64,000 bases of DNA, taken from contig OZ242351.1 in NCBI GenBank assembly GCA_965208675.1, positions 1,920,001 to 1,984,000 on the forward strand. The letters are read 5' to 3'. This document shows, piece by piece, positions 1 to 64,000 of this stretch. Source of the stretch: Candidatus Poribacteria bacterium (GTDB taxonomy: Bacteria; Poribacteria; WGA-4E; PCPOR2b). Each line of letters begins with the position of its first letter. Within the stretch, counting starts at the first letter, position 1. The notes under the pieces are model-generated. The model saw nothing but the letters and a program-made list of their open reading frames with translations, did not search any database and was not told the DNA's origin. A program made the translations under genes and the position numbers.

Positions 1-102
1 TTCTTCGCCGGTCTAATCCTCGGCGACTACGTAATCGGCGCCGTTTGGAGCCTCATCGGTATCACCTTCCAAATCCCGACCTATAAGATTTTGATTGAGT
101 GA
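1..102 (+). CDS. 3' end of a membrane protein, DUF6784/DUF6785-like (partial)
   Basis: Frame 1 reads FFAGLILGDYVIGAVWSLIGITFQIPTYKILIE then TGA; resembles the C-terminal motif of this family as I recall it. Confidence 0.55.
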   Translation, partial: FFAGLILGDYVIGAVWSLIGITFQIPTYKILIE

Positions 103-383
103 TTTCTACTGAATATCGCACTAAACTATCATCAGTCTTTGTAGGACGGGTAGAGATCGACGCAGCGAATATTGACGGCGATAGTATTTAGTATCAAAAA
201 CCTCCAGCAACCTATCAAATCCCGAATTCAACACGCCGTTCGGAGTTCTTATTTCTCTCATTGATTTTCCCTGTTCCTGTCGCTCTGGGGATGATATCCA
301 CCGTTCGGTTATCCGAGAGTTTCAAAAACGTTGGGTTTATTGCGGCAATAAAAAGCCGAGAGCATTCGCCCTCGGCTGAACGA

Positions 384-570
384 TTAGATGCTTGGTATTC
401 CTAAATACCTAACAAATTTTTTGAGCTGTTATATCAGCAATCTCAGTGTGCCGTGGTACAGTAGTTTTCAAATTAGATTCTGGGTTAATCCAAATAGAGT
501 GGTTTCTTCCTTCTCTATGCAATTTACAGTTGTTCGCGCGTAAATGCTTTAGTAGTTTTTGTCGTTTCAT
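384..570 (-). pseudogene. hicA: HicA-family mRNA interferase toxin with a frameshift near the C-terminus
   Basis: Hand translation from ATG 570: MKRQKLLKHLRANNCKLHREGRNHSIWINPESNLKTTVPRHTEIADITAQKIC, stop TAG at 409-411. The expected tail RYLGIPSI* continues in another frame to 384. Lies directly downstream of hicB. Confidence 0.85.
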
Positions 571-582
571 GCATAAATTGAC

Positions 583-825
583 TCATAGGTAAATCGGCAC
601 TTCCTGATAATCGTTTTTAGGTATGTTTCTTCTAGGTTTCTCGCTATCACAGTCTAGAATATCCTCTAACCCCAAATGTAGTGATTCGATAAGCTCTTCA
701 TAAGTATGTTCTTGGCAAACTACGCCCGGAACTTCCTTAATCCAGCCTATCCACCATTTATCGTGTTGCTGGATAATGGCAGTATATTCTTTCTGGTTTT
801 TACTTTTCACGTCACGTTCCCCCAT
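583..825 (-). CDS. hicB: HicB-family antitoxin (short form)
   Basis: YTAIIQQHDKWWIGWIKEVPGVVCQEHTYEEL is a typical HicB N-terminal motif; adjacent to hicA. Confidence 0.88.
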   Translation of the reverse strand: MGERDVKSKNQKEYTAIIQQHDKWWIGWIKEVPGVVCQEHTYEELIESLHLGLEDILDCDSEKPRRNIPKNDYQEVPIYL

Positions 826-1060
826 TTTTTTCTACTGCGCAATGTTGCAATAATGCTGCATAATGTGAGCATTGCTGCTGTATTCTTTAGTATACTATAA
901 TCATCTTTGTATGTGTCAAATTATTTCTTGTGAACTTTAGTTACCCCCAATGTTTAGACAGTAATGCTCGTCTATTAAGGTGTAATTGCTAGGCAATCCG
1001 GCTATGCTTCAATTTACTGTGAAAACTGTGAAATTAAAATGTCACCTGGTAAGAGTTCTT

Positions 1061-1530
1061 GTAGGCTGGGTAGAGCCGAAGGCGAAACCCTACGCTTTTA
1101 GATCCCCGCAACAACCACTCGGTGAATTACGCCAATACATTCATCGAACGGACGAAAAGCGTTGGGTTACGCAGCATATATTTCGCCAAGTGGGATGATT
1201 TGCCGCCGGAATTAGTTCTGGAGGTGAAGACTTGAAGACTATCGCCTTCGCTATTCGCTCAGTTGATTGCTTAACCCAACCTACGAAGACTTAATAGAGA
1301 GTGCTAGAAACAGCGCTCAACCCAACCTATAAGAACTGTAAAAAACTATCGCCTTCCCTAATCGGTCAGTTGATCCTCCTTAGTAAGGTGGGGAATGATT
1401 ATTGTAATAAACCGACAAGGCGTTCTCACTGTAGGAGAAGCATTTTTAGAGTAATGAAGGCGTAAAACTATCGCCCTCACTATTCATTCGGTTGATCCTT
1501 CGCTATCCGCGCAGTTGATTGCTCCCTATT
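1061..1530. repeat. Cluster of REP-like intergenic repeats
   Basis: GTAGGCTGGGTAGAG at 1061, with complementary ACCCAACCTA copies near 1275 and 1320. Three copies of ACTATCGCC...GTTGAT at 1238, 1345, 1467. Related GTAGGACGGGTAGAG at 141 and inverted GGCGATAGT at 177. Confidence 0.65.
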
Positions 1531-1669
1531 CCTCCGCTTGATTCTCGACAATCGGGAAAAGGATTTCCCTCCCACCGCGTGGCTCCGTGCGAATTCCTGG
1601 ACTTGCGGGTAATAGTACGCTTGGCAAACGGGAGGATTTACGTGTGATTCGCGTGAACAGAATCTGACA

Positions 1670-1768
1670 TATAGTCACTTAAGCTCATATTTACACAAGG
1701 AGGGAGCGGCTGATGGATAATCGAAGCTAGGCAGTCTCTCCCACAAAACAATGCGTAGAAGAATTATT
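1670..1768. mobile_element. Degenerate or truncated copy of the MITE at 45438-45557
   Basis: TATAGTCA..ATATTTACACAAGGAG..CTGAT.GATAATCGA.GCTAGG.AG.CTCTCCCACAAA.CAATGCGTA aligns with 45439-45527; right terminal inverted repeat absent. Confidence 0.7.
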
Positions 1769-1832
1769 CCAATTTCGTCAGGTTGAATTGCGACTTGGGA
1801 TTGTCGCTTGGCGGGCGGGGTGGAAAACAAGA

Positions 1833-3632
1833 TCAGGCGATTTCTTGGCCTTTGTATTGAAGTTGATAGAGCCGATAATAGATGCCTTGCCGCTTAAGCA
1901 GTTCGGCGTGCGTGCCAATCTCGCGGATTTTGCCTCGGTGCATAACGAGGATTTTGTCCGCATTCCGGATGGTTGACAGCCGGTGGGCGACAACGATGGA
2001 GGTACGGTTTGCCATCAGGCGTTTAATCCCGTCTTGGATTAAGCCTTCAGTTTCCGTGTCTACACTTGATGTGGCTTCGTCGAGGATGAGAATGTCGGGA
2101 TTAAACGCCAAGGCGCGGGCAAAGGCGACGAGCTGTTTTTGACCCACGGAGAGTGCGCTGCCGCCCTCTTTGACCTCGGTGGCGTATCCGTCCGACATTT
2201 TTTGAACGAACGGATCCAGATGTACGTGTTTTGCTGCGGCGACCGCTTGAGCCGGCGTTATGTCCTCCGCGCCGAGGCGGAGGTTATTGTCGACTGTATC
2301 TGAAAACAGGAAGATATTCTGTTGCACGATACTGATAGCGCGGCGCAGGTCATATAGTCTCAAATCTCGGATTTCTACCCCATCAATCAGAATGCGCCCG
2401 CGGTTGACCTCGTAGAAACGGCACAGCAGGTTGATAATCGTGGTCTTGCCGGAGCCGGTTTGACCGACGATTGCGACCGTTTCGCCGGGGTTGACTTTGA
2501 AGGAGATGTCGCGAAGGACATAGTTATCATCTTCATAAGCGAACCAGACATTTTGAAATTCAATTTCACCTTTCATGGCTTCCAACCCTTTTGGTTCATC
2601 CGCATTGATTATTGCCGGCTGCTTATCCAAGAGGTCGAAAATTCTTTCAGACGACGCCATCGCGGATTGAAAAATCGTATACTGTTCGCTTAACTCGCGG
2701 ATGGGCCAGAACAGGCGTTGACTGAATTGGATGAAGGCGACTAAATCGCCGAACGTTAGCATACCCTTTAAACTCTGCACGCCGCCGTACCAGACGATAA
2801 TCGCCGTGCCTAGCGATCCGGCGACCTCAATCAACGGGAAGAAAATCGAGAAGTAGAATACGCTGCGCAGCCCCGCCTGCAGATACGCCTGATTGCGCTG
2901 ATCGAATTTTAGGAAGTTCCGCCGTTCTTGAGCGAACAATTGGACTGTTGTCATGCCAACGATATTTTCCTGTAAAAAGGCGTTGATGCGCGCCAGGTGT
3001 TTTCGCTGATCGCGAAAAGCGCGGCGGGAATAAATTTGATAAACGGTTGTGGCGCCAAAGATAATCGGCAACACCGTGAACATCGCCAGGGCGAGTTTCC
3101 AGTTCATGTACAGCATTATCACCATGATGCCGACGATTTTAATTAGAATGGTGAAGATCGTGATAACCCCTGACGTGAACAGCTCATTGAGCACCTGAAC
3201 ATCGCCCATCACGCGTGTCATGAGGCGTCCAACGGGGTTGCGGTCGAAGAAGGCTACCTCCATTTTCTGGAGATGTGAAAATATCCCCATACGCAAGTCA
3301 TACATAACCCGCTGCCCTAACATTTGCAACCGGTATTCTTCAAAATAGCTGAAAACCATGTCTGCCAACATGGCGAGAATCATAAGAAGCGCGATCCCGC
3401 TCAATCCGTCCAACGTCCCCGCTTTTATGTAACGGTCAATGCCATACCTCATGAGCAGGGGACCCGCCAATATCCCGCACGTGCTTCCGAGGTTTAGGAC
3501 CAAAATTAACACGACCTGGCGCCAGTACGGCTTCATGTAGGCACAGAGGCGTTTAATCAATACGCGATCATAGATTTTGCCGAGGTCGTCCTCATCTTTG
3601 CTGTAATCGTGAAGATGTTCGCCGTGAAGCAC
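1833..3632 (-). CDS. ABC exporter, fused permease/ATPase (MdlB-like)
   Basis: N-terminal transmembrane domain, Walker A GQTGSGKT, signature LSVGQKQ, Walker B ILILDEATS. Confidence 0.95.
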   Translation of the reverse strand: MLHGEHLHDYSKDEDDLGKIYDRVLIKRLCAYMKPYWRQVVLILVLNLGSTCGILAGPLLMRYGIDRYIKAGTLDGLSGIALLMILAMLADMVFSYFEEYRLQMLGQRVMYDLRMGIFSHLQKMEVAFFDRNPVGRLMTRVMGDVQVLNELFTSGVITIFTILIKIVGIMVIMLYMNWKLALAMFTVLPIIFGATTVYQIYSRRAFRDQRKHLARINAFLQENIVGMTTVQLFAQERRNFLKFDQRNQAYLQAGLRSVFYFSIFFPLIEVAGSLGTAIIVWYGGVQSLKGMLTFGDLVAFIQFSQRLFWPIRELSEQYTIFQSAMASSERIFDLLDKQPAIINADEPKGLEAMKGEIEFQNVWFAYEDDNYVLRDISFKVNPGETVAIVGQTGSGKTTIINLLCRFYEVNRGRILIDGVEIRDLRLYDLRRAISIVQQNIFLFSDTVDNNLRLGAEDITPAQAVAAAKHVHLDPFVQKMSDGYATEVKEGGSALSVGQKQLVAFARALAFNPDILILDEATSSVDTETEGLIQDGIKRLMANRTSIVVAHRLSTIRNADKILVMHRGKIREIGTHAELLKRQGIYYRLYQLQYKGQEIA

Positions 3633-3654
3633 GGGTTACGCCTCCCAATAAAAT

Positions 3655-4458
3655 TCAAGTGCCATTAATGCAGCGTTCAAAGAAATAGAAGTGGTTTGTT
3701 GGGCCGTGACCGCGACCAACATCAAGAGAATACCGGATAGCATTCGTAATATAATCCTTCGCAGCGTCTATAGCGGCAATCAGGTCTTTGCCCTGACCGA
3801 GCTGGGCAGCAATGGCAGCGGAATACGTGCATCCGGTGCCGTGCGTATTTTTTGTTTCAATTCGCTCGGCTTCAAAAATGGTAAACTCGCCGTCGGATAA
3901 CAAGACATCCGACGCACGCTCCCCCGCAAGGTGACCGCCTTTAACCAGCACGCCTCCGCACCCGCAAGCCGATATTATCTTCGCGGCTCGCTTTGCGTCC
4001 GCTATCGTGTTGATTTCGCAATTTGCGAGCAGTTGGGCTTCGTCAACGTTGGGCGTAATCACCGTTGCCAGCGGCATCAGATCGGAAAATAGGCTATCGG
4101 CGGCTTCCGGCTTCAGAAGGGGGAACTTGCTTTTCGAAAGCATGACCGGATCGACGACGACGTTCATCGGCGAATAACGGCGCAGTTTCTTGGCGACCGT
4201 CTGCACAATTGCCGGTGAAGACAACATCCCGGTTTTTAGGGCTGCTACATCGAAGTCTGAAAAAATCGCATCAATCTGCGCCTCGATTATGCCGGTCGGC
4301 AGGTCAAAGGCGCGAATCACTTCCTGCGTGTTCTGTGCTGTGATTGAGGTAATGACGGACAAGCCGAAACCGCCATTGGCGTGGATGGCTTTAATATCGG
4401 CTTGAATGCCCGCGCCTCCTCCAGAATCAGAGCCGGCGATTGTCAAGATTTGTTTCAT
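3655..4458 (-). CDS. thiD: Hydroxymethylpyrimidine/phosphomethylpyrimidine kinase
   Basis: LTIAGSDSGGGAGIQAD, VVDPVM, KGGH and THGTGC motifs. Confidence 0.96.
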   Translation of the reverse strand: MKQILTIAGSDSGGGAGIQADIKAIHANGGFGLSVITSITAQNTQEVIRAFDLPTGIIEAQIDAIFSDFDVAALKTGMLSSPAIVQTVAKKLRRYSPMNVVVDPVMLSKSKFPLLKPEAADSLFSDLMPLATVITPNVDEAQLLANCEINTIADAKRAAKIISACGCGGVLVKGGHLAGERASDVLLSDGEFTIFEAERIETKNTHGTGCTYSAAIAAQLGQGKDLIAAIDAAKDYITNAIRYSLDVGRGHGPTNHFYFFERCINGT

Positions 4459-4460
4459 CG

Positions 4461-5132
4461 CTAAACGCCCACTCTATCTTGGACACGACAGAGTTGCCGA
4501 AGATATGCTCGTGCGTTCTGAATCCCGATGTCGGCGGACATGACGTTAGACATCACCGCAACTCCATACGCCCCGGCACCAATACAATCCGGAACCCGTT
4601 CAGGTGTTATACCTCCCAATGCGAAAACGGGAATTTTCACGCTCGCTGCGACCTTCCTGAGATTTTCTAATCCAACAGCCGGGCCGTATCCAGGCTTGCT
4701 TGCTGTCGGGAAGATGGGGCTATACGTCAAGAAATCCGCGCCTTCCAGTTCCCTCGTCCGCGCTTCATCACGGCTATGTACTGAACAACCTACAATGAGT
4801 CGGTTATCCGACTGTGGGACGACCTCCTCAACGGGCGCGGAATCCCCGGGCAGGTGCACACCATTCGCGCCTAGTTCGGCTGCAATTCCTGCGCGCGAGT
4901 TAATGAAGAGGTGCGCGGCATAGCCACGGCAAAGCTTGGCGATTGGTTTTGCTAAGTTGATGAACTCGGCATCGCTCAAGTCTTTTTCCCGAAGTTGAAT
5001 GGCGGATACTCGCGCATCCAAGAGGTCATGGATTACGCCGTACAGTGAACGCGGGGAACAGCGAAACCTGTCCGTGATGATGTACAGCTTGAATGGTATC
5101 ACGCTTCGTACCGAATCTAAAGCCGACTCCAA
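4461..5132 (-). CDS. thiE: Thiamine-phosphate synthase family protein (ThiE/TenI); real start may be GTG at 5102
   Basis: LYIITD, QLREK, GVHL, PIFPTASK and ALGGI motifs; adjacent to thiD. Confidence 0.8.
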   Translation of the reverse strand: MESALDSVRSVIPFKLYIITDRFRCSPRSLYGVIHDLLDARVSAIQLREKDLSDAEFINLAKPIAKLCRGYAAHLFINSRAGIAAELGANGVHLPGDSAPVEEVVPQSDNRLIVGCSVHSRDEARTRELEGADFLTYSPIFPTASKPGYGPAVGLENLRKVAASVKIPVFALGGITPERVPDCIGAGAYGVAVMSNVMSADIGIQNARAYLRQLCRVQDRVGV

Positions 5133-6145
5133 TCGAATACAACACCTAGATAGGTGTCCTTCCGTTCGTGCAAGCCTAGGTAGGCGTTTTGGCAGGCTAG
5201 CGGCGAAAGCAGGTGCGTCAACAGCGGATCCGTCTTGAGGGCGCCGGATTCAATCCATCCGAGAATCTGTTGATAGTTGCGCGTGATACTGTGCCTTGAA
5301 TCATCGGTCTCGGGGATGGTATAAAGCCATTCGAGCGCGCCAATTAGTCGAATACCCAGCAGGTGGATCCGGCTTAACATAGGTGTGACATCCATTGTGA
5401 CACGTGCACGCGGGCTCCCCAGCAGAATAACCTCGCCCTTTCGGCGCGTCATCTGAACCGCTTGCGCAACCAGTTCTGACTTGCCGATGGCTTCAACGCT
5501 GATGTCTGCGCCGCGCCCACCGGTCCACTCCATCACGGCACCTTCTATTTGAGTATCACCGGGATTTATTGCGTTTGCGATGCCGCACTGTTTGGCGACC
5601 TGTATCCGATAGTTTGACAGATCGACCCCCATTACCTCCGCACCGGAAAGCGTGAAAAGCTGCGCAGCGAAATTTCCTACTAGACCGAGCCCGATGACGA
5701 TCACCTTGTCCCCCGGGGAAATGGACGCGGCGCGCAACGCGGTGATTGCCACGCCTGCCATCCGTGTGAAAACGGCTTTTTTCCCATCAAGTTCGGACGG
5801 CGTCTTCAGGCAAAACCGCCGCGCATCCACTTTGACATGTGAGGCGTGATTGGAAAAACTCAGGACGCGATCTCCCGTACGAAGGTCACCGCAGTTGCCG
5901 CCCAAGGCGATAATTTCCCCGTAATTTCCATACCCCGTCTGCATGGGATAGGTAAAGGGCCGGTCTCCTAAAGCGGGATGTTCTGCCTCCAGACCGGAAT
6001 AGTGCGCCCCTTCTGTACCGGCGCTAATGATGGAATACACAGTTTTAACAAGAACCTGACCGTTGCCGAGTTCTTCATCGCGTCTGAACGGCTCCAATAC
6101 CGCCTGTAACGGCGCTGTGAATATTATCCTATGCCCTTCCTGCAT
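5117..6145 (-). CDS. Medium-chain (zinc-ADH-like) dehydrogenase
   Basis: ISAGTE, GY..G and Rossmann GLGLVG motifs. Confidence 0.88.
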   Translation of the reverse strand: MQEGHRIIFTAPLQAVLEPFRRDEELGNGQVLVKTVYSIISAGTEGAHYSGLEAEHPALGDRPFTYPMQTGYGNYGEIIALGGNCGDLRTGDRVLSFSNHASHVKVDARRFCLKTPSELDGKKAVFTRMAGVAITALRAASISPGDKVIVIGLGLVGNFAAQLFTLSGAEVMGVDLSNYRIQVAKQCGIANAINPGDTQIEGAVMEWTGGRGADISVEAIGKSELVAQAVQMTRRKGEVILLGSPRARVTMDVTPMLSRIHLLGIRLIGALEWLYTIPETDDSRHSITRNYQQILGWIESGALKTDPLLTHLLSPLACQNAYLGLHERKDTYLGVVFDWSRL

Positions 6146-6164
6146 GTGCGGCTCCGAACCCGTT

Positions 6165-6246
6165 AAGAAACCGAGTTTTGAAGAAAAAACTCGGTTTAAA
6201 GGACTACTGAAGAAACCGGGGTTTGGGGAAAAAACTCGGTTTAAAG
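6165..6246. repeat. Two tandem REP-like hairpins
   Basis: AAGAAACCGAGTTTT-loop-AAAACTCGGTTTAAAG present twice, second copy slightly degenerate. Confidence 0.75.
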
Positions 6247-6319
6247 AATCTCATTCTGCTCCGTTGGAACGCAAGAACAATACGTGTGCGTGCGTCTAAA
6301 TTTTACTTTGCCATTACAT

Positions 6320-7357
6320 TCAACCTTTGAATGGCGGCAAAAGTTGCGGCTTTTTAACGAGCCAAAATTCACCGCTGCTGGTGTCTGCGAGCATTTTCAA
6401 CAACACTGCGCCGGGGAAATCTTCAGCCATTTCGGTCGCCATCGTAAATATTTTCGTCCTGCCGCCAGTTTGTTTTTCGACTGCGTTGACATCCGGGAAA
6501 CCCGACGTCAAAATGCCGTCACTGAATAGGACGATGATTGTCGGCTGCACGTTGTTCGCGTCATGAAGCGCTTCGAACATATCCTTGTCGACATAACGCG
6601 CGCTTTTCTTGGGTTTCGCGGCTTCGAGGTACGCTATCGCGCTGGAGACATTTTCATCAGTTACAGCGAGAAAATTAGGTTGATAAAATTCGACCTCGCT
6701 ACTGAACGTCATGATGTTAAACTGGTCGTGCAGCTCAAGAAATGTCAACGAATCCTGCAAAATAGCAATTATCTTCTTTAGTTTACGCGGTTTTAAGCCG
6801 AGCATGCTTGATGAAAGGTCCACACAATAAATAATCTGCTGCGGATTCGGCTGTTTCTCAATGAACTTCACCAATCGGCTTTTTGGTCGCCCTTCCTCGA
6901 CCGGCACTGTCTTTACAGGAGAATTTGCCGTTTTGCGCACAGGCGGCGCAATTCTCACGGAGTTGGTAGTTAAGTTACCGCCGCTGAAATCAAGCGAGCC
7001 GAGATCGCCTAACTTTGTCGGCGCTGCCGCCGAAACAACGCCTCGCTGCGTTACCGGGGCGTTACTGGTCAGGATTTTTAGGTTCGGTTGGTTCGTTGTA
7101 ATGTTTGTCTCGGTACGATTCCGTATTCTAGCCCTTTTGGGACGGCTCATCCGTTTGACTCGCGGTTTTTCGACCTTCATCAGCACAGCGTTCACTGCCC
7201 CTTCATCCAATCGCAGGTCAGAGTTGGGCCAGAAAAAGAACCCAACGATACCGGCGATAATATGCACAAAGATCGATACAGCGAACGCTCTGCCTGATTT
7301 GTGTTTTGATTTCATTCGGGATAACCTTGTCATGAAATGGCACTCGAATGCACTCAC
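6320..7357 (-). CDS. Membrane-anchored VWA-domain protein
   Basis: N-terminal TM (AFAVSIFVHIIAGIVGFFF), low-complexity linker, MIDAS DLSSSM and LFSDG. Confidence 0.85.
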   Translation of the reverse strand: MSAFECHFMTRLSRMKSKHKSGRAFAVSIFVHIIAGIVGFFFWPNSDLRLDEGAVNAVLMKVEKPRVKRMSRPKRARIRNRTETNITTNQPNLKILTSNAPVTQRGVVSAAAPTKLGDLGSLDFSGGNLTTNSVRIAPPVRKTANSPVKTVPVEEGRPKSRLVKFIEKQPNPQQIIYCVDLSSSMLGLKPRKLKKIIAILQDSLTFLELHDQFNIMTFSSEVEFYQPNFLAVTDENVSSAIAYLEAAKPKKSARYVDKDMFEALHDANNVQPTIIVLFSDGILTSGFPDVNAVEKQTGGRTKIFTMATEMAEDFPGAVLLKMLADTSSGEFWLVKKPQLLPPFKG

Positions 7358-7495
7358 ATTTTTCCCTTCGAACGCACGTGATGCCTCAAAACGCGAGCAC
7401 AGTTTTTCTTTTGATTCAGGGTGTGGATTCGAGTATAATCGTGATTGCCGATACGTATTATAAACCTTTTAACGTCAATGAAACAAGGAGAAAAG

Positions 7496-8554
7496 ATGAT
7501 GGGGCGAACAGGCAGAGCAGTTATAGCACAAGGACAAGATTTCGAGGTTCGCGAGTATCCCGTGCCGGATCCGGAACCGGATACCGTTCTACTCCGACAG
7601 GAATTGGCGGGCATTTGCGGCACTGACTTACACTTCTGGCAAAAAGGGTTCGACGAAGAGGTTTTATTGGGGCATGAGAATGTAGGGATTGTGGAGGCAC
7701 TCGGGAAGGACGTAAAGACTGACTACGTCGGCAATCCCATCCGTGAAGGGGATCGTGTCATATTCGCACCGGCAGCAGACGACGGCGGGTACGGTTTCCA
7801 ATATAATCCGGATAAACCGCCGCATTTTCGCGGCGGGTTCGCCGATTACATTTACCTCTGTTGTCCGCGTACCTGTTTCATCAAAACAGACCTGCCGCAA
7901 GAAGCAGCCGTGATGACGGAGCCATTCACCATCGGCGTACATGCCGTGATGCGCGCCAAACTGCAGTTTGGAGATACGGTTGTTGTTCAGGGTTCCGGCG
8001 CAATCGGGTTGGTGACGTTGGCGTGCGCAAAGGTCAGCGGCGCTGCGAAGCTGATTATGGTTGGCGGACCCGCAGAAAGGCTCGAACTCGCCAGCCGGAT
8101 GGGCGCCGATGTTACTATTGACATCGAGAAGGTAACGTCGGCGGCTGAACGTACCGAGCTAGTCAAATCACATACCCCCAAAAACGCCGGCGCAGATGTT
8201 GTCTTTGAGTGCGCCGGGTTCCTACCAGCCATCCCGGAGGGATTGGGCTACGTTAAGCACAGCGGCACGTTTTGTGAGGTCGGCCATTTTGTCGATGTCG
8301 GTTCAATAGACTTCAATCCGAACCAACTGCTGATGGTTAATAATATCCGTTTAGAGGCAGTATGGGGAAGCTGGGATGAACATTTTGTACGCGGGTTCCC
8401 AATACTTGAGAAAAACGAGTTTCCTTTCGCCGACATGGTGAGCCATAAACTACCGCTTTCCCGCGTCCGGGAGGGTTTTGATGCGCTGGATGGAAAGTAT
8501 CGGTTAGGCGGCGAAACGGTCATAAAAATCGCCGTTGATGCGCAAGCGGAGTAA
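7496..8554 (+). CDS. Zinc-binding alcohol dehydrogenase family protein
   Basis: GICGTD, GHE and GSGAIG motifs; Shine-Dalgarno (SD) AAGGAG before ATG 7496. Confidence 0.9.
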   Translation: MMGRTGRAVIAQGQDFEVREYPVPDPEPDTVLLRQELAGICGTDLHFWQKGFDEEVLLGHENVGIVEALGKDVKTDYVGNPIREGDRVIFAPAADDGGYGFQYNPDKPPHFRGGFADYIYLCCPRTCFIKTDLPQEAAVMTEPFTIGVHAVMRAKLQFGDTVVVQGSGAIGLVTLACAKVSGAAKLIMVGGPAERLELASRMGADVTIDIEKVTSAAERTELVKSHTPKNAGADVVFECAGFLPAIPEGLGYVKHSGTFCEVGHFVDVGSIDFNPNQLLMVNNIRLEAVWGSWDEHFVRGFPILEKNEFPFADMVSHKLPLSRVREGFDALDGKYRLGGETVIKIAVDAQAE

Positions 8555-8620
8555 TCTTTTTTGTTAAATCTTCGACCTCTCCACGTTTGCTGGTCAACTT
8601 TTGACATTTTGCAGCCGAGG

Positions 8621-9589
8621 TTATTCTGTGCTTTTTTCTATTCTTTCAACAATGGCGCCAGCCAATAGCGGAATCATGATTTCGTGGTGTCCGGTAAAGG
8701 CAAACCCCTTTCCGCCGATGATTGTCGGGCGTTTGACGACGTTTTCTAGGGGACGGTACTGCTGAATCATATCGAAATCCGCAGTGGTGAAGTGGGTGAC
8801 TTGATGTTCGAGATTTCGAGCGATTGTTAGCGCCTTGAGAAAGACTTCGGGCAGTATAACTGCAGAACCGAGGTTCAGGATTACCCCGCCATCACCGAGT
8901 TCAGCGACGACCGCAGTCAATATTCGAAAATCTGTGAAACTAGCCTCTCCGATAGATGCACCATTTGCCAACGGGTGTTGATGAATAATATCTGTCCCAA
9001 TTGCGACATGCACGGTAACGGGAATGCCGAGCCGGCAAGCTGCGGCGAGAAGGCTCTTATCCTGAAATTGTGCGTCCAGTTCAATCAATTTTCGTCCCAG
9101 ACCTTCTCCCATACCGATTCCCTTGGCGGCTGCGTCGCAGATGGCTTCATTCATGAATCGCCCGGTTTCTTCAACCATGCCAAACTCACCGGACTGAAGG
9201 TATCGACCGACGTCTTCGGAAGTCTCTCCGATGAGGGCGATTTCAAAATCGTGAATGCTCGTTGCGCCGTTGCACACAAGGGCAGTGATAATGCCGCGCT
9301 CCATCAGATCGATTAGAACTGTGCTCAATCCACACTTGACCACATGTCCGCCCGCCATGACGATGATCGGCTTTTGCCGCCGATAAGCCGCGGCGATTAG
9401 ATCGACGAGTTCCAAGAGATCGGCAGCTTTAAGGATTTTGGGCAAGCATGATAGATATTCGCGAATTTCCGTGTGCGATGAAAGAGGAACGGCAAAATCG
9501 CGGACTGACACCTTGTTGATTCGATCGCGAATGGGATAAGTCTTTACGCCGTCGAGATTAACTGGCTTCCAATTCCTATTCTCTTTCAT
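8621..9589 (-). CDS. Deoxyhypusine-synthase-like protein
   Basis: GGHVVKCG, NGATSIHDFE, AIGTDIIH, GSAVILPEVFLK and GHHE motifs. Confidence 0.7.
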   Translation of the reverse strand: MKENRNWKPVNLDGVKTYPIRDRINKVSVRDFAVPLSSHTEIREYLSCLPKILKAADLLELVDLIAAAYRRQKPIIVMAGGHVVKCGLSTVLIDLMERGIITALVCNGATSIHDFEIALIGETSEDVGRYLQSGEFGMVEETGRFMNEAICDAAAKGIGMGEGLGRKLIELDAQFQDKSLLAAACRLGIPVTVHVAIGTDIIHQHPLANGASIGEASFTDFRILTAVVAELGDGGVILNLGSAVILPEVFLKALTIARNLEHQVTHFTTADFDMIQQYRPLENVVKRPTIIGGKGFAFTGHHEIMIPLLAGAIVERIEKSTE

Positions 9590-9662
9590 TTCGAATTGAG
9601 GGAGGGTTCATTTCAAGAATCCTGATTTCCTATTCAACGATGCGGCGATGCGGCGGAATTGT

Positions 9663-10412
9663 CTAACGCTTCCCCGTCAATGGAACAAACCGGACGTGCA
9701 TAATCTGTTTAGTCACGACGGAACCGTCGGCTTTTTTTTGCACAAGCATCAGGGATTGCACCTGAAACCGCCCGCCGACGGGGATGCACATTATCCCGCC
9801 AGGCTTGAGTTGGCGCACGAGGGGCGGCGGGATGTGATCCGCAGCGGCAGTGACGATAATGGCGTCGAACGGCGCATGTTTTTCCCAACCGTAGTAGCCG
9901 TCTCCAATCTTCACCGTCAGGTTTTTATATCCGAGTCCTTCCAGCCGATTCTTAGCTTTTTGACCCAATTTTTCAATTATCTCAATAGTAAAAACATGGT
10001 CGACCAACTCCGCCAAAACCGCCGCTTGATACCCTGACCCCGTGCCAATTTCGAGCACCTTGTGCTCCTTCTTGGGTTTCAGAAGTTCGGTCATAAATGC
10101 AACAATGTATGGCTGCGATATAGTCTGATCGTATCCGATCGGCAGTGGGTGATCGGCGTAGGCGCGGGGTTTGTCCACCTCACGGACAAATTCATGGCGA
10201 AGCACACGCCGCATGGCGTCTAGAACCCGATCGTCCGTCACACCTTTTCGGGTACCCCGGACGCCGCGTTGGTCAATTTGTGTCGCTACCATATGGTCGC
10301 GCTTGGTTTTGTAATGCGTCTCACCGCGATCGCCAATGCTGAGTTGCGGTATGGCGGCAAATAGAGAACAGCCAAGCAGAAAAAAGATGTTGATAGCATA
10401 CCTCGGTTTCAT
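9663..10412 (-). CDS. pcm: Protein-L-isoaspartate O-methyltransferase with N-terminal signal peptide or anchor
   Basis: QTISQPY, VLEIGTGSGYQAA, APFDAIIVTAA and VRFVPL motifs. Confidence 0.95.
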   Translation of the reverse strand: MKPRYAINIFFLLGCSLFAAIPQLSIGDRGETHYKTKRDHMVATQIDQRGVRGTRKGVTDDRVLDAMRRVLRHEFVREVDKPRAYADHPLPIGYDQTISQPYIVAFMTELLKPKKEHKVLEIGTGSGYQAAVLAELVDHVFTIEIIEKLGQKAKNRLEGLGYKNLTVKIGDGYYGWEKHAPFDAIIVTAAADHIPPPLVRQLKPGGIMCIPVGGRFQVQSLMLVQKKADGSVVTKQIMHVRFVPLTGKR

Positions 10413-10506
10413 GTCAAACCTTATTTATTACGTGATTGGGGATTGGTGCAGACCAGACCTAGCGTATCCTCGTTAACGTACTAAGGATTTATGGCTTAAA
10501 AAGCGC

Positions 10507-10877
10507 TTGAGTTGGGAATAAGCCGGGTTCTGTCCCCTAATTTGCTTTCGCGCATCAGGGTGACGATCATTCATCTGGGATTGATGTTTCCATCAACCTC
10601 ATGCGGCTCACCCGAGGACTAGGCGGGCGCACCTATACACGTCCTTCTATTTGGCCTTGCTCCAGGCGGGGTTTACCTAGCTCCCGATGTCGCCACCGGG
10701 ACTGGTGCGCTTTTACCGCACCGTTTCACCTGTACAACGCATAGTGCGTTGTAGTCTACTCTCTGTTGCACTTTCCATAGCGTCACCGCTCCTGGGTGTT
10801 ACCCAGCGCCTCGCCCTGCGGAGCCCGGACTTTCCTCATCCCGACTTTATCGGAACGCGACCATCTACCCAACTCAA
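10507..10877 (-). ncRNA. rnpB: RNase P RNA, bacterial type A
   Basis: Minus strand contains GAGGAAAGTCCGGGCTCC, GAAAGTGCAACAG, GGTAAACCCC and ACAGAACCCGGCTTA; closing P1 helix TTGAGTTGGG/CCCAACTCAA. Confidence 0.97.
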
Positions 10878-11197
10878 GCTGCATAAATAATAACATACCG
10901 CACTTTACACGTCAACTATCCGGCTGTGTACGGCGAATTATATTGCATGAGAGGTTCGCCTGTTTGCGTCAGCACTTGGTGGGAACGGAGGTTCATTTCA
11001 TCGTTATTTGCACAAAAAAGAACATTTTTCGTCAAAAGTGCACCGTTTAGTGCAAGATCCACGAAGAATGCGGATTTGCCTATCATACCGCTTGAAGGCT
11101 TTTCCCGACGCCGAATAACAAAATCCTGCCCGTACGCCTTGTTAGATCGTGCCTTCTACTCGCTAACAGAGACTAATTTGACGGGACTTATGGGTTT

Positions 11198-11212
11198 TGG
11201 CATATAATTTGC
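11198..11212 (+). promoter_or_regulatory. Putative sigma54 (-24/-12) promoter
   Basis: TGGCATATAATTTGC fits TGGCAY-N5-TTGC; lies in an upstream block duplicated at 12337-12430. Confidence 0.6.
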
Positions 11213-11447
11213 GCTCAATCCTAGTCGAGCACCTGATTCAGTTTTGATTACTTTGGCAACCGTGCAATGAAACTATTCAAATAGGCGGTGGGCATTTCGC
11301 CAGTTGAAGATTCACCGTATTCAACTGTCCGGCATTGGCGGATAGCAAAACACTGTTTCATCAGTTGGAAAAGCGGTTCCGAAGTATTTGACAATATATT
11401 CCTTGAGCGGCACTGGCACAGCGTCACGTATGAAAGGAGATAAAGCG

Positions 11448-12311
11448 ATGAGGTTCATTTTGGTTTTTGCAACAATTTTCTATCTCGGTTGTGAACACGA
11501 CCACGCAGAATTTTCACTACTTGACCACACCCATCAAGAGTATCCGGAGCTAAGCCATGAACACGATTTTGTTATACATGAGCACCCTGTACCTACACAC
11601 TCGCATGACTTAATTAGACATGAGCATAACTACGCTACCCCCACGCATAATCACCCTTTAACCGAACATGGGCATTCTGAATTGGCTATTGATATTCAAA
11701 ACGCAGAAGCACAAATTAGAAGCCTTGAAAAATTCCGTGAGCATACACACGTAAACTTACACGGCCAAATTCTTGTTCACGACCATGACTCGACTAAGCT
11801 AACCTTTGACGTTTGCCCAATCCCAAACTTCGATAAAGACTGGCAAGGTAAAGCCTATTTTGACTTTGGGCGCATATCGGAATGGGATCGTCAGCCTACA
11901 GGTAAACTCATACTCTCCGATGGGCTATACGCGGCCTTAGTGGAAACTAGCTATCTCCATATAGAAGATGAAGATGGTAATAGATATAAAGGTCCCGCAA
12001 TTGTGATGGGTGGATATGTAAGTGTACCGACGCGTGTTCGCTTTACCCATTACGCCACGAATAGCACTGATGATGGTAGGTTAACCGCCGATGAAGTGCT
12101 TACGACTAACGTTAAAAATTCATGGTTAGGCTTAGACCATAATAACACAGATATCCAATACCAGATTAGCATACAAGAGCCAGACGTATTTAGGCGCGGA
12201 AGCTCCAGTTGGGGTTGCCAAGAAAATCATGAAAAATATGCTAGAGACCTCGTTGAACAATTTTTAGTTTTGGCGCAAGACCTGATTGACATAATGAGAG
12301 GAAGGCGGTAG
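11448..12311 (+). CDS. Uncharacterised lipoprotein with HxH repeats (paralogue 1)
   Basis: SD AAAGGAG before ATG 11448; lipobox YLGC; more than 10 HxH motifs; C-terminal domain shared with 12587-13384. Confidence 0.85.
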   Translation: MRFILVFATIFYLGCEHDHAEFSLLDHTHQEYPELSHEHDFVIHEHPVPTHSHDLIRHEHNYATPTHNHPLTEHGHSELAIDIQNAEAQIRSLEKFREHTHVNLHGQILVHDHDSTKLTFDVCPIPNFDKDWQGKAYFDFGRISEWDRQPTGKLILSDGLYAALVETSYLHIEDEDGNRYKGPAIVMGGYVSVPTRVRFTHYATNSTDDGRLTADEVLTTNVKNSWLGLDHNNTDIQYQISIQEPDVFRRGSSSWGCQENHEKYARDLVEQFLVLAQDLIDIMRGRR

Positions 12312-12363
12312 GATCGATCTCCGAATCGCGAACTGCGACTAATTTGAAGGGACTTATGGGTTT

Positions 12364-12378
12364 TGGCATATAATTTGC
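12364..12378 (+). promoter_or_regulatory. Putative sigma54 promoter (second copy)
   Basis: Identical TGGCATATAATTTGC in the duplicated upstream block. Confidence 0.6.
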
Positions 12379-12586
12379 GTCCAATTCGAGCACCAGATTC
12401 AGTTTCGATAACTTTGGCAACCTTGCAATTCAAACCGTTTAAATTTGTGGAACGCCACTTTTCTAGTTCAGAATCAACCTTGTACACATGACGGGGCGCG
12501 TGAAAAATGTACTATGAACAAGCAAAACGCCATGGTTACATTCTTTGGCCCAATCACATAGCTGCACGTAATGAAAGGAGAATACG

Positions 12587-13384
12587 ATGAAATGTGTATT
12601 TGTCGTCTTGGCAATTTGTCTATTAGGTTGCGGACATGAACATCCTGAATATATTTTGACTGATCAGGATCGCGACTTAATTGAACACACACATGATTAT
12701 GCGTCAATAGGTCATGAACACGATTTAACTGAACACAATCACGACTATGCCTCGATTTCCCATAAACATGAATCAGCCCTGATTGAACACACTCACCCCG
12801 CAGTTCGTTCACGGCTAAATCGGCTTGAGTTAAACCGCAACCATACCCACACCGATTTACACTCACGGATAAACACTCACGATCATGAGGTACCTCAGTT
12901 AACCTTTGATACATGCCCAATTCCGCATTTAAATACGGATTGGAAAGGGAAATCTGCTTTCTTCTATTTCCCTGATGACTCAGGCAATATCTTGCTGTCG
13001 AACGGCGAATACGGCGCGTTAGCAATAAGCAGTTACGGGAGACCCGGTGATTACGATTACGTAGTTGGCGGACCGGTGATTAACTCCATTCGAATTTCGG
13101 TAAGCCATAGGGGTACCGACAGCGGGAATGAACACGGTGAACCGATCCCAGACGGCGAATTGACAGATGCTGAGGTAACCGAGTATGACTTGAATAATTC
13201 TTGGGTCGGTTTGGACCGAGATCATGAAATCCTGTTGTATAATTTGGCAAGCCAAGGTGACCTAAGTGGAGCGTCCGCATCAATTACGTGCGTGCCTGAA
13301 GAGGAAAAAGAGGCGCCCGACCTTGCTTTAAGGCTTACTAATTTAGCAAAGGATTTAATCGATATAATGGAGAGAAGTGAATGA
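12587..13384 (+). CDS. Uncharacterised lipoprotein with HxH repeats (paralogue 2)
   Basis: SD AAAGGAG, lipobox LLGC, HxHDYAS repeats; LTFDxCPIP..DWxGK, NSWxGLD and LAxDLIDIM shared with paralogue 1. Confidence 0.85.
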   Translation: MKCVFVVLAICLLGCGHEHPEYILTDQDRDLIEHTHDYASIGHEHDLTEHNHDYASISHKHESALIEHTHPAVRSRLNRLELNRNHTHTDLHSRINTHDHEVPQLTFDTCPIPHLNTDWKGKSAFFYFPDDSGNILLSNGEYGALAISSYGRPGDYDYVVGGPVINSIRISVSHRGTDSGNEHGEPIPDGELTDAEVTEYDLNNSWVGLDRDHEILLYNLASQGDLSGASASITCVPEEEKEAPDLALRLTNLAKDLIDIMERSE

Positions 13385-13834
13385 CACTATACGGTGTACA
13401 AATACGAATAACCGTGAGTGCGGCGAATAAACCAGATTGTGACGCCGTATAGGGGAAGGCGCACTGATGTAGCCTCCTACACGGTGATTATAACCCCTGT
13501 CATGGTCACCGAATTACCTGTTTTTGCCGCTTCGCATGGGTGTTCGCGGTTTCATACTCATGGTTGTCCGTGAGGAAAATAAATCGCGCCAGAAAGCTGA
13601 GAGTTTTTCTCGGACTCGGAACAGTCTGTCCACAACTCTTCTGTTTCCGAACGGTTGGCGTGCAGTGACTCGACAAAGCCACGTTGACTGAAGTGTTGCA
13701 TGCTTGCGTCCTCGCTGTATTGTTATGCCGAACGGCATGATGACATTGACTAGTTCTTTTCGAAACAGTGCAATCCGTCTGTATCTTGTGATTCTGTCCT
13801 CATCAGAAACCAGAATCCTTTCTAACCTCTTGCT

Positions 13835-14887
13835 TTATCGCTTCCGCATTTCCGGATATAACGGTTGAATCTCGGTCCCAAATTGCAGTTCTGAGACCGA
13901 TCGATAGCGTTTAGAGAGATCGATGACAAGATAGGTCGGTACACCGGGCGATGCACCGTACCCGGTAGTGAAAATCAGTTGACCCCCGCCAAGTTTCGCC
14001 ACGCCGTCTTGGACAAATTCTTTTGGAAAGTACCTCAGCGGTGTATGCCCAACAATCAACACGCCGCCGCCGATGTGTTTAAGAAAGGTGTCCGTTTCTG
14101 TAGGCGTGTGCCCGCCAGCCTGAACAACGATAGAGCGGCCCCAAAGCAATTCTTCAAGCACCTTTGAACTCGGTTGCACAAGGCTAGAAAGGTTTTTTAC
14201 GGCGCGCGAAACTCCAGCATGGACGCCAACAACGCCGTTTTTCCCGACCACAGCGGTTGGTAGATTAAATAGGAATTCATAATGTTCGTCCGTCATCCGC
14301 TCGATAAAATTGAACTGCCGGAAATATGCGCCTTGCGGACTTCGATAAAGCGAATCAATCAGTTGTTCACGGTTGGCTGCGGTCAATCCGTGTTTCTTGA
14401 GCAGTGCATAAGTGTTTGCGGCTTCGAACTCGTGATTGCCTTTGAGGCAAATCAACCGCTCCCCCAATGTTCCAAGTTGCTTCTTGAGTTGCATCAACTT
14501 GTCAACAATTTTCGTATCGCCGTGCGGTTCAAAAACCGGATCGCCCGGTTTGTGGTCTACAACATCACCGAGAATCAATCCGTACACATCCGCCCCTGAT
14601 TCAATCTGCGAGATCAAGCCTGTTCGGTCAAGCCACTGATTAAAGTCACGCCAATGCGCATGAAAATCCGCCGCAATGTACACCGTTCCGTGATCTGGGA
14701 GGATAATCAACCCGCCGTCGCGCACCAGTTCATTCGGGTAATCGGCAAGCTGCTTATTACGTTGGGACGGGTTTGATTCCAAAACTTTGGTGGAAGCGCT
14801 CAATCCCATTGCTAACAGGCAGCAGAGCGCCATCCAAGTGGACAGATGGAATCGAAGCGCCGCAGATTTCATCGAATTGTTCTCCAT
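13835..14887 (-). CDS. Secreted calcineurin-like metallophosphoesterase
   Basis: Signal peptide; ADFHA, GDVVD, GNHE, HAG and GHT motifs. Confidence 0.88.
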   Translation of the reverse strand: MENNSMKSAALRFHLSTWMALCCLLAMGLSASTKVLESNPSQRNKQLADYPNELVRDGGLIILPDHGTVYIAADFHAHWRDFNQWLDRTGLISQIESGADVYGLILGDVVDHKPGDPVFEPHGDTKIVDKLMQLKKQLGTLGERLICLKGNHEFEAANTYALLKKHGLTAANREQLIDSLYRSPQGAYFRQFNFIERMTDEHYEFLFNLPTAVVGKNGVVGVHAGVSRAVKNLSSLVQPSSKVLEELLWGRSIVVQAGGHTPTETDTFLKHIGGGVLIVGHTPLRYFPKEFVQDGVAKLGGGQLIFTTGYGASPGVPTYLVIDLSKRYRSVSELQFGTEIQPLYPEMRKR

Positions 14888-15251
14888 TGCGCCAATTGAA
14901 CGGAGGATGAGTTATTCGGCACGACTGGCAACGCAACGTAATGCGTTCCGCTTGTGCTCAATGCCGAATTGACCTAGTAAATTATATCCTAGCCAATTGC
15001 CATAATCAACAAGTTCGATGCGCCTTTGAAAAGATTGACCATGTCTCCGATTCCGGAAACGCCGCCTGCTTTTTCGCTTTGCCCTTCAATATACCTTGAC
15101 ATACTTTTTCTACTGACGTATTCTAGATTGCTAAATCTGAATCCACCGGAATCACACCGAAACGATTTTTCATGTAAACAACCCGCTGCCAATTTCAACC
15201 CATTTTCCCAATTCAGATTTTACTAACGGTCAAGTGTAGAAAGGGGAACTC

Positions 15252-16532
15252 ATGAAAGTCATTGATGTGGAACGCACTATTGTCGATGTGCCGTATACGG
15301 CGCGGCAGAGCCAGATTACCATTGAGAGTGTATCGACAGTTTATAACTGGTCTGTTTTAGAGATGTGTAAAGTAACCACTGATACCGGACATGTTGGATG
15401 GGGTGAGACGGTGATTCACTACACCTATGGACGCACCACTGACGAGAGTGTGCAGCGTGTCTTGGGCGAAAGTCCTGCCAAATGGATGAACGACGATTCG
15501 ATTGGCGCAGGTTTGCAGATGGCGCTCTTCGATGTTGTCGGAAAAATCCTAGAAGTGCCAGTCTACGAATTGATTGGGACGAAGGTTAGGGATACGGTTC
15601 CTATTTCGTGGTGGTCGATAGACGCTTCACCGCAAAAATGGGCGGCTGAAGCCAAAGATGCCGCGGCGTGCGGTTATACCAGCTTCAAAAATAAGGTTCG
15701 TCCGTGGTGGGACATCGTCGAACAGGTTGATGCAATTTGCAATGTTGTTCCCCAGGATTTCGAACTCGATTTAGATCCAAACGCTTCTTTCCGAGATGCA
15801 GCGACCGCAATACCTATCATGGAAAAGTTGGCTAAATACGACAACGTAGCCATGTTTGAAACACCAATACCGCAGGAACATATAGCAGACAATAAGCGAA
15901 TTCGTGCGGAGACAGACCGTCCGATCGCGATGCACTTCGGATCGCCGCCCTACACCGTCAACGTCAGGGAATCCGTGTGCGACGGGTTTGTTATCAGCGG
16001 CGGAAAATCCGATGTCGTGCGGCAAGGGTTGTTAAGCGCTGAGGCTGATTTGCCTTTCTGGTTGCAGATAGTGGGAACCGGATTGACGACTACTTGGGCG
16101 GGGCATCTGGGCGCAGTTCTCACTCACGCCACTTGGCCTGCGATTACCTGCATAAACATTTACAGCCATCACTTGCTGACAAAGCCTGTTGAAGTCGTCG
16201 ACGGATGCCACAGAATTCCGGACGCTCCCGGTTTAGGCGTCGAAGTTGACGAAGATGCCGTCGAAAGGTACCGCGTGCCTGATGAAAAGCTTGACGCCGA
16301 GGGGCTTTACAAACATCCGGATCCGAGGATTATCAAGACGGTCGTATATCCAGATGGCAGTTGTATCCACATGGAGGGCGACCGCCTAGAATATTTCAAT
16401 AGCGGCGAAGGCGAAGCCCAAGTAGAGGGTGCGCGTTTGGAGGTGTGGTACGACGACGGCTCAAGTGAGTGGACCAGTCTGTTCCGGCGAGTGCAGAAGA
16501 GTCCGGAACCAGGCCGGTGGCAGGTGCGATAA
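15252..16532 (+). CDS. Mandelate racemase/muconate lactonizing enzyme family protein
   Basis: GWGE, ALFDVVGK, KNK, DPN, ETP and PGLGVE motifs. Confidence 0.9.
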   Translation: MKVIDVERTIVDVPYTARQSQITIESVSTVYNWSVLEMCKVTTDTGHVGWGETVIHYTYGRTTDESVQRVLGESPAKWMNDDSIGAGLQMALFDVVGKILEVPVYELIGTKVRDTVPISWWSIDASPQKWAAEAKDAAACGYTSFKNKVRPWWDIVEQVDAICNVVPQDFELDLDPNASFRDAATAIPIMEKLAKYDNVAMFETPIPQEHIADNKRIRAETDRPIAMHFGSPPYTVNVRESVCDGFVISGGKSDVVRQGLLSAEADLPFWLQIVGTGLTTTWAGHLGAVLTHATWPAITCINIYSHHLLTKPVEVVDGCHRIPDAPGLGVEVDEDAVERYRVPDEKLDAEGLYKHPDPRIIKTVVYPDGSCIHMEGDRLEYFNSGEGEAQVEGARLEVWYDDGSSEWTSLFRRVQKSPEPGRWQVR

Positions 16533-16824
16533 GTTAGTCGGAACACCTATTACTTCGTCCGTGTTTTTTGTAGGGCGGCAAAATAATTATCGCGTGGACC
16601 AATTCAGATTAAACTCTGTACCCTCCCAATCGTCCATGTTTATAACACCAGTTCAACCAGCCGGAATTAGCAGGTCACTGCAAGGAAAGCGTGTGCGCTA
16701 AGCGCAGTCCCGCCTAAATGTCCTAATTCAAGGATTTGTAACTGTAAAATCCGCGGTTGGATTCTCGCCCAAAATTTGGCACGATTCGCCAAACCACAAC
16801 AAAAAACACAATGAGGTAGAAAAA

Positions 16825-19800
16825 ATGACTGGACTGAATACGTTAATGGCCATCAGTCTTCTCGGCGGCATTGCCTTCGCACAGACGCCGCAGCCTATTG
16901 ACCCGATGGAAGAGGATGTCACTCAAGGTGCGTTGCGCGTCAATACCGACGAGGGAATCGTTGAATGCCCGCTGAAACACACGGATGTCAGTGCGAGCAT
17001 CTCCGGCTTCATTGCCCGCGTGACAGTGACCCAAACGTTCGACAACCCGTTCGACGAAAATATTGAGGCAGCTTATGTGTTCCCGCTGCCGCATACCGCC
17101 GCCGTGGATGATATGACAATGGTCATCGGCGAGCGGCGGATAGTGGGAATAATCAAGCGTCGGGATGAAGCGCGCGCTATGTATGACCAGGCAGTCAAAC
17201 GGGGATCGACAGCAAGCCTGCTAGAACAGGAACGCCCTAATATCTTTACCCAGTCGGTCGGCAACATTAAGCCCGGCAAAGAAATCCACATCGAAATTTC
17301 TTATGTTGATGTGCTCAACTACGACATGGGAACTTACGAATTTCATTTCCCGATGGTGGTCGGTCCCCGTTTTATACCGGGTGCACCGATTTCCAAGAAA
17401 CCGGAGCTGCCGAGCGAACTGAAGGGCAAGGTTGGCGAAATAGAAGAATCGGAAACGCTTACAGAAGAGGGACACCCGTCCGGCACAGGTTGGTCGCCGG
17501 ACACGACGCGGGTGACAGACGCCTCGCGAATTACTCCGCCGACGCTCAAGCCGGGCTACCGCACCGGACATGATATTAGTCTTTCAGTGACACTCGAAGC
17601 GGGTGTGCCGATTGGGGACATAAAGATTGTCAATCATGAAGCGACGCTTAAGCGCATGGGAGCATCAAGCGCCACGGCGGAAATTTCGCCTTCGGATTCA
17701 ATTCCAAATAAAGATTTTGTGATGAAATACACTGTCGCCGGTGAAAAGTCGGAGATGGCTGTTTTGGCGCACTCGAAAGGCACTGACCAAGGCTATTTCA
17801 TGCTCATGATCCAGCCAAAACTCCACGCCGAACTCGCCCAAGCACCCCCGCGCGACCTGGTTTTTCTCGTTGATGCCTCAGGTTCGATGAGCGGCGAACC
17901 TTTGGATAAAGTGAAAGAAGCGATGCGCCACTTTTTCCGCCTGAGTAAGCCGAACGACACTGTGCAGGTCATCACCTTTGCCAACCGCGCTGAGAATTTG
18001 TTTGAAAAACCGGTACCGGCGACTCAAGACAACGTCAAACGCGCCTTGAAGTTCACACAGCAGATTCAAGCTAGTGGCGGAACGGAGATGCTCACGGGTA
18101 TACAAAAAGTGCTCAACGAACCGGCGGACTCAGAACGGGTGCGTATCGTCGTGATGCTCACGGATGGCCAAATCGGCAATGAGGCGGAGATAATTGAAGA
18201 GGTTGGAAAGCACGCCGGAGACCAGATTCGGTTTTGGACAATCGGCATCGGCTCGTCCCCCAACCGGTTCTTAATTGATGGCGTGGCGAAACAGGGCGGC
18301 GGAATGTCAGGCGTACTTGAACTCAACACCGATCCAAAGGAACTGGTTTCACGGATTGTTCACCGAATCCATCGTGCACAACTCGCGAACATTCGGATCG
18401 ATTGGAACGATCTGTCCGTCTACGAAGTCTTTCCACGCCGCATCCCTGAATTGTGGACAGGAAGCCCGGTCATTTTATTTGGACGTTATGCGAATGGCGG
18501 AAAGACACAACTTGAGTTATCAGGCGCCGCGGAGGGAAAACCGCTCTCTTATTCGCTCGACGTAACGCTTCCGAATGTGAATCCCGAGCACGGCGTTCTC
18601 TCCACTGTGTGGGCGCGGAAGAAGATTGAGGACATCTCAGCGCAGATGTACTATGCCGACACCCCCGAAGTCAGAGAAGAAATTAAGCAGGTAGCGATTA
18701 CTTATCGGCTGATGAGCCAATACACGAGTTTCGTCGCAGTTGATGAAAGCGAAGTGCAGCTCGCGAGTGCGCAGGCGAAACCGCCCCGGCAGGTGGCTGT
18801 TCCTGTGCCAATACCAGCAGGAGTTGATTTTGAAGGCGTCTTTGGTAACAGACACAGTGTACGAATCGAAGTTGATGATGATTTTGACTTGGTAAATCGC
18901 AAAGTTCTTCGTAAACCTAAACCGTCCGCTCCAATGAGGGTATCTTCATCCGACACTACAATGGTTTCAAATCAAGCACACCGGATGAATTATTCCGCAC
19001 AACCAAACCGTCGGTCAGTAGTGAGGAGGAAAATTTTACGACAGGTAAAGCCTACTTTACCTACAAGTGCACTTAAAAGCGAGGAGCCACGGGGACTTGC
19101 TATGATGAAATCCACGATTGGCGAAACAAGCAAATTTCAGCAAGAAGCTCAAATCCCTACGCTGCGGTCAAGTGACACCTTGTATGAACGACCTCGCCTC
19201 CGTAGCGACGGTATTCAAGGCATTGCACGTGCCCTTTTCGCTCAGTGGGCGATGCAAAGGCACGAAGGGGTACAAGAGGCATTTGCGGAGGCAGAAGAAC
19301 TCCGTAAACGCGGCAAACTTGAAGCGGCACGACTCCGTTACCAGCACGTGTTGGGGTTGCTAGCAGGCATTGAGGATGAGGATGAAATATACCCCGCCGC
19401 TACCAAAGCCATTTTTTCAATAACGGAAGAGATTGGCCGGAATCGTGCCGGAACCCATTCGCGATTGAACCGAAAACTCGACCTCGTTATTCGACATCAG
19501 CCGCTCGGCAATGCAATCTGCACGGTTGCCAAAGCGAGTGGATTCGAACTTGACCTCATTGTCGGCAGCCTCGAAGATGTCGGAGAGTTGCTGAATTCGA
19601 CGGAACTTCGAGTGACGTATCTGGACTTACGCAATGCCACAGTGATTCAAGCGCTTGATTGGCTGCTCGCACCGTACCATCTAACATGGCAAATGAAAGG
19701 CGCGGACACCATTACAGTCGGCACATCGCGGCGTTTACAGACGCCCTCAGCATGGGGATACGAAGTTGCAGATCTCGCAATACCTTCGGAAAAAGAATTT

Positions 19801-20802
19801 AAGAAATTCAAGTCCGAGGAGGACGTTGAGAACGCGCTAAGCGTTTTCCTTCAAGGAGTCAGAATTGCCATCGACCAGAAGGACGATTCGGGACTCAAGC
19901 CGGGGTCCGCGGTGTTGATTGACTCTTCGCGATTACTCGTCTACGGCGAGCCGCACATTCACGCGAAAGTAAAGATGTTGCTCAAAGCGTTGCGCGACAA
20001 TCAACTTGACATCATGGGGACGGCTGCGCGAAACCTCTCAAACAAGGAGCGCGCATCACTGAAAGCCCTGCAGCAACTAACGGCGAAACGTTGGGAAATG
20101 GGGGCTAAGGATCGAGAAGAAGCGGCAGTAAAAGGTGCGCGTGAGCACGTTGAAAACTGCATGGACGACACGCCTTGGCAGTTGCTTGCTGAAGCGGTTC
20201 GGAGTAGTGTTGACCTTGAAGCACTCACCATACTCCAATCTGCATGGGACAATCCGCGCATCGGAGAGATAGATTCGGAGCTTTTGGCTCGAGCTGCTTG
20301 GTGTATCGGCATGGCAGCGAGAGCAATTCCCGAGGATGCCGAACTCACAACTCTTGCTGAAAATTCCGTCTCCACGGTTAAGGCTATGAAATTGTGGAAG
20401 CCAAAGGATGATGTGGACTACGATGATCTCACGCCTTTATACGCGGCGTTGCTGCTTCGAGACGGAGGCGCACGAAACAGCCAAGTTGATGACGCGGTAA
20501 AGTCGCTAGTGAAGTCAGACGATAGTTCTTGGGATGGGACGACGCGCCTCATCGCCCAAGGTTGGCTTTCCGCTTCGCCGGAAGTAGATCGCATGTTATC
20601 GAATGCAATCGCGGCACATAAAATTAACGGCGACAATAACGTTCTTTTGACTAGCCTGCTTGCAAAACGCCGCGGCGGGCAGTTGTGGCAGACCTTCCGC
20701 GAGGAGATGCCAAACATCGTTGGAAAACAGCGGTTGAACGGTCATTTAGTGGTTCTCGTCAATCGGCTAGAGGCAGGGCCGTTGGCATTTATGTCGAAAT
20801 GA
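16825..20802 (+). CDS. Large secreted VIT-VWA protein with C-terminal STN/secretin-N-like domains
   Basis: Signal peptide AFA-Q; VIT domain (ARVTVTQTFDNP..EAAYVFPLP, LLEQERPNIF); MIDAS DASGSM and LTDG; LMSQYTSFVAVD. Confidence 0.88.
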   Translation: MTGLNTLMAISLLGGIAFAQTPQPIDPMEEDVTQGALRVNTDEGIVECPLKHTDVSASISGFIARVTVTQTFDNPFDENIEAAYVFPLPHTAAVDDMTMVIGERRIVGIIKRRDEARAMYDQAVKRGSTASLLEQERPNIFTQSVGNIKPGKEIHIEISYVDVLNYDMGTYEFHFPMVVGPRFIPGAPISKKPELPSELKGKVGEIEESETLTEEGHPSGTGWSPDTTRVTDASRITPPTLKPGYRTGHDISLSVTLEAGVPIGDIKIVNHEATLKRMGASSATAEISPSDSIPNKDFVMKYTVAGEKSEMAVLAHSKGTDQGYFMLMIQPKLHAELAQAPPRDLVFLVDASGSMSGEPLDKVKEAMRHFFRLSKPNDTVQVITFANRAENLFEKPVPATQDNVKRALKFTQQIQASGGTEMLTGIQKVLNEPADSERVRIVVMLTDGQIGNEAEIIEEVGKHAGDQIRFWTIGIGSSPNRFLIDGVAKQGGGMSGVLELNTDPKELVSRIVHRIHRAQLANIRIDWNDLSVYEVFPRRIPELWTGSPVILFGRYANGGKTQLELSGAAEGKPLSYSLDVTLPNVNPEHGVLSTVWARKKIEDISAQMYYADTPEVREEIKQVAITYRLMSQYTSFVAVDESEVQLASAQAKPPRQVAVPVPIPAGVDFEGVFGNRHSVRIEVDDDFDLVNRKVLRKPKPSAPMRVSSSDTTMVSNQAHRMNYSAQPNRRSVVRRKILRQVKPTLPTSALKSEEPRGLAMMKSTIGETSKFQQEAQIPTLRSSDTLYERPRLRSDGIQGIARALFAQWAMQRHEGVQEAFAEAEELRKRGKLEAARLRYQHVLGLLAGIEDEDEIYPAATKAIFSITEEIGRNRAGTHSRLNRKLDLVIRHQPLGNAICTVAKASGFELDLIVGSLEDVGELLNSTELRVTYLDLRNATVIQALDWLLAPYHLTWQMKGADTITVGTSRRLQTPSAWGYEVADLAIPSEKEFKKFKSEEDVENALSVFLQGVRIAIDQKDDSGLKPGSAVLIDSSRLLVYGEPHIHAKVKMLLKALRDNQLDIMGTAARNLSNKERASLKALQQLTAKRWEMGAKDREEAAVKGAREHVENCMDDTPWQLLAEAVRSSVDLEALTILQSAWDNPRIGEIDSELLARAAWCIGMAARAIPEDAELTTLAENSVSTVKAMKLWKPKDDVDYDDLTPLYAALLLRDGGARNSQVDDAVKSLVKSDDSSWDGTTRLIAQGWLSASPEVDRMLSNAIAAHKINGDNNVLLTSLLAKRRGGQLWQTFREEMPNIVGKQRLNGHLVVLVNRLEAGPLAFMSK

Positions 20803-20893
20803 CTGAACTATTGGATTGGACTGGTTCTGAATTTCGAAAATTTTGCACTTACCTAGGATGCCATCCTTGAAGTGTGAGTGCTCAATGCAAATG

Positions 20894-20929
20894 GAAAAGC
20901 CCTGCTGGGGAATTCAACAGGGCTTTTTC
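20894..20929 (+). terminator. Intrinsic terminator after the VIT-VWA gene
   Basis: AAAAGCCCTG-loop-CAGGGCTTTTT. Confidence 0.7.
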
Positions 20930-20985
20930 TAATGCATTGCGAATTGTAACCCAGCATAACCGTTCTCACATCAAAAGGACTTGTC

Positions 20986-21408
20986 GTGAAAAGAACCCGC
21001 TCCCAAATGCCGCAACAGATCTTGCCGTTAGTCGTCTTACTCAGCCTATCGCACTGCATCGGTTGCATGAACGTCATTGACAAAATCCTTGACGGCGGAG
21101 ATGAGGGATGGACTATTGTCGATATGCCTGTCAGAGATGTTTCGGTGCGTGTCGCTGAGAGTCAACCCGTCCAAGTCACCGTTGAGGTTATCGGGTACCT
21201 GCCGGACGGTTGTACAACGCGTCATGAGACGCATCACTCAAGGGAAGGGAACACTGTTACCATTCGGATGACAATGAAACGCAGTGAGGATAAGATATGC
21301 ACGAAGGTCGTGACAGATATTCGAGAGCAAATTTATATCGGGACGTTTGCGCCCGGCAATTACCACCTCATCGTTAACGGCGTGAAAAAGAAATTCCGCA
21401 TTGACTAA
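20986..21408 (+). CDS. Putative small lipoprotein with a beta-rich domain
   Basis: Hydrophobic N-terminus with CIGC; GYLPDGC..C..PGNYHLIVNG pattern. Confidence 0.7.
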   Translation: MKRTRSQMPQQILPLVVLLSLSHCIGCMNVIDKILDGGDEGWTIVDMPVRDVSVRVAESQPVQVTVEVIGYLPDGCTTRHETHHSREGNTVTIRMTMKRSEDKICTKVVTDIREQIYIGTFAPGNYHLIVNGVKKKFRID

Positions 21409-21445
21409 TCTTGCGCCTTCCCAGCTCTACTTGTCCTACCTAAAA

Positions 21446-24040
21446 CTAAAACAACGTCCGATATAGAACCTTGATGTTACGCCCCGGCTCCGGCATCACC
21501 GATTTAATTCTCGATAGGTGTTGACGGTATTCAGTATTGAATATATTCTCGACAGTGGTTACCAACTGATGTTGAAGATGCCACATTGAGAACACTACCT
21601 GCAAACCGGCGTCGTACACGAGGTACCCATCTGTCTTTTCTTCAAATTCGCCGAGCCGCTGCTGGTCATCCGAAAACCGCGCTGTCAAATGCAAATTTAA
21701 CGGTAGGGTAACGTATCGCAATGCCACTCGTCCGTTGAGCGGCGGGATGCGTTCGAGCGGCAACCCGCTTGCCGCCAATGACCCTTTGACGTAACTCAAG
21801 TGCGACTCTACATGAATTCGCGGGAAAATTGCGCCGCCAATACCGATCTCGGCGCCGTCGAGGATAGCGTCTTGCCCCTGGTATTGATATATCCACAGCC
21901 ATCCCGCTGCGCCGCTACCCCATTCCTTTTCCCCGGTTTGGGTCGGACTCAGATAGCCGTAAATCTGGTTGCGAAAAACGGCGAGATTGAGCTTCATTCG
22001 GTTGCCTGAATAACGCAGAAATGCCTCCGTACCGAAGCCATCCTCCGAACCGAGTTCAGCGTTGCCGATTTCATATGAAAATACTGCGAGATGCGGACCG
22101 TCTGAAAAGAGCTCTTCGATTCCCGGCGTGCGGAATGTCCTCATGAAGGTGGCGCCCAACCCCAAGTTTTCGTTCCATTGATAGATGCTTGAGACAGCGC
22201 CAGACACGCCTCCGAAGTCACGCCGCTCGACCTTTCCTGCACGTATTTCAACACCGTCGACAAACGGCTCAACCCTTTTGGTGTCGTAACGAAGCGCTGC
22301 CTGTAGCGTGAAGTCGTTGTATCGTTTCTGTTTGAAAAAGAACCCCGCCAAAGATATCTCCCGCGTGTGGGGTGTCCAGTAAAACCCACCCGTCGCATGG
22401 TCGCGATACTCGGTCCAGATCCCTGCAACTGCATCGCCGCGCAAGTGCAGCAGTGCGGTTGTGTTGTACGTCAACAAACCGAACTCCACGCCGAGCGTAT
22501 TGTTGGACTCATACTCTTGATGTTGATAGCGCGCATAGGTCGAATACAGCTTAACTTTTTCGAGAAACGATTCCTCAAACGCGTATTCCAGATTGCCCTC
22601 ATACCGTTGGCGATCGAGGTCAATCGTAACGCCATTGATGTGGCCTTCGGGCGAGCCGGGGATTCCATAGTCTGAACGGTAGCGACCGCCTGAAAGCCCA
22701 ATGTGCCCCCAATCTTTTACCACTGAAGCACCCGTTGAAAAATTGGTGTTTGATAATGAGGTGTTTTCTAGTATACCGACCGGTGTGTGAATATCGCCGG
22801 CGCGGCGGCGGTTCAGCTCTAACCGCCACGCGAGGTTGCCGACCGGAATCGTCACTCCTGTTGTCCCGGTCAGCCCTGAGTTGACCGATTCACTCTGAAA
22901 CGTGAAGTTCATCGTCGGCTGGTTGGGGAGAGTTTGCGGGATGGTCTCGCGTTTGACATTGACGACGCCTCCGAGTGTGCTTGAACCGTAAAGCAGCGAC
23001 GCCGGACCGCGCGTGATTTCAATCCTTGCCGCCGTAGTTGGGTCAATCGCAACCGCATGGTCAGCAGACGATGCCGATTTATCGCCTGAACGTCCGCCGT
23101 CTTCTAGGATAAGCAGACGGCCGCCTCCCATGCCTCGAACGACCGGACGTGCTGCCGATCGCCCCATCGTCCGCTGGGCGATACCCAACTCTCCACTAAG
23201 GGTCTCGGCAATCGTTGCGCCCATTTGTTGATTTAGTTTCTTATCGGAGAGTTTGAGGTCGGTTGTTTTCTCAAACTTAGCGAGTTCGTCATCGTCAGGT
23301 GTGACAATGATTTCACCGAGTTGGACTGTGCTGGGCTTTAATTTTACGTCCAGCATTATCGGATCCGCATTGACAGCAATTTTCTGATTTAATACTTCAT
23401 AGCCAACGCACATGAATTGCAGCGCATGTGTTCCCAACACAATTTGACCAAACTGAAACCGCCCAGTTTCATCAGTTCGAGACTGAATAGTCCTCCCCGC
23501 AGCAACAAGCGTAACCTCGACTTCAGCGATTGGATTCTCTGTCTCCGCATCAATCACTTCTCCTGAAACGGAAACGGTGCGGGACAGCGAAACTGCGTCT
23601 GCGCCATGCGTAAAAAGTATGGCAAGCAGGGAAAATATGACGAGTTTAGATTGAGTGAATTCTTCAACAATTCGATGGCAGAGGCGGTGATTGATTAGGT
23701 GAACAACGGCGAGCAGAAGTCCGCCCAAAGCCATAAAAATGACCTCGGTTCCCTCTGAAGCGTAAAATCGTGCGATAAAGATTAGAAATAATGCACTACC
23801 GAGCATTAGAAACACTCGCCATTTTCGGTGGTTTCTATAGCCCCATGTGAAACTGCCCACAGCAACTCCCACTGCGCCGAATACCAACGCCAACTCCGCT
23901 GACTCGCTGACAATAAACCCAAGCCCAATCAGCGGCAATACGGTCATCAAGAGCTGGGCTGCCATACAGTGGACGGCACAAGCAAACGATAAGCATGCGC
24001 CTACATTGTCCACGACTGCGTGATTCAGATATCTATTCAA
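21446..24040 (-). CDS. MerC domain fused in frame to a TonB-dependent receptor
   Basis: Residues 1-120 are MerC (SFACAVHC, 4 TM), followed by a signal-like segment, a carboxypeptidase-regulatory-like domain, plug (RPVVRG, RGPASLLYGS) and barrel end NIFNTEY..PGRN..F. Confidence 0.85.
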   Translation of the reverse strand: MNRYLNHAVVDNVGACLSFACAVHCMAAQLLMTVLPLIGLGFIVSESAELALVFGAVGVAVGSFTWGYRNHRKWRVFLMLGSALFLIFIARFYASEGTEVIFMALGGLLLAVVHLINHRLCHRIVEEFTQSKLVIFSLLAILFTHGADAVSLSRTVSVSGEVIDAETENPIAEVEVTLVAAGRTIQSRTDETGRFQFGQIVLGTHALQFMCVGYEVLNQKIAVNADPIMLDVKLKPSTVQLGEIIVTPDDDELAKFEKTTDLKLSDKKLNQQMGATIAETLSGELGIAQRTMGRSAARPVVRGMGGGRLLILEDGGRSGDKSASSADHAVAIDPTTAARIEITRGPASLLYGSSTLGGVVNVKRETIPQTLPNQPTMNFTFQSESVNSGLTGTTGVTIPVGNLAWRLELNRRRAGDIHTPVGILENTSLSNTNFSTGASVVKDWGHIGLSGGRYRSDYGIPGSPEGHINGVTIDLDRQRYEGNLEYAFEESFLEKVKLYSTYARYQHQEYESNNTLGVEFGLLTYNTTALLHLRGDAVAGIWTEYRDHATGGFYWTPHTREISLAGFFFKQKRYNDFTLQAALRYDTKRVEPFVDGVEIRAGKVERRDFGGVSGAVSSIYQWNENLGLGATFMRTFRTPGIEELFSDGPHLAVFSYEIGNAELGSEDGFGTEAFLRYSGNRMKLNLAVFRNQIYGYLSPTQTGEKEWGSGAAGWLWIYQYQGQDAILDGAEIGIGGAIFPRIHVESHLSYVKGSLAASGLPLERIPPLNGRVALRYVTLPLNLHLTARFSDDQQRLGEFEEKTDGYLVYDAGLQVVFSMWHLQHQLVTTVENIFNTEYRQHLSRIKSVMPEPGRNIKVLYRTLF

Positions 24041-24157
24041 TTATTGGCTCCTAACGTCATTCGTTACTGTTACCGGTATCGGCTTTGCCGGTCCGGCGTG
24101 CCAAATCCGGATTCATCGTTGGATTTGGCACGCTGACAGGCAAACCAAAGTTTTCGG

Positions 24158-24817
24158 TTACGGCGTAACCGTCACGGGAATCAAGAGCGCCGCCGTGAAA
24201 TCGGGGTGGTCGCCGTGCATGAGTTGGAGCTTGATTTCCGTTTGACCGGCTTTAAGCCCCGCCACCTCAAAGGTGAATTGCTCGGCAAGCTCATCGCCGT
24301 GATCATCATGATCATCGTCCTCATCGTGATCGTCATGTTCGTCGTGTTCATCGTCCTCATCGTGATCGTCCTCATCGTGATCATCGTGATCATCATGATC
24401 GTCGTGATCGTCGTGATCGTCGTGGTAAAGGTGTACCTCAATGATAGATGAATCATATCCGCTGAGCGCTAAAGCAAACACCTCTTCCTCGCCATGTTCA
24501 TGGTCGTGGTCGTGGTCGTCTTCCTCTTCCTCTTCCGGATTCTCAGGAAAAAATTCATGGCTGTCGTGGTCAAGGAACGCCGTCAGTACGTCGAGTTCCT
24601 CTCCGACTTTGAGCGTGATACCTCCCGTGTGCGCCCCTTCAAATTGACGGTATATCTCGTTCCCGTCAACCTTGAGCACAAAACCGTCCGCATCGGCATG
24701 AAAGGGTTCATCGTCATGGCCATCTTCGACAATAGGATTGTCGTCTTCGCCGCAAGCAGCGAAAAGTGCAACAGATACGAGTAACAAAAACGTAAAACGT
24801 AAAACAGGTGTAAACAT
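24158..24817 (-). CDS. His/Asp-rich putative metal-binding lipoprotein (copy 1)
   Basis: SD GGAGG before ATG 24817; lipobox FAAC; long (HDD)n tract. Confidence 0.88.
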   Translation of the reverse strand: MFTPVLRFTFLLLVSVALFAACGEDDNPIVEDGHDDEPFHADADGFVLKVDGNEIYRQFEGAHTGGITLKVGEELDVLTAFLDHDSHEFFPENPEEEEEDDHDHDHEHGEEEVFALALSGYDSSIIEVHLYHDDHDDHDDHDDHDDHDEDDHDEDDEHDEHDDHDEDDDHDDHGDELAEQFTFEVAGLKAGQTEIKLQLMHGDHPDFTAALLIPVTVTP

Positions 24818-24976
24818 TATTACCTCCAGATATAGATAGGCTGTATTTCCCGGCATCACGACTGGTGATACCACGAAAAATAGGCAGACTACCGCCGAGA
24901 CTGTATACAACTCAGCCGGGAAAGACAGATAATGATATGGTCAAATAAAACAGAGATTATGAGAACAACGAGCAGT

Positions 24977-25285
24977 TTAAACGGGGATAGTCGGCGGGGC
25001 ACGACTCCGGACACCCTTGTCAAGAATCGTGGAAATGAAATGTAATTTGATGATGGGTCTGTGAATTGAGATGCAGGTATTAAGATTGTTGACGTCAACG
25101 GCTTTAAGCTCTATGCCGACGTGGTTGGCATTGAAGAAACAAGCGGAGCAGTGTTCTGAACAGCAATCGACGTGCTCATGGTCGTGGGTAAGTGCAACAA
25201 GGTTTACCGTTATCAGATAATAAACGATTCCAATCGCTATTACCCAAGCCACGCTGTTCGGATTTATTCTAATCTTCCGCAACAC
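24977..25285 (-). CDS. DUF2946-like leader protein with CxxC and RAPP (copy 1)
   Basis: TM segment, HDHEH, CSAC, C-terminal RSRAPP; SD GAGGAG. Confidence 0.82.
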   Translation of the reverse strand: MLRKIRINPNSVAWVIAIGIVYYLITVNLVALTHDHEHVDCCSEHCSACFFNANHVGIELKAVDVNNLNTCISIHRPIIKLHFISTILDKGVRSRAPPTIPV

Positions 25286-25540
25286 TCCTCACCTCATTCA
25301 AACGTCCAAAAATTCGCAAACACAAAGCAGTATGCTATCACAAGCAGATTAGCATTGTCAAATTTATTTGTTTCAAAAATCGAACCCAGTGGGTATCATA
25401 CCCAGTTCATCACACTGATTGCGCTAATAAAATTGATGATAATTCCGACATCGGCAATAAAGTTCAGATTGAATGATTTCTGTCCTGTCTCTCCTAAAAA
25501 ACAGTACTATTTCCAATTTGGATTTAGCCTGCGCTTTGGC

Positions 25541-26830
25541 TTATTGGGGGTGCCTTTCGCTCCCGATAGTGTGGACGATCAGGTTAACACCCCATTCTAA
25601 CCACTTTTCATTCTCAGAATTTTCTCCCCACTTTAATCCAATCCCAGCGGCGTCGTAGTATACAGCGGTTCGTCCATTGAGTCTAAGCGCATAAAATTCG
25701 CCGCGCTTTTTGGCGACGCGCGGCACACCCTTCTTAAATTCAAAAAAGCTGCGGCAGACCGCATCCTTTCGATTAATCGGCACGAAATGTGCTGTTTGAC
25801 CGACAATCTTCCAGACCTCGAAGCGAATGGAGTTTGCCACCGGCCCATCAATCCCCCATGCGGTGGATATGTCCGAAAAAAGGAGCGTTCCGCCGCTCTG
25901 CAGGTAGGCTCGCAGATTCGCACGCTCCGTTTCGGAGAATGTAAACGCATCTCGTGCAGCGACGTAGATCAGTGGAATTTGGAGAATATCGGGGGAAGCG
26001 AGCGGCATCGTCTCAGGCAAAAGCTGCGTCCGTACCTTCGTCCATCTATTCATCGCATACACCAAGCGGTTCAAAGCTTGGGCACGAATGGCATCTGCCG
26101 CGTCCTCGTATTGGACAACCACGATATTGTAATACCCTGTAATCTCACGTCCGGTACCGCGTACCTCCACCTGAACCGCGGTTCCCGCGTTACTTTGAAT
26201 TTTGTCAAGGATGCCGGCGGCACGGCTTGGCGCAATTACCTTTCCCTCCGAAGCCATTCGTCCAACTATCGGCAAACTGCTCACTGACAAGTTGGGTTGG
26301 GAAACCGCATCCGCACTCAGCTCAACGTTCGTTTGGAATTCGGTTTCCGCCACCGGATTCAAGCTTACCCGAGCGGGGGAGTGCACGACTGTTGCTGATT
26401 GCGTTGCCTGGGGCCCCGTGCGAAGCGGCACCGCAGCAACACGCCGGGTAATTGGGCTCTTTCGATCCATGTCAACCGCGGCAATCTGCCGGGGTGGCCG
26501 TTTTCGGCGTTTGAGCGGCGATGGGTTCGGCAACGGCACAACAGCAACTTGTATGGCAGACTCCGCAATTGGGTGCGGAGTAGGCAACATCGCCACCCAT
26601 AAAAGGATAAAGGCGTTCAGCACAAGTGATAACAGCCACGCTGTTGCGGCGATTTTCCTCCGACGGGCGACCGTAGATAAGCGAGGCGCGGCTAATACTT
26701 CCTTTTTACGTCCGGCAGTGAACTCGGGGCGTGCCGGAAGCGATTCGAAATTTCGGTGCACCTTACGGCGTCTACGCTTTGCCCGAGTGTAATTCAAGCG
26801 AGCAACTTGCCGATAACGTGAGTGATACAT
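25541..26830 (-). CDS. Membrane-anchored DUF4159-like domain protein
   Basis: TM, Pro/Ala-rich linker, then PLIY..FSETERANLRAYLQSGGTLLFSD..GVNL. Confidence 0.75.
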   Translation of the reverse strand: MYHSRYRQVARLNYTRAKRRRRKVHRNFESLPARPEFTAGRKKEVLAAPRLSTVARRRKIAATAWLLSLVLNAFILLWVAMLPTPHPIAESAIQVAVVPLPNPSPLKRRKRPPRQIAAVDMDRKSPITRRVAAVPLRTGPQATQSATVVHSPARVSLNPVAETEFQTNVELSADAVSQPNLSVSSLPIVGRMASEGKVIAPSRAAGILDKIQSNAGTAVQVEVRGTGREITGYYNIVVVQYEDAADAIRAQALNRLVYAMNRWTKVRTQLLPETMPLASPDILQIPLIYVAARDAFTFSETERANLRAYLQSGGTLLFSDISTAWGIDGPVANSIRFEVWKIVGQTAHFVPINRKDAVCRSFFEFKKGVPRVAKKRGEFYALRLNGRTAVYYDAAGIGLKWGENSENEKWLEWGVNLIVHTIGSERHPQ

Positions 26831-27094
26831 AGGCGAAATCCAAAGACGTTACTGTTTCTCGGTTTCCGGACATGAGAAGACCGTCAAATTAGATACGAAC
26901 AGATGTATTTTTCAGCCGCAGGGTAGGTAATCGCGTCCCGAGAATTGGGTGGGAAGACATCACGCCTGCAAACATCGTCAAGACTCTTCTGCAGCAGAAT
27001 TAAGCATGTTCCCTGAGAAACAGATTGACAAGGAATCTGCTTTCACGCCACAGATTCTGCGTGCGTCAATCTTATCGGCAAAAAGTACAAGACC

Positions 27095-30000
27095 CTATCT
27101 TTCACTTGCGAACGCGCGATAATCCTCTGTACGGAAGATTGTCCACAGTTCAGTCGACAAATCATAACGACAAACACCGGCAGAAAATGTACCGACCCAA
27201 ACGTATTTGCCATCCAGGCTAATGCTGCGAATATTGTTGTCGGATAAACCGTTGTCAATGTTGAATCCATCCCACCGCTCTTCGGCGCGGTTGTATCGGC
27301 TGAGTCCTTCGCCGGCGGTTCCAACCCAGACGTATTTTTCGCCTGCGGTGATTGTACTGATGTCGTTTCCGATGAGTCCATCTAGGACTGTTAGCGTTAC
27401 CCATCGCCCTTCCGGCGCATTGTACCGGAATACGCCTTGTCTCGTGCCGACCCACATGTTTTCGGGGTCCGACGCCAGTGCGGTAATTTCGGCATTCTTC
27501 AGATATGAAGGAATTTCAAACGTATGCGCCGGCGTCAGTCGGCGAAAATTTATTTCAAAAACTTTCAATCCGATTTCCCGTCCAAGCCAGAGTTGATTGT
27601 TTAGAAAGTCCATCGCCGTGCAGCTGATTATCCCTAAATCTTCGGGGGTGGTTTCTAAGCTTTCGGTCAATCCAGCCCCGGTTTGCACGCGAGTGTGTTC
27701 AACGATTTGAGCGTTCGTTATCAAAATCCAAGAGTCCGCTTTCCGGTCATAAATTGCGATTTGGTTGTCGCTGAGCACCCAAACCTTACCGTCTCGCTGC
27801 TGAATATGGCGCACCCACGGTAGCAGCGGGTGGATTTCCCTAGCCGCATTTGCGGCTTTATCGTAGATGATGACGCCCGCTTCCGTGCCAAGCCAGAGTT
27901 GGCCGAGGACGGGGGCGATCGTACGTACGGTCGGCATCGGCGGGAATTCGACGTTCACCGTTATGAGCGGCGACGGTACAGTCGGGTCCCCTGGTTGTGG
28001 GGTTCTCCCTTCCACTATACGCTGAATGATTGAAATCGCTTCCTCGCGTGCAACTTCTGGATGGTAATCGACGTAAACCTTGCGCGTTCGGACGGGATTA
28101 TTAGCTTGTAAAGCGGATTCAACCGCCTGTGCATTTTCAGCCACACGCCGTTGTAAATTGGCTAACTCTTCATTTTCCGCGTCATCACTTGGAAAACCTA
28201 AATTCGCAATACGCCATGAGTGCGAGATTTTGTCATATTTGGCTAAACCGAGACGTGTACCCACCCACAGATAATCGCCGTCCGTCACGACGGTTTTGAT
28301 GTTGTTACTAATCAAGTCCGAGGCATTTGATTCGATGTCTTCGAGGGCTTCCGAATAAGTTGTCCAATCGCCCTGAACCCAGTGATACCGCGCTAATCCG
28401 GCATTCGTGCCGAACCAGATTTCATCGCCGTCAATCGCGACGACCTGCACGTTGTTTGAGGGGAGCCCCTGCGCCTCGGTAAAATCACTGGACAGGTCAG
28501 TAATCTGATTGTAAAGCGTTATGCCGTCGGAGGTGCCGATCCAGTGATATTTCTCCTTTGAACCGATGCTTTTGGCGTCTGTGGCGGCGAGGCCGTCCGC
28601 CTGTGAATACGGCGTCAGGGATTCGACCTCCTTGTCGTACATGGTGACGCCGCCCGGCGTGGCGAGGAAGATGTACTTCTCTTCGACATTTATTGAGGTG
28701 ACGATGTTGTTGATCAAGCCGTCGTCGGTGGTGTAGACCGCCCACTGACTCTCATCGGGTGTGTATTTCGCCGCTCCCTGATTTGTGCCGAACCAGACGT
28801 AATCCCCATCAACCGCGACCGACCAAACAACATCATCGGGAAGCCCGTCTTTTTTTGTCAGTGTTTGCCAGGTCCCCGCCTTGGTGTCGAATCGCGAGAC
28901 ACCGCTCTGTGTGGTTATCCACAAGCTGTATCCGTCTCGCGCGAGCGCGTTTACGCGATTGTCGCAAAGCCCATCGGCAGTGGTTAGGGATGTCCACCTG
29001 TCTAAGCCCCAGTTGTATCGGCTGACACCGCCGTGTGTTCCGACCCACAGTTCGTTTTCCAACAGCAACAGACTCGACACGCAATTGTGTTGAAGTCCAT
29101 CGCGTTTTGTATAGTTGAGCCAAGTATCCGCCGTTTTATCGTACCGGCTGATTCCCCGGGGCGTGCCGAAAAAAGCGTAATCATCGTTGATGACGATGGC
29201 GCGAATATCTTTGGCGACAAGTACTTCTTCATGACCGCGCTCGCGGCTTGGGGCGTATGCCCACCACGAATCGTTGGGCTTGTTGTACCGGTAGATACCG
29301 CTATCCGTCGCAACCCAGACGTATTCATGCGACGGGTGAATATCATGAATGCGTACTGTTGAAAGCCCCGGCGCATCATCGTCCGTGAACTCCCGCGTTT
29401 GCCCGGTTGCCAAGTCGTACCGTATCAGATTTCGCCAACCGCCGCCCCAAATTTCTCTGCCGTCCATGGCGACGACATCAATACTCGCTTCGCGGCCGAT
29501 TTCCAGCTTTTGCCAGTTATCACCTGATTTATCGTCGTGTAGATAAACGCCTGTTTCAGTGGCGACACAGGTGGTACCGCCGGATCGATCTAAAGCCAGA
29601 ATAGGCATGCCTTCAAAGGCATGCGTGGTGTGCCATTTCTGCGCCGATTTTTCGTACCGAGACAGCCCGCTTCCCGTGCCGACCCAGAGGTATTGCGAAC
29701 TCGCGGCGAGGTCTGTGATTTTGTCATTGGATAACCCTAACCGACTTGAGAACGCGGTCCACTCATGCGTCGAATTGTCGTATCGGTTCAAGCCGCGTGT
29801 GGTGCCGACCCAAATCGACTTACCATCAACCCGGATTTTCGTAATTTCATCGGCAACCAACCCACTTTTCGCCGCCCGAAAATAATCCCACTTTTTATTG
29901 AATTTATCGAACCGCGAAATTCCACGGTCGCTGCCTATCCATACGTAGTTGCCCACGACATCAAGACAGGAGATAGCCCCGGCGCCCAAGCCATCTTCGT

Positions 30001-31444
30001 TAGTATAGGATTTCCACCGTTCGGTTTTTGGATTAAACCGACTTATCGCTCTCTGTGTCGCCAGCCAAACGCCATCGGTGTCCTCACCAATTGCCAGCAC
30101 ATAAGCGGAGGGAAGCGTTTTCTCTTTACGGTACGTTTTCCACCGGCCAGAAACCGAGTGAAACTGCGAAAGCCCGTGTATAGTTCCAATCCAGATGGTG
30201 TTCCCTTTGACCGCGAGAGACTTAATCTCGTTTGATGCCAATCCCATATCTTGATGGAACCACTGCATGGTTCCGAGTTTTGTATCGAAATTGAGGAGTC
30301 CGTTTCCCGTCGCCATCCAGACTCGGCCCGCCGAGATTGCCAGGGCTGCAATCTGATTCGGTATCAACTCCTGAGTTTCACGATTCTGTACGGCGTTCGA
30401 TGGGACGAAGACCTCCCAGCCGAGCGTTTTCCATGTGTCGACCTCGCGTTTGTTGAAAGCACGCATGGCGCGTTCATATTCCGAATCGGCAGCCCGCGCC
30501 TGGGCCCGCGTTGGATTCCGCGAAAATTGCCGGTTTCTTGCCCGCACAGAGGCCGCGAATTGTTGCGGCTCTTTCAGTTTGCTATAGGCTTTGTCCTCGT
30601 TGGCGAGGTCTGTGGGGTTCATAAATTTCTTGTTAACGGTGCGGACAAGCCCCGAATTCGTCGCAATATATACGCTATCGCCACTCGCTTCAATGTCCGT
30701 AATCGAATCGCCCAGAATGTCCATAATCGAATTGGGCACTATCTCTGGGCCGGGGCGCGGGACCGAGCGATTGCCGCCCCGGGTGCTCACCCAAAAGGCA
30801 CTCTGATTGGTGAAATACTCCCACTCATCATACTTAACGTTATATCTCGATAGTCCGCCGGGGGTTCCAAGCCATACGTACTTTGAATCGTGATGAATCG
30901 CTGTTACGGCCGCCGTTTTAATTCCCAAAAAATCTGTGTATGAACGCCACCGATTCTTCTTCAATTGAAACGCACTCGCCCCCTTTTCGGTGCCCACCCA
31001 GATCCAGTCGCCGCGCGCCGAAATACACCGAATCTTGTTTGCAACCAGCCCGTCCTTGACAGTATAGCTTCTCCATTCGTCTCGGTTCATGTCAAAAACC
31101 GATAGCCCGGAATCTGTGCCGAACCACACGCGCCCGGATGGTTTTCGATCGAACACCCCCTGCTTCCACTCAATGCCGATGCAATTCACTTCGTTGCTGA
31201 CAAGCCCATCCTTCGTTGTGAAAAAATCCCATGTTTTCGCATCAAAATTGTACCGGCTGACGCCGGCACCGGTTGAAAGCCACAGGTAATCACCGCCTAT
31301 CTCGACCCCGCGCACATCCTCGCCAATTAACACCTCGCCCATCTCGTCTTCATCGGACTCTGTCTCCGGCACGCCGATGGTGAACAGTACGCTCAACAAA
31401 ATCAACATTGTGCATACGCATTTGACACATTTTGAAATAGTCAT
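27095..31444 (-). CDS. Giant secreted beta-propeller repeat protein (Reg_prop-like repeats, no kinase domain)
   Basis: Signal peptide, then more than 20 repeats of GL..N.V..I..DG..LWVGT..G.SRY...W. Confidence 0.88.
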   Translation of the reverse strand: MTISKCVKCVCTMLILLSVLFTIGVPETESDEDEMGEVLIGEDVRGVEIGGDYLWLSTGAGVSRYNFDAKTWDFFTTKDGLVSNEVNCIGIEWKQGVFDRKPSGRVWFGTDSGLSVFDMNRDEWRSYTVKDGLVANKIRCISARGDWIWVGTEKGASAFQLKKNRWRSYTDFLGIKTAAVTAIHHDSKYVWLGTPGGLSRYNVKYDEWEYFTNQSAFWVSTRGGNRSVPRPGPEIVPNSIMDILGDSITDIEASGDSVYIATNSGLVRTVNKKFMNPTDLANEDKAYSKLKEPQQFAASVRARNRQFSRNPTRAQARAADSEYERAMRAFNKREVDTWKTLGWEVFVPSNAVQNRETQELIPNQIAALAISAGRVWMATGNGLLNFDTKLGTMQWFHQDMGLASNEIKSLAVKGNTIWIGTIHGLSQFHSVSGRWKTYRKEKTLPSAYVLAIGEDTDGVWLATQRAISRFNPKTERWKSYTNEDGLGAGAISCLDVVGNYVWIGSDRGISRFDKFNKKWDYFRAAKSGLVADEITKIRVDGKSIWVGTTRGLNRYDNSTHEWTAFSSRLGLSNDKITDLAASSQYLWVGTGSGLSRYEKSAQKWHTTHAFEGMPILALDRSGGTTCVATETGVYLHDDKSGDNWQKLEIGREASIDVVAMDGREIWGGGWRNLIRYDLATGQTREFTDDDAPGLSTVRIHDIHPSHEYVWVATDSGIYRYNKPNDSWWAYAPSRERGHEEVLVAKDIRAIVINDDYAFFGTPRGISRYDKTADTWLNYTKRDGLQHNCVSSLLLLENELWVGTHGGVSRYNWGLDRWTSLTTADGLCDNRVNALARDGYSLWITTQSGVSRFDTKAGTWQTLTKKDGLPDDVVWSVAVDGDYVWFGTNQGAAKYTPDESQWAVYTTDDGLINNIVTSINVEEKYIFLATPGGVTMYDKEVESLTPYSQADGLAATDAKSIGSKEKYHWIGTSDGITLYNQITDLSSDFTEAQGLPSNNVQVVAIDGDEIWFGTNAGLARYHWVQGDWTTYSEALEDIESNASDLISNNIKTVVTDGDYLWVGTRLGLAKYDKISHSWRIANLGFPSDDAENEELANLQRRVAENAQAVESALQANNPVRTRKVYVDYHPEVAREEAISIIQRIVEGRTPQPGDPTVPSPLITVNVEFPPMPTVRTIAPVLGQLWLGTEAGVIIYDKAANAAREIHPLLPWVRHIQQRDGKVWVLSDNQIAIYDRKADSWILITNAQIVEHTRVQTGAGLTESLETTPEDLGIISCTAMDFLNNQLWLGREIGLKVFEINFRRLTPAHTFEIPSYLKNAEITALASDPENMWVGTRQGVFRYNAPEGRWVTLTVLDGLIGNDISTITAGEKYVWVGTAGEGLSRYNRAEERWDGFNIDNGLSDNNIRSISLDGKYVWVGTFSAGVCRYDLSTELWTIFRTEDYRAFASER

Positions 31445-31631
31445 GAGTATCGCCTGTATTCGGTATTGGAACGTATTCGCTTATGTATAGATTAAGTTAT
31501 TTGCCGACAGCGGGAATATGCGCAAAGGTCTGTGCGGGTTTAATTGGCCAGTCCGCATCCGGATAGCCGAATTAGACCGTAAACCTATCATAGCACCATA
31601 CGCTCCGGTTTTTGACGTTTGCCGGATGCTA

Positions 31632-31648
31632 AGCAATAGTGATGCCAA
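31632..31648 (-). promoter_or_regulatory. Putative sigma54 promoter of the beta-propeller gene
   Basis: Minus strand TTGGCATCACTATTGCT fits TGGCAY-N5-TTGCW, about 190 bp upstream of the ATG. Confidence 0.65.
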
Positions 31649-32178
31649 TGTCTTTCGGCAAGCTAACCGAAGCGAAATTGAACACTGAATTTATGCGGCC
31701 GGTGTGGAAACACTAAGGGTTAGACTACGGGACGAAACTCACCGCGGAACGGCTTAGCAACAAATACAGTCGTTACATCAAATGGGGTCGTGCTACGCCC
31801 TCGCTGCAAAGATCTTTGACTCGCTCGAATCGGGCAAAGTGCAATTGAGAAATGTAGACAAGTTCCTACCGGAAACCGTCGGCGCATGTGTTGTATTAAT
31901 TAGACACACCTGTTATATTGCGGATACACCTAATTTTTGCTTAAACATCAATTTCTACAGAACAGATTCGTGAAATCTCCCGCTTTAAAATTTTGCTTTG
32001 CTACAGACTGCGGTATGGCCGGTAGTCGTCGTGGATAGTTCGCCCGGATCACGGTAACTGCGTATGAGGATACCTGAAAATGAACATCGCGCGGCATTAA
32101 ATTAGAACGGATTTAGGCGGCATTGTCAAGATAAAAGCAGGATTTACCTATAATCGTAATCGAGGGGCGCCGTGCATA

Positions 32179-35100
32179 CTACCTTCGTTTTTCGACTACG
32201 TAGTAAAGCACTGGTAGGACGAGCAGCGTCAAGAGCGTTGCGGTTATCATGCCGCCGCTGATGACGATTGCGAGCGGCTTCTGAAGTTCTGCGCCTGAAC
32301 CGTGGGCAAGTGCGAGCGGCAGCATGCCTAGCCCTGTAGTCAAGGCTGTCATCAACACTGGGCTGATGCGTTCTTCGGCGCCTTTCAACACGGCGTCGTA
32401 CAGTGAGATGCCTTCCGCACGAAGGCTGTTGATGTGCGTCACCAATATAATGCCATTTCGCACAGCGATGCCGAACAGGAGTATGAAGCCCACCATAGAT
32501 GGAATACTCAACACGCCGCCAGTGAGAAAAACGCTGATGACGCCGCCGATTAACGCGAGCGGCAGGTTCAGCATCACCAACAATGAAAGCCGCATTGAAC
32601 CCGTTGCAAGATACAACAGGATACAGATGCCGACGAGGACAAAGCCGGTTTGAACCAGAATCCGTTTTTGCGCCGCTTGTTGGCTTTCAAACTGTCCGCC
32701 GTAGGTGAGGAAATATGCTTCGGGCAGGACAACATTTTCGGTTATCTCACGTTGAACTTGAGCAATAAAGTTGCCTAAATCTCGATTTTGGACGTTGCAC
32801 TGAATCACAATCCGCCGAGATACGTTTTCTCGGTTGATGGTATTCGGCCCGAACCCGTAGCCGACATCGGCAACCTGTTTTAACTGAACGAAAGTTCCGG
32901 CAGGCGTTCTTAGTTTTAAGTCTCCGACAGATTCAATAGTGTTGACAAGCGTGGGGTCAATTCGAATCACGAGCGCGTACTGCCGTTGCCCTTGAATGAC
33001 TTGACTCACCGCTTCGCCTTTGAACGCTGTCTCTGCGAAATGCGTCACATCTTCGACGCTTAAGCCGTAGCGAGCTGCTTCACGCCGCTTGACCTTGATT
33101 TGGAGTTGCTCGACTTGCGCCTGTTGCTCCACCCACAGGTCCACCACGCCGGGAATTTCCGCGATAACGGCTCGAATCTCTTCGGCTTTCTGTCTGAGTG
33201 TGTTTAGATTTGGCCCAAACAGTTTCAACGCTACTTGTGCGTTTACACCCGACAGGAGGTGGTCAAGGCGATGCTGAATGGGTTGACCTATGGAGACGTG
33301 CACACCGGGGAAATTTTCCGCGGATAGCAAAGAACGCACTTCGGCAAGTAGTTCCTCACGTGTTTTATCACGCTCATCCGGTGGAATGAAATTCACTACG
33401 ATTTCGTGGGTATCCACGCTGTGGGCATGTTCGTCCGTTTCCGCCCGCCCGGTACGGCTGCTGACGCTTGTCACTTCTGGCAGCGTCAGGAGTCTGGATT
33501 CCATCTCACGACCGATGCGCGTGGATTCTCCCAACGAAGTTCCCGGCGGCGAGTGGACGGCTACAGAAAAGGTTGCTTCATCCATAACCGGAAGAAATTC
33601 GCGGCCCAAGCGGGGTATCGACATTATAGTCAAGGTAATCATCAACAACGCCAACGCAACAACAAGCCACCGCAGCTTCATGACGCAAGAGAGAACTGGC
33701 CGATATGCCCGTTTAATCCATCCAACCACGGGACTTTCTTTCGCAGCCGGAATTCCCGATTGCAATTCATTTTGCGAACGCTGTCTTCGGACACTTGTCA
33801 AGAGCAGGTCACTTAGTACGGGAACCACGGTTAGCGCGACGAGCAGCGATGCCGCCATTGAAATGACCACCGCCCAACCAAGTGGGCGGAACATACTACC
33901 CTCCATACCGCTCAAGTTGAACAGCGGTACGAAAACGAGGATGATGATCAGCGTCGCAAACACAATAGATGACCGAATCTCATCACTTGCGCGTGTTACG
34001 ACCTGCGTCGGTGTCTCGCCGTTTGCTTCGTCCCCGCCGCGGCGCCGGAAATGCTCCTGCAATCGGCGGTAGATGTTTTCGACGTAGACTATGGCGTCGT
34101 CAACAACCATACCAACGGCGATCGCCAAGCCAGCGAGCGTCATGATATTGAGCGTACCACCCTGCGAAATCAGGGCAATGACAGCTATGATTAGAGAGAG
34201 CGGAATGGCTGTCAGTGTAATTAAGGCGGTGCGAATGTTGAATAGAAAGATAGCCAAGATTATAACGACGAGAATTGCGCCGTCACGCAACGCATCTTTA
34301 ACAGTATCTACGGCGCGCCGTATCAGATCGGCTTGCGCATACTCGATTTTAACCTCAATGCCTTCCGGCAGCGACCTTTCCAGCGATTTTAGGACGGAAA
34401 CAACTTTGTCGTTTAGGCTTAAAGTATTGATCCCCGGTTGCTTAACCACCTTGCCCAAAACCGTCTCTTTCGCATTGCGGCTCCCTGCGCCGCGGCGTAT
34501 TTCTGGCAGTTCGCCTATCTTCACCCTCCCGATATCTTTGACCAGAATCGGCGTGCTGTGCCCCCGCACATCAATGACGACATTCTCAATGTCGGCAATT
34601 GTAGAGATACGGCCCAACCCGCGAATCATCAACTCGCGCGTATCCTTGATGAGAAATCCGCCCGCTGAATTTTCGTTGCTTTTCGCAAGGGCATCTGCAA
34701 CATCTTCCAGCGAAAGATTATAGTTTATCAACTGGGCAGGACTAACGAAGACTTGGTATTGCTTAACGTAGCCGCCGATGTTAATTACATTTGCGATACC
34801 GCCCTGGGACTGGAGTTGATAGCGGATGACCCAATCTGCGAGATCCCGCATTTCCATTTCGTCAAATTCCCCGGTTGCATCAACGACCGCGTACTCTAAA
34901 ATTTCGCCCAAAAGGGAGGAAGTCGGCAAGATAATCGGCGCATCCACGCCGTGAGGTAGATTCGGGGCAACGAGTTGAAGCCGCTCGGAGACCATTTGCC
35001 GCGCCAGAAAAATATCCATTCCCCAATCAAATTCAACGAATACCAGCGATAGGCCAACGGCGGAGGAAGACCGAACCCGCGAGACATACGGTGCACCGTT

Positions 35101-35319
35101 CATCGCACTTTCGATTGGCAACGTGACTAAGGTTTCCATCTCCTCAGGAGACCAGCCGTGCGCCTCGGTAAGAATAGTAATGCGGGGCGGATTGATGTCG
35201 GGATAGACATCAATCGGCGCCGAACGGAATACCCGAAAGCCGATGACAACTATCACAATGGTACACGCGATTGTTAGGAGTCTGTTTCTGAGCGAAATTT
35301 CCGTGATTTTCGACCACAT
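32179..35319 (-). CDS. CusA/CzcA-family heavy-metal efflux RND permease
   Basis: 1046 aa; PIDVYPD, GMVVDDAIVYVEN and PVLMTALT motifs. Confidence 0.95.
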   Translation of the reverse strand: MWSKITEISLRNRLLTIACTIVIVVIGFRVFRSAPIDVYPDINPPRITILTEAHGWSPEEMETLVTLPIESAMNGAPYVSRVRSSSAVGLSLVFVEFDWGMDIFLARQMVSERLQLVAPNLPHGVDAPIILPTSSLLGEILEYAVVDATGEFDEMEMRDLADWVIRYQLQSQGGIANVINIGGYVKQYQVFVSPAQLINYNLSLEDVADALAKSNENSAGGFLIKDTRELMIRGLGRISTIADIENVVIDVRGHSTPILVKDIGRVKIGELPEIRRGAGSRNAKETVLGKVVKQPGINTLSLNDKVVSVLKSLERSLPEGIEVKIEYAQADLIRRAVDTVKDALRDGAILVVIILAIFLFNIRTALITLTAIPLSLIIAVIALISQGGTLNIMTLAGLAIAVGMVVDDAIVYVENIYRRLQEHFRRRGGDEANGETPTQVVTRASDEIRSSIVFATLIIILVFVPLFNLSGMEGSMFRPLGWAVVISMAASLLVALTVVPVLSDLLLTSVRRQRSQNELQSGIPAAKESPVVGWIKRAYRPVLSCVMKLRWLVVALALLMITLTIMSIPRLGREFLPVMDEATFSVAVHSPPGTSLGESTRIGREMESRLLTLPEVTSVSSRTGRAETDEHAHSVDTHEIVVNFIPPDERDKTREELLAEVRSLLSAENFPGVHVSIGQPIQHRLDHLLSGVNAQVALKLFGPNLNTLRQKAEEIRAVIAEIPGVVDLWVEQQAQVEQLQIKVKRREAARYGLSVEDVTHFAETAFKGEAVSQVIQGQRQYALVIRIDPTLVNTIESVGDLKLRTPAGTFVQLKQVADVGYGFGPNTINRENVSRRIVIQCNVQNRDLGNFIAQVQREITENVVLPEAYFLTYGGQFESQQAAQKRILVQTGFVLVGICILLYLATGSMRLSLLVMLNLPLALIGGVISVFLTGGVLSIPSMVGFILLFGIAVRNGIILVTHINSLRAEGISLYDAVLKGAEERISPVLMTALTTGLGMLPLALAHGSGAELQKPLAIVISGGMITATLLTLLVLPVLYYVVEKRR

Positions 35320-35340
35320 TTATTTGCCTCCTTGGTGCAC

Positions 35341-37368
35341 CTAATGAGAGTGCCCCGCGTGCGAATGACCGCCTTCGGTAACCTTTACGTTTGCGCGTAA
35401 CAACTGGTGCTTTCCGTGAGTTACCACGCGCTCGCCCGCGGACAGACCGTCCTTTATCTCAATATACCGGTCATCGGCGGCACCTGCCGCGATTTCACGC
35501 TTCGTGTAGGTGGATCCGTGTTCGACGAAAACAAACCGGCTCCCAGCCTCTTCAATCACCGCATTCAGCGGAACGCTCAAAACCGGCGCCGCTTTTTCGA
35601 GGACGATTGTCTGTTCTGCGAACATCCCCGGTTTGAGCTGACGGGCAGGATTTTCCACCTCCGCCCAAAATTGGACGGTGCGTTTTTCGGGGTGCATTTC
35701 ATCTGAAATGTGGGAGATTTTACCGGTGAAAGCCGTACCGGGATACGCCGGTACGCGAATGCGTACCAATCTGCCCGTCTGGGAATTTTCGTGAATGACT
35801 GCGAGCGCGCTTTCATACGCCTCACCTTCAACCCAGACGATGTCGGTGTCCAGTATTGAGAAGAGTATATCACTTTTTTCAACCGTGGCGCCGAGTGTCA
35901 CGTGTTGGTTGACGATTTGCCCGGAAGCCGGTGCCTTGACGTTGAAAGTTGGTGATGGCTGACCGGTTTGCGCAATTTTTTGAATTTCGGCGGGTGTGAG
36001 TCCGGACACTCGAAGTTTTTGCCGAATTTTGTTCAAAGTGATTACAGCACTGCGTAGTTCATCTTCAATGTTAAGCATACCTTCCAATGCTTCCGAACTG
36101 GCCACGAAGGCGAGGTAAATTTCAATTAGTTCTTCGGCGGATTGTTCGTTGAACGATATTATTGAACCGGTCTCAGTCAAGGTATTGAGCAATGTTTCAC
36201 TCAAACCTGCAGCAAGTGCGCGCTGTTTGTTTGCCGCGACCTTGATAGCCGCGATTTTATACGCCGCGACTGCATCTACCAACTCCGTCCCTTCCTCACT
36301 GAGCATAGCGAATTTTTCCAGCAAGGACTCGTCATTACTCTTCACTGTCAAATCTGAGTCTAATGTTTCTAAATTTAGCAGCGAAAGGATTGGGGTTTCT
36401 CCTCCATCAAGTAGGATTTTTTCCAACTTCTGCCCGCTGAATCCGAGGATTTGGAATTGCTGCTTCGCTTCTGCCAGTTCAATTTTCCCCTTCCGGTATT
36501 CTGCCTTCTGCGCCACCAAGTCCTTTTGCGCGGAGATACGCTTTTCCGTTAGGGTTTCTGTCCTCCTGAGTGTAGCCTCTAGCAAACTGAGTTCAATGTA
36601 TGCTTTGACTAATCTGAAACGCATCTGTTCCAACACGGCGGTGGTCTTCGCTACTGCAAGAACATGTCGTTTTTCAACTGCAGTTTTGATCTGTTTCAAC
36701 TCGGATATCGATTCCAAGTAGTCAATTTGCCGAGTTTGCAATTCGCGCCGAATTTGCTTGGCGAAAACTTCCGTCAATCTCCCTAATTCATCGACCAAAG
36801 ATTTCTGTTGAGTCTCCGCTTCAATTAGGTCAATCTGCACCATCTGCAGGTCAAGGCTTTCTAATTCAACTAATACATCCCCCTTCTTTAGTGAGTCACC
36901 GAGACTAAAATGGATGCGCTTTACAATCCCGCCGATTCTTGGTGTGATAACGCTCCGCCTACCGGGGTGAGCGATTACATTGCCGGAAACCTGTACACCC
37001 TTCTGAATTGAGCGAACTTCGGCTTCGGCAGTCTTCAAACCGATATTGGCTTTCGCTTTTTCGGTGAGAGTTACCGTGTTTTCTTGGCTGTGCGCATGAT
37101 CTGCGTGTTCGCTGTGAGGGTGTCCATGCGTGTGAGTGGCATGTTCATCGTGGGAGTGGCCATGATCGTTTTCTGCATGTGAGTGATTCACTTGCTCGCC
37201 GTGCGAGTGTGCATGATTTGACGTGTTATGCGTGTGATTCCCACTTCCCTCATGGACACCTTCACCTTGCGCCCAAATGAATGTCCTAGCGGCATTAAAT
37301 GAAACCAAACATCCTGTCACGATACCAGTGATTGCCACAATTCGTGCGAGACGAGAGCTACGCAGCAT
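35341..37368 (-). CDS. RND periplasmic adaptor with His-rich N-terminus and very long helical hairpin
   Basis: Lipoyl halves (GDSLKKGDVL; KAPASGQI), LKPGMF, GLSAGERVV; lies between TolC and the RND permease. Confidence 0.9.
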   Translation of the reverse strand: MLRSSRLARIVAITGIVTGCLVSFNAARTFIWAQGEGVHEGSGNHTHNTSNHAHSHGEQVNHSHAENDHGHSHDEHATHTHGHPHSEHADHAHSQENTVTLTEKAKANIGLKTAEAEVRSIQKGVQVSGNVIAHPGRRSVITPRIGGIVKRIHFSLGDSLKKGDVLVELESLDLQMVQIDLIEAETQQKSLVDELGRLTEVFAKQIRRELQTRQIDYLESISELKQIKTAVEKRHVLAVAKTTAVLEQMRFRLVKAYIELSLLEATLRRTETLTEKRISAQKDLVAQKAEYRKGKIELAEAKQQFQILGFSGQKLEKILLDGGETPILSLLNLETLDSDLTVKSNDESLLEKFAMLSEEGTELVDAVAAYKIAAIKVAANKQRALAAGLSETLLNTLTETGSIISFNEQSAEELIEIYLAFVASSEALEGMLNIEDELRSAVITLNKIRQKLRVSGLTPAEIQKIAQTGQPSPTFNVKAPASGQIVNQHVTLGATVEKSDILFSILDTDIVWVEGEAYESALAVIHENSQTGRLVRIRVPAYPGTAFTGKISHISDEMHPEKRTVQFWAEVENPARQLKPGMFAEQTIVLEKAAPVLSVPLNAVIEEAGSRFVFVEHGSTYTKREIAAGAADDRYIEIKDGLSAGERVVTHGKHQLLRANVKVTEGGHSHAGHSH

Positions 37369-37453
37369 TTACTTTCTCCTTGTCCTTTTTGGATAAAAAA
37401 ACCTTCAATATTGGTTCACAAGATGAACGGCGGCCGGCACACTCTGTATTCTG

Positions 37454-38734
37454 TCAGCCTCCTATGCTGTTCGACTGTTGAAAAATTTCTACGGAAGTTC
37501 CGATTGCGGCTTCAAGCTCTATCAACGCCTTGTGGAACGCCGCCAGCGCGTCCAGGTGCGCGAACCTAATCTTGATAAACTCATTCTGCATGAGTATAAC
37601 CTCTAAAATCCCGGCTTGACCTAATTCGTACGCTGTGCGCGTCAGTTCAAGGTTTTCATTTAGCAATTTCAGCAAATCGCCCTCGTAGAATTTGAGATTT
37701 TTTTGCGCAGCCTTCAGTGAAATGAACGCCCCCATCACCTCGCGGGTAATTTGCCGTTCTTTGTTGCTAATTTCAACGGTGTTGACTCCCTGTTCGGCTT
37801 TTGCAACATTAATCCCAACACGATTTCGGTCAAAAACCGGCAATGGAAATGAAAACTTTACACCGAATGCCCGCTCATCTGGGCTACGTTGTGCTATACC
37901 GGCTATACTCAGGTCTGGAATGTTCTCAGATTTTGCCAGCCGAAGTTCCCTGTCAGTCAACTGCGCGTCTAATCGCAGCGACGTTAGGTCTCGTCGATTT
38001 GCCAGAGCGCGAGTCGTTAATGCGTCGAGTGTCAGGGTTTGAAGCTGGTTCACCGGCATGTTTTCTGACAAACTCCCGACTGCGATAGGTGCTGCTTCAA
38101 GCGCGGCGCCCATCAGATTGTTGATTTCAAGTTGTGCGCGCTGCAATTCACCATCTAGTGCGGCCGCGCCGCGCAGCGCCGCTTGCAATTGAACCCTCGC
38201 CAGATTTAGCTGCGTTGCCGAAATATCTCCTGTTTCAAATTGAACCGTAGCGATGTTACGCATGTGTTCGTAGTGCTGAATGACTGCTTCGGTCAGTTTT
38301 AGTTTCTCTTGGACAAGCGCTAAATCGTAAAAACCGAGTTTCACCGACGTAGTGAGCAACCGGGATGCATCTGCGAGCTCAGCATTCACCTTTTCAAGTA
38401 AAATTTTTGCGATTCGTTTCCGGTGTCCGCGCTGCCCTCCGAGTTCAAAAGGTTTTGATAGTTCAAGTCGCTGCTCACCATCTATCCCCCCAACAAACTC
38501 GGTTTCTAGTTCAGGGTTACCAAGCAACGCTATGCCATCAATTCGGGCGCGTGCGACTTTGAGTTTTTCGCGTATCGCGCTAAGTTCCGGGTTGTCACGC
38601 ACCGCCGTCTGGATTGCAGTGTCAAGCGAAATTTTGCCTTCCCCCTCCGAAAAGGCAGTTGGAATTTTCACGGTGCTTAATAAGAATAGGTACATGCTCA
38701 CCATTATGAGAATGCGGCAAGGTGTGGTTTTCAT
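37454..38734 (-). CDS. TolC/CzcC-family outer membrane efflux protein
   Basis: Signal peptide; NPEL, PLPVFDRN and AYELG..ILEV motifs. Confidence 0.92.
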   Translation of the reverse strand: MKTTPCRILIMVSMYLFLLSTVKIPTAFSEGEGKISLDTAIQTAVRDNPELSAIREKLKVARARIDGIALLGNPELETEFVGGIDGEQRLELSKPFELGGQRGHRKRIAKILLEKVNAELADASRLLTTSVKLGFYDLALVQEKLKLTEAVIQHYEHMRNIATVQFETGDISATQLNLARVQLQAALRGAAALDGELQRAQLEINNLMGAALEAAPIAVGSLSENMPVNQLQTLTLDALTTRALANRRDLTSLRLDAQLTDRELRLAKSENIPDLSIAGIAQRSPDERAFGVKFSFPLPVFDRNRVGINVAKAEQGVNTVEISNKERQITREVMGAFISLKAAQKNLKFYEGDLLKLLNENLELTRTAYELGQAGILEVILMQNEFIKIRFAHLDALAAFHKALIELEAAIGTSVEIFQQSNSIGG

Positions 38735-38951
38735 ACGTGATGTTCTCCTCCAAGTGGAATGGACAGATAGACCTATATTTTATTCCGTACGTTTGGGGCT
38801 GTCAACCGCCGCGGGATTCTACTGAACGCCGCTGTTGCGCATACATATAGAACGACGCACGGTTGAAAAAGGCTCATCAAGGCAGCCCACCGCACAATTT
38901 GTGATTAAGCCAGAAGCGATGAAACCGGCGTGTAGATTTTATGAACTAAGT

Positions 38952-39397
38952 TCAAATAAGGAGGGTTGTAGTACGAAGGGATACTAGTGTTGAATTGATT
39001 AACGCCGGGGCGCAGAAAGGCGGCGCGCAGATTGGAATAGTAGGGAAAGGCAGTTGAGATGCCGTTAGACCGACAGCGGAAACCGCGTGGAGAGATTGCA
39101 TGTCTTTGGCGGGAATGACATATGGTTGTTTGTCTAAGGGGAAAAGATGGCGAGATTGACACATGAATCACAGTGGTACGTTTCCGATGCCGCTTCAGCA
39201 TGCATAACATCTTCTTCCGAGTCAAAAGGGTGGTTGTCGGTACACCGCCCGTTAGCACCCACTTCAAGTTCGACGTGACCGTCCGAACCGACACAAAGCA
39301 CGTAGTTGGACAGCGACAACCGTGTAGCAACGATATAAAGCAGCAACCAAATCAAGGGGATAGCGACGCGCTTCTTTGACACCGCTTGAGATTCCAT
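38952..39397 (-). pseudogene. Frameshifted Cys/His leader protein upstream of the RND operon
   Basis: ORF 39134-39397 (TM, VLCVGSDGHVELE, HCDSC) joins ORF 38952-39164 (..SLRTTTLLI) across TTTTCCCC at about 39140. Confidence 0.65.
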
Positions 39398-39530
39398 TCT
39401 AGTTGTCTCGGGAATTGGCTGAAGTTACTGTGAGACTCATTTTGACAGCGGTTGTTGGATGCGCTGCTGCTCGCGAAACTCGCTTCTATTTTGTATTGCG
39501 CTGATGGTTCAGCGTTCGCCGTTTCATATA

Positions 39531-40150
39531 CTACTCGACGTTGTTGTAAATTATACTCTTGTCAGTAACGAGCGTTGAGATTTTACAATTAATATGACTT
39601 GAGACCCAATCTTTATAACCTATGAATGACGGTTTATCAAAGATTTTAGCTAAGACCTTACCGCCTCTTTGTAGCAAACCCACCACTGAAACTTTAACAT
39701 CAGTCCACCTATTCTTCTTTTTCCATTTTGCCCGCCTACCTATATATGCTTCATCAGCTTCATTGATGCCAGATAGGACATGGTCATTCTCGTCTATAGC
39801 TTTTCTGATTTTCATCATCATACTCAAGCAAGTCTTCTGGCTCATATGTAGGTGTTCAGCCATTTGACAGCTAGAGATTCATTTTTTAGCATTAATCATT
39901 AGAGCTATTGCGAGAAACCAATTAGGCAGGGGTACTTTCGTACCATGAAAAATAGTTTTGGAAGTCGTAGATAATGATGAGTTGCAATGGTAGCAATTCC
40001 AAAGTGGAGAAATAATATGACGATATTTTCTACCAACTTTTAGCGAGCCACAATGAGGGCAACAAAATATTTTGGGAAACCGTTTTTTTTCAATGAATTT
40101 AAGGCAGGCTTCCTCAGTATAAAATTTTTGCTAACATTGAATAAATCCAT
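39531..40150 (-). mobile_element. IS1595-family transposase remnant, frameshifted and 3'-truncated
   Basis: Hand translation: TEEACL..CPHCGS..C..C..TIFHGTKVPL..WFLAI..ISSCQMA..EADEAYIG..LVTD; at least two 1-nt frameshifts; low GC. Confidence 0.88.
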
Positions 40151-40280
40151 AGTAAAAGTCCCGAAAGTATTACTATAGATATTTACGTTTGAGCGAACGT
40201 TACCATTGTGAAAGGAAAACTAACAAAATTAACTCAACAAGAGATTTCGTTTAAGATATGACAAAATTGGTGGGAAGCAT

Positions 40281-40538
40281 TTATTCTGAAGGAACATTCC
40301 ACCATTCAGTTTGGTTTATGCCATGATGCTCATAAAGATGCCGATTAAACTGAATATTCAACGTGTTAATTTGGGCTTCAATATTCTTGGTAAATTTAAC
40401 AGGCTTAATAACCCAATTCCACATTATATTGATTATAGTTAATGCACCGACTACAATCAGAATTAAATCCTTAGTGTCCCCTAATTCCACGCGATAAATC
40501 CTCTCGTTTAATATCTTCGGGTCGTCGGGTAATACCAA
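40281..40538 (-). CDS. Small membrane protein, phage-like (start may be the internal GTG)
   Basis: One TM helix followed by a short coiled-coil-like segment; overlaps the upstream ORF; low GC. Confidence 0.45.
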   Translation of the reverse strand: MVLPDDPKILNERIYRVELGDTKDLILIVVGALTIINIMWNWVIKPVKFTKNIEAQINTLNIQFNRHLYEHHGINQTEWWNVPSE

Positions 40539-40740
40539 CCATAATTTCGTCAGGAAGAAATCTAAAGGTGAAACCTTCTACCCTACCATATTGAACTTTG
40601 CTCTTATCACAGATTCCATTAGAATTAAGAGCCTCAATTACATAACGCTTTGAAGCAGTTTTTCTAACCATGATTTTACGGTTTGATTTAGCCATTGTAA
40701 CCCACCTCCCCGCTACCTTAAACCAAACCATATCTGCCAA
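40471..40740 (-). CDS. Hypothetical small protein
   Basis: 89 aa ORF in an overlapping three-gene run in low-GC DNA. Confidence 0.45.
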   Translation of the reverse strand: MADMVWFKVAGRWVTMAKSNRKIMVRKTASKRYVIEALNSNGICDKSKVQYGRVEGFTFRFLPDEIMVGITRRPEDIKREDLSRGIRGH

Positions 40741-40904
40741 ACATTATCGTCTTCAAGTTTGAAAGATATTTCGCGAACTTCGCTAATGGTAGCTTTCTTT
40801 GAATCGCTTATCATCAAATCCTCGTCACCGTGTAATTCGGCAATAAACTTTTCGCCGTCTCTATACACAACAAACTTTAGCGAGCGTTCAGGCTTTTCAT
40901 TCAT
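40713..40904 (-). CDS. Hypothetical small protein
   Basis: Strong SD AAGGAGG before ATG, and a TTGACT-N18-TATTAT promoter-like sequence upstream. Confidence 0.6.
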   Translation of the reverse strand: MNEKPERSLKFVVYRDGEKFIAELHGDEDLMISDSKKATISEVREISFKLEDDNVWQIWFGLR

Positions 40905-41338
40905 GGCAACCTCCTTATTGAATAGGTGCGTATATAATACACTATTTTACACATTTAAGTCAAGAGTTTACAACTGTAAACCCAATTTTGTTAGCAGTTT
41001 ACAACGTAGAGTATCATTGTCATGAGTAAATCCCCCCTGTAGTTTACCACTGCAAAGGTATTGCCTCAAGTTTACAATTATCAATATAATTCAAGAATTC
41101 ATTGAACATTCTAAAGTTAAATGCTCAGAGTTAAAGCTAGGAATTACTGATCGCCAGAAAAACTGGTGCAAGTTGCACAGCAACTGCGGTTTGCTTTTGG
41201 CTGTTGAAGCGTTCTTTACCTCGAACAACACGGATACGTTATGAAAGCGGTGGCAAAGAAACACAAGTGAATCTGAGATTTAATGATTGCCGAGAAAATC
41301 TTCTTAACCCTCGCATTTCTCGATTGAGGAACTGTGTG

Positions 41339-41923
41339 TCAGGGTTTCCAATCAATGTGATCATTGACATTGTATTCCTCGAAGCCTTCAAGAATGTAAC
41401 GACAGAATTCCTCGGTTTCACGATCGCCTTCGGTTTTTGCAAGTTCATACAGCCGAATGAACATTTTCTTACCTGTTTCAGTCTGCTTGTAATTTTTCTT
41501 ACGGAAATTATGAGTTGCACAAAGGGTTTGACCGTTCTCGATAGTTGCTCCGCCACCTAAGTCTTTCGGCTTGATATGGTCCGCATGGATTTCGACGCCA
41601 TCGAGTCGTCCTTTCCCGCATATCACACAGCGGTAGTTGTCTCGCTTTAAAATCTGCTCTTTTTGTGCGGCTGTGAAATCTTCTAATTCAGGGTTAGTAA
41701 CTAGTTCGGGATCGTATTTATAAACACCCTTCCGAAGTTTTACCAGTTTCCCTTCTTGAGACAATTTTCTGATTGCCCTATCGGGATCTCTAAAAGTTTT
41801 ACCTGTCCTATTTGGGTATTCGCTGGTTAACCAGTCCACGACTTCCGGATGCGCAATAGGACGATTCGGATTCTTCACAAAATACTCCATCACTAGGTCA
41901 GCTTGAGTAATCGTTTTTGTCAT
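41339..41923 (-). CDS. HNH endonuclease, probable type II restriction enzyme
   Basis: RDNYRCVICG..HADHIKP..GG..NGQTLC..HN; ATGA overlap with the upstream methyltransferase. Confidence 0.88.
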   Translation of the reverse strand: MTKTITQADLVMEYFVKNPNRPIAHPEVVDWLTSEYPNRTGKTFRDPDRAIRKLSQEGKLVKLRKGVYKYDPELVTNPELEDFTAAQKEQILKRDNYRCVICGKGRLDGVEIHADHIKPKDLGGGATIENGQTLCATHNFRKKNYKQTETGKKMFIRLYELAKTEGDRETEEFCRYILEGFEEYNVNDHIDWKP

Positions 41924-42744
41924 TCGGATTCCCTCAACATTGTAAACAAACCTCTACTATCCAAAATCCGTTTTCGAGCTAATTCGCAATAACCGCTGTC
42001 AATTTCAACGCCAACACCGATGCGCCGGTTATTGTGTGCTTCTACTAAGGTTGTTCCGCTGCCTAAAAAGGGATCGAACACAACGTCTCCGACGTAGCTA
42101 AACAACTTTATGCAACGATAGGGTAACTCACGCGGAAAGGGAGCGGGGTGTCCAACCCGTTTCTTGCTCTCGCCATTGAATGTCCACACGCCATTTGTCC
42201 ATTCCATAAATTCATTGCGTGAAATGTCTGACTCTTTACTGCCGAACTCTTTCTTCCAATTCCCCTTATACAAGATGACGATCAGCTCAACCGGGGCAAT
42301 GACAAATGGTGCGGATGCGGACATCCAAGAGCCCCACGCCGTTCGACGAGAGATGTTTCCTTCATTCCAAACAATCGTGGCGTGGTAGTTCCAACCCACG
42401 CTCTGCGCAATTGTAGTGAGATCAGCCCCCACGCTACGGTGCCCACCCTTGTTTTTATCGAGTGGAATATTCAGTAACATGCGAGCGTGCGGTTTACTCC
42501 ATTTGTAACAATTCCCTATCCACTGCCTACTAAAATCCAAGTAATTTTCATAACTTATCGCGTCATCATTCGAATCGTAATCAATACCAACATTGTAGGG
42601 CGGTGATGTAACGATTAAGTCAATAAATTCTCCTGTAAACAGATCGAGTTGACATGTGTCGTCATTGATAATATACACACCCAATTCCTCAAAGAAAGGA
42701 GCGACTTTGAAGTGAGCGTGTTTATCCAACTCTGGGCTTTGCAT
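41920..42744 (-). CDS. DNA N6-adenine/N4-cytosine methyltransferase, beta class
   Basis: TSPPY precedes HPAPFP and DPFLGSGTT. Confidence 0.93.
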   Translation of the reverse strand: MQSPELDKHAHFKVAPFFEELGVYIINDDTCQLDLFTGEFIDLIVTSPPYNVGIDYDSNDDAISYENYLDFSRQWIGNCYKWSKPHARMLLNIPLDKNKGGHRSVGADLTTIAQSVGWNYHATIVWNEGNISRRTAWGSWMSASAPFVIAPVELIVILYKGNWKKEFGSKESDISRNEFMEWTNGVWTFNGESKKRVGHPAPFPRELPYRCIKLFSYVGDVVFDPFLGSGTTLVEAHNNRRIGVGVEIDSGYCELARKRILDSRGLFTMLRESE

Positions 42745-43025
42745 ATGAATCCATCTCCCAATCCGGTTGCAGATTGACTGAATTGAAGGATTTAGCGGAT
42801 TGTATCGTCAAATATATATTACATCAAATTTATCTCCGTTTGTCAATGGTTTCTTCAGCGCATGCGCCATTCAGCCTTGAAATTTTCAAAAGACATTATG
42901 ATGAAATAAACATTACTTCAGTCAAACTCTACAGACTCTTCTGAGACGTAATGCCGGGCACACGTAAACGATCAATTCGGCCAACTACGGGATAAATGAA
43001 ATCCGTGAGAATTTCACTCCCAACC

Positions 43026-43607
43026 TTATCGTTTTGTGGCACTACTTCGAGCCTTTAAATTTTTGAGTATATTACCCAATACAGTTTTAAGAATACTTCT
43101 CTGCGTCGAAATCAAGTCGGGAATGTTTACCTCCTTGAAACAATCAGGCCTGCCGTCCGCATAGGCTGTACCCAAAGTATACCCTTGGTTATCTATTGAT
43201 ACGCGGGTAATGAAGTTAAATGTCTTCCGTTTACCCGACCCGCGTTTTGTAGGATGCCCGACACTATCGTTGCGAATGTCCCGTATATGCTTTAATGATG
43301 AATCAAGGGTGTATGGAAATTGAAGAGCTTCAGCCAAATGCTCAACCGCATCTTGTTGCACAAAAAGAGCCTGTAAAGTTCCGTATAAATACATGTATTT
43401 TTTGCCATCATCAAGATGTTGGTTTTCAGTTTCAATTGAGATGTCTGTCATAAGAAACGAATCCAAGCAACTGTTTGAATCTTCAATAACATCTAAAGAA
43501 CTACACAACATGCGCCAACTGCCCGCATTCTGTGACAAAACACCTTTGAGTTGGGATTGATTGATTGTATCACGGATCATATTGGTGATTTTATCAATTG
43601 TTTGCAC
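43026..43607 (-). CDS. Hypothetical helical protein with HEPN-like Rx5H motif
   Basis: SD GAGG before GTG 43607; IRDIRNDSVGHP; low GC. Confidence 0.6.
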   Translation of the reverse strand: MQTIDKITNMIRDTINQSQLKGVLSQNAGSWRMLCSSLDVIEDSNSCLDSFLMTDISIETENQHLDDGKKYMYLYGTLQALFVQQDAVEHLAEALQFPYTLDSSLKHIRDIRNDSVGHPTKRGSGKRKTFNFITRVSIDNQGYTLGTAYADGRPDCFKEVNIPDLISTQRSILKTVLGNILKNLKARSSATKR

Positions 43608-43802
43608 TGTAATTTCCTCACGAAAAAGATAAAATATAGGATTCCTTAGGTCCAGTGATAACTCACCGATCAATGTTAGACCTGACCTTCCCACACTTGT
43701 CAAAAATTCCTTCGGCCCATGCAATTCCGCCTTACGAATTCAATACTCACCTCAAACTCCTTCAAGACATCCGTATCGTAACTCACAATGAATTAGGCGA
43801 CT

Positions 43803-44576
43803 TTAGGATTTTCGAAGTTTGAGTGCATCTGCTTTTAAACGATCGAGCTCAAGGTGGTAGATGCCGACAAGTATATCGCCCTCAAACTTTTGTCCAACAC
43901 GAAAGGTGCCGCGAAGCGAAATTGGCACATCTTGATAGCTGCGGATTTTCTTTTTTTGCGGAACCTCTACATACACCCATTCGTTAAGAAGCGGGATTGC
44001 GCCGAAACAGCATGCCATTTGGTCTTTGAGCAACACGAAAGTTCGAACGTTATCGAATTCACCTTCAAGCGGCAACATGAACCCTTCAATCTCAATTTTC
44101 GACCCGTTCAACGCTCTTATTTGCGGCGGAATTTCCTCGTCGAGGTTCAGCGTGGCGACGTAATCCGGATCGTCCAATCTTGCCCAGTTTGGCTCCCTGA
44201 TTCGATAGCTAGTGAGCGTATTGAAGGTCAGTGATTCATATTCGCCCGTGCGCTTGCCAATCCGTTCAACTTCAACTTTTGGAGGCTGGGAGTCCGGCAC
44301 CGCGCCCGGCTGCGTATCCACACTAATCTCCGACGCGGGGTTCACGTCCTCGCGCGGTTTGGCATCGCCAGATTCTGCGACCGCCAGCGGGGCACCCTGT
44401 ACGTCAACGTGCTTAACGATTGACGCTGATTGACCGCTTACCTTCCTAAGGGCGCGAATCGGATGTGGTTCCGGTAACATTTGAGAAAGACCGAGCGCCA
44501 GCGCAACAACAACTACACTCGTAATTGCAAAAGGAAGCCAAGAGCTTCGTCGTTTCTCCGTTTTAAGCTGCTTCAT
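43803..44576 (-). CDS. DUF3299-like membrane-anchored protein
   Basis: LNGSKIEIEGFMLPL..FVL..ACCFG..P..NEWVYV. Confidence 0.8.
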   Translation of the reverse strand: MKQLKTEKRRSSWLPFAITSVVVVALALGLSQMLPEPHPIRALRKVSGQSASIVKHVDVQGAPLAVAESGDAKPREDVNPASEISVDTQPGAVPDSQPPKVEVERIGKRTGEYESLTFNTLTSYRIREPNWARLDDPDYVATLNLDEEIPPQIRALNGSKIEIEGFMLPLEGEFDNVRTFVLLKDQMACCFGAIPLLNEWVYVEVPQKKKIRSYQDVPISLRGTFRVGQKFEGDILVGIYHLELDRLKADALKLRKS

Positions 44577-44592
44577 CGCATTCGCCTCCTAA

Positions 44593-45114
44593 CTAATGGT
44601 GATGATGTTCACCGTGCTCACCCTCGTTGCCTTCGGGAAAATCAAAATCAACGTCAGTGAAGTGCTGCCCCTTCACCGAAATTGACGTGATTTGCGCGTG
44701 AAAATCCGTCACGCCCTTGAGCGCGTCGGATTGTCCCTCATATTGAGAGGTATCACCTTCGGTTTCTCCTGTTAAAACGTTTGCAGCGGCTTTGAGTTGC
44801 AAAGTAATTGACTGCCCAGATTTCAACCGATTTAATTTGAGTTCGATGGTGTTCTGCGTGAGGCGCACCGGTTTTTCCGCCTCGCTATCTAGGACATAAC
44901 CGGTGAGTTTTCCGGTCTTTTCTTCCAGGACAAGTTCAACGTGCGCGAACTCTTCGCCCAACACGACCAGTGTCCCACCGTGCGGCGCCGTATGATGATG
45001 GTGGGCATCTGGCTTCTGTTTACCGTCGTGCGTTCCTTTTTTCTCGCAACCGGATTGGACGACGGCAATTGCTAAAATCGACATCAATGCCGCGATTGCG
45101 TTTTGGAGTTTCAT
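44593..45114 (-). CDS. His-rich putative metal-binding lipoprotein
   Basis: Lipobox QSGC; HHHHTAPHGG..HVELV; C-terminal HGEHHHH. Confidence 0.82.
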   Translation of the reverse strand: MKLQNAIAALMSILAIAVVQSGCEKKGTHDGKQKPDAHHHHTAPHGGTLVVLGEEFAHVELVLEEKTGKLTGYVLDSEAEKPVRLTQNTIELKLNRLKSGQSITLQLKAAANVLTGETEGDTSQYEGQSDALKGVTDFHAQITSISVKGQHFTDVDFDFPEGNEGEHGEHHHH

Positions 45115-45238
45115 GAGAATTCCTCCTTTTACAAAAATGTGTTAATGGGGAAAGTCAAACGCTTCGCTAAAATTCAGACGTTTCAACACGTTTATATGGT
45201 ATCAATAGCGTATGAAAATGCGTCCAAAGGAGAACCCA

Positions 45239-45373
45239 ATGATTAAAGACTCGCCAATTGTAGAAGAAATTCGCCGCATCAGGTGTGCCCTTTCGGCGCA
45301 ATTTGACCGTGATGTGGATAAATTTATGGACTACGTGACTCAGGGAACATCGGGGCAAGCGGACCTCGTGTAA
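45239..45373 (+). CDS. Small 44-aa ORF resembling DPIVEEVR-type proteins found beside PIN toxins
   Basis: SD AAGGAG; MIKDSPIVEEIRRIRCALSAQFDRDVDKFMDY... Confidence 0.5.
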   Translation: MIKDSPIVEEIRRIRCALSAQFDRDVDKFMDYVTQGTSGQADLV

Positions 45374-45437
45374 CTACGGACGGAATCCCCACCGAATGAG
45401 GCACAGGATACGAACGGCAAGGGTTAGCTAATTGGCG

Positions 45438-45557
45438 TTATAGTCATTTAGGTTAATATTTACACAAGGAGTGATTGACTGATCGATAATCGAGGCTAGG
45501 AAGCCTCTCCCACAAACCAATGCGTAAATGTATAATTTTTAGTTGCAATGACTATAA
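45438..45557. mobile_element. MITE-like element of 120 bp with 11-bp terminal inverted repeats
   Basis: TTATAGTCATT...AATGACTATAA; internal REP-like hairpin GAGGCTAGGAAGCCTC; second copy at 1670. Confidence 0.75.
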
Positions 45558-46805
45558 GTTAGCCGCAACATCCGTCCGATACGCTTTGACGGCAGGCAAA
45601 ACGCCCGCGGCTGCACCTATGAGTATAACACAAACTGGTGCGATTATGAACGCAGGATGAAAACTTAACAGGTCCAATACGATTCCGGTTTGTGCACGAA
45701 CAATTGCCGACGCTGCCGTGAAGATTACGCCGTAAACGATGAAACCGATGACGACGCCCATTGCGGTGATAGATGCGGCTTCCAGCACGATGACGGAAAA
45801 AACCGTTTTCCGGCGCGCGCCGAGTGACCGTAAAATGGCGAGCTCACGCCGGCGTTCGTTAATCGAATTATACACACTTGCGAGAATTGAGCCTGCCGCC
45901 ACCACAACAACAAGATAAGAAACCAGCGCCAAAATTTGGTTCATCCAACCAATTTTATCAAACAGTCTCGCCATCACCGCGCCTATCGGCCATGCGAGAG
46001 TTGCCGCCTTACCTTGTTTATTTATTGTGGCGTCCATCATGAAGCCGATTTGCGGATTGCGAAACTTGATCATAACGGCACTGACCTCTTTGTGCTCGTC
46101 GGGGATTTCTTGACCGGGTTGAGCAACATAATCCTCCCCACTTCCGCGCAACACATGCCCCTCCATCCGGTAAATCCCTTCAATCGGAATCCAGATGACG
46201 CGGTCAGACGGAGAATTGGTCGGTTTAAGCACACCGACGACGGTATATTGCTCGTCATGCCGCATCGACTCATCAAATACTAATCCGTGATAGGGGTTAA
46301 AGTTATCGCCTACCTTCAAGCCTAACTTATCCGCGGTATAGCTTCCCAAAACCGCTTCTTGCCGAGCCGGATTGAAAAAACGTCCGCCGCCTTGAGTCTG
46401 AAATCGAACACCATCACGGTACTCAAACTCCGTGAATAACGTCCCAGTGGTGCCGACGATGCGGAATCCGTGATAGTTGTCTCCGAGTGCGTAAGGCACG
46501 GCGAGTTCGACGCGTGGGTCGTCTCTCATCGCCTGATACATCGCCCATGGGATATTGCCGGGTGAGGTTTCGAGATGAAAGACGGTGTTCAATACGAGTT
46601 GCAGCGGGCTGCCGCGCGCACCGATAACCGCATCAAAGCCGATCTGACCGCCCGTAAAGGCGGCTACAGATTGCGCTTTGATACCGATGACAGCCATAAC
46701 GAGCCCGGTTCCGAGCGCTACCGACAGCGCAGCGATAAGCGTCGATAGGGCGTGTTGCCGCAGGCTGCGTCGAACGATAAATAACAAGCTCACGCGTTTT
46801 TTCAT
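45552..46805 (-). CDS. MacB/FtsX-type ABC permease (ZrgC-like)
   Basis: GARGSPLQLVLNTVFH, LGDNYHGFRIVGT and ERRRELAILRSLGA motifs. Confidence 0.9.
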   Translation of the reverse strand: MKKRVSLLFIVRRSLRQHALSTLIAALSVALGTGLVMAVIGIKAQSVAAFTGGQIGFDAVIGARGSPLQLVLNTVFHLETSPGNIPWAMYQAMRDDPRVELAVPYALGDNYHGFRIVGTTGTLFTEFEYRDGVRFQTQGGGRFFNPARQEAVLGSYTADKLGLKVGDNFNPYHGLVFDESMRHDEQYTVVGVLKPTNSPSDRVIWIPIEGIYRMEGHVLRGSGEDYVAQPGQEIPDEHKEVSAVMIKFRNPQIGFMMDATINKQGKAATLAWPIGAVMARLFDKIGWMNQILALVSYLVVVVAAGSILASVYNSINERRRELAILRSLGARRKTVFSVIVLEAASITAMGVVIGFIVYGVIFTAASAIVRAQTGIVLDLLSFHPAFIIAPVCVILIGAAAGVLPAVKAYRTDVAANL

Positions 46806-46921
46806 TATTCACGCCAATATTGTGACGCAGGATTTTCAGTACAATGTCAAATGTTCGTGCTCAATGTGGGATTTGGATATGCACACTCGCCGGTTGATGC
46901 GGCGCGCACATTTATATGCGA

Positions 46922-47584
46922 TCATGCACGATTCACTTGTGCGAAATCTGCTGCCTCCTCAAACTGCTCCAATATTCCGACATCGTGGCTAACGGTGAGC
47001 AACGCGGCGTTGTTTTCATGGCAAATCTCGCGGATAAGCGCAATCGCTTGGTTAGCGTGGTGATAATCCAGATTTCCAGTCGGTTCATCGGCAAGCACCA
47101 AGCGCGGACGGTTGGCGATAGCGCGGGCAACTGCAACACGCTGCTGTTGCCCAACGGATAATTGCGATGGCGGATATCCCATTCGATCTCCCAACCGGAC
47201 CCGTTCAAGCAAGTGTTGGGCGAACTCTACATCAACGCCCTTCCCAAACATCATACCGAGCACGACGTTTTCCAATGCGGTGTAACCGTGGAGCAGATTG
47301 AAGGTCTGGAAGATGTAGCCTATATGGCTGGCGCGCAGTGAATCACGCCCAGACTCGGAGAGGGCGGTAATCTCCTCACCATCAATAACGATTTGTCCGC
47401 TATCGGCGTGCAGAATTCCAGCGATGAGATTGAGAAACGTGGTTTTTCCGGTGCCGCTGCTTCCCTTGAGCGCCATCTGCGAACCTGTCTCCAGCTCGAA
47501 ATGGGGCACATCAACGATGCGATTCTGTGTACCTTCAGGCGAAAAATAAGCTTTTTCGAGATTAGCGATTGTCAAGAGCGGCAT
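46922..47584 (-). CDS. ABC transporter ATP-binding protein (LolD/ZrgB-like)
   Basis: GSSGTGKT, LSVGQQQR and LADEPTGNLD motifs. Confidence 0.94.
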   Translation of the reverse strand: MPLLTIANLEKAYFSPEGTQNRIVDVPHFELETGSQMALKGSSGTGKTTFLNLIAGILHADSGQIVIDGEEITALSESGRDSLRASHIGYIFQTFNLLHGYTALENVVLGMMFGKGVDVEFAQHLLERVRLGDRMGYPPSQLSVGQQQRVAVARAIANRPRLVLADEPTGNLDYHHANQAIALIREICHENNAALLTVSHDVGILEQFEEAADFAQVNRA

Positions 47585-47596
47585 AACACACCGTGA

Positions 47597-47995
47597 TCAG
47601 TTGTTCGACAATTTGCAGAGTTGACACATACGGCAGAGGCGGCGATTGATGAGGTGAACAAGCGCGAGCAGCAGTCCGCCCATAGCCATGAAGATGACTT
47701 CGGTACCCTCTGAAGCGTGAAATCGTGCGATAAAGATTAGAATTAATGCGCCACCGAGCATTAGAAACACTCGCCATTTTCGGTGGTGCCAATAGCCCCA
47801 ACTTAGACTGCCGACAGCAACTCCCACTGCGCCGACAACCAACGCCAACTCCGCTGACTCACTGAGAATAAATCCAAGCCCAATCAGCGGCAATACGGTC
47901 ATCAAGAGCGGGGCTGCCATACAGTGGACAGCGCACGCAAACGATAGGCATGCGCCCACATTGTCCACGACTGCGTGATTCAGATATCTGTTCAA
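47597..47995 (-). CDS. merC: MerC-domain membrane protein (stand-alone copy)
   Basis: DNVG..LSFACAVHC..P, four TM helices, HLIN..C..C; SD AGGAG before TTG. Confidence 0.85.
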   Translation of the reverse strand: MNRYLNHAVVDNVGACLSFACAVHCMAAPLLMTVLPLIGLGFILSESAELALVVGAVGVAVGSLSWGYWHHRKWRVFLMLGGALILIFIARFHASEGTEVIFMAMGGLLLALVHLINRRLCRMCQLCKLSNN

Positions 47996-48112
47996 TTATT
48001 GGCTCCTAACGTCATTCGTTACTGTTACCGGTATCGGATTTGCCGGTCCGGCGTGCCAAAACCGCATTTATCATTGGATTTGGCACGCTGACAGGCAAAC
48101 CAAAGTTTTCGG

Positions 48113-48742
48113 TTACGGCGTAACCGTTACGGGAATCAAGAGCGCCGCCGTGAAATCGGGGTGGTCGCCGTGCATGAGTTGGAGCTTGATTTCCGTTTGA
48201 CCGGCTTTAAGCCCCTTCACCTCAAAGGTGAATTGATCGGCAAGCTCATCGCCGTGTTCATCGTGTTCATCATGCTCATCGTGATCTTCGTCATCGTCGT
48301 GATCTTCGTCCTCATCGTGATCGTCGTCATCATCGTGATCGTCGTGATCGTCGTGGTAAAGGTGTATCTCAATGATTGATGAATCGTATCCGCTGAGCGC
48401 TAAAGCAAACACCTCTTCCTCGCCATGTTCGTGGTCGTGGTCGTGGTCGTCTTCCTCTTCCGGATTCTCAGGAAAAAATTCATGGCTGTCGTGGTCAAGG
48501 AACGCGGTCAGAACGTCGAGTTCATCTCCGACTTTGAGCGTGATACCTCCCGAATGCGTCCCTTCGAATTGACGGTATATCTCGTTCCCGTCAACCTTGA
48601 GGACAAAACCGTCTGCATCGGCGTGAAATGGTTCATCGTCATGGCCATTTTCGACAATAGGATTATCGTCTTCGCCGCATGCAGCGAAAAGTGCAATAGA
48701 TACGAGTAACAACAACGTAAAACGTAAAACAGGTGTAAACAT
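48113..48742 (-). CDS. His/Asp-rich putative metal-binding lipoprotein (copy 2)
   Basis: Near-identical to 24158-24817 apart from a shorter His/Asp tract. Confidence 0.88.
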   Translation of the reverse strand: MFTPVLRFTLLLLVSIALFAACGEDDNPIVENGHDDEPFHADADGFVLKVDGNEIYRQFEGTHSGGITLKVGDELDVLTAFLDHDSHEFFPENPEEEDDHDHDHEHGEEEVFALALSGYDSSIIEIHLYHDDHDDHDDDDDHDEDEDHDDDEDHDEHDEHDEHGDELADQFTFEVKGLKAGQTEIKLQLMHGDHPDFTAALLIPVTVTP

Positions 48743-48901
48743 TATTACCTCCAGACATAGATTGGCTGAATTTCCCGGCATCACGACTGATGAAACAACG
48801 AAAAATAGGCAAATTGCTACCCAAACCGTATACAACTCAGCCGGGAAAGGCAGATAAAGATTTGGTCAAATTAAACAGAGATTATGAGAACAACGAGCAG
48901 C

Positions 48902-49207
48902 TTAAACGGGGAAAATAGGCGGGGCACGACTCCGGACACTGTTGTCAAGGATCGTGAAAACGAAATGAAATTTGATGATGGGTCTGTGAATTGAGATGCA
49001 TGCATCGAATTTGGTGACGTCAACGGGGGTGAGTTCAATACCGACGTGGTTGGCATTGAAGAAACAGGCGGAGCAGTGCTCTGAATTGACATCGACGTGC
49101 TCATGGTCGTGCGCGAGTGAGATAAGGTTTACCGTTATCAGATAATAGACGATTCCAATCAATATCACCCAGAGAATGGGAGTGAAATGGATTTTAACCT
49201 TTTGCAA
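48902..49207 (-). CDS. DUF2946-like leader protein with CxxC and RAPP (copy 2)
   Basis: TM, HDHEH, CSAC and RSRAPP. Confidence 0.82.
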   Translation of the reverse strand: MQKVKIHFTPILWVILIGIVYYLITVNLISLAHDHEHVDVNSEHCSACFFNANHVGIELTPVDVTKFDACISIHRPIIKFHFVFTILDNSVRSRAPPIFPV

Positions 49208-49400
49208 GACTCCTTACCTCATTCGAACGTTCAAAAATTCGCCAACACAGCATTGTATTTTAGCACAACCGATTGGCTTTGTCCAATTTTTTTGATTCAA
49301 AATCGACAGGAATGGGTATCAAACCAAATCCATTGCACTGCCGCTTAAGTACCTTGACAGAACTGGTTATAATCGTTTATTCTAATTTAGAGCGAAGCCT

Positions 49401-50150
49401 TTGGAATGCAATGGAACCGAAAATGAATTTATTTATGATGACAAGAAAGGACCGTTATTCAGAATGTTTAGATTCTTCCCTGTTTTGATGGTTGTTTGCA
49501 TGGCGACCGTTACAAGTATTTCAGAACGCGCAGAAAGTGATGAGGGTGGAGCGTCAGCGGAAAAATGCCACGTCCCCGGGTGGTTCCGAGTCGATACGGA
49601 TAGTTTAGGCACGCATTTCCTGATTGGGGCGACGCATTGTGTCGGCGGAGTTTCGATCGAGTCGAATATATTCATTGATGATACACTCGGCGAGTTTGAC
49701 CTCGGTGTTTCCATACCCGCTGTTAAGGGCGACAGTTTCAGCCTTACAGTGCTGCCCATGCTCGGACTTGGGTTTGATTATAAGACGCCGGACGGCCCTT
49801 CAGCAATTTTCCCGCACCTGTTTGTTTTTATGCCCGCAGGCAAGTTTTTTTTCAAATCGTGGTCGATTGGGTCATTCTATTCTGTGTTCGATGAGGAAAG
49901 AAACAACGAACTTTACACCCGCAATTATGCCACCTATTCCGTGAACAGAACCGTGGCGGTTGGCCCCCAAGTTGAAGCCGTTTTAGGGCTTGGGGATAAC
50001 GGGAAACTTATTAGCCTGATTCTCGGTGCGCGAATCAACATCGGTTACGGCGAAAATAACACGCTCGGCATACTTTATGGGTATGATACCAAAAAAGCGG
50101 AAGAGCAAACCGGATTGACGGGACGGTTGAGTTTTACGCGCAGATGGTAG
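49401..50150 (+). CDS. Putative outer-membrane beta-barrel protein (likely start ATG 49464)
   Basis: Signal peptide, alternating amphipathic strands, terminal aromatic residue (GRLSFTRRW). Confidence 0.65.
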   Translation: MECNGTENEFIYDDKKGPLFRMFRFFPVLMVVCMATVTSISERAESDEGGASAEKCHVPGWFRVDTDSLGTHFLIGATHCVGGVSIESNIFIDDTLGEFDLGVSIPAVKGDSFSLTVLPMLGLGFDYKTPDGPSAIFPHLFVFMPAGKFFFKSWSIGSFYSVFDEERNNELYTRNYATYSVNRTVAVGPQVEAVLGLGDNGKLISLILGARINIGYGENNTLGILYGYDTKKAEEQTGLTGRLSFTRRW

Positions 50151-50204
50151 TGCCATGCCATCGACGGCAGATAATTTCACGTGTGGGCGAGCGTAAACGA
50201 CCAT

Positions 50205-50819
50205 CTACTGAAGCAGGAGCATAATTTCCTTGCGCCTGTCACGGCGCAGTGCATAGTCGTAAGGCGTATCGCCCTTGGCGGTCTTGATGGATTTGTCGGC
50301 AGCGGCATCAAGTAAAATCCTGATGACTTCTATATCGGCAGCTACTGCCTCCATGTGAAGCGGAGTTTCTCCCCAAACTGTGCCGAAGAAATCCATCTCT
50401 GTGCGACCGCCGACTTTGGTTTGCCGATTAACATCGCCGCCCCGTTTAATTAAGAGTTTCAATGTTTCAGGCTGATTTCGGAGAGCGGCTTTGTGCAGCG
50501 CAGTTTCCCCGCCCGCAGGGAGTTGCAAATTTACATCCGCCCCGGCATCAATTAGAAAAGACGCGAATTCCACATCGCCCCTAACGGTTGCGCTCATAAG
50601 CAGCGTCATTTTACTGAATCTATCGTGATTGATGTTACCGCCATTACCGAGCAGCCATTTGCAAATGTTCGTGTGACCTCTGAAATACGCCCAAAAAAAC
50701 GGTGGAAGGTCGCTGTGGTTCACGTCTGCGCCTTGTTCCACTAGCCGGCGGACGTCGTTAAATCTGCCATTCTTTCCTGCTTCGATCAACGCTTCGTTGA
50801 TGTCCATTTCCTGTTCCAT
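50205..50819 (-). CDS. Ankyrin-repeat protein
   Basis: GADVN, GETALHKAA, GETPLH and GDTPYD repeats. Confidence 0.93.
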   Translation of the reverse strand: MEQEMDINEALIEAGKNGRFNDVRRLVEQGADVNHSDLPPFFWAYFRGHTNICKWLLGNGGNINHDRFSKMTLLMSATVRGDVEFASFLIDAGADVNLQLPAGGETALHKAALRNQPETLKLLIKRGGDVNRQTKVGGRTEMDFFGTVWGETPLHMEAVAADIEVIRILLDAAADKSIKTAKGDTPYDYALRRDRRKEIMLLLQ

Positions 50820-50888
50820 GATTATTCTCCATTTATAGTCAATTTCACTTATATTTGCTCAAGATTCGTCAGGTGCGGCTGCCGGCAA

Positions 50889-51389
50889 TCACCTATCAGC
50901 AACAATCCATCCACCATCTATCAGCCCAATGCTGGCGCAACTTGGCCCGCCTTCGTCATCTGTCCCCATATACCTCGCCATCAGCACTTTATTTGGATGC
51001 TGGAACACCTCTTTCACCATTTGCCACGTCACTTCCTCTTGAACATTGAATTTTGGATAGCCCGATGAAATCCAGATTTTTGCCCGTCGGCTCCATTCAC
51101 AGTCCGCCTGACCCGCCGATTGGCCTATATTGATGTAGAAGAACCGTTTCGAAGGCGTTCCCCGTGCGAATGGCCCTGTGAAGTTAGGTAAACCCGTATC
51201 GCGCTGCGGTTTCACAACCGCCTCAAAATCGAACGCGATATCTTCGCCTGTAGATTGGGTAACCGAAACCAATTCCCCGTTGTTTTCCAGCGAGAAATTG
51301 ACTCCGGCTAGCGGGTTCACAACGACGATTCGCAACGGGATTTTGTATTCCATAATTTTATCCCCGCATGTCTTTTTAGCTTTCACCAC
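50889..51389 (-). CDS. DUF5990-like protein (likely start ATG 51353)
   Basis: FTGPFARGTP..RFFYI..RRAKI..GGPSCAS. Confidence 0.7.
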   Translation of the reverse strand: MVKAKKTCGDKIMEYKIPLRIVVVNPLAGVNFSLENNGELVSVTQSTGEDIAFDFEAVVKPQRDTGLPNFTGPFARGTPSKRFFYINIGQSAGQADCEWSRRAKIWISSGYPKFNVQEEVTWQMVKEVFQHPNKVLMARYMGTDDEGGPSCASIGLIDGGWIVADR

Positions 51390-51584
51390 TTCATCAAAAG
51401 GTATTCTAACATAATTATAGATTTTAGGACAACACGCTCGGATTCGGTATGTGTTTTGACTTGTATTGAGTGTGCTTTTCGCTTGACAGAAATTGGGAAG
51501 TGTGATAAATTGCGCTTATCATTTCAAGTGGATTGAATCATTTTTTGCGGCACCCCTATAAATTTATCGGTTACGGAGGGGGAT

Positions 51585-52235
51585 ATGGGAAAAGAAAAGG
51601 ATTTAGATAAAAATAAGGAATCCGTCATTTCGCGGCGGGGTTTTCTGAAGGGTATGGGTACCGGTGCAGTTGCAGCTACGGTTGCACCGACGGCGCTCGT
51701 TAGTGCTGAGAAATCGGCGGACGCCAAGATGGGCGAAGCGATTACCCGCGCCAAAATCAAGCTCCATATCAACAACGAAACGCATGAGGTTGAAGTTGAA
51801 CCTCGTACAACGCTGTTGAGTGTGCTTCGGGACGGGATCGATACCAGCGGCAAACGTATTGATTTGACTGGAGCCAAGTCCATCTGCGACCGCGGAGAGT
51901 GCGGGGGTTGTACAGTTCAGGTAGATGGGCAGCCAATCTATTCTTGCATGATGCTCGCAATTGATGCCGCGGGGAAACAGATTACGACGGTCGAAGGGCT
52001 TGCGAACGGCGATCAGTTGCACCCGGTGCAGGAAGCGTTTGTTCAACACGACGCCCTGATGTGCGGCTTCTGTACACCCGGATTCGTTGTGGCGTCAAAA
52101 TCGCTGCTTGATGAAAACCCGGCGCCTACGCTTGAAGAAATTAAGGGCGGGTTGTCCGGCAACATTTGCCGATGCGGCACGTATCCGTTTATCTTTGAGG
52201 CAGTGCAAACGGCTTCGGGCAAGATGGGAGGTTAG
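51585..52235 (+). CDS. Molybdo-hydroxylase 2Fe-2S subunit with Tat signal (PaoA/YagT-like)
   Basis: SRRGFLK; CDRGECGGC, CGFCTPG and CRCG. Confidence 0.94.
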   Translation: MGKEKDLDKNKESVISRRGFLKGMGTGAVAATVAPTALVSAEKSADAKMGEAITRAKIKLHINNETHEVEVEPRTTLLSVLRDGIDTSGKRIDLTGAKSICDRGECGGCTVQVDGQPIYSCMMLAIDAAGKQITTVEGLANGDQLHPVQEAFVQHDALMCGFCTPGFVVASKSLLDENPAPTLEEIKGGLSGNICRCGTYPFIFEAVQTASGKMGG

Positions 52236-52239
52236 ACGA

Positions 52240-54366
52240 ATGGCATCGTGGGGAGAATCACACGAAACACGCCTGATTGGAAAACGCATCCCCCGTTTGT
52301 CAGGCGCGGACAAAGTCTCGGGGAAAGCGAAATACACGTTCGACATTAACCGGCCTGGCATGCTTTACGGCCGTATTCTGCGCTCTCGCGTGGCACATGC
52401 GACAATTACGGCGATAGATTTCAGCGGAGCGGAAGCGTTGTCTGGTGTCAAAGCTGTCATTCCGCTGATTGAACCCGGCAAACGCTTGCGACACGAAGGA
52501 CAGGAAATTGCCGCAGTGGCCGCGATCACTGACGACATTGCGAAGGATGCGGTACGGTTAATTCAGTATGACTTTGAAGAACTGCCCTTTGTGGTTGATG
52601 TCGAAGAAGCCATGGATGAAAATGCGCCGCAAATTCGAGACGATTGGCACCGGAATCAGAGTCAACCAGGCATTGATGAGCGCGGCAACCTCGAAGCCGG
52701 TTTTGCCGAGGCAGCCGTGGAAGTAGAGGCGACTTATAGCGCGCCGGTTCAAACGCATGTTTGTCTGGAAACGCACGGGCACGTCGCCGAATGGGACGGG
52801 GATAGCCTGACTGTTTGGGCTTCGACGCAGGCGGTATTTGGTACACGCCGAGATTTTGCCCAACACTTTAAAATTCCTGAAGACAAGGTGCGCATCATCA
52901 CTGAACACATGGGGGGCGGTTTCGGAAGTAAGTTTAGCCCCGGTGTCGAAGGACGTGCGGCGGCAGAGCTTGCGCGAATAGCTAGTGCGCCTGTGAAGTT
53001 GATGCTAACACGCAAAGATGAGCATCTGGTGGCTGGAAATCGCCCGTCAATGACGCAGCGCGTGCGGGCGGGCGCAACAGACGACGGGCGCTTAATCGCT
53101 TACGACCTACGGGGTTATGGGACTGGGGGAATCGGCGGCGGCGCTAGTTTTACGGGGCCTTATGTTTATGAGGTGCCGAATTATCGGACTGAGAAATTTG
53201 CTGTTGCCATCAACGCAGGAAGTGAACGCGCAATGCGTGCGCCGGGACACCCTCAAGGCGAATTTGCGATGGATTCGCTGATGGATGAACTCGCCGAAAA
53301 ACTGGGCATGGATCCGCTAGAATTCCGCCGAATAAACGACCCTAGCGAGATTCGTCAGGCGGAATACACACTCGGCGCAAAAGAAATCGGCTGGCACCGG
53401 CGCAACGAAGTCCCCGGCGCCGGGAAAGGCGTCAAGAAGCGCGGCATCGGCATGGGAAGCGGACTTTGGGGCGGGGGCGGACACGCTGGAACACAAGCAC
53501 GTGTGACAATCCACGCTGACGGTACGGTCGAAGCGGTTACGGGTACCCAAGATCTCGGCACCGGCATTCGAACAGTCATTGCGATAATCGTAGCAGAGGA
53601 ACTCGGCTTACAACCCCAAGACATCAGTGTGAAAATTGGGGACAGCGGACCAGGACTGCCGTCTGGCGGCAGCGGCGGCAGCACGACAACACCCTCTGTT
53701 GCCCCGGTGGTGAAGACTGCGGCAACAGCAGCCAAACAGAAATTCTTCGAACGGATTGCATCGCAGTTTGAAACCCAACCAGACGACCTGCGCGCTGCAG
53801 ACGGCAAGGTATACACCGCCTCGGATCCAACGAAGAGCGTGTCGTGGAAAGGCGCGGCGGGCCATCTCGGTATGGAGACGATTACCGGGAACGGCGCCTG
53901 GCATGACGGCCTAAGCGAGCCCGGGGCTGCCGGAACTCAATTTGCGGAAGTCGAGGTGGACACGGAAACCGGTGAAGTGAAGGTCATTAGGATTGCGGCA
54001 ATACAGGACTGCGGCCTGGTGATGAACCGTTTAACCTGCGAAAGCCAAATCAACGGCGGGGTTATTATGGGATTGGGCTATGCCCTGCTTGAGAACCGCA
54101 TCATGGATCCACTGACAGGTTATATGATAAACCCGAACCTTGAGGATTACAAGGTTGTGGGCGCTATGGAAGTTCCCGAGATTAAGTCCATCGCTTTCGA
54201 TACCGACCGGAAAGTGACAGGTGTCGGCGAACCTGCAACCATCCCGACTGCGGGCGCGATCGCTAATGCCGTCTATAACGCAATCGGTGTCCGGATTCGC
54301 GACCTCCCAATCACGGCCGATAAGATACTTAACGCGCTTGCCGAGAATGCAGCAGCGTCCGGATGA
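52240..54366 (+). CDS. Xanthine dehydrogenase family molybdopterin-binding subunit (PaoC/YagR-like)
   Basis: GGGFGSK, MRAPG, QDLGTG, GGSGGS and GVGEP; SD GGAGG before ATG 52240. Confidence 0.94.
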   Translation: MASWGESHETRLIGKRIPRLSGADKVSGKAKYTFDINRPGMLYGRILRSRVAHATITAIDFSGAEALSGVKAVIPLIEPGKRLRHEGQEIAAVAAITDDIAKDAVRLIQYDFEELPFVVDVEEAMDENAPQIRDDWHRNQSQPGIDERGNLEAGFAEAAVEVEATYSAPVQTHVCLETHGHVAEWDGDSLTVWASTQAVFGTRRDFAQHFKIPEDKVRIITEHMGGGFGSKFSPGVEGRAAAELARIASAPVKLMLTRKDEHLVAGNRPSMTQRVRAGATDDGRLIAYDLRGYGTGGIGGGASFTGPYVYEVPNYRTEKFAVAINAGSERAMRAPGHPQGEFAMDSLMDELAEKLGMDPLEFRRINDPSEIRQAEYTLGAKEIGWHRRNEVPGAGKGVKKRGIGMGSGLWGGGGHAGTQARVTIHADGTVEAVTGTQDLGTGIRTVIAIIVAEELGLQPQDISVKIGDSGPGLPSGGSGGSTTTPSVAPVVKTAATAAKQKFFERIASQFETQPDDLRAADGKVYTASDPTKSVSWKGAAGHLGMETITGNGAWHDGLSEPGAAGTQFAEVEVDTETGEVKVIRIAAIQDCGLVMNRLTCESQINGGVIMGLGYALLENRIMDPLTGYMINPNLEDYKVVGAMEVPEIKSIAFDTDRKVTGVGEPATIPTAGAIANAVYNAIGVRIRDLPITADKILNALAENAAASG

Positions 54367-54414
54367 ATCTATACATCTTCAAACTACGCATGGAACGAAT
54401 GAGGAGATAGGGAT

Positions 54415-55389
54415 ATGGAAAAATTTGCTTACGTCAATGCAGCAAACGTCGAACAAGCCTCCTCCTTGTTGAGCGGCGAATGGGGCGAAACGATGGTTAT
54501 TGCAGGAGGAACGGATCTTATCGGTGAGCTCAAAGAGTACATTGAAACTCCCGCGAAAGTTGTCAACCTCAAAACCATCCCCGGCATGGATGAGATTAAA
54601 GCCGATGCGACTGGATTGACAATCGGTGCGTTGGCAACAGTCCGAGACATTGCTGCACATCCTACAATCCAAGAGCACTACACCGTCCTCGCGGAAGCCG
54701 CCGCCTCGGTCGCGTCGCCGCAGATTCGTAACGTTGGCACGCTAGGCGGCAATCTGTGCCAGCGCCCGCGTTGCTGGTATTACCGCAACCCAGAGATAAT
54801 CTGCCTGAAGAAGGGCGGCGACATATGTTACGCGGTCGAAGGATTGAGCAAGTACCACGCAATCTTTGGCGGCGGACCGGTGTATATTGTTCATCCTTCT
54901 GATACAGCACCGGCGTTAATCGCTCTTGGCGCCACCGTGAAGATTATTGGTCCCGATGGGGAAAAGACGATGCCGCTGGAGGAATTTTTCATTTTGCCTG
55001 ACATCAACCCGCAACGTGAAAACGTGCTTGAACCGAACGAGGTTGTAGCGGAGGTTCACGTTCCAAAACCGTCGGCGAATACGAAGAGTTTCTATATCAA
55101 AGCCCGCGAACGGGGATCTTTCGACTTTGCGTTGTCGAGCGTCGCTGCTGCGTTTGAGATGAACGGTTCAACCTGCGGTGGGGCAAGCATCGTGATTGGC
55201 GGGGTTGCGCCAATCCCGTGGCGATCGAAGGAGGCTGAAGCTGCACTCAACGGCGTGCGTATCACGGAAGCGGTTGCAAAGCGCGCAGGTAGTGAAGCCG
55301 TGAAGAATGCCGAACCGCTGAACGACAACGGGTATAAGGTGGTATTAACCCAAAATCTCGTCAGCCGTGCAGTAATGAAGGTGTCTTAG
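54415..55389 (+). CDS. Molybdo-hydroxylase FAD subunit with 4Fe-4S-type insert (PaoB/YagS-like)
   Basis: AGGTDL, ASPQIRNVGTLGGNLCQRPRCWYYR..C..C. Confidence 0.94.
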   Translation: MEKFAYVNAANVEQASSLLSGEWGETMVIAGGTDLIGELKEYIETPAKVVNLKTIPGMDEIKADATGLTIGALATVRDIAAHPTIQEHYTVLAEAAASVASPQIRNVGTLGGNLCQRPRCWYYRNPEIICLKKGGDICYAVEGLSKYHAIFGGGPVYIVHPSDTAPALIALGATVKIIGPDGEKTMPLEEFFILPDINPQRENVLEPNEVVAEVHVPKPSANTKSFYIKARERGSFDFALSSVAAAFEMNGSTCGGASIVIGGVAPIPWRSKEAEAALNGVRITEAVAKRAGSEAVKNAEPLNDNGYKVVLTQNLVSRAVMKVS

Positions 55390-55406
55390 GGAATAGGAGA
55401 GCAGAC

Positions 55407-55646
55407 ATGGAAAAGGCAAAAGATTTGTCCGTCTTGAATCGACCGATATGCCAAAATCTACGCACAAAAGCGCTTTATGTCGCCGGCGGCAGTTTGCAAT
55501 ATCTTGTTGAAACCAACCCTTACTCTCACTATTGGTGCAACTGCACAATGGCAGCGGTGGGGCCAGACGATAGATTCGTTTCACCAGAAGGTTGCAACCG
55601 CTCTCGAAGGTGTTTCGAGCCGATTGGCGGCGAGATTGTTGCGTGA
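55407..55646 (+). CDS. Small Cys-rich hypothetical protein
   Basis: SD AGGAG; CQNLRTK..YWCNCT..GPD..C..R.C. Confidence 0.75.
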   Translation: MEKAKDLSVLNRPICQNLRTKALYVAGGSLQYLVETNPYSHYWCNCTMAAVGPDDRFVSPEGCNRSRRCFEPIGGEIVA

Positions 55647-55787
55647 TTGACTCGATCCGGACATATACAGGCCAAGAGAGTTAGTAAATTTCATACACCG
55701 AACGATGACACGTGCGGTTTCTGTGAATCCTGACATCCTACGTTTAACCCCCAATCGAACGAATTCCGTATCACACGTCGCGTCAAC

Positions 55788-56249
55788 ATGACCTTTCTTC
55801 CCGCACTGATACAGTGGCTGCACGTCGCATCTGTCGTCCTTATGATTGGCGGTTTTTTCTTCCTTCGCGTCGTGCTTATCCCCGCTTCCCGCAGCCTCCC
55901 GAATAGCCACCAACCGAAACTCATGGCAGCGGCGCTGCGCCGGTTCAGCGTTGTCGTGTGGATTGCTCTCGTAACAATCTTGGCGTCGGGGATTTACAAT
56001 TTCGTCTCATTCCTGAGATCCGCAAACGCAACAACTGCGTCGGGCATTTCTCCTGACTTTTCATATTATATTCTCGTCTTGGGCATCAAGCTCTTTATCG
56101 TTTTTCTAATTTTCACGCTCGGCATCGTCCTCACGTTTCCGTACCCTGTTTTTGAGCCTTTTCAAAAACGCCCTTCGCCGTGGATCAACCTGACGATGAT
56201 ATTGGGGCTAATCGTGATTTTTTTGTCCGCGTTGCTGCGGAGGCTATAG
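55788..56249 (+). CDS. CopD-like four-TM membrane protein
   Basis: WLHV..IGG, SGIYN and LGIKL motifs. Confidence 0.7.
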   Translation: MTFLPALIQWLHVASVVLMIGGFFFLRVVLIPASRSLPNSHQPKLMAAALRRFSVVVWIALVTILASGIYNFVSFLRSANATTASGISPDFSYYILVLGIKLFIVFLIFTLGIVLTFPYPVFEPFQKRPSPWINLTMILGLIVIFLSALLRRL

Positions 56250-56376
56250 CGGATTTGGAAATCGGGTGTTCCAAATTAACTTTGCAAAGCGAGGATATCA
56301 CGCCGTGTAAACCATTTTTATGTCGTGAACTATTGATTCATACAGAACCGGGATTGGGAAAGGAACTTTTTCGAAA

Positions 56377-57636
56377 ATGGATGTGACAACAATAGAATTG
56401 CCGTACGGGCGATCATCGGTGAGCGTTGATGCGCCGACTGAGAAAATTCTCGGTATCTATAGGCCGCAAACGGAAGGACGAGTCCCGGACGAGGATGTGC
56501 TTTTGCACGAGGCATTGGAGAAACCTGTCCATTCTCCGCGTTTGCGCGACTTGGTTCGACCGGGGCAAAAGATAGCGATTGTGACCAGCGACCTGACGCG
56601 TCCGTGTCCGTCCGAGCGGCTGCTGCCGCTAATCCTTGACGAACTGGCGGCAAGCGGGATCCCCGACGCGGATGTGACTGTGGTCATTGCGCTTGGGTTG
56701 CATCGACCGATGACAGCGGAGGAATTGGAGGCTACAGTTGGTGCAGATGTATACCGCCGTGCCGCGGTAATCAATCACGACCCAAGAGACACCGTCCGAT
56801 TGGGCGTTACCACTGCCGGTACGCCTGTCGAGATTTTTCGGGCTGTCGTTGAATCCGATGTACGCATCTGCTTGGGCAACGTTGAGCTGCATTATTTCGT
56901 GGGTTATTCCGGCGGTGCGAAAGCGATTCTGCCCGGATGTGCATCGGACGCGACGATTACAGCCAACCACGCCATGATGGTATGCGCCGAGGCGTGCGCC
57001 GGCCGATTGGAAGGCAACCCGGTGCGGGACGATATTGAGGAAGGGGTTGCCATGGTTGGTGTCGACTTTATTTTCAACGCGGTTTTGGACGGCAACCATC
57101 GCATTATCGGCGCGGTAGCAGGCGACGTAACCGCCGCGCATCGGCGCGGGTGCGAGATAGCGGCGCAACGCAGCACGGTTGCAATTCCCAAAAAGGCGGA
57201 CATCGTATTGGTAGGCGCGGGAGGATATCCTAGCGACGTAAACCTTTATCAAGCCCAGAAAGCGTTGGACAACGCACAATACTCCGTCCGCGACGGCGGG
57301 CTCATCGTTATGTCTGCCGAGTGCAGTGAGGGCTTCGGCAATCAGACATTCGAGACTTGGATGACGAACGCCACCTCTCCCGAAGCGGTGTTAGACAGAA
57401 TTCAGCAAAAATTCGTGATAGGCGGGCATAAAGCGGCTGCGATAGCCGCAGTGCTGCGGCGAGCGACGGTGTATTTGGTATCAGCCCTATCACCCAAGCC
57501 GGTACGAGAGTGCGGTTTAGTGCCGTTTGCTAATCTGCGAGAAGCGATGAAAGCGGCGTTTGATGAGGCAGGAAAGCGATCCGACATCATCGTGATGCCG
57601 AACGGCGGTTCAATTCTGCCGATTGCGGGGAATTGA
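56377..57636 (+). CDS. larA: Nickel-pincer-dependent lactate racemase family protein
   Basis: SDLTRP, GLHR, HYFVGYSGGAK and YQAQKAL motifs. Confidence 0.9.
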   Translation: MDVTTIELPYGRSSVSVDAPTEKILGIYRPQTEGRVPDEDVLLHEALEKPVHSPRLRDLVRPGQKIAIVTSDLTRPCPSERLLPLILDELAASGIPDADVTVVIALGLHRPMTAEELEATVGADVYRRAAVINHDPRDTVRLGVTTAGTPVEIFRAVVESDVRICLGNVELHYFVGYSGGAKAILPGCASDATITANHAMMVCAEACAGRLEGNPVRDDIEEGVAMVGVDFIFNAVLDGNHRIIGAVAGDVTAAHRRGCEIAAQRSTVAIPKKADIVLVGAGGYPSDVNLYQAQKALDNAQYSVRDGGLIVMSAECSEGFGNQTFETWMTNATSPEAVLDRIQQKFVIGGHKAAAIAAVLRRATVYLVSALSPKPVRECGLVPFANLREAMKAAFDEAGKRSDIIVMPNGGSILPIAGN

Positions 57637-57744
57637 GAGGGCATAGCATCAGGTAAAGATGAAGAGTTAGCCCCACTAGCCCCCTTTATCAGGGGTGAAT
57701 CTTAAGATTTGTAAATTCCTATCGTTATCGGATGGTGCTAGGGG

Positions 57745-58454
57745 TTAAGCGTCATGCGTTTCGTCGTTGGCGGGCAATGCAACATCTTGGCTTTCGAAAA
57801 ATTCCTTCGCCGTTTGATGTATCCGATTCAAATCTGACCGCGACGGACGATGGCGGGCGAACTGAACCATGTCACATGTGCGGAGGATTTCGCCGACGTG
57901 GTCAGCAACACTATCCGTCAAATCGTGGGGCAGACTCGCTAGGATTTGCCGGTGTCTACGATTTTGATTTGATATTTTTCGCTGATATACCGCTTGGTCG
58001 TCATGGCGATTGATTCGTAATATTGTGGAATGTTACCTTCATTGCGCAGCCGCAAGGCTTGTTCCAACGCCTTCAATGCGGCGCTCTCAAGCGTAATTGT
58101 ATCGGTCTCAGGTTCTAAAGGAATGACTTCTTCCGTAGGTTTGATTTCAGGCCGATTCACACCCTCCCTAGGCGTCATTATGGGAATCCTGCCGCGCAAA
58201 ATTTGATTATCTTCAGTGGATTCATGGCGGCGGAAAAGGCGAGGCAGGTTCATTCTATTTCGCCGGCACAAAGCGTAGATACCGAGGACAACCCCGATTA
58301 CAAGCAACGCCGGAATAATTATCGAGACGACCGTAATTATCAGGTCAAAGAAACTTGCCTGGTTTTCATCCAGTGTTACGCTTTGAGAAAATCCACTTGA
58401 GGCAAGCAAGGAAACCGGTATAGATAGTATTATTGCCGGTGTTATTAGTCTCAC
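57745..58454 (-). pseudogene. Frameshifted membrane protein with a BatD-like C-terminal helical domain
   Basis: ORF stops at 57939 (KIVDTGKS*). An alternative frame continues QILASLPHDLTDSVADHVGEILRTCDMVQFAR...HDA* to 57745. Confidence 0.7.
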
Positions 58455-58515
58455 ATCTCTCCAACAATTACATTTTTGTGATATTGGGATACGGTAAAAG
58501 CATGAATCAATTGAG

Positions 58516-59943
58516 CTAGTCTCCGCTCAAGCCGTATTCCTTAATTTTTCTAAAAATAGTTCGCTTTGAGACGCCCAATATCTTTGCTGCCTTGGCTTTA
58601 TTGTTCTCGACATGCTTGAGCGTGGCTCGAATAGATTCCTTCTCAATCTCCGCCAGAGACATTCCAACCGCTACATCCAAATGAGATGGTGAATGTTCAT
58701 TTAGCGTTGCATCAAGCGCGGTTGGCACTGAAAAAATAAATTGCGAGTCTTCGCCAGTTGGCTTTAATGTGTGCTCTGGGAGATCTTCGAGATCTAGCTC
58801 CGACCGATTGGACATAACGACCATTCCTTCAATACAGTTTCTCAACTCGCGCACATTTCCGGGCCAGTCATGATTTATTAAGGTTCGTAGGGCACGGGGA
58901 GTTATGTTCTTAACCGCCTTTCTATTTTCTCTACTGAACTCCTCGATAAAAACCTTGACTAACAGCGGAATGTCCTCTCTCCTTTCACGAAGCGGCGGCA
59001 AGGTGATCTGAATTACGTTTAACCGATCATAGAGATCTGCCAAAAATTCACCCTTCTCTACGGCCTCCTCAAGATCGCGGTTTGTTGCGGAGACGATGCG
59101 AACATCGACTTGGACGGGTTCATTGCCGCCTACTCTCTCAAACGTTCTCGCTTCAAGTACGCGGAGCAACCGTGATTGATTCGATAGGCTTAACTTGCCG
59201 ACTTCATCAAGGAACAGGGTGCCGCCGTGCGCGGTCTCAAATCGTCCTTTGCGCATGCGGTGCGCACCTGTAAATGCGCCGCGCTCATGTCCAAACAGCT
59301 CTGATTCAGCTAACCCTTCCGCCAAGGCGGCGCAATTGAAAACGACGAGTTGCCCGGGCCGCAGACTGCGATGATGGATGGCACGCGCGACGAGTTCTTT
59401 TCCGGTACCGCGCTCACCGCGAATCATGACGGTCGCTTTTGTTGGAGCAACTTGCGAGATAATCTGCCGAACTTCTTGCATCCCCGCTGAGTGCCCTGTT
59501 AATTGGAGGGGACCTACCCTGTTATCAATCTGGGACTGCAGTCGGCGATTTTCGAGGGTAAGGCGGCGGGTCTCAAGGATTTTGTGGAGAAACGCTTTCA
59601 GGTGAACGGGCCTGAGCGGTTTTGGAAGGAAAAAACTGGATTTGTGGTGAAGCGTGGCTTTGATGCCGGTATCGGTTTCCAATACATTAGCCGCTGTTGT
59701 GAAAATGACGCCAACATCCGGGTTTTTGCCATAAGCGGCTTCAAGGAGCTTTAAGCCGTCAATCCGTTCTGCTTTAAGCGGAGCGATTAGGACATCAATT
59801 TCTAGGCGTTGAATGCGATCTAAAGCCGCATATTGATTGTCGGTAACATGCACCTGCAAGCCTTCGCCTTCAAGTGCGTGACAAATGGTTTCGCATTGTC
59901 TTCGGTCAGAATCAACAACGAGAGTAGTCGTCTGGCTGTTCAC
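58516..59943 (-). CDS. Sigma54-dependent NtrC-family activator with atypical receiver domain
   Basis: [34 protein letters not shown] and a Fis-type HTH. Confidence 0.94.
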
Positions 59944-60296
59944 TTTTTTTCGCTCAATTTTTGCGGACGATTAGCTTACATCGCGCGTTTCCGCAACGTA
60001 AGGCGTGAGTTTTCACATGCTTTACGTTGATTTTGCACTTGTCTGAATTTTCGATGACCTCGACATCAGGTGTGTTAAGCGTAAATTAAAGAACAGTTAG
60101 TGCGTTAGAGATTTATGTAAAACGCTGATTTGCTCCTCTCCTTTTGAACGAAACCTCTGCGATTGGGGTTTCGCAAGTTCTCGATTAGAAGGTCTAGCGT
60201 TGACGGGACATCTTTACTTTTTCATCATTTACGGAAGCGTCTTTGCCTAAATTCGGACAGAGAATGATACCTTATTCCCACAACTTCGTCAAGCGG

Positions 60297-60335
60297 AAAA
60301 CAGGCGGATTCACGACGTTTTACCGCCTGTGTTTT
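60297..60335 (-). terminator. Probable intrinsic terminator after rluD
   Basis: ACAGGCGG-loop-CCGCCTGT followed by a T-run on the minus strand. Confidence 0.55.
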
Positions 60336-60336
60336 A

Positions 60337-61311
60337 TCATGTTCTCAGTGCATCCACAACCCGCTGCATATCAATAGGCATCGGCGTCGAAAATGTCAAT
60401 TTCTCGCCGGTTTCAGGATGATTAAAACCAAGTGTTCGCGCGTGCAACGCTTGCCGATTGAGCTTCGCAAACGCCTCCGCCAACGCGGGCGAATTGGCGT
60501 TACGCATTGCACGGTGCCGCCCTCCTCCGTAGACGGCATCACCTGCAACCGGAAAACCGATGTGGCTGAGATGCACGCGGATTTGGTGAAGGCGGCCGGT
60601 TTCCAAATTCAACCGAATCAGGGCGAATTTGCCATAATTTTCCAGGACCCAATAGTGGGTGACGGCATGACGACCCTCCTCCACTGATACAGTCATTTTT
60701 CGCGCATCTCTGCGACTTCGGCGGATGGGCGCGTTTATTGTGCCAGACTCCGATTTTGGAACGCCGCAAGCCACAGCGAGGTACTCGCGTACGGTGGTAT
60801 GGGCTTCAAATTGCGCCGAGAGATGACGATGGGCATGGTCAGTCTTCGCTGCAACGAGCACGCCGGATGTATTCTTATCGAGCCGATGTACAATACCGGG
60901 CCGTTCCGAGCCGCCAATTTGAGCCAGAACCCTGCAGTGTGCGAGCAAGGCATTGACAAGCGTTCCGGTGTTGACGCCGGCGGCGGGGTGAACAAGCATG
61001 TCCGCAGGTTTGTTTACAACGATGAGATTAGAATCCTCATACAGAATATCGAGCGGTATGTGATTGGGTTGGATAGACTCCAGCACGGAGCCATTTGGAA
61101 TGGTGAGGGAGATTTGATCGCCTACTCGGAGTTTATAGCCGGGTTTGGCAGATTTGCCGTTGACTGTCACGGCACCACCGCAGACTAATTTTTGTATTGC
61201 TGACCGGGACAACTGATGCGGCGGGTCAAGAACATGCTGTTCGTCTACAAACCGATCTAACCGGAAACTTTCGTGTTGTGTTTCAACGAGATAGCTGTAG
61301 ATACTTGGCAT
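60337..61311 (-). CDS. rluD: RluA-family 23S rRNA pseudouridine synthase
   Basis: S4 domain, HRLDKNTSG, HQIRVH and QALHA motifs. Confidence 0.9.
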   Translation of the reverse strand: MPSIYSYLVETQHESFRLDRFVDEQHVLDPPHQLSRSAIQKLVCGGAVTVNGKSAKPGYKLRVGDQISLTIPNGSVLESIQPNHIPLDILYEDSNLIVVNKPADMLVHPAAGVNTGTLVNALLAHCRVLAQIGGSERPGIVHRLDKNTSGVLVAAKTDHAHRHLSAQFEAHTTVREYLAVACGVPKSESGTINAPIRRSRRDARKMTVSVEEGRHAVTHYWVLENYGKFALIRLNLETGRLHQIRVHLSHIGFPVAGDAVYGGGRHRAMRNANSPALAEAFAKLNRQALHARTLGFNHPETGEKLTFSTPMPIDMQRVVDALRT

Positions 61312-61360
61312 GTCAAAGATGGGCTGCGCCTACTATAGATGTGCTTCACGCTCTTACGCG

Positions 61361-62566
61361 TTATTGAACTTTCCGCGGGTTAGCACCGCGTTTCATCTTC
61401 CTATTATAAGCCGGAGACAAGGCACGCATCTGCTCGACAATGGCGGGCACTTTTTCGACGACTTCCTCGATTTCGTCCTGGGTGTTATCTTTACCGAGCG
61501 AGAATCGAACTGTGCCCTGCGCTAACTGCGGCGAGATACCGAGCGCCGCCAGTACATGTGAAGGCTCCATCGATCCAGAGGTACAGGCGGAACCGGTCGA
61601 TACACAGATGCCTTCCATATCCAACCTCAGAATCAGGCTCTCCCCTTCGACGAATTCAAACGAAATGTTTAGGGTTCCCGGTAGGCAGTATTCCGGATGA
61701 CTGTTCTCGTAGATTTTAGCGAGGCGTTCATGGAGCCCTGCGCGCAATTTGCTAGTTAGCCGGTTGAGATGTTGGCTATAGGATTCTCGGTGTTTTTTCG
61801 CCAATGCCGCGGCGGCGCCCATACCGACGATTGCGGGGACATTCTCTGAGCCTGCGCGGCGGTTGCGCTCATGCGTCCCGCCGTGAATGAGGTTCTCCAA
61901 ACGGGTGCCGCGCCGAGTATATAGGGCGCCGATGCCTTTGGGGCCGTAAAATTTGTGTGCGGAGAGCGTAAGCAGGTTTACGCCAATCTCTTGGACATTG
62001 AGCGGGAGTTTGCCAACCGACTGTACGGCGTCGGTGTGTACGGGGATGCCGTGCGAACCTGCAATTTCGCAAACGTCTTCAATCGGTTGAATTGTACCGT
62101 TTTCATTGTTCGCATGCATAATCGAAACCAAGATTGTGGTGTCACGGATTGCCTCGGAGAGATTCTCGATTTGAATCCGCCCGTACCGGTCAACCGGCAG
62201 GTAGGACACTTCAAACCCGTGCTTTTCAAGGTGTTGACACGTATGCAGCACGGCGTGATGTTCAACCGCAGAGGTGATGATGTGGTTATTGCCGTTACGA
62301 TTTTTTTGAATCTCGGCGATGCCTTTTATGGCGTAATTGTCCGCTTCGGTACCGCAACTGGTGAAAACGATTTCACTCGGACTTTTCGCACCAATTAAAT
62401 CCGCGACCTGCTCACGCGCAGTATCGATTGCGTTGCGCGCCTCGCGTCCATAAGCGTGGATACTTGAGCCGTTCCCGAAGTGCTCAATCATGTAGGGCAT
62501 CATGGCTTCCCGCACTTCAGGATGGAGCGGCGTCGTTGCATTGTGGTCTAAATAGATGCGCTGCAT
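61361..62566 (-). CDS. iscS: Cysteine desulfurase (IscS/NifS)
   Basis: YLDHNATT, SAHKFYGPKG and GSACTS motifs. Confidence 0.93.
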   Translation of the reverse strand: MQRIYLDHNATTPLHPEVREAMMPYMIEHFGNGSSIHAYGREARNAIDTAREQVADLIGAKSPSEIVFTSCGTEADNYAIKGIAEIQKNRNGNNHIITSAVEHHAVLHTCQHLEKHGFEVSYLPVDRYGRIQIENLSEAIRDTTILVSIMHANNENGTIQPIEDVCEIAGSHGIPVHTDAVQSVGKLPLNVQEIGVNLLTLSAHKFYGPKGIGALYTRRGTRLENLIHGGTHERNRRAGSENVPAIVGMGAAAALAKKHRESYSQHLNRLTSKLRAGLHERLAKIYENSHPEYCLPGTLNISFEFVEGESLILRLDMEGICVSTGSACTSGSMEPSHVLAALGISPQLAQGTVRFSLGKDNTQDEIEEVVEKVPAIVEQMRALSPAYNRKMKRGANPRKVQ

Positions 62567-62931
62567 GAATTTTTCCTTAAGAGACAGTAGTCAGTAAAAT
62601 TCATTGTCGTGTATCGTCGTTTTTTGCATCACGAGTGAGACACAAATAGGCAAAAAGCGGACATCAAGCGGACATCGAGCGGACATGCACAAACATGTGT
62701 TAATATCGTGCGAAAATCGCGAGTTCACATCGCAGACTATGACGCCCGAATCCAGTGTCAGCGCAGGTTTGCCGGTTAAGTGTGCATACCGCAGCGAGCG
62801 CGTCAAAATGCTCATTTTGGCACACGATTGCCCGCAAAAAGCGGACATCCTGGGTGTTTTGTGTTTTCAGTTACGTAAGCCAGCGGCCGGCGGTCTGCAA
62901 AAAGGCTTGACTGGTCACCGGCAACTTTATT

Positions 62932-64000
62932 TTAATCCGATCGAGCAGCAATCTGATCTTGGACTAAAGCAATGAACTCTTGGACGGGCATGTCATTTTG
63001 ACGGGAGCCGTCGCGTTTCCGAAGCGAAACGGTGCCACCGTTGACTTCCCGGTCACCGACTACGAGCATGTAAGGCACTTTCATCAACTGGGCTTGGCGA
63101 ATTTTCGCATTCATGCGTTCGCTACTCAAATCCGCCTTCGCACGGAGCCCTGCGTCATTTAACTGTTCGAACAATTTCTGTGCGTAGCCGTTATGATTGT
63201 CGTTGATTGGAATCACGCGAGCATGCTCCGGAGAAAGCCAGACCGGGAATCGGCCAGCATAATGTTCAATTAAGAAACCGATAAAACGTTCGTGGGTACC
63301 GAGCGGCGCGCGGTGGAGACAGATTGGCACTTCAGGATTCCCCTCGCTGTTGATAAAACGCAAACCGAAGCGTTCAGGTTGTGCGAAATCGACCTGATTG
63401 GTGGCAAGCGTGAATTCGCGGCCGATGGTGCTCCAGATTTGTACGTCAATCTTGGGACCGTAAAACGCGGCTTCATCGGTGACTTCGACAAAGGACACCT
63501 CCCCGTTTTTCATGGCGTTTCGAACCATTTCCTCCGTTTTCAGCCACATCCGTTCATTATCGACATATTTCTTACCCAGACCGCTTTTGTGGTGGGTGCT
63601 GAACCGCATGTTATATTTTTCGATGCCGAACAGCTGAAAATATTCGAGGTAGAGGTCAACGACTCGCAGAAATTCATCTTGAAACTGTTCTTCCGAGCAA
63701 TAGATGTGGGCATCGTTCATCTGCATGGATCGGACGCGCATCAGACCGAAGAGTTCGCCGCTCTTTTCAAAGCGATAGCAGGCGCCGTATTCGGCGAGCC
63801 GAAGCGGCAGATTGCGATAGCTGCGCGGGCTGCTGGCGAAGATTTTGTGGTGAAAGGGACAGTTCATGGGTTTAACGAAGTAACGGACGCCTTCCAACTC
63901 CATCGGCGGATACATGCTCTCCGTATAGTGCGCCAAGTGACCGCTGCGATCAAACAGCGCATCCTTCGCCAAGTGAGGGGTGCGAACGCGGTCGTAACCC
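62932..64000 (-). CDS. thrS: Threonine--tRNA ligase (5' part outside the window)
   Basis: KPMNCP, AAFYGPKID, HRAPLGTHERF and anticodon-binding domain. Confidence 0.97.
   Translation of the reverse strand, partial: GYDRVRTPHLAKDALFDRSGHLAHYTESMYPPMELEGVRYFVKPMNCPFHHKIFASSPRSYRNLPLRLAEYGACYRFEKSGELFGLMRVRSMQMNDAHIYCSEEQFQDEFLRVVDLYLEYFQLFGIEKYNMRFSTHHKSGLGKKYVDNERMWLKTEEMVRNAMKNGEVSFVEVTDEAAFYGPKIDVQIWSTIGREFTLATNQVDFAQPERFGLRFINSEGNPEVPICLHRAPLGTHERFIGFLIEHYAGRFPVWLSPEHARVIPINDNHNGYAQKLFEQLNDAGLRAKADLSSERMNAKIRQAQLMKVPYMLVVGDREVNGGTVSLRKRDGSRQNDMPVQEFIALVQDQIAARSD

Follow-up and report, generated by a model that had tools for sequence, protein, structure and literature searches.

The window, the whole stretch of DNA analysed here, comprises 64,000 nt of contig OZ242351.1 from Candidatus Poribacteria; all coordinates refer to positions within it. 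Two direct repeats, 23677-25417 and 47632-49335, are located on the minus strand and share 89.4% identity (global alignment, 1524 of 1704 columns, 37 gap columns). Both contain the same cassette, with all genes on the minus strand: a promoter, a gene for a ~101-aa leader, a gene for a His/Asp-rich lipoprotein, and merC. Copy 1 continues into a TonB-dependent receptor and copy 2 into an ABC ATPase, a permease, a His-rich lipoprotein, and a DUF3299 protein (Table 1). The repeat search returned two 300-nt direct pairs (23677-23976/47632-47931 and 24499-24798/48424-48723) and a 202-nt direct pair (24329-24530/48260-48461). Together with the alignment and the Pfam matches of both MerC copies (75-79 bits, cut-off 27.6), this confirmed the two ~1.7-kb repeats described in an earlier sequence-only reading of this DNA.

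Table 1. Features of the two cassettes and the operons behind them (positions within the window)
Feature	Position	Strand	Details
Promoter, copy 1	25332..25361	-	TTGACA-18-TAGCAT, TG-extended -10; sigma-70-like; consensus scan
Leader uORF, copy 1	24977..25285	-	102 aa from GTG; TTG at 25282 (start conserved in relatives) gives 101 aa
HDHEH codons (25172-25186) and CSAC codons (25139-25150), copy 1	25139..25186	-	Putative metal ligands in the nascent chain
RAPP codons, copy 1	24992..25003	-	Presumed arrest site, 45 residues from CxxC
C-rich, G-poor stretch, 78 nt	24922..24999	-	C/G 2.56; from RAPP codons into spacer; candidate Rho-loading (rut-like) region
Leader-lipoprotein spacer, copy 1	24818..24976	-	159 nt; conserved blocks UUUCCCGG / CCGGGAAA, SD CUGGAGG; 15-spacer alignment
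His/Asp-rich lipoprotein, copy 1	24158..24817	-	219 aa, lipobox LFAAC, long His/Asp runs
Stem-loop lipoprotein-merC, copy 1	24079..24148	-	24035-24165 fold -48.2 kcal/mol, z -5.4, 0/200 shuffles as good
merC-receptor fusion	21446..24040	-	Single 864-aa ORF; MerC residues 11-119; receptor signal peptide ~126-149 (...THGADA); CarboxypepD_reg, Plug, TonB-dependent barrel
Promoter, copy 2	49257..49285	-	TGGACA-17-TAAAAT, TG-extended -10; sigma-70-like
Leader uORF, copy 2	48902..49207	-	101 aa, TTG start; RAPP codons 48917-48928
Leader-lipoprotein spacer, copy 2	48743..48901	-	159 nt; compared with copy 1
His/Asp-rich lipoprotein, copy 2	48113..48742	-	209 aa, lipobox LFAAC, long His/Asp runs
Stem-loop lipoprotein-merC, copy 2	48034..48103	-	47990-48120 fold -44.1 kcal/mol, z -3.7
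merC, copy 2	47597..47995	-	132 aa, own stop, C-terminal CRMCQLC tail; Pfam MerC 79.1 bits
ABC ATPase, LolD/MacB-like	46922..47584	-	Family search
FtsX and MacB_PCD permease, split MacB type	45552..46805	-	Pfam
His-rich lipoprotein (HHHH...HGEHHHH)	44593..45114	-	No family; family search
DUF3299 protein	43803..44576	-	Pfam PF11736, 32 bits (cut-off 22)

The promoter and the N-terminal part of the leader are ~74% identical between the repeats, and identity climbs to 91-98% across the lipoprotein gene and merC. The two leaders share 71% of their amino acids. Of the 159 nt in the leader-lipoprotein spacers, 140 are identical in a gapless alignment, as are 112 of 117 in the lipoprotein-merC spacers. 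The per-gene dN/dS values, a check proposed in the sequence-only reading, were 0.44 (leader), 0.24 (lipoprotein), and 0.19 (merC), indicating that both copies are under purifying selection.

The repeat is real. Its borders do break short-read contigs, which would favour the view that strain variants were merged into one contig, but such an artefact, against which the earlier reading had advised a check, has next to no probability. The genome assembly is a single 4.89-Mb contig, and another closed genome from this genus displays the identical two-copy layout, with the copies 22.5 kb apart. One public run contains both junctions: a zero-difference contig bridges the merC-receptor junction (22600-23827), and a second contig carries the copy-2 junction. 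The former is also bridged in a run from another study. Also, the copies differ in their flanks, leaders, and merC ends.

Both leaders combine a membrane helix with HDHEH, CSAC, and RAPP. The copy-1 leader (102-aa numbering) consists of a helix at residues ~8-32 followed by H34-x-H36, C46xxC49, and R95APP98, four further residues, and the stop. In the predicted structure, the membrane helix (residues 8-32) has pLDDT values of 85-89 and the remainder is poorly structured. Residues H35, C45, C48, R94, P96, and P97 (101-aa numbering) are invariant in 53 leaders with identities down to 21%; H33, H54, and the Ala of RAPP are nearly invariant. The residues between CxxC and RAPP diverge freely, while RAPP and its spacing remain invariant. 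A search expression permitting 38-52 residues between the two motifs gave a spacing of 44-45 in every one of the 31 leader-like ORFs that it picked up across the window and 20 related loci, and in all 71 lipoprotein-adjacent leader ORFs from 79 further loci. RAPP occurs in 64 of the 29,359 genome frames of at least 60 aa and lies within the last 16 residues in 13 of these, among which only the two leaders resemble genes. The leader is the first gene of its operon, with a spacer of 130-424 nt behind it (26 cases).

This small ORF had been read as a DUF2946 leader of the kind exemplified by CruR and CutF. The literature invoked for these two proteins is real and the CxxC-plus-RAPP type holds, but the window's own leaders gave no match to PF11162 (DUF2946) even at E = 10. 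A profile built from 11 leaders retrieved 18 matches from 1.84 billion proteins. Ten of them have sub-threshold PF11162 matches, each at the C-terminal end of the model, and one distant family member, P0025, passes the cut-off (27.5 vs 23.7 bits). Motif architecture and this distant member suggest a divergent leader of the CruR/DUF2946 type.

The His/Asp-rich lipoprotein matched no Pfam or PDB family. Its AF2 model is a beta-sandwich (mean pLDDT 59), and H40, H106, H127, H163, H191, and H194 are invariant. The receptor behind copy 1 is present as had been claimed but not as a separate gene: it is fused in frame to merC, and the fusion ORF retains a relic of an ABC ATPase gene (RIVEEFT) behind the MerC domain. 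The fusion is retained in four protein clusters. The His-rich lipoprotein of the second operon has no significant PDB chain match (best E 0.18). A CusA/CzcA-type efflux operon is located between the two cassettes.

The -35 and extended -10 elements align across 22 upstream regions of relatives' leaders, and this alignment revealed no operator-like palindrome in the conserved leader promoters. The Zur-box-like palindrome of the genome's own znuA-fur cluster has no copy within the window. The C-rich stretch of copy 1 falls in the top 0.9% of random 78-nt genome windows, its C/G ratio being the highest out of many windows. The C/G-maximum 78-nt window begins 2-6 nt past the first base of the R codon in 21 of 26 leaders. 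Rho is encoded in the genome (611 bits).

A search of 176 genomes from the phylum detected the leader in 124. The genome search suggested earlier for a leader-lipoprotein-merC neighbourhood identified leader and lipoprotein as the phylum-wide conserved core (71 of 75 loci), but MerC is located after the receptor in most genomes. The receptor is directly preceded by its own leader already in sister genera. In a sister family, leader operons at six of seven loci also carry a ZnuA-family protein (best match AztC) and a COG0523 GTPase. The proposal that one head module was duplicated to front both operons is right in that the module was copied; the genome comparison indicates, however, that two leaders heading two operons are the older state. 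By the same comparison, the duplication is specific to the window's genus, where the receptor head is replaced by the leader, the lipoprotein, merC, and a fragment of the ABC ATPase gene. This stretch would have been copied from the head of the ABC operon (leader through to the start of the ATPase gene) to the front of the receptor gene, and later deletions would have joined merC in frame with the receptor. In the fusion, the receptor has no separate start codon.

The gene company of the cassettes looks zinc-type. The best NCBIfam match of the receptor is ZnuD with 185 bits (cut-off 950), compared with 56 bits for the copper receptor model; its best PDB match is ZnuD 4rdr (4e-29), with OprC at 3e-8. 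The split MacB system with DUF3299 resembles the Zur-regulated PA4063-PA4066 type. PA4066 carries DUF3299, and the PDB contains a structure of PA4063. These matches, along with the ZnuA and COG0523 genes of relatives, bear out the earlier view of the downstream genes as zinc-linked metal-transport genes. Its extension to a co-regulated outer- and inner-membrane uptake system needs correction at the ABC system: the MacB-type transporter is not necessarily the step of uptake across the inner membrane. Its Pseudomonas counterpart PA4064/65 has been argued to be an exporter (PMC11481552). MerC is the better candidate for the importer.

We consider it probable, at roughly 0.6, that the cassettes are CruR-type translational-arrest attenuators, most likely Zn(II)-responsive and Rho-coupled, and that the segment in front of the receptor is a copy of the ABC operon head. 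The anatomy, its conservation, the neighbouring genes, and the presence of Rho are observed; that the ribosome stalls, which metal is sensed, in which direction the operon responds, and that Rho provides the coupling are inferred by analogy with CruR. Each cassette begins with a strong, apparently unregulated promoter and the leader gene. The N-terminal helix would anchor the nascent leader chain in the membrane and the chain would present HxH...CxxC, a 2His+2Cys ligand set, 45 residues ahead of RAPP. The ribosome would pause while the two RAPP proline codons occupy its P and A sites, and transcription and translation downstream would continue (operon ON). The cognate metal, most likely Zn(II), would release the arrest by binding the nascent chain, and the ribosome would exit at the stop four codons further. 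The C-rich, G-poor RNA from the RAPP codons onwards would then be exposed, and Rho would terminate in the 159-nt spacer (operon OFF). The metal-acquisition set so controlled would comprise the His/Asp-rich lipoprotein (always first), a MerC-family inner-membrane permease, and a ZnuD-like outer-membrane receptor; in the second operon it would include the split MacB-type ABC system, the His-rich lipoprotein, and DUF3299. Against the Rho step, the footprint of a ribosome stalled at RAPP would extend over just the first ~15 nt of the C-rich stretch.

The metal could be other than zinc because the zinc-type family matches all lie under their curated cut-offs (besides ZnuD, AztC 219 vs 350 and ZigA 194 vs 600 bits). 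The same CruR-type switch might thus answer to copper, or to another thiophilic metal such as Co, Ni, or Cd, in which case the operons would be devoted to acquiring copper, as they are in Bordetella. We regard this as unlikely. In its favour, CxxC is a classic motif for Cu(I) and the copper sensor described for CruR and CutF; both studied relatives sense copper, as do all published cases among the matches listed; and an efflux operon of CusA/CzcA type lies between the cassettes. MerC family members also transport soft metals. Yet none of PCuAC, ScoC, YcnI, CopC, PepSY_TM, and MbnPH, the copper partners listed for cruR operons, appeared in the neighbour scans. The receptor also favours ZnuD by a wide margin over both OprC and the copper receptor model, relatives' operons contain ZnuA-family and COG0523 genes, and the invariant HxH supplements CxxC.

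The sign of the response differs between the studied proteins: metal relieves arrest in CruR (PMC9426467) but induces it in CutF (bioRxiv 10.1101/2025.02.05.636593). Logic of the latter kind, in which a metal-induced pause opens RNA hiding the ribosome-binding site of the lipoprotein gene and Rho has no role, is improbable here, although CutF, the other studied DUF2946 member, operates so. RNAalifold on 15 spacers paired UCCR in the leader codons with YGGA of the SD, and these pairs form in 92.8% of cells, compared with at most 58% in the slid control. However, covariation is weak (two pairs altered on both sides), the folds of entire spacers are of ordinary stability (z -1.35 and +1.12), and pairing of the leader 3' end with the SD region is energetically no better than in shuffles (mean z 0.14; none of 26 reach the 5% level). 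The SD lies ~150 nt from the stall site, beyond the reach of a paused ribosome; metal-driven switching ON of uptake-type genes also makes little sense. Less probable still is that the small protein itself does the work, binding metal in the periplasm from a membrane anchor as a chaperone or lipoprotein partner, and that RAPP has no regulatory role. CutF was initially proposed as a chaperone, and a role of this kind would suit the conserved leader (dN/dS 0.44) with its stable predicted membrane helix, but not the fixed distance from CxxC to RAPP across freely diverging residues, the rarity of RAPP in the proteome, the constant first position ahead of a long spacer, or the predicted disorder behind the helix.

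The proposed attenuator has its closest described parallel in CruR (Bp2923) of Bordetella pertussis, in which the gap between CxxC and RAPP is 45 residues, kept within 1-2, and RAPP lies three residues from the C terminus (PMC9426467). With the window's leaders CruR has in common its place as a small first gene in an operon with a TonB-dependent receptor. Also shared are an export or membrane signal at the N terminus, a product predicted to be poorly structured, CxxC and RAPP 45 residues apart with RAPP near the C terminus, and a long spacer whose C-rich RNA lies close to the leader end. Unlike CruR, the window's leaders have no direct PF11162 match, measure ~100 instead of ~145 aa, carry an invariant HxH straight after the membrane helix, and end 4 (elsewhere 4-11) residues behind RAPP. 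The phylum differs as well (Poribacteria vs Proteobacteria), the neighbours are zinc-type instead of copper-type, the first controlled gene encodes a His/Asp-rich lipoprotein, and the genome has two cassette copies.

CutF of Rhodobacter capsulatus is likewise an exported leader of the DUF2946 type, whose nascent chain is described as sensing extracytoplasmic metal and stalling at a C-terminal proline motif. It differs in having CxxxC and PPP and in needing EF-P; copper turns a detoxifying oxidase ON by melting an adjacent stem-loop over the RBS (bioRxiv 10.1101/2025.02.05.636593). Here, such RBS pairing is unsupported, and the SD lies ~150 nt away. A C-terminal RAPP, an N-terminal localisation signal, and an upstream position are also shared with the RAPP/RGPP arrest peptides (SecM, ApdA, ApdP, and uORFs upstream of TonB-dependent receptors or copper genes). 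Those studied monitor Sec/YidC or copper; the main text of the survey names metal- and copper-related classes and does not contain the word zinc (PMC12992588).

ZnuD of Neisseria meningitidis (PDB 4rdr, NCBIfam NF038289) gives the receptor its best match in both the structural database and NCBIfam. The receptor differs from it in a score far under the family cut-off (185 vs 950 bits), an N-terminal CarboxypepD_reg domain, and translation as a fusion behind MerC. With the PA4063-PA4066 cluster of Pseudomonas aeruginosa, described as zinc-repressed through Zur, and zrgABCDE-type clusters, the second operon shares a His-rich periplasmic protein, a separate ABC ATPase, a MacB-type permease, and a fourth protein (PMC11481552). 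Here, in contrast, the order is ATPase, permease, His-lipoprotein, and DUF3299 behind leader, lipoprotein, and merC, and no Zur box was found within the window. Both MerC copies resemble MerC of mer operons (full-length match to PF03203, Cys-rich first helix and tail), but the neighbours scanned include no mer operon genes; MerC is accompanied by an uptake-type receptor and an ABC system, and one copy is fused to the receptor. Taken together, the two cassettes look like a zinc-type cousin of the Bordetella copper-sensing switch in a bacterium of the sponge-symbiont type.

The repeat search of the window returned three pairs of direct repeats, which belong to two copies of a cassette with all genes on the minus strand (see the table). 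Global alignment of the two copies gave 1524 identical columns out of 1704 (89.4%) and 37 gap columns, with identity rising from approximately 74% in the promoter and leader N-terminus to 91–98% in the lipoprotein gene and merC. Each copy consists of a sigma-70-like promoter with an extended -10 element, an ORF of 101 or 102 aa (the leader), a gene for a lipoprotein (lipobox LFAAC) whose sequence contains long His/Asp runs, and a gene with a full-length Pfam match to MerC. Copy 1 continues into the gene for a TonB-dependent receptor that comprises CarboxypepD_reg, Plug and barrel domains; this gene and merC form one 864-aa ORF. Copy 2 is followed by genes for an ABC ATPase, an FtsX/MacB_PCD permease, a His-rich lipoprotein and a DUF3299 protein, as assigned by Pfam. 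Both the four-part repeat and its two different continuations had been correctly recognized in the sequence-only reading, whose interpretation of the cassette was partly right. The gene-by-gene comparison of the copies proposed there yielded dN/dS values of 0.44 for the leader (dS 0.39), 0.24 for the lipoprotein (dS 0.16) and 0.19 for merC (dS 0.27); purifying selection acts on both copies. Next to the cassettes lie genes for a protein with ankyrin repeats and for a DUF4159 protein.

The duplicate cassettes are not an assembly artefact. The window sits within one 4.89-Mb contig, and two cassettes, 22.5 kb apart, are also present in the second closed genome of the genus. In one public run, a contig without differences spans positions 22600-23827, including the merC–receptor junction, while a second contig carries 14 differences over 23677-23827 and then continues with copy-2 sequence. 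The former junction was bridged in a run of another study too (22600-23747). Short-read contigs end within the His/Asp repeats, as they do at the borders of the cassette repeats. None of the sequencing runs listed for this DNA is an RNA run. A misassembly of strain variants, considered in the sequence-only reading, is contradicted by the presence of both junctions in one run and by the same layout in the second closed genome.

Positions of the features discussed (window coordinates, unless a locus of another genome or the whole genome is named)
Feature	Position	Strand	Remark
Cassette copy 1	23677-25417	-	
Cassette copy 2	47632-49335	-	
Paired direct repeat	23677-23976 / 47632-47931		
Paired direct repeat	24499-24798 / 48424-48723		
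Paired direct repeat	24329-24530 / 48260-48461		
Stem-loop between lipoprotein gene and merC, copy 1	24079-24148	-	-48.2 kcal/mol, z -5.4
Stem-loop between lipoprotein gene and merC, copy 2	48034-48103	-	z -3.7
DUF4159 protein	25541-26830	-	cassette flank
Ankyrin-repeat protein	50205-50819	-	cassette flank
CusA/CzcA-type heavy-metal efflux operon	32179-38734	-	
CusA/CzcA-family RND pump	32179-35319	-	efflux operon; TIGR00914, 898.9 bits vs cut-off 701
CusB/CzcB-like adaptor, 675 aa	35341-37368	-	efflux operon
Outer-membrane factor	37454-38734	-	efflux operon
IS1595-type transposase fragment; HNH endonuclease beside N6/N4 DNA methylase	39531-39863; 41339-42744	-	
Leader copies with in-frame TGA, two relatives	L043 11696-11989; G040:C27:14801-15106		
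merC with internal deletion, third genome of the genus	L040 9868-10237		91 aa
Operon of second leader, sister family	L047 6451-9297		same place in L048-L050
Fur-family gene, ZnuA gene and two COG0523 genes	G000:C1:2657102-2664745		genome of the window, 2.657-2.665 Mb

Neither window leader matched DUF2946 (PF11162; cut-off 23.7 bits) at E values up to 10, and a search of the whole genome with PF11162 gave zero matches even at E = 10. The leaders and both lipoproteins fell into no Pfam or NCBIfam family. Among 1.84 billion representative proteins, a profile of 11 leaders had 18 matches only. One related protein, P0025, was found by a leader profile built without it (E 4.3e-4) and itself scored 27.5 bits with PF11162 against the cut-off of 23.7. 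Sub-threshold PF11162 matches were present in 10 of the 18 distant members, all at the C-terminal end of the model. The hhalign comparison of the leader profile with P0025 was circular, as P0025 was inside the profile, and is not counted as evidence. Since P0025 passes PF11162 and ten distant members give matches below the threshold, we read the leader family as a divergent branch of DUF2946; the Pfam test itself does not admit it.

The CxxC of the leader is C46-S-A-C49 (102-aa numbering of copy 1, from GTG), and the C-terminus reads R95APP98, followed by TIPV or IFPV and the stop codon. Across 53 leaders with identities down to 21%, the invariant residues are, in 101-aa numbering, H35, both Cys of the CxxC (C45 and C48) and the R, P and P of RAPP (R94, P96 and P97). 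H33, H54, S93 and A95 are nearly invariant, one leader having RSPP. CxxC and RAPP are 45 residues apart in both window leaders, and 44 or 45 residues apart in all 31 leader-like ORFs (regular expression CxxC-N(38-52)-RAPP) of the window and 20 related loci. AF2 predicted a membrane helix at residues 8-32 (pLDDT 85-89) and little structure elsewhere; Arg/Lys residues precede the helix and acidic/His residues follow it. The leader is the first gene, with the promoter directly upstream, and is separated from the next gene by 159 nt (130-424 nt in 26 cases). Thus, the earlier assignment to CruR-type DUF2946 leaders was borne out by the anatomy (CxxC, gap, RAPP and helix) and failed in the PF11162 match. 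RAPP is scarce in this genome: among 29,359 frames of at least 60 aa, 64 contain it, and in 13 of these it falls within the last 16 residues; only the two window leaders among the 13 are gene-like. The leader is present in 124 of the 176 genomes of the phylum. A search via the lipoprotein recovered 79 further loci, 75 of them with enough upstream DNA to judge; in 71 of these, a leader-like ORF has its end under 600 nt upstream of the lipoprotein gene (gap 44 in 64 and 45 in 7). The leader copies with an in-frame TGA in two relatives could reflect decay or recoding.

The lipoprotein gene directly follows the leader in all leader-bearing loci examined. Its product belongs to an unnamed family, for which the protein atlas gives unnamed clusters only, and six His residues are invariant in 20 sequences. 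The AF2 model is a beta-sandwich (mean pLDDT 59); Foldseek returned generic Ig-like sandwiches only, none at E <= 0.001, and a PDB sequence search with both lipoproteins gave nothing significant. The very stable stem-loop that separates the lipoprotein gene from merC in both copies has a comparably stable counterpart (z -3.8) at the same place in a sister genus, with a partly different stem sequence. This spacer between the lipoprotein gene and merC is identical between the copies at 112 of 117 positions, which is above the identity of synonymous sites. The stem-loop might shield the part of the transcript upstream of it.

Two ways of coupling arrest to expression have been described. In the CruR model, arrest at RAPP holds Rho off and copper relieves the arrest (PMC9426467). 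In the CutF model, the arrest is brought about by copper, and the next ribosome-binding site is freed when the paused ribosome melts the stem-loop that covers it (bioRxiv 10.1101/2025.02.05.636593). In the window cassettes, the stall site is located about 150 nt from the ribosome-binding site (SD) of the lipoprotein gene. Pairing of leader codons with the SD was suggested by RNAalifold, and 92.8% of cells allow the pairs it named; the consensus is weak (-2.99 kcal/mol), with little covariation. The energy of the duplex between the leader 3' end and the SD did not beat that of shuffles in any of the 26 cases (mean z 0.14), and masking of the SD by the leader 3' end was rejected as unsupported. 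The spacer as a whole does not fold with unusual stability (z -1.35 and +1.12). A weak hairpin with a U-run in the spacer is deleted in a sister genus and was not taken as a conserved terminator. The Rho gene is present in the genome, and in 21 of 26 leaders the most C-rich, G-poor 78-nt window has its start 2-6 nt inside the RAPP codons; its C/G ratio of 2.56 in both copies, itself a maximum over many windows, ranks within the top 0.9% when compared with random genome windows. Because Rho is present, the RNA at RAPP is C-rich and SD pairing is unsupported, we prefer a Rho-dependent model of the CruR type, in which low metal would turn the operon ON. Such a response would fit uptake-type genes.

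The genome also possesses what looks like a conventional zinc cluster, in which a Fur-family gene is divergent from the ZnuA gene and two COG0523 genes are present. The znuA–fur spacer holds the Zur-box-like palindrome ATATGTTATATTATAACATAA. With this operator, defined from a single site, the window gave 0 matches at 3 or fewer mismatches, and no operator-like palindrome was seen in the leader promoters. The 10-nt motif TTGAACGTTC, shared with the znuA–fur spacer, was rejected as being at chance level genome-wide (65 GAACGTTC vs 75 expected).

Zinc is probably the cognate metal. Among 24 NCBIfam families, the receptor is closest to ZnuD (NF038289; 184.8 bits, with the curated cut-off of 950 not reached), as compared to 55.8 bits for the copper receptor model, and its best PDB match is ZnuD 4rdr (4.2e-29) vs 3e-8 for OprC. 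Judged from these scores, it appears ZnuD-like, not a proven ZnuD member. In a sister family, 6 of 7 loci examined have the layout leader–lipoprotein–receptor–merC–ZnuA-family protein–(second leader)–COG0523 GTPase. AztC is the best family for the binding protein and lies below its cut-off; the GTPase matched YjiA, CobW and ZigA models, all below cut-offs. The second leader in this family stands at the head of genes that encode a Cys-rich protein of 163 aa without a known family, a WD40 protein and, between them, the GTPase. The second operon of the window, with its split MacB (ABC ATPase plus FtsX/MacB_PCD), DUF3299 protein and His-rich lipoprotein, has the same make-up as the PA4063-PA4066 / ZrgABCDE-type cluster, and PA4063-PA4066 is under Zur control (PMC11481552), in line with the zinc link ascribed earlier to the DUF3299/Zrg-type genes. 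None of the copper partner families listed for cruR operons occurred among the neighbours scanned. In the leader, the invariant HxH beside the CxxC completes a 2His+2Cys set. The ZnuD-like receptor, the ZnuA and COG0523 relatives, the PA4063-type operon, the missing copper partners and the HxH are the reasons why zinc is our best guess.

No stop codon and no ATG, GTG or TTG occur between merC and the receptor signal peptide in either the window or the sister genome, and the two junctions differ by two indels of 24 nt in total. A search for longer MerC relatives returned four clusters of fused MerC–receptor proteins (872, 872, 864 and 865 aa, with 8, 6, 1 and 13 member sequences), which have full-length identities down to 68% and four different in-frame junctions. 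A fifth, N-terminally shorter cluster (P0032, 786 aa) has the junction type of the window. By hydropathy, MerC has four membrane segments with the positive loop RNHRKWR between the second and the third; after these follows a signal-peptide core ending in ...THGADA. In the published topology, both termini of MerC are cytoplasmic. The receptor signal peptide could therefore insert the right way round and be cleavable by signal peptidase. The fusion was created by a genus-specific rearrangement, which also duplicated the cassette. We know of no description of an inner-membrane protein fused to an outer-membrane receptor.

Gene order in relatives offers a history for this arrangement. In two sister genera, the order is leader–lipoprotein–merC–ABC–permease–His-lipoprotein–DUF3299, and a second leader stands directly before the receptor 6-7 kb further on. 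Another family of the order has leader–lipoprotein–receptor–merC, and only in the genus of the window do the lipoprotein gene and merC also precede the receptor. In the third genome of the genus, where merC has an internal deletion, an ABC ATPase fragment (residues 22-66, Walker A motif) is in frame with the receptor signal peptide. The receptor start lies inside this relic, which results in an extension of approximately 30 residues with Walker A before the signal peptide. The window junction ...LCH-RIVEEFT-QSKL... keeps the end of the fragment. From the fragment and its end at the window junction, we conclude that the ABC operon head was copied in front of the receptor and trimmed afterwards. 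Of the duplicated head module proposed in the sequence-only reading, the copying of the ABC operon head stands; in sister genera, however, the receptor was already led by its own leader. In one sister genus, the first ~15 codons of the receptor are those that begin the lipoprotein signal peptide; joining of a head to the receptor has thus happened repeatedly. In the tree, the leaders from both genomes of the genus pair by context (supports 100/98 and 85/68), which makes the duplication older than the split of these genomes. The two lipoprotein copies of one genome group together (81/88), and gene conversion between them is suggested. Across genera, leaders cluster by genus.

The two operons are adjacent in sister genera, and the ~22 kb that separate the cassettes in the window therefore look inserted. 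This stretch contains the IS1595-type transposase fragment and the HNH endonuclease and DNA methylase genes. It also harbours the heavy-metal efflux operon, upstream of which no leader-like ORF was seen; a 141-aa ORF ahead of it looks spurious.

Judged by its sequence, the cassette appears to be a new variant of the CruR/DUF2946 arrest-peptide switch, widespread in the phylum, duplicated here and probably tuned to zinc. The full reading, which joins a first zinc-sensing nascent-peptide switch to a MerC–receptor polyprotein cut at an internal signal peptide, is tentative, with a probability of roughly 0.3. Here, the membrane-anchored leader would bind Zn(II) via its 2His+2Cys set, thereby tuning ribosome arrest at RAPP, and the switch would replace or supplement Zur for the zinc-acquisition operons of the phylum. 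In the genus of the window, it would drive a single ORF for the inner-membrane MerC permease and the outer-membrane receptor, which the internal signal peptide would part upon cutting by signal peptidase.

Post-transcriptional metal sensing by a nascent peptide has so far been shown for copper only (CruR, CutF). According to the CruR authors, no riboswitch for Cu or Zn was known (PMC9426467). Copper figured in every match listed for literature on CruR or DUF2946 since 2023; no paper was found joining 'RAPP motif' with 'zinc', and the matches listed for Poribacteria and zinc held nothing relevant. A 2025 survey reports RAPP/RGPP uORFs ahead of TonB-dependent receptors and copper genes, as well as CruR arrest in vitro, in which the P and A sites are occupied by the two Pro codons; its main text, supplementary tables aside, does not mention zinc (PMC12992588). 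If true, a leader branch with an added His pair and zinc-type partners would extend nascent-peptide sensing to a second metal, in a small testable construct of ~100 codons and a 159-nt spacer. The finding also ties a permease of the MerC family, together with a His/Asp-rich lipoprotein family that has no name, to metal uptake through a receptor. In addition, it presents an inner-membrane protein and an outer-membrane receptor whose fusion has been maintained.

In comparison with known systems, the merC products match Pfam MerC (PF03203) over model positions 1-108 of 108 (75.1 and 79.1 bits vs 27.6), as MerC of mer operons does, but no mer operon families were found among the Pfam-scanned neighbours of the cassettes. 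DUF2946 proteins, as described in the CruR paper, have CXXC and RAPP with 45 residues between them, conserved within one or two; RAPP lies three residues short of the C terminus, more than 95% of members carry an export signal, and the gene heads an operon with a long intergenic distance behind it (PMC9426467). The window leader differs from CruR in lacking a Pfam DUF2946 match, in having RAPP four residues before the stop instead of three, and in its partners, which are not copper-homeostasis genes. It shares with CruR the CxxC, the 45-residue gap, the near-terminal RAPP, the membrane helix, the first position and the long spacer.
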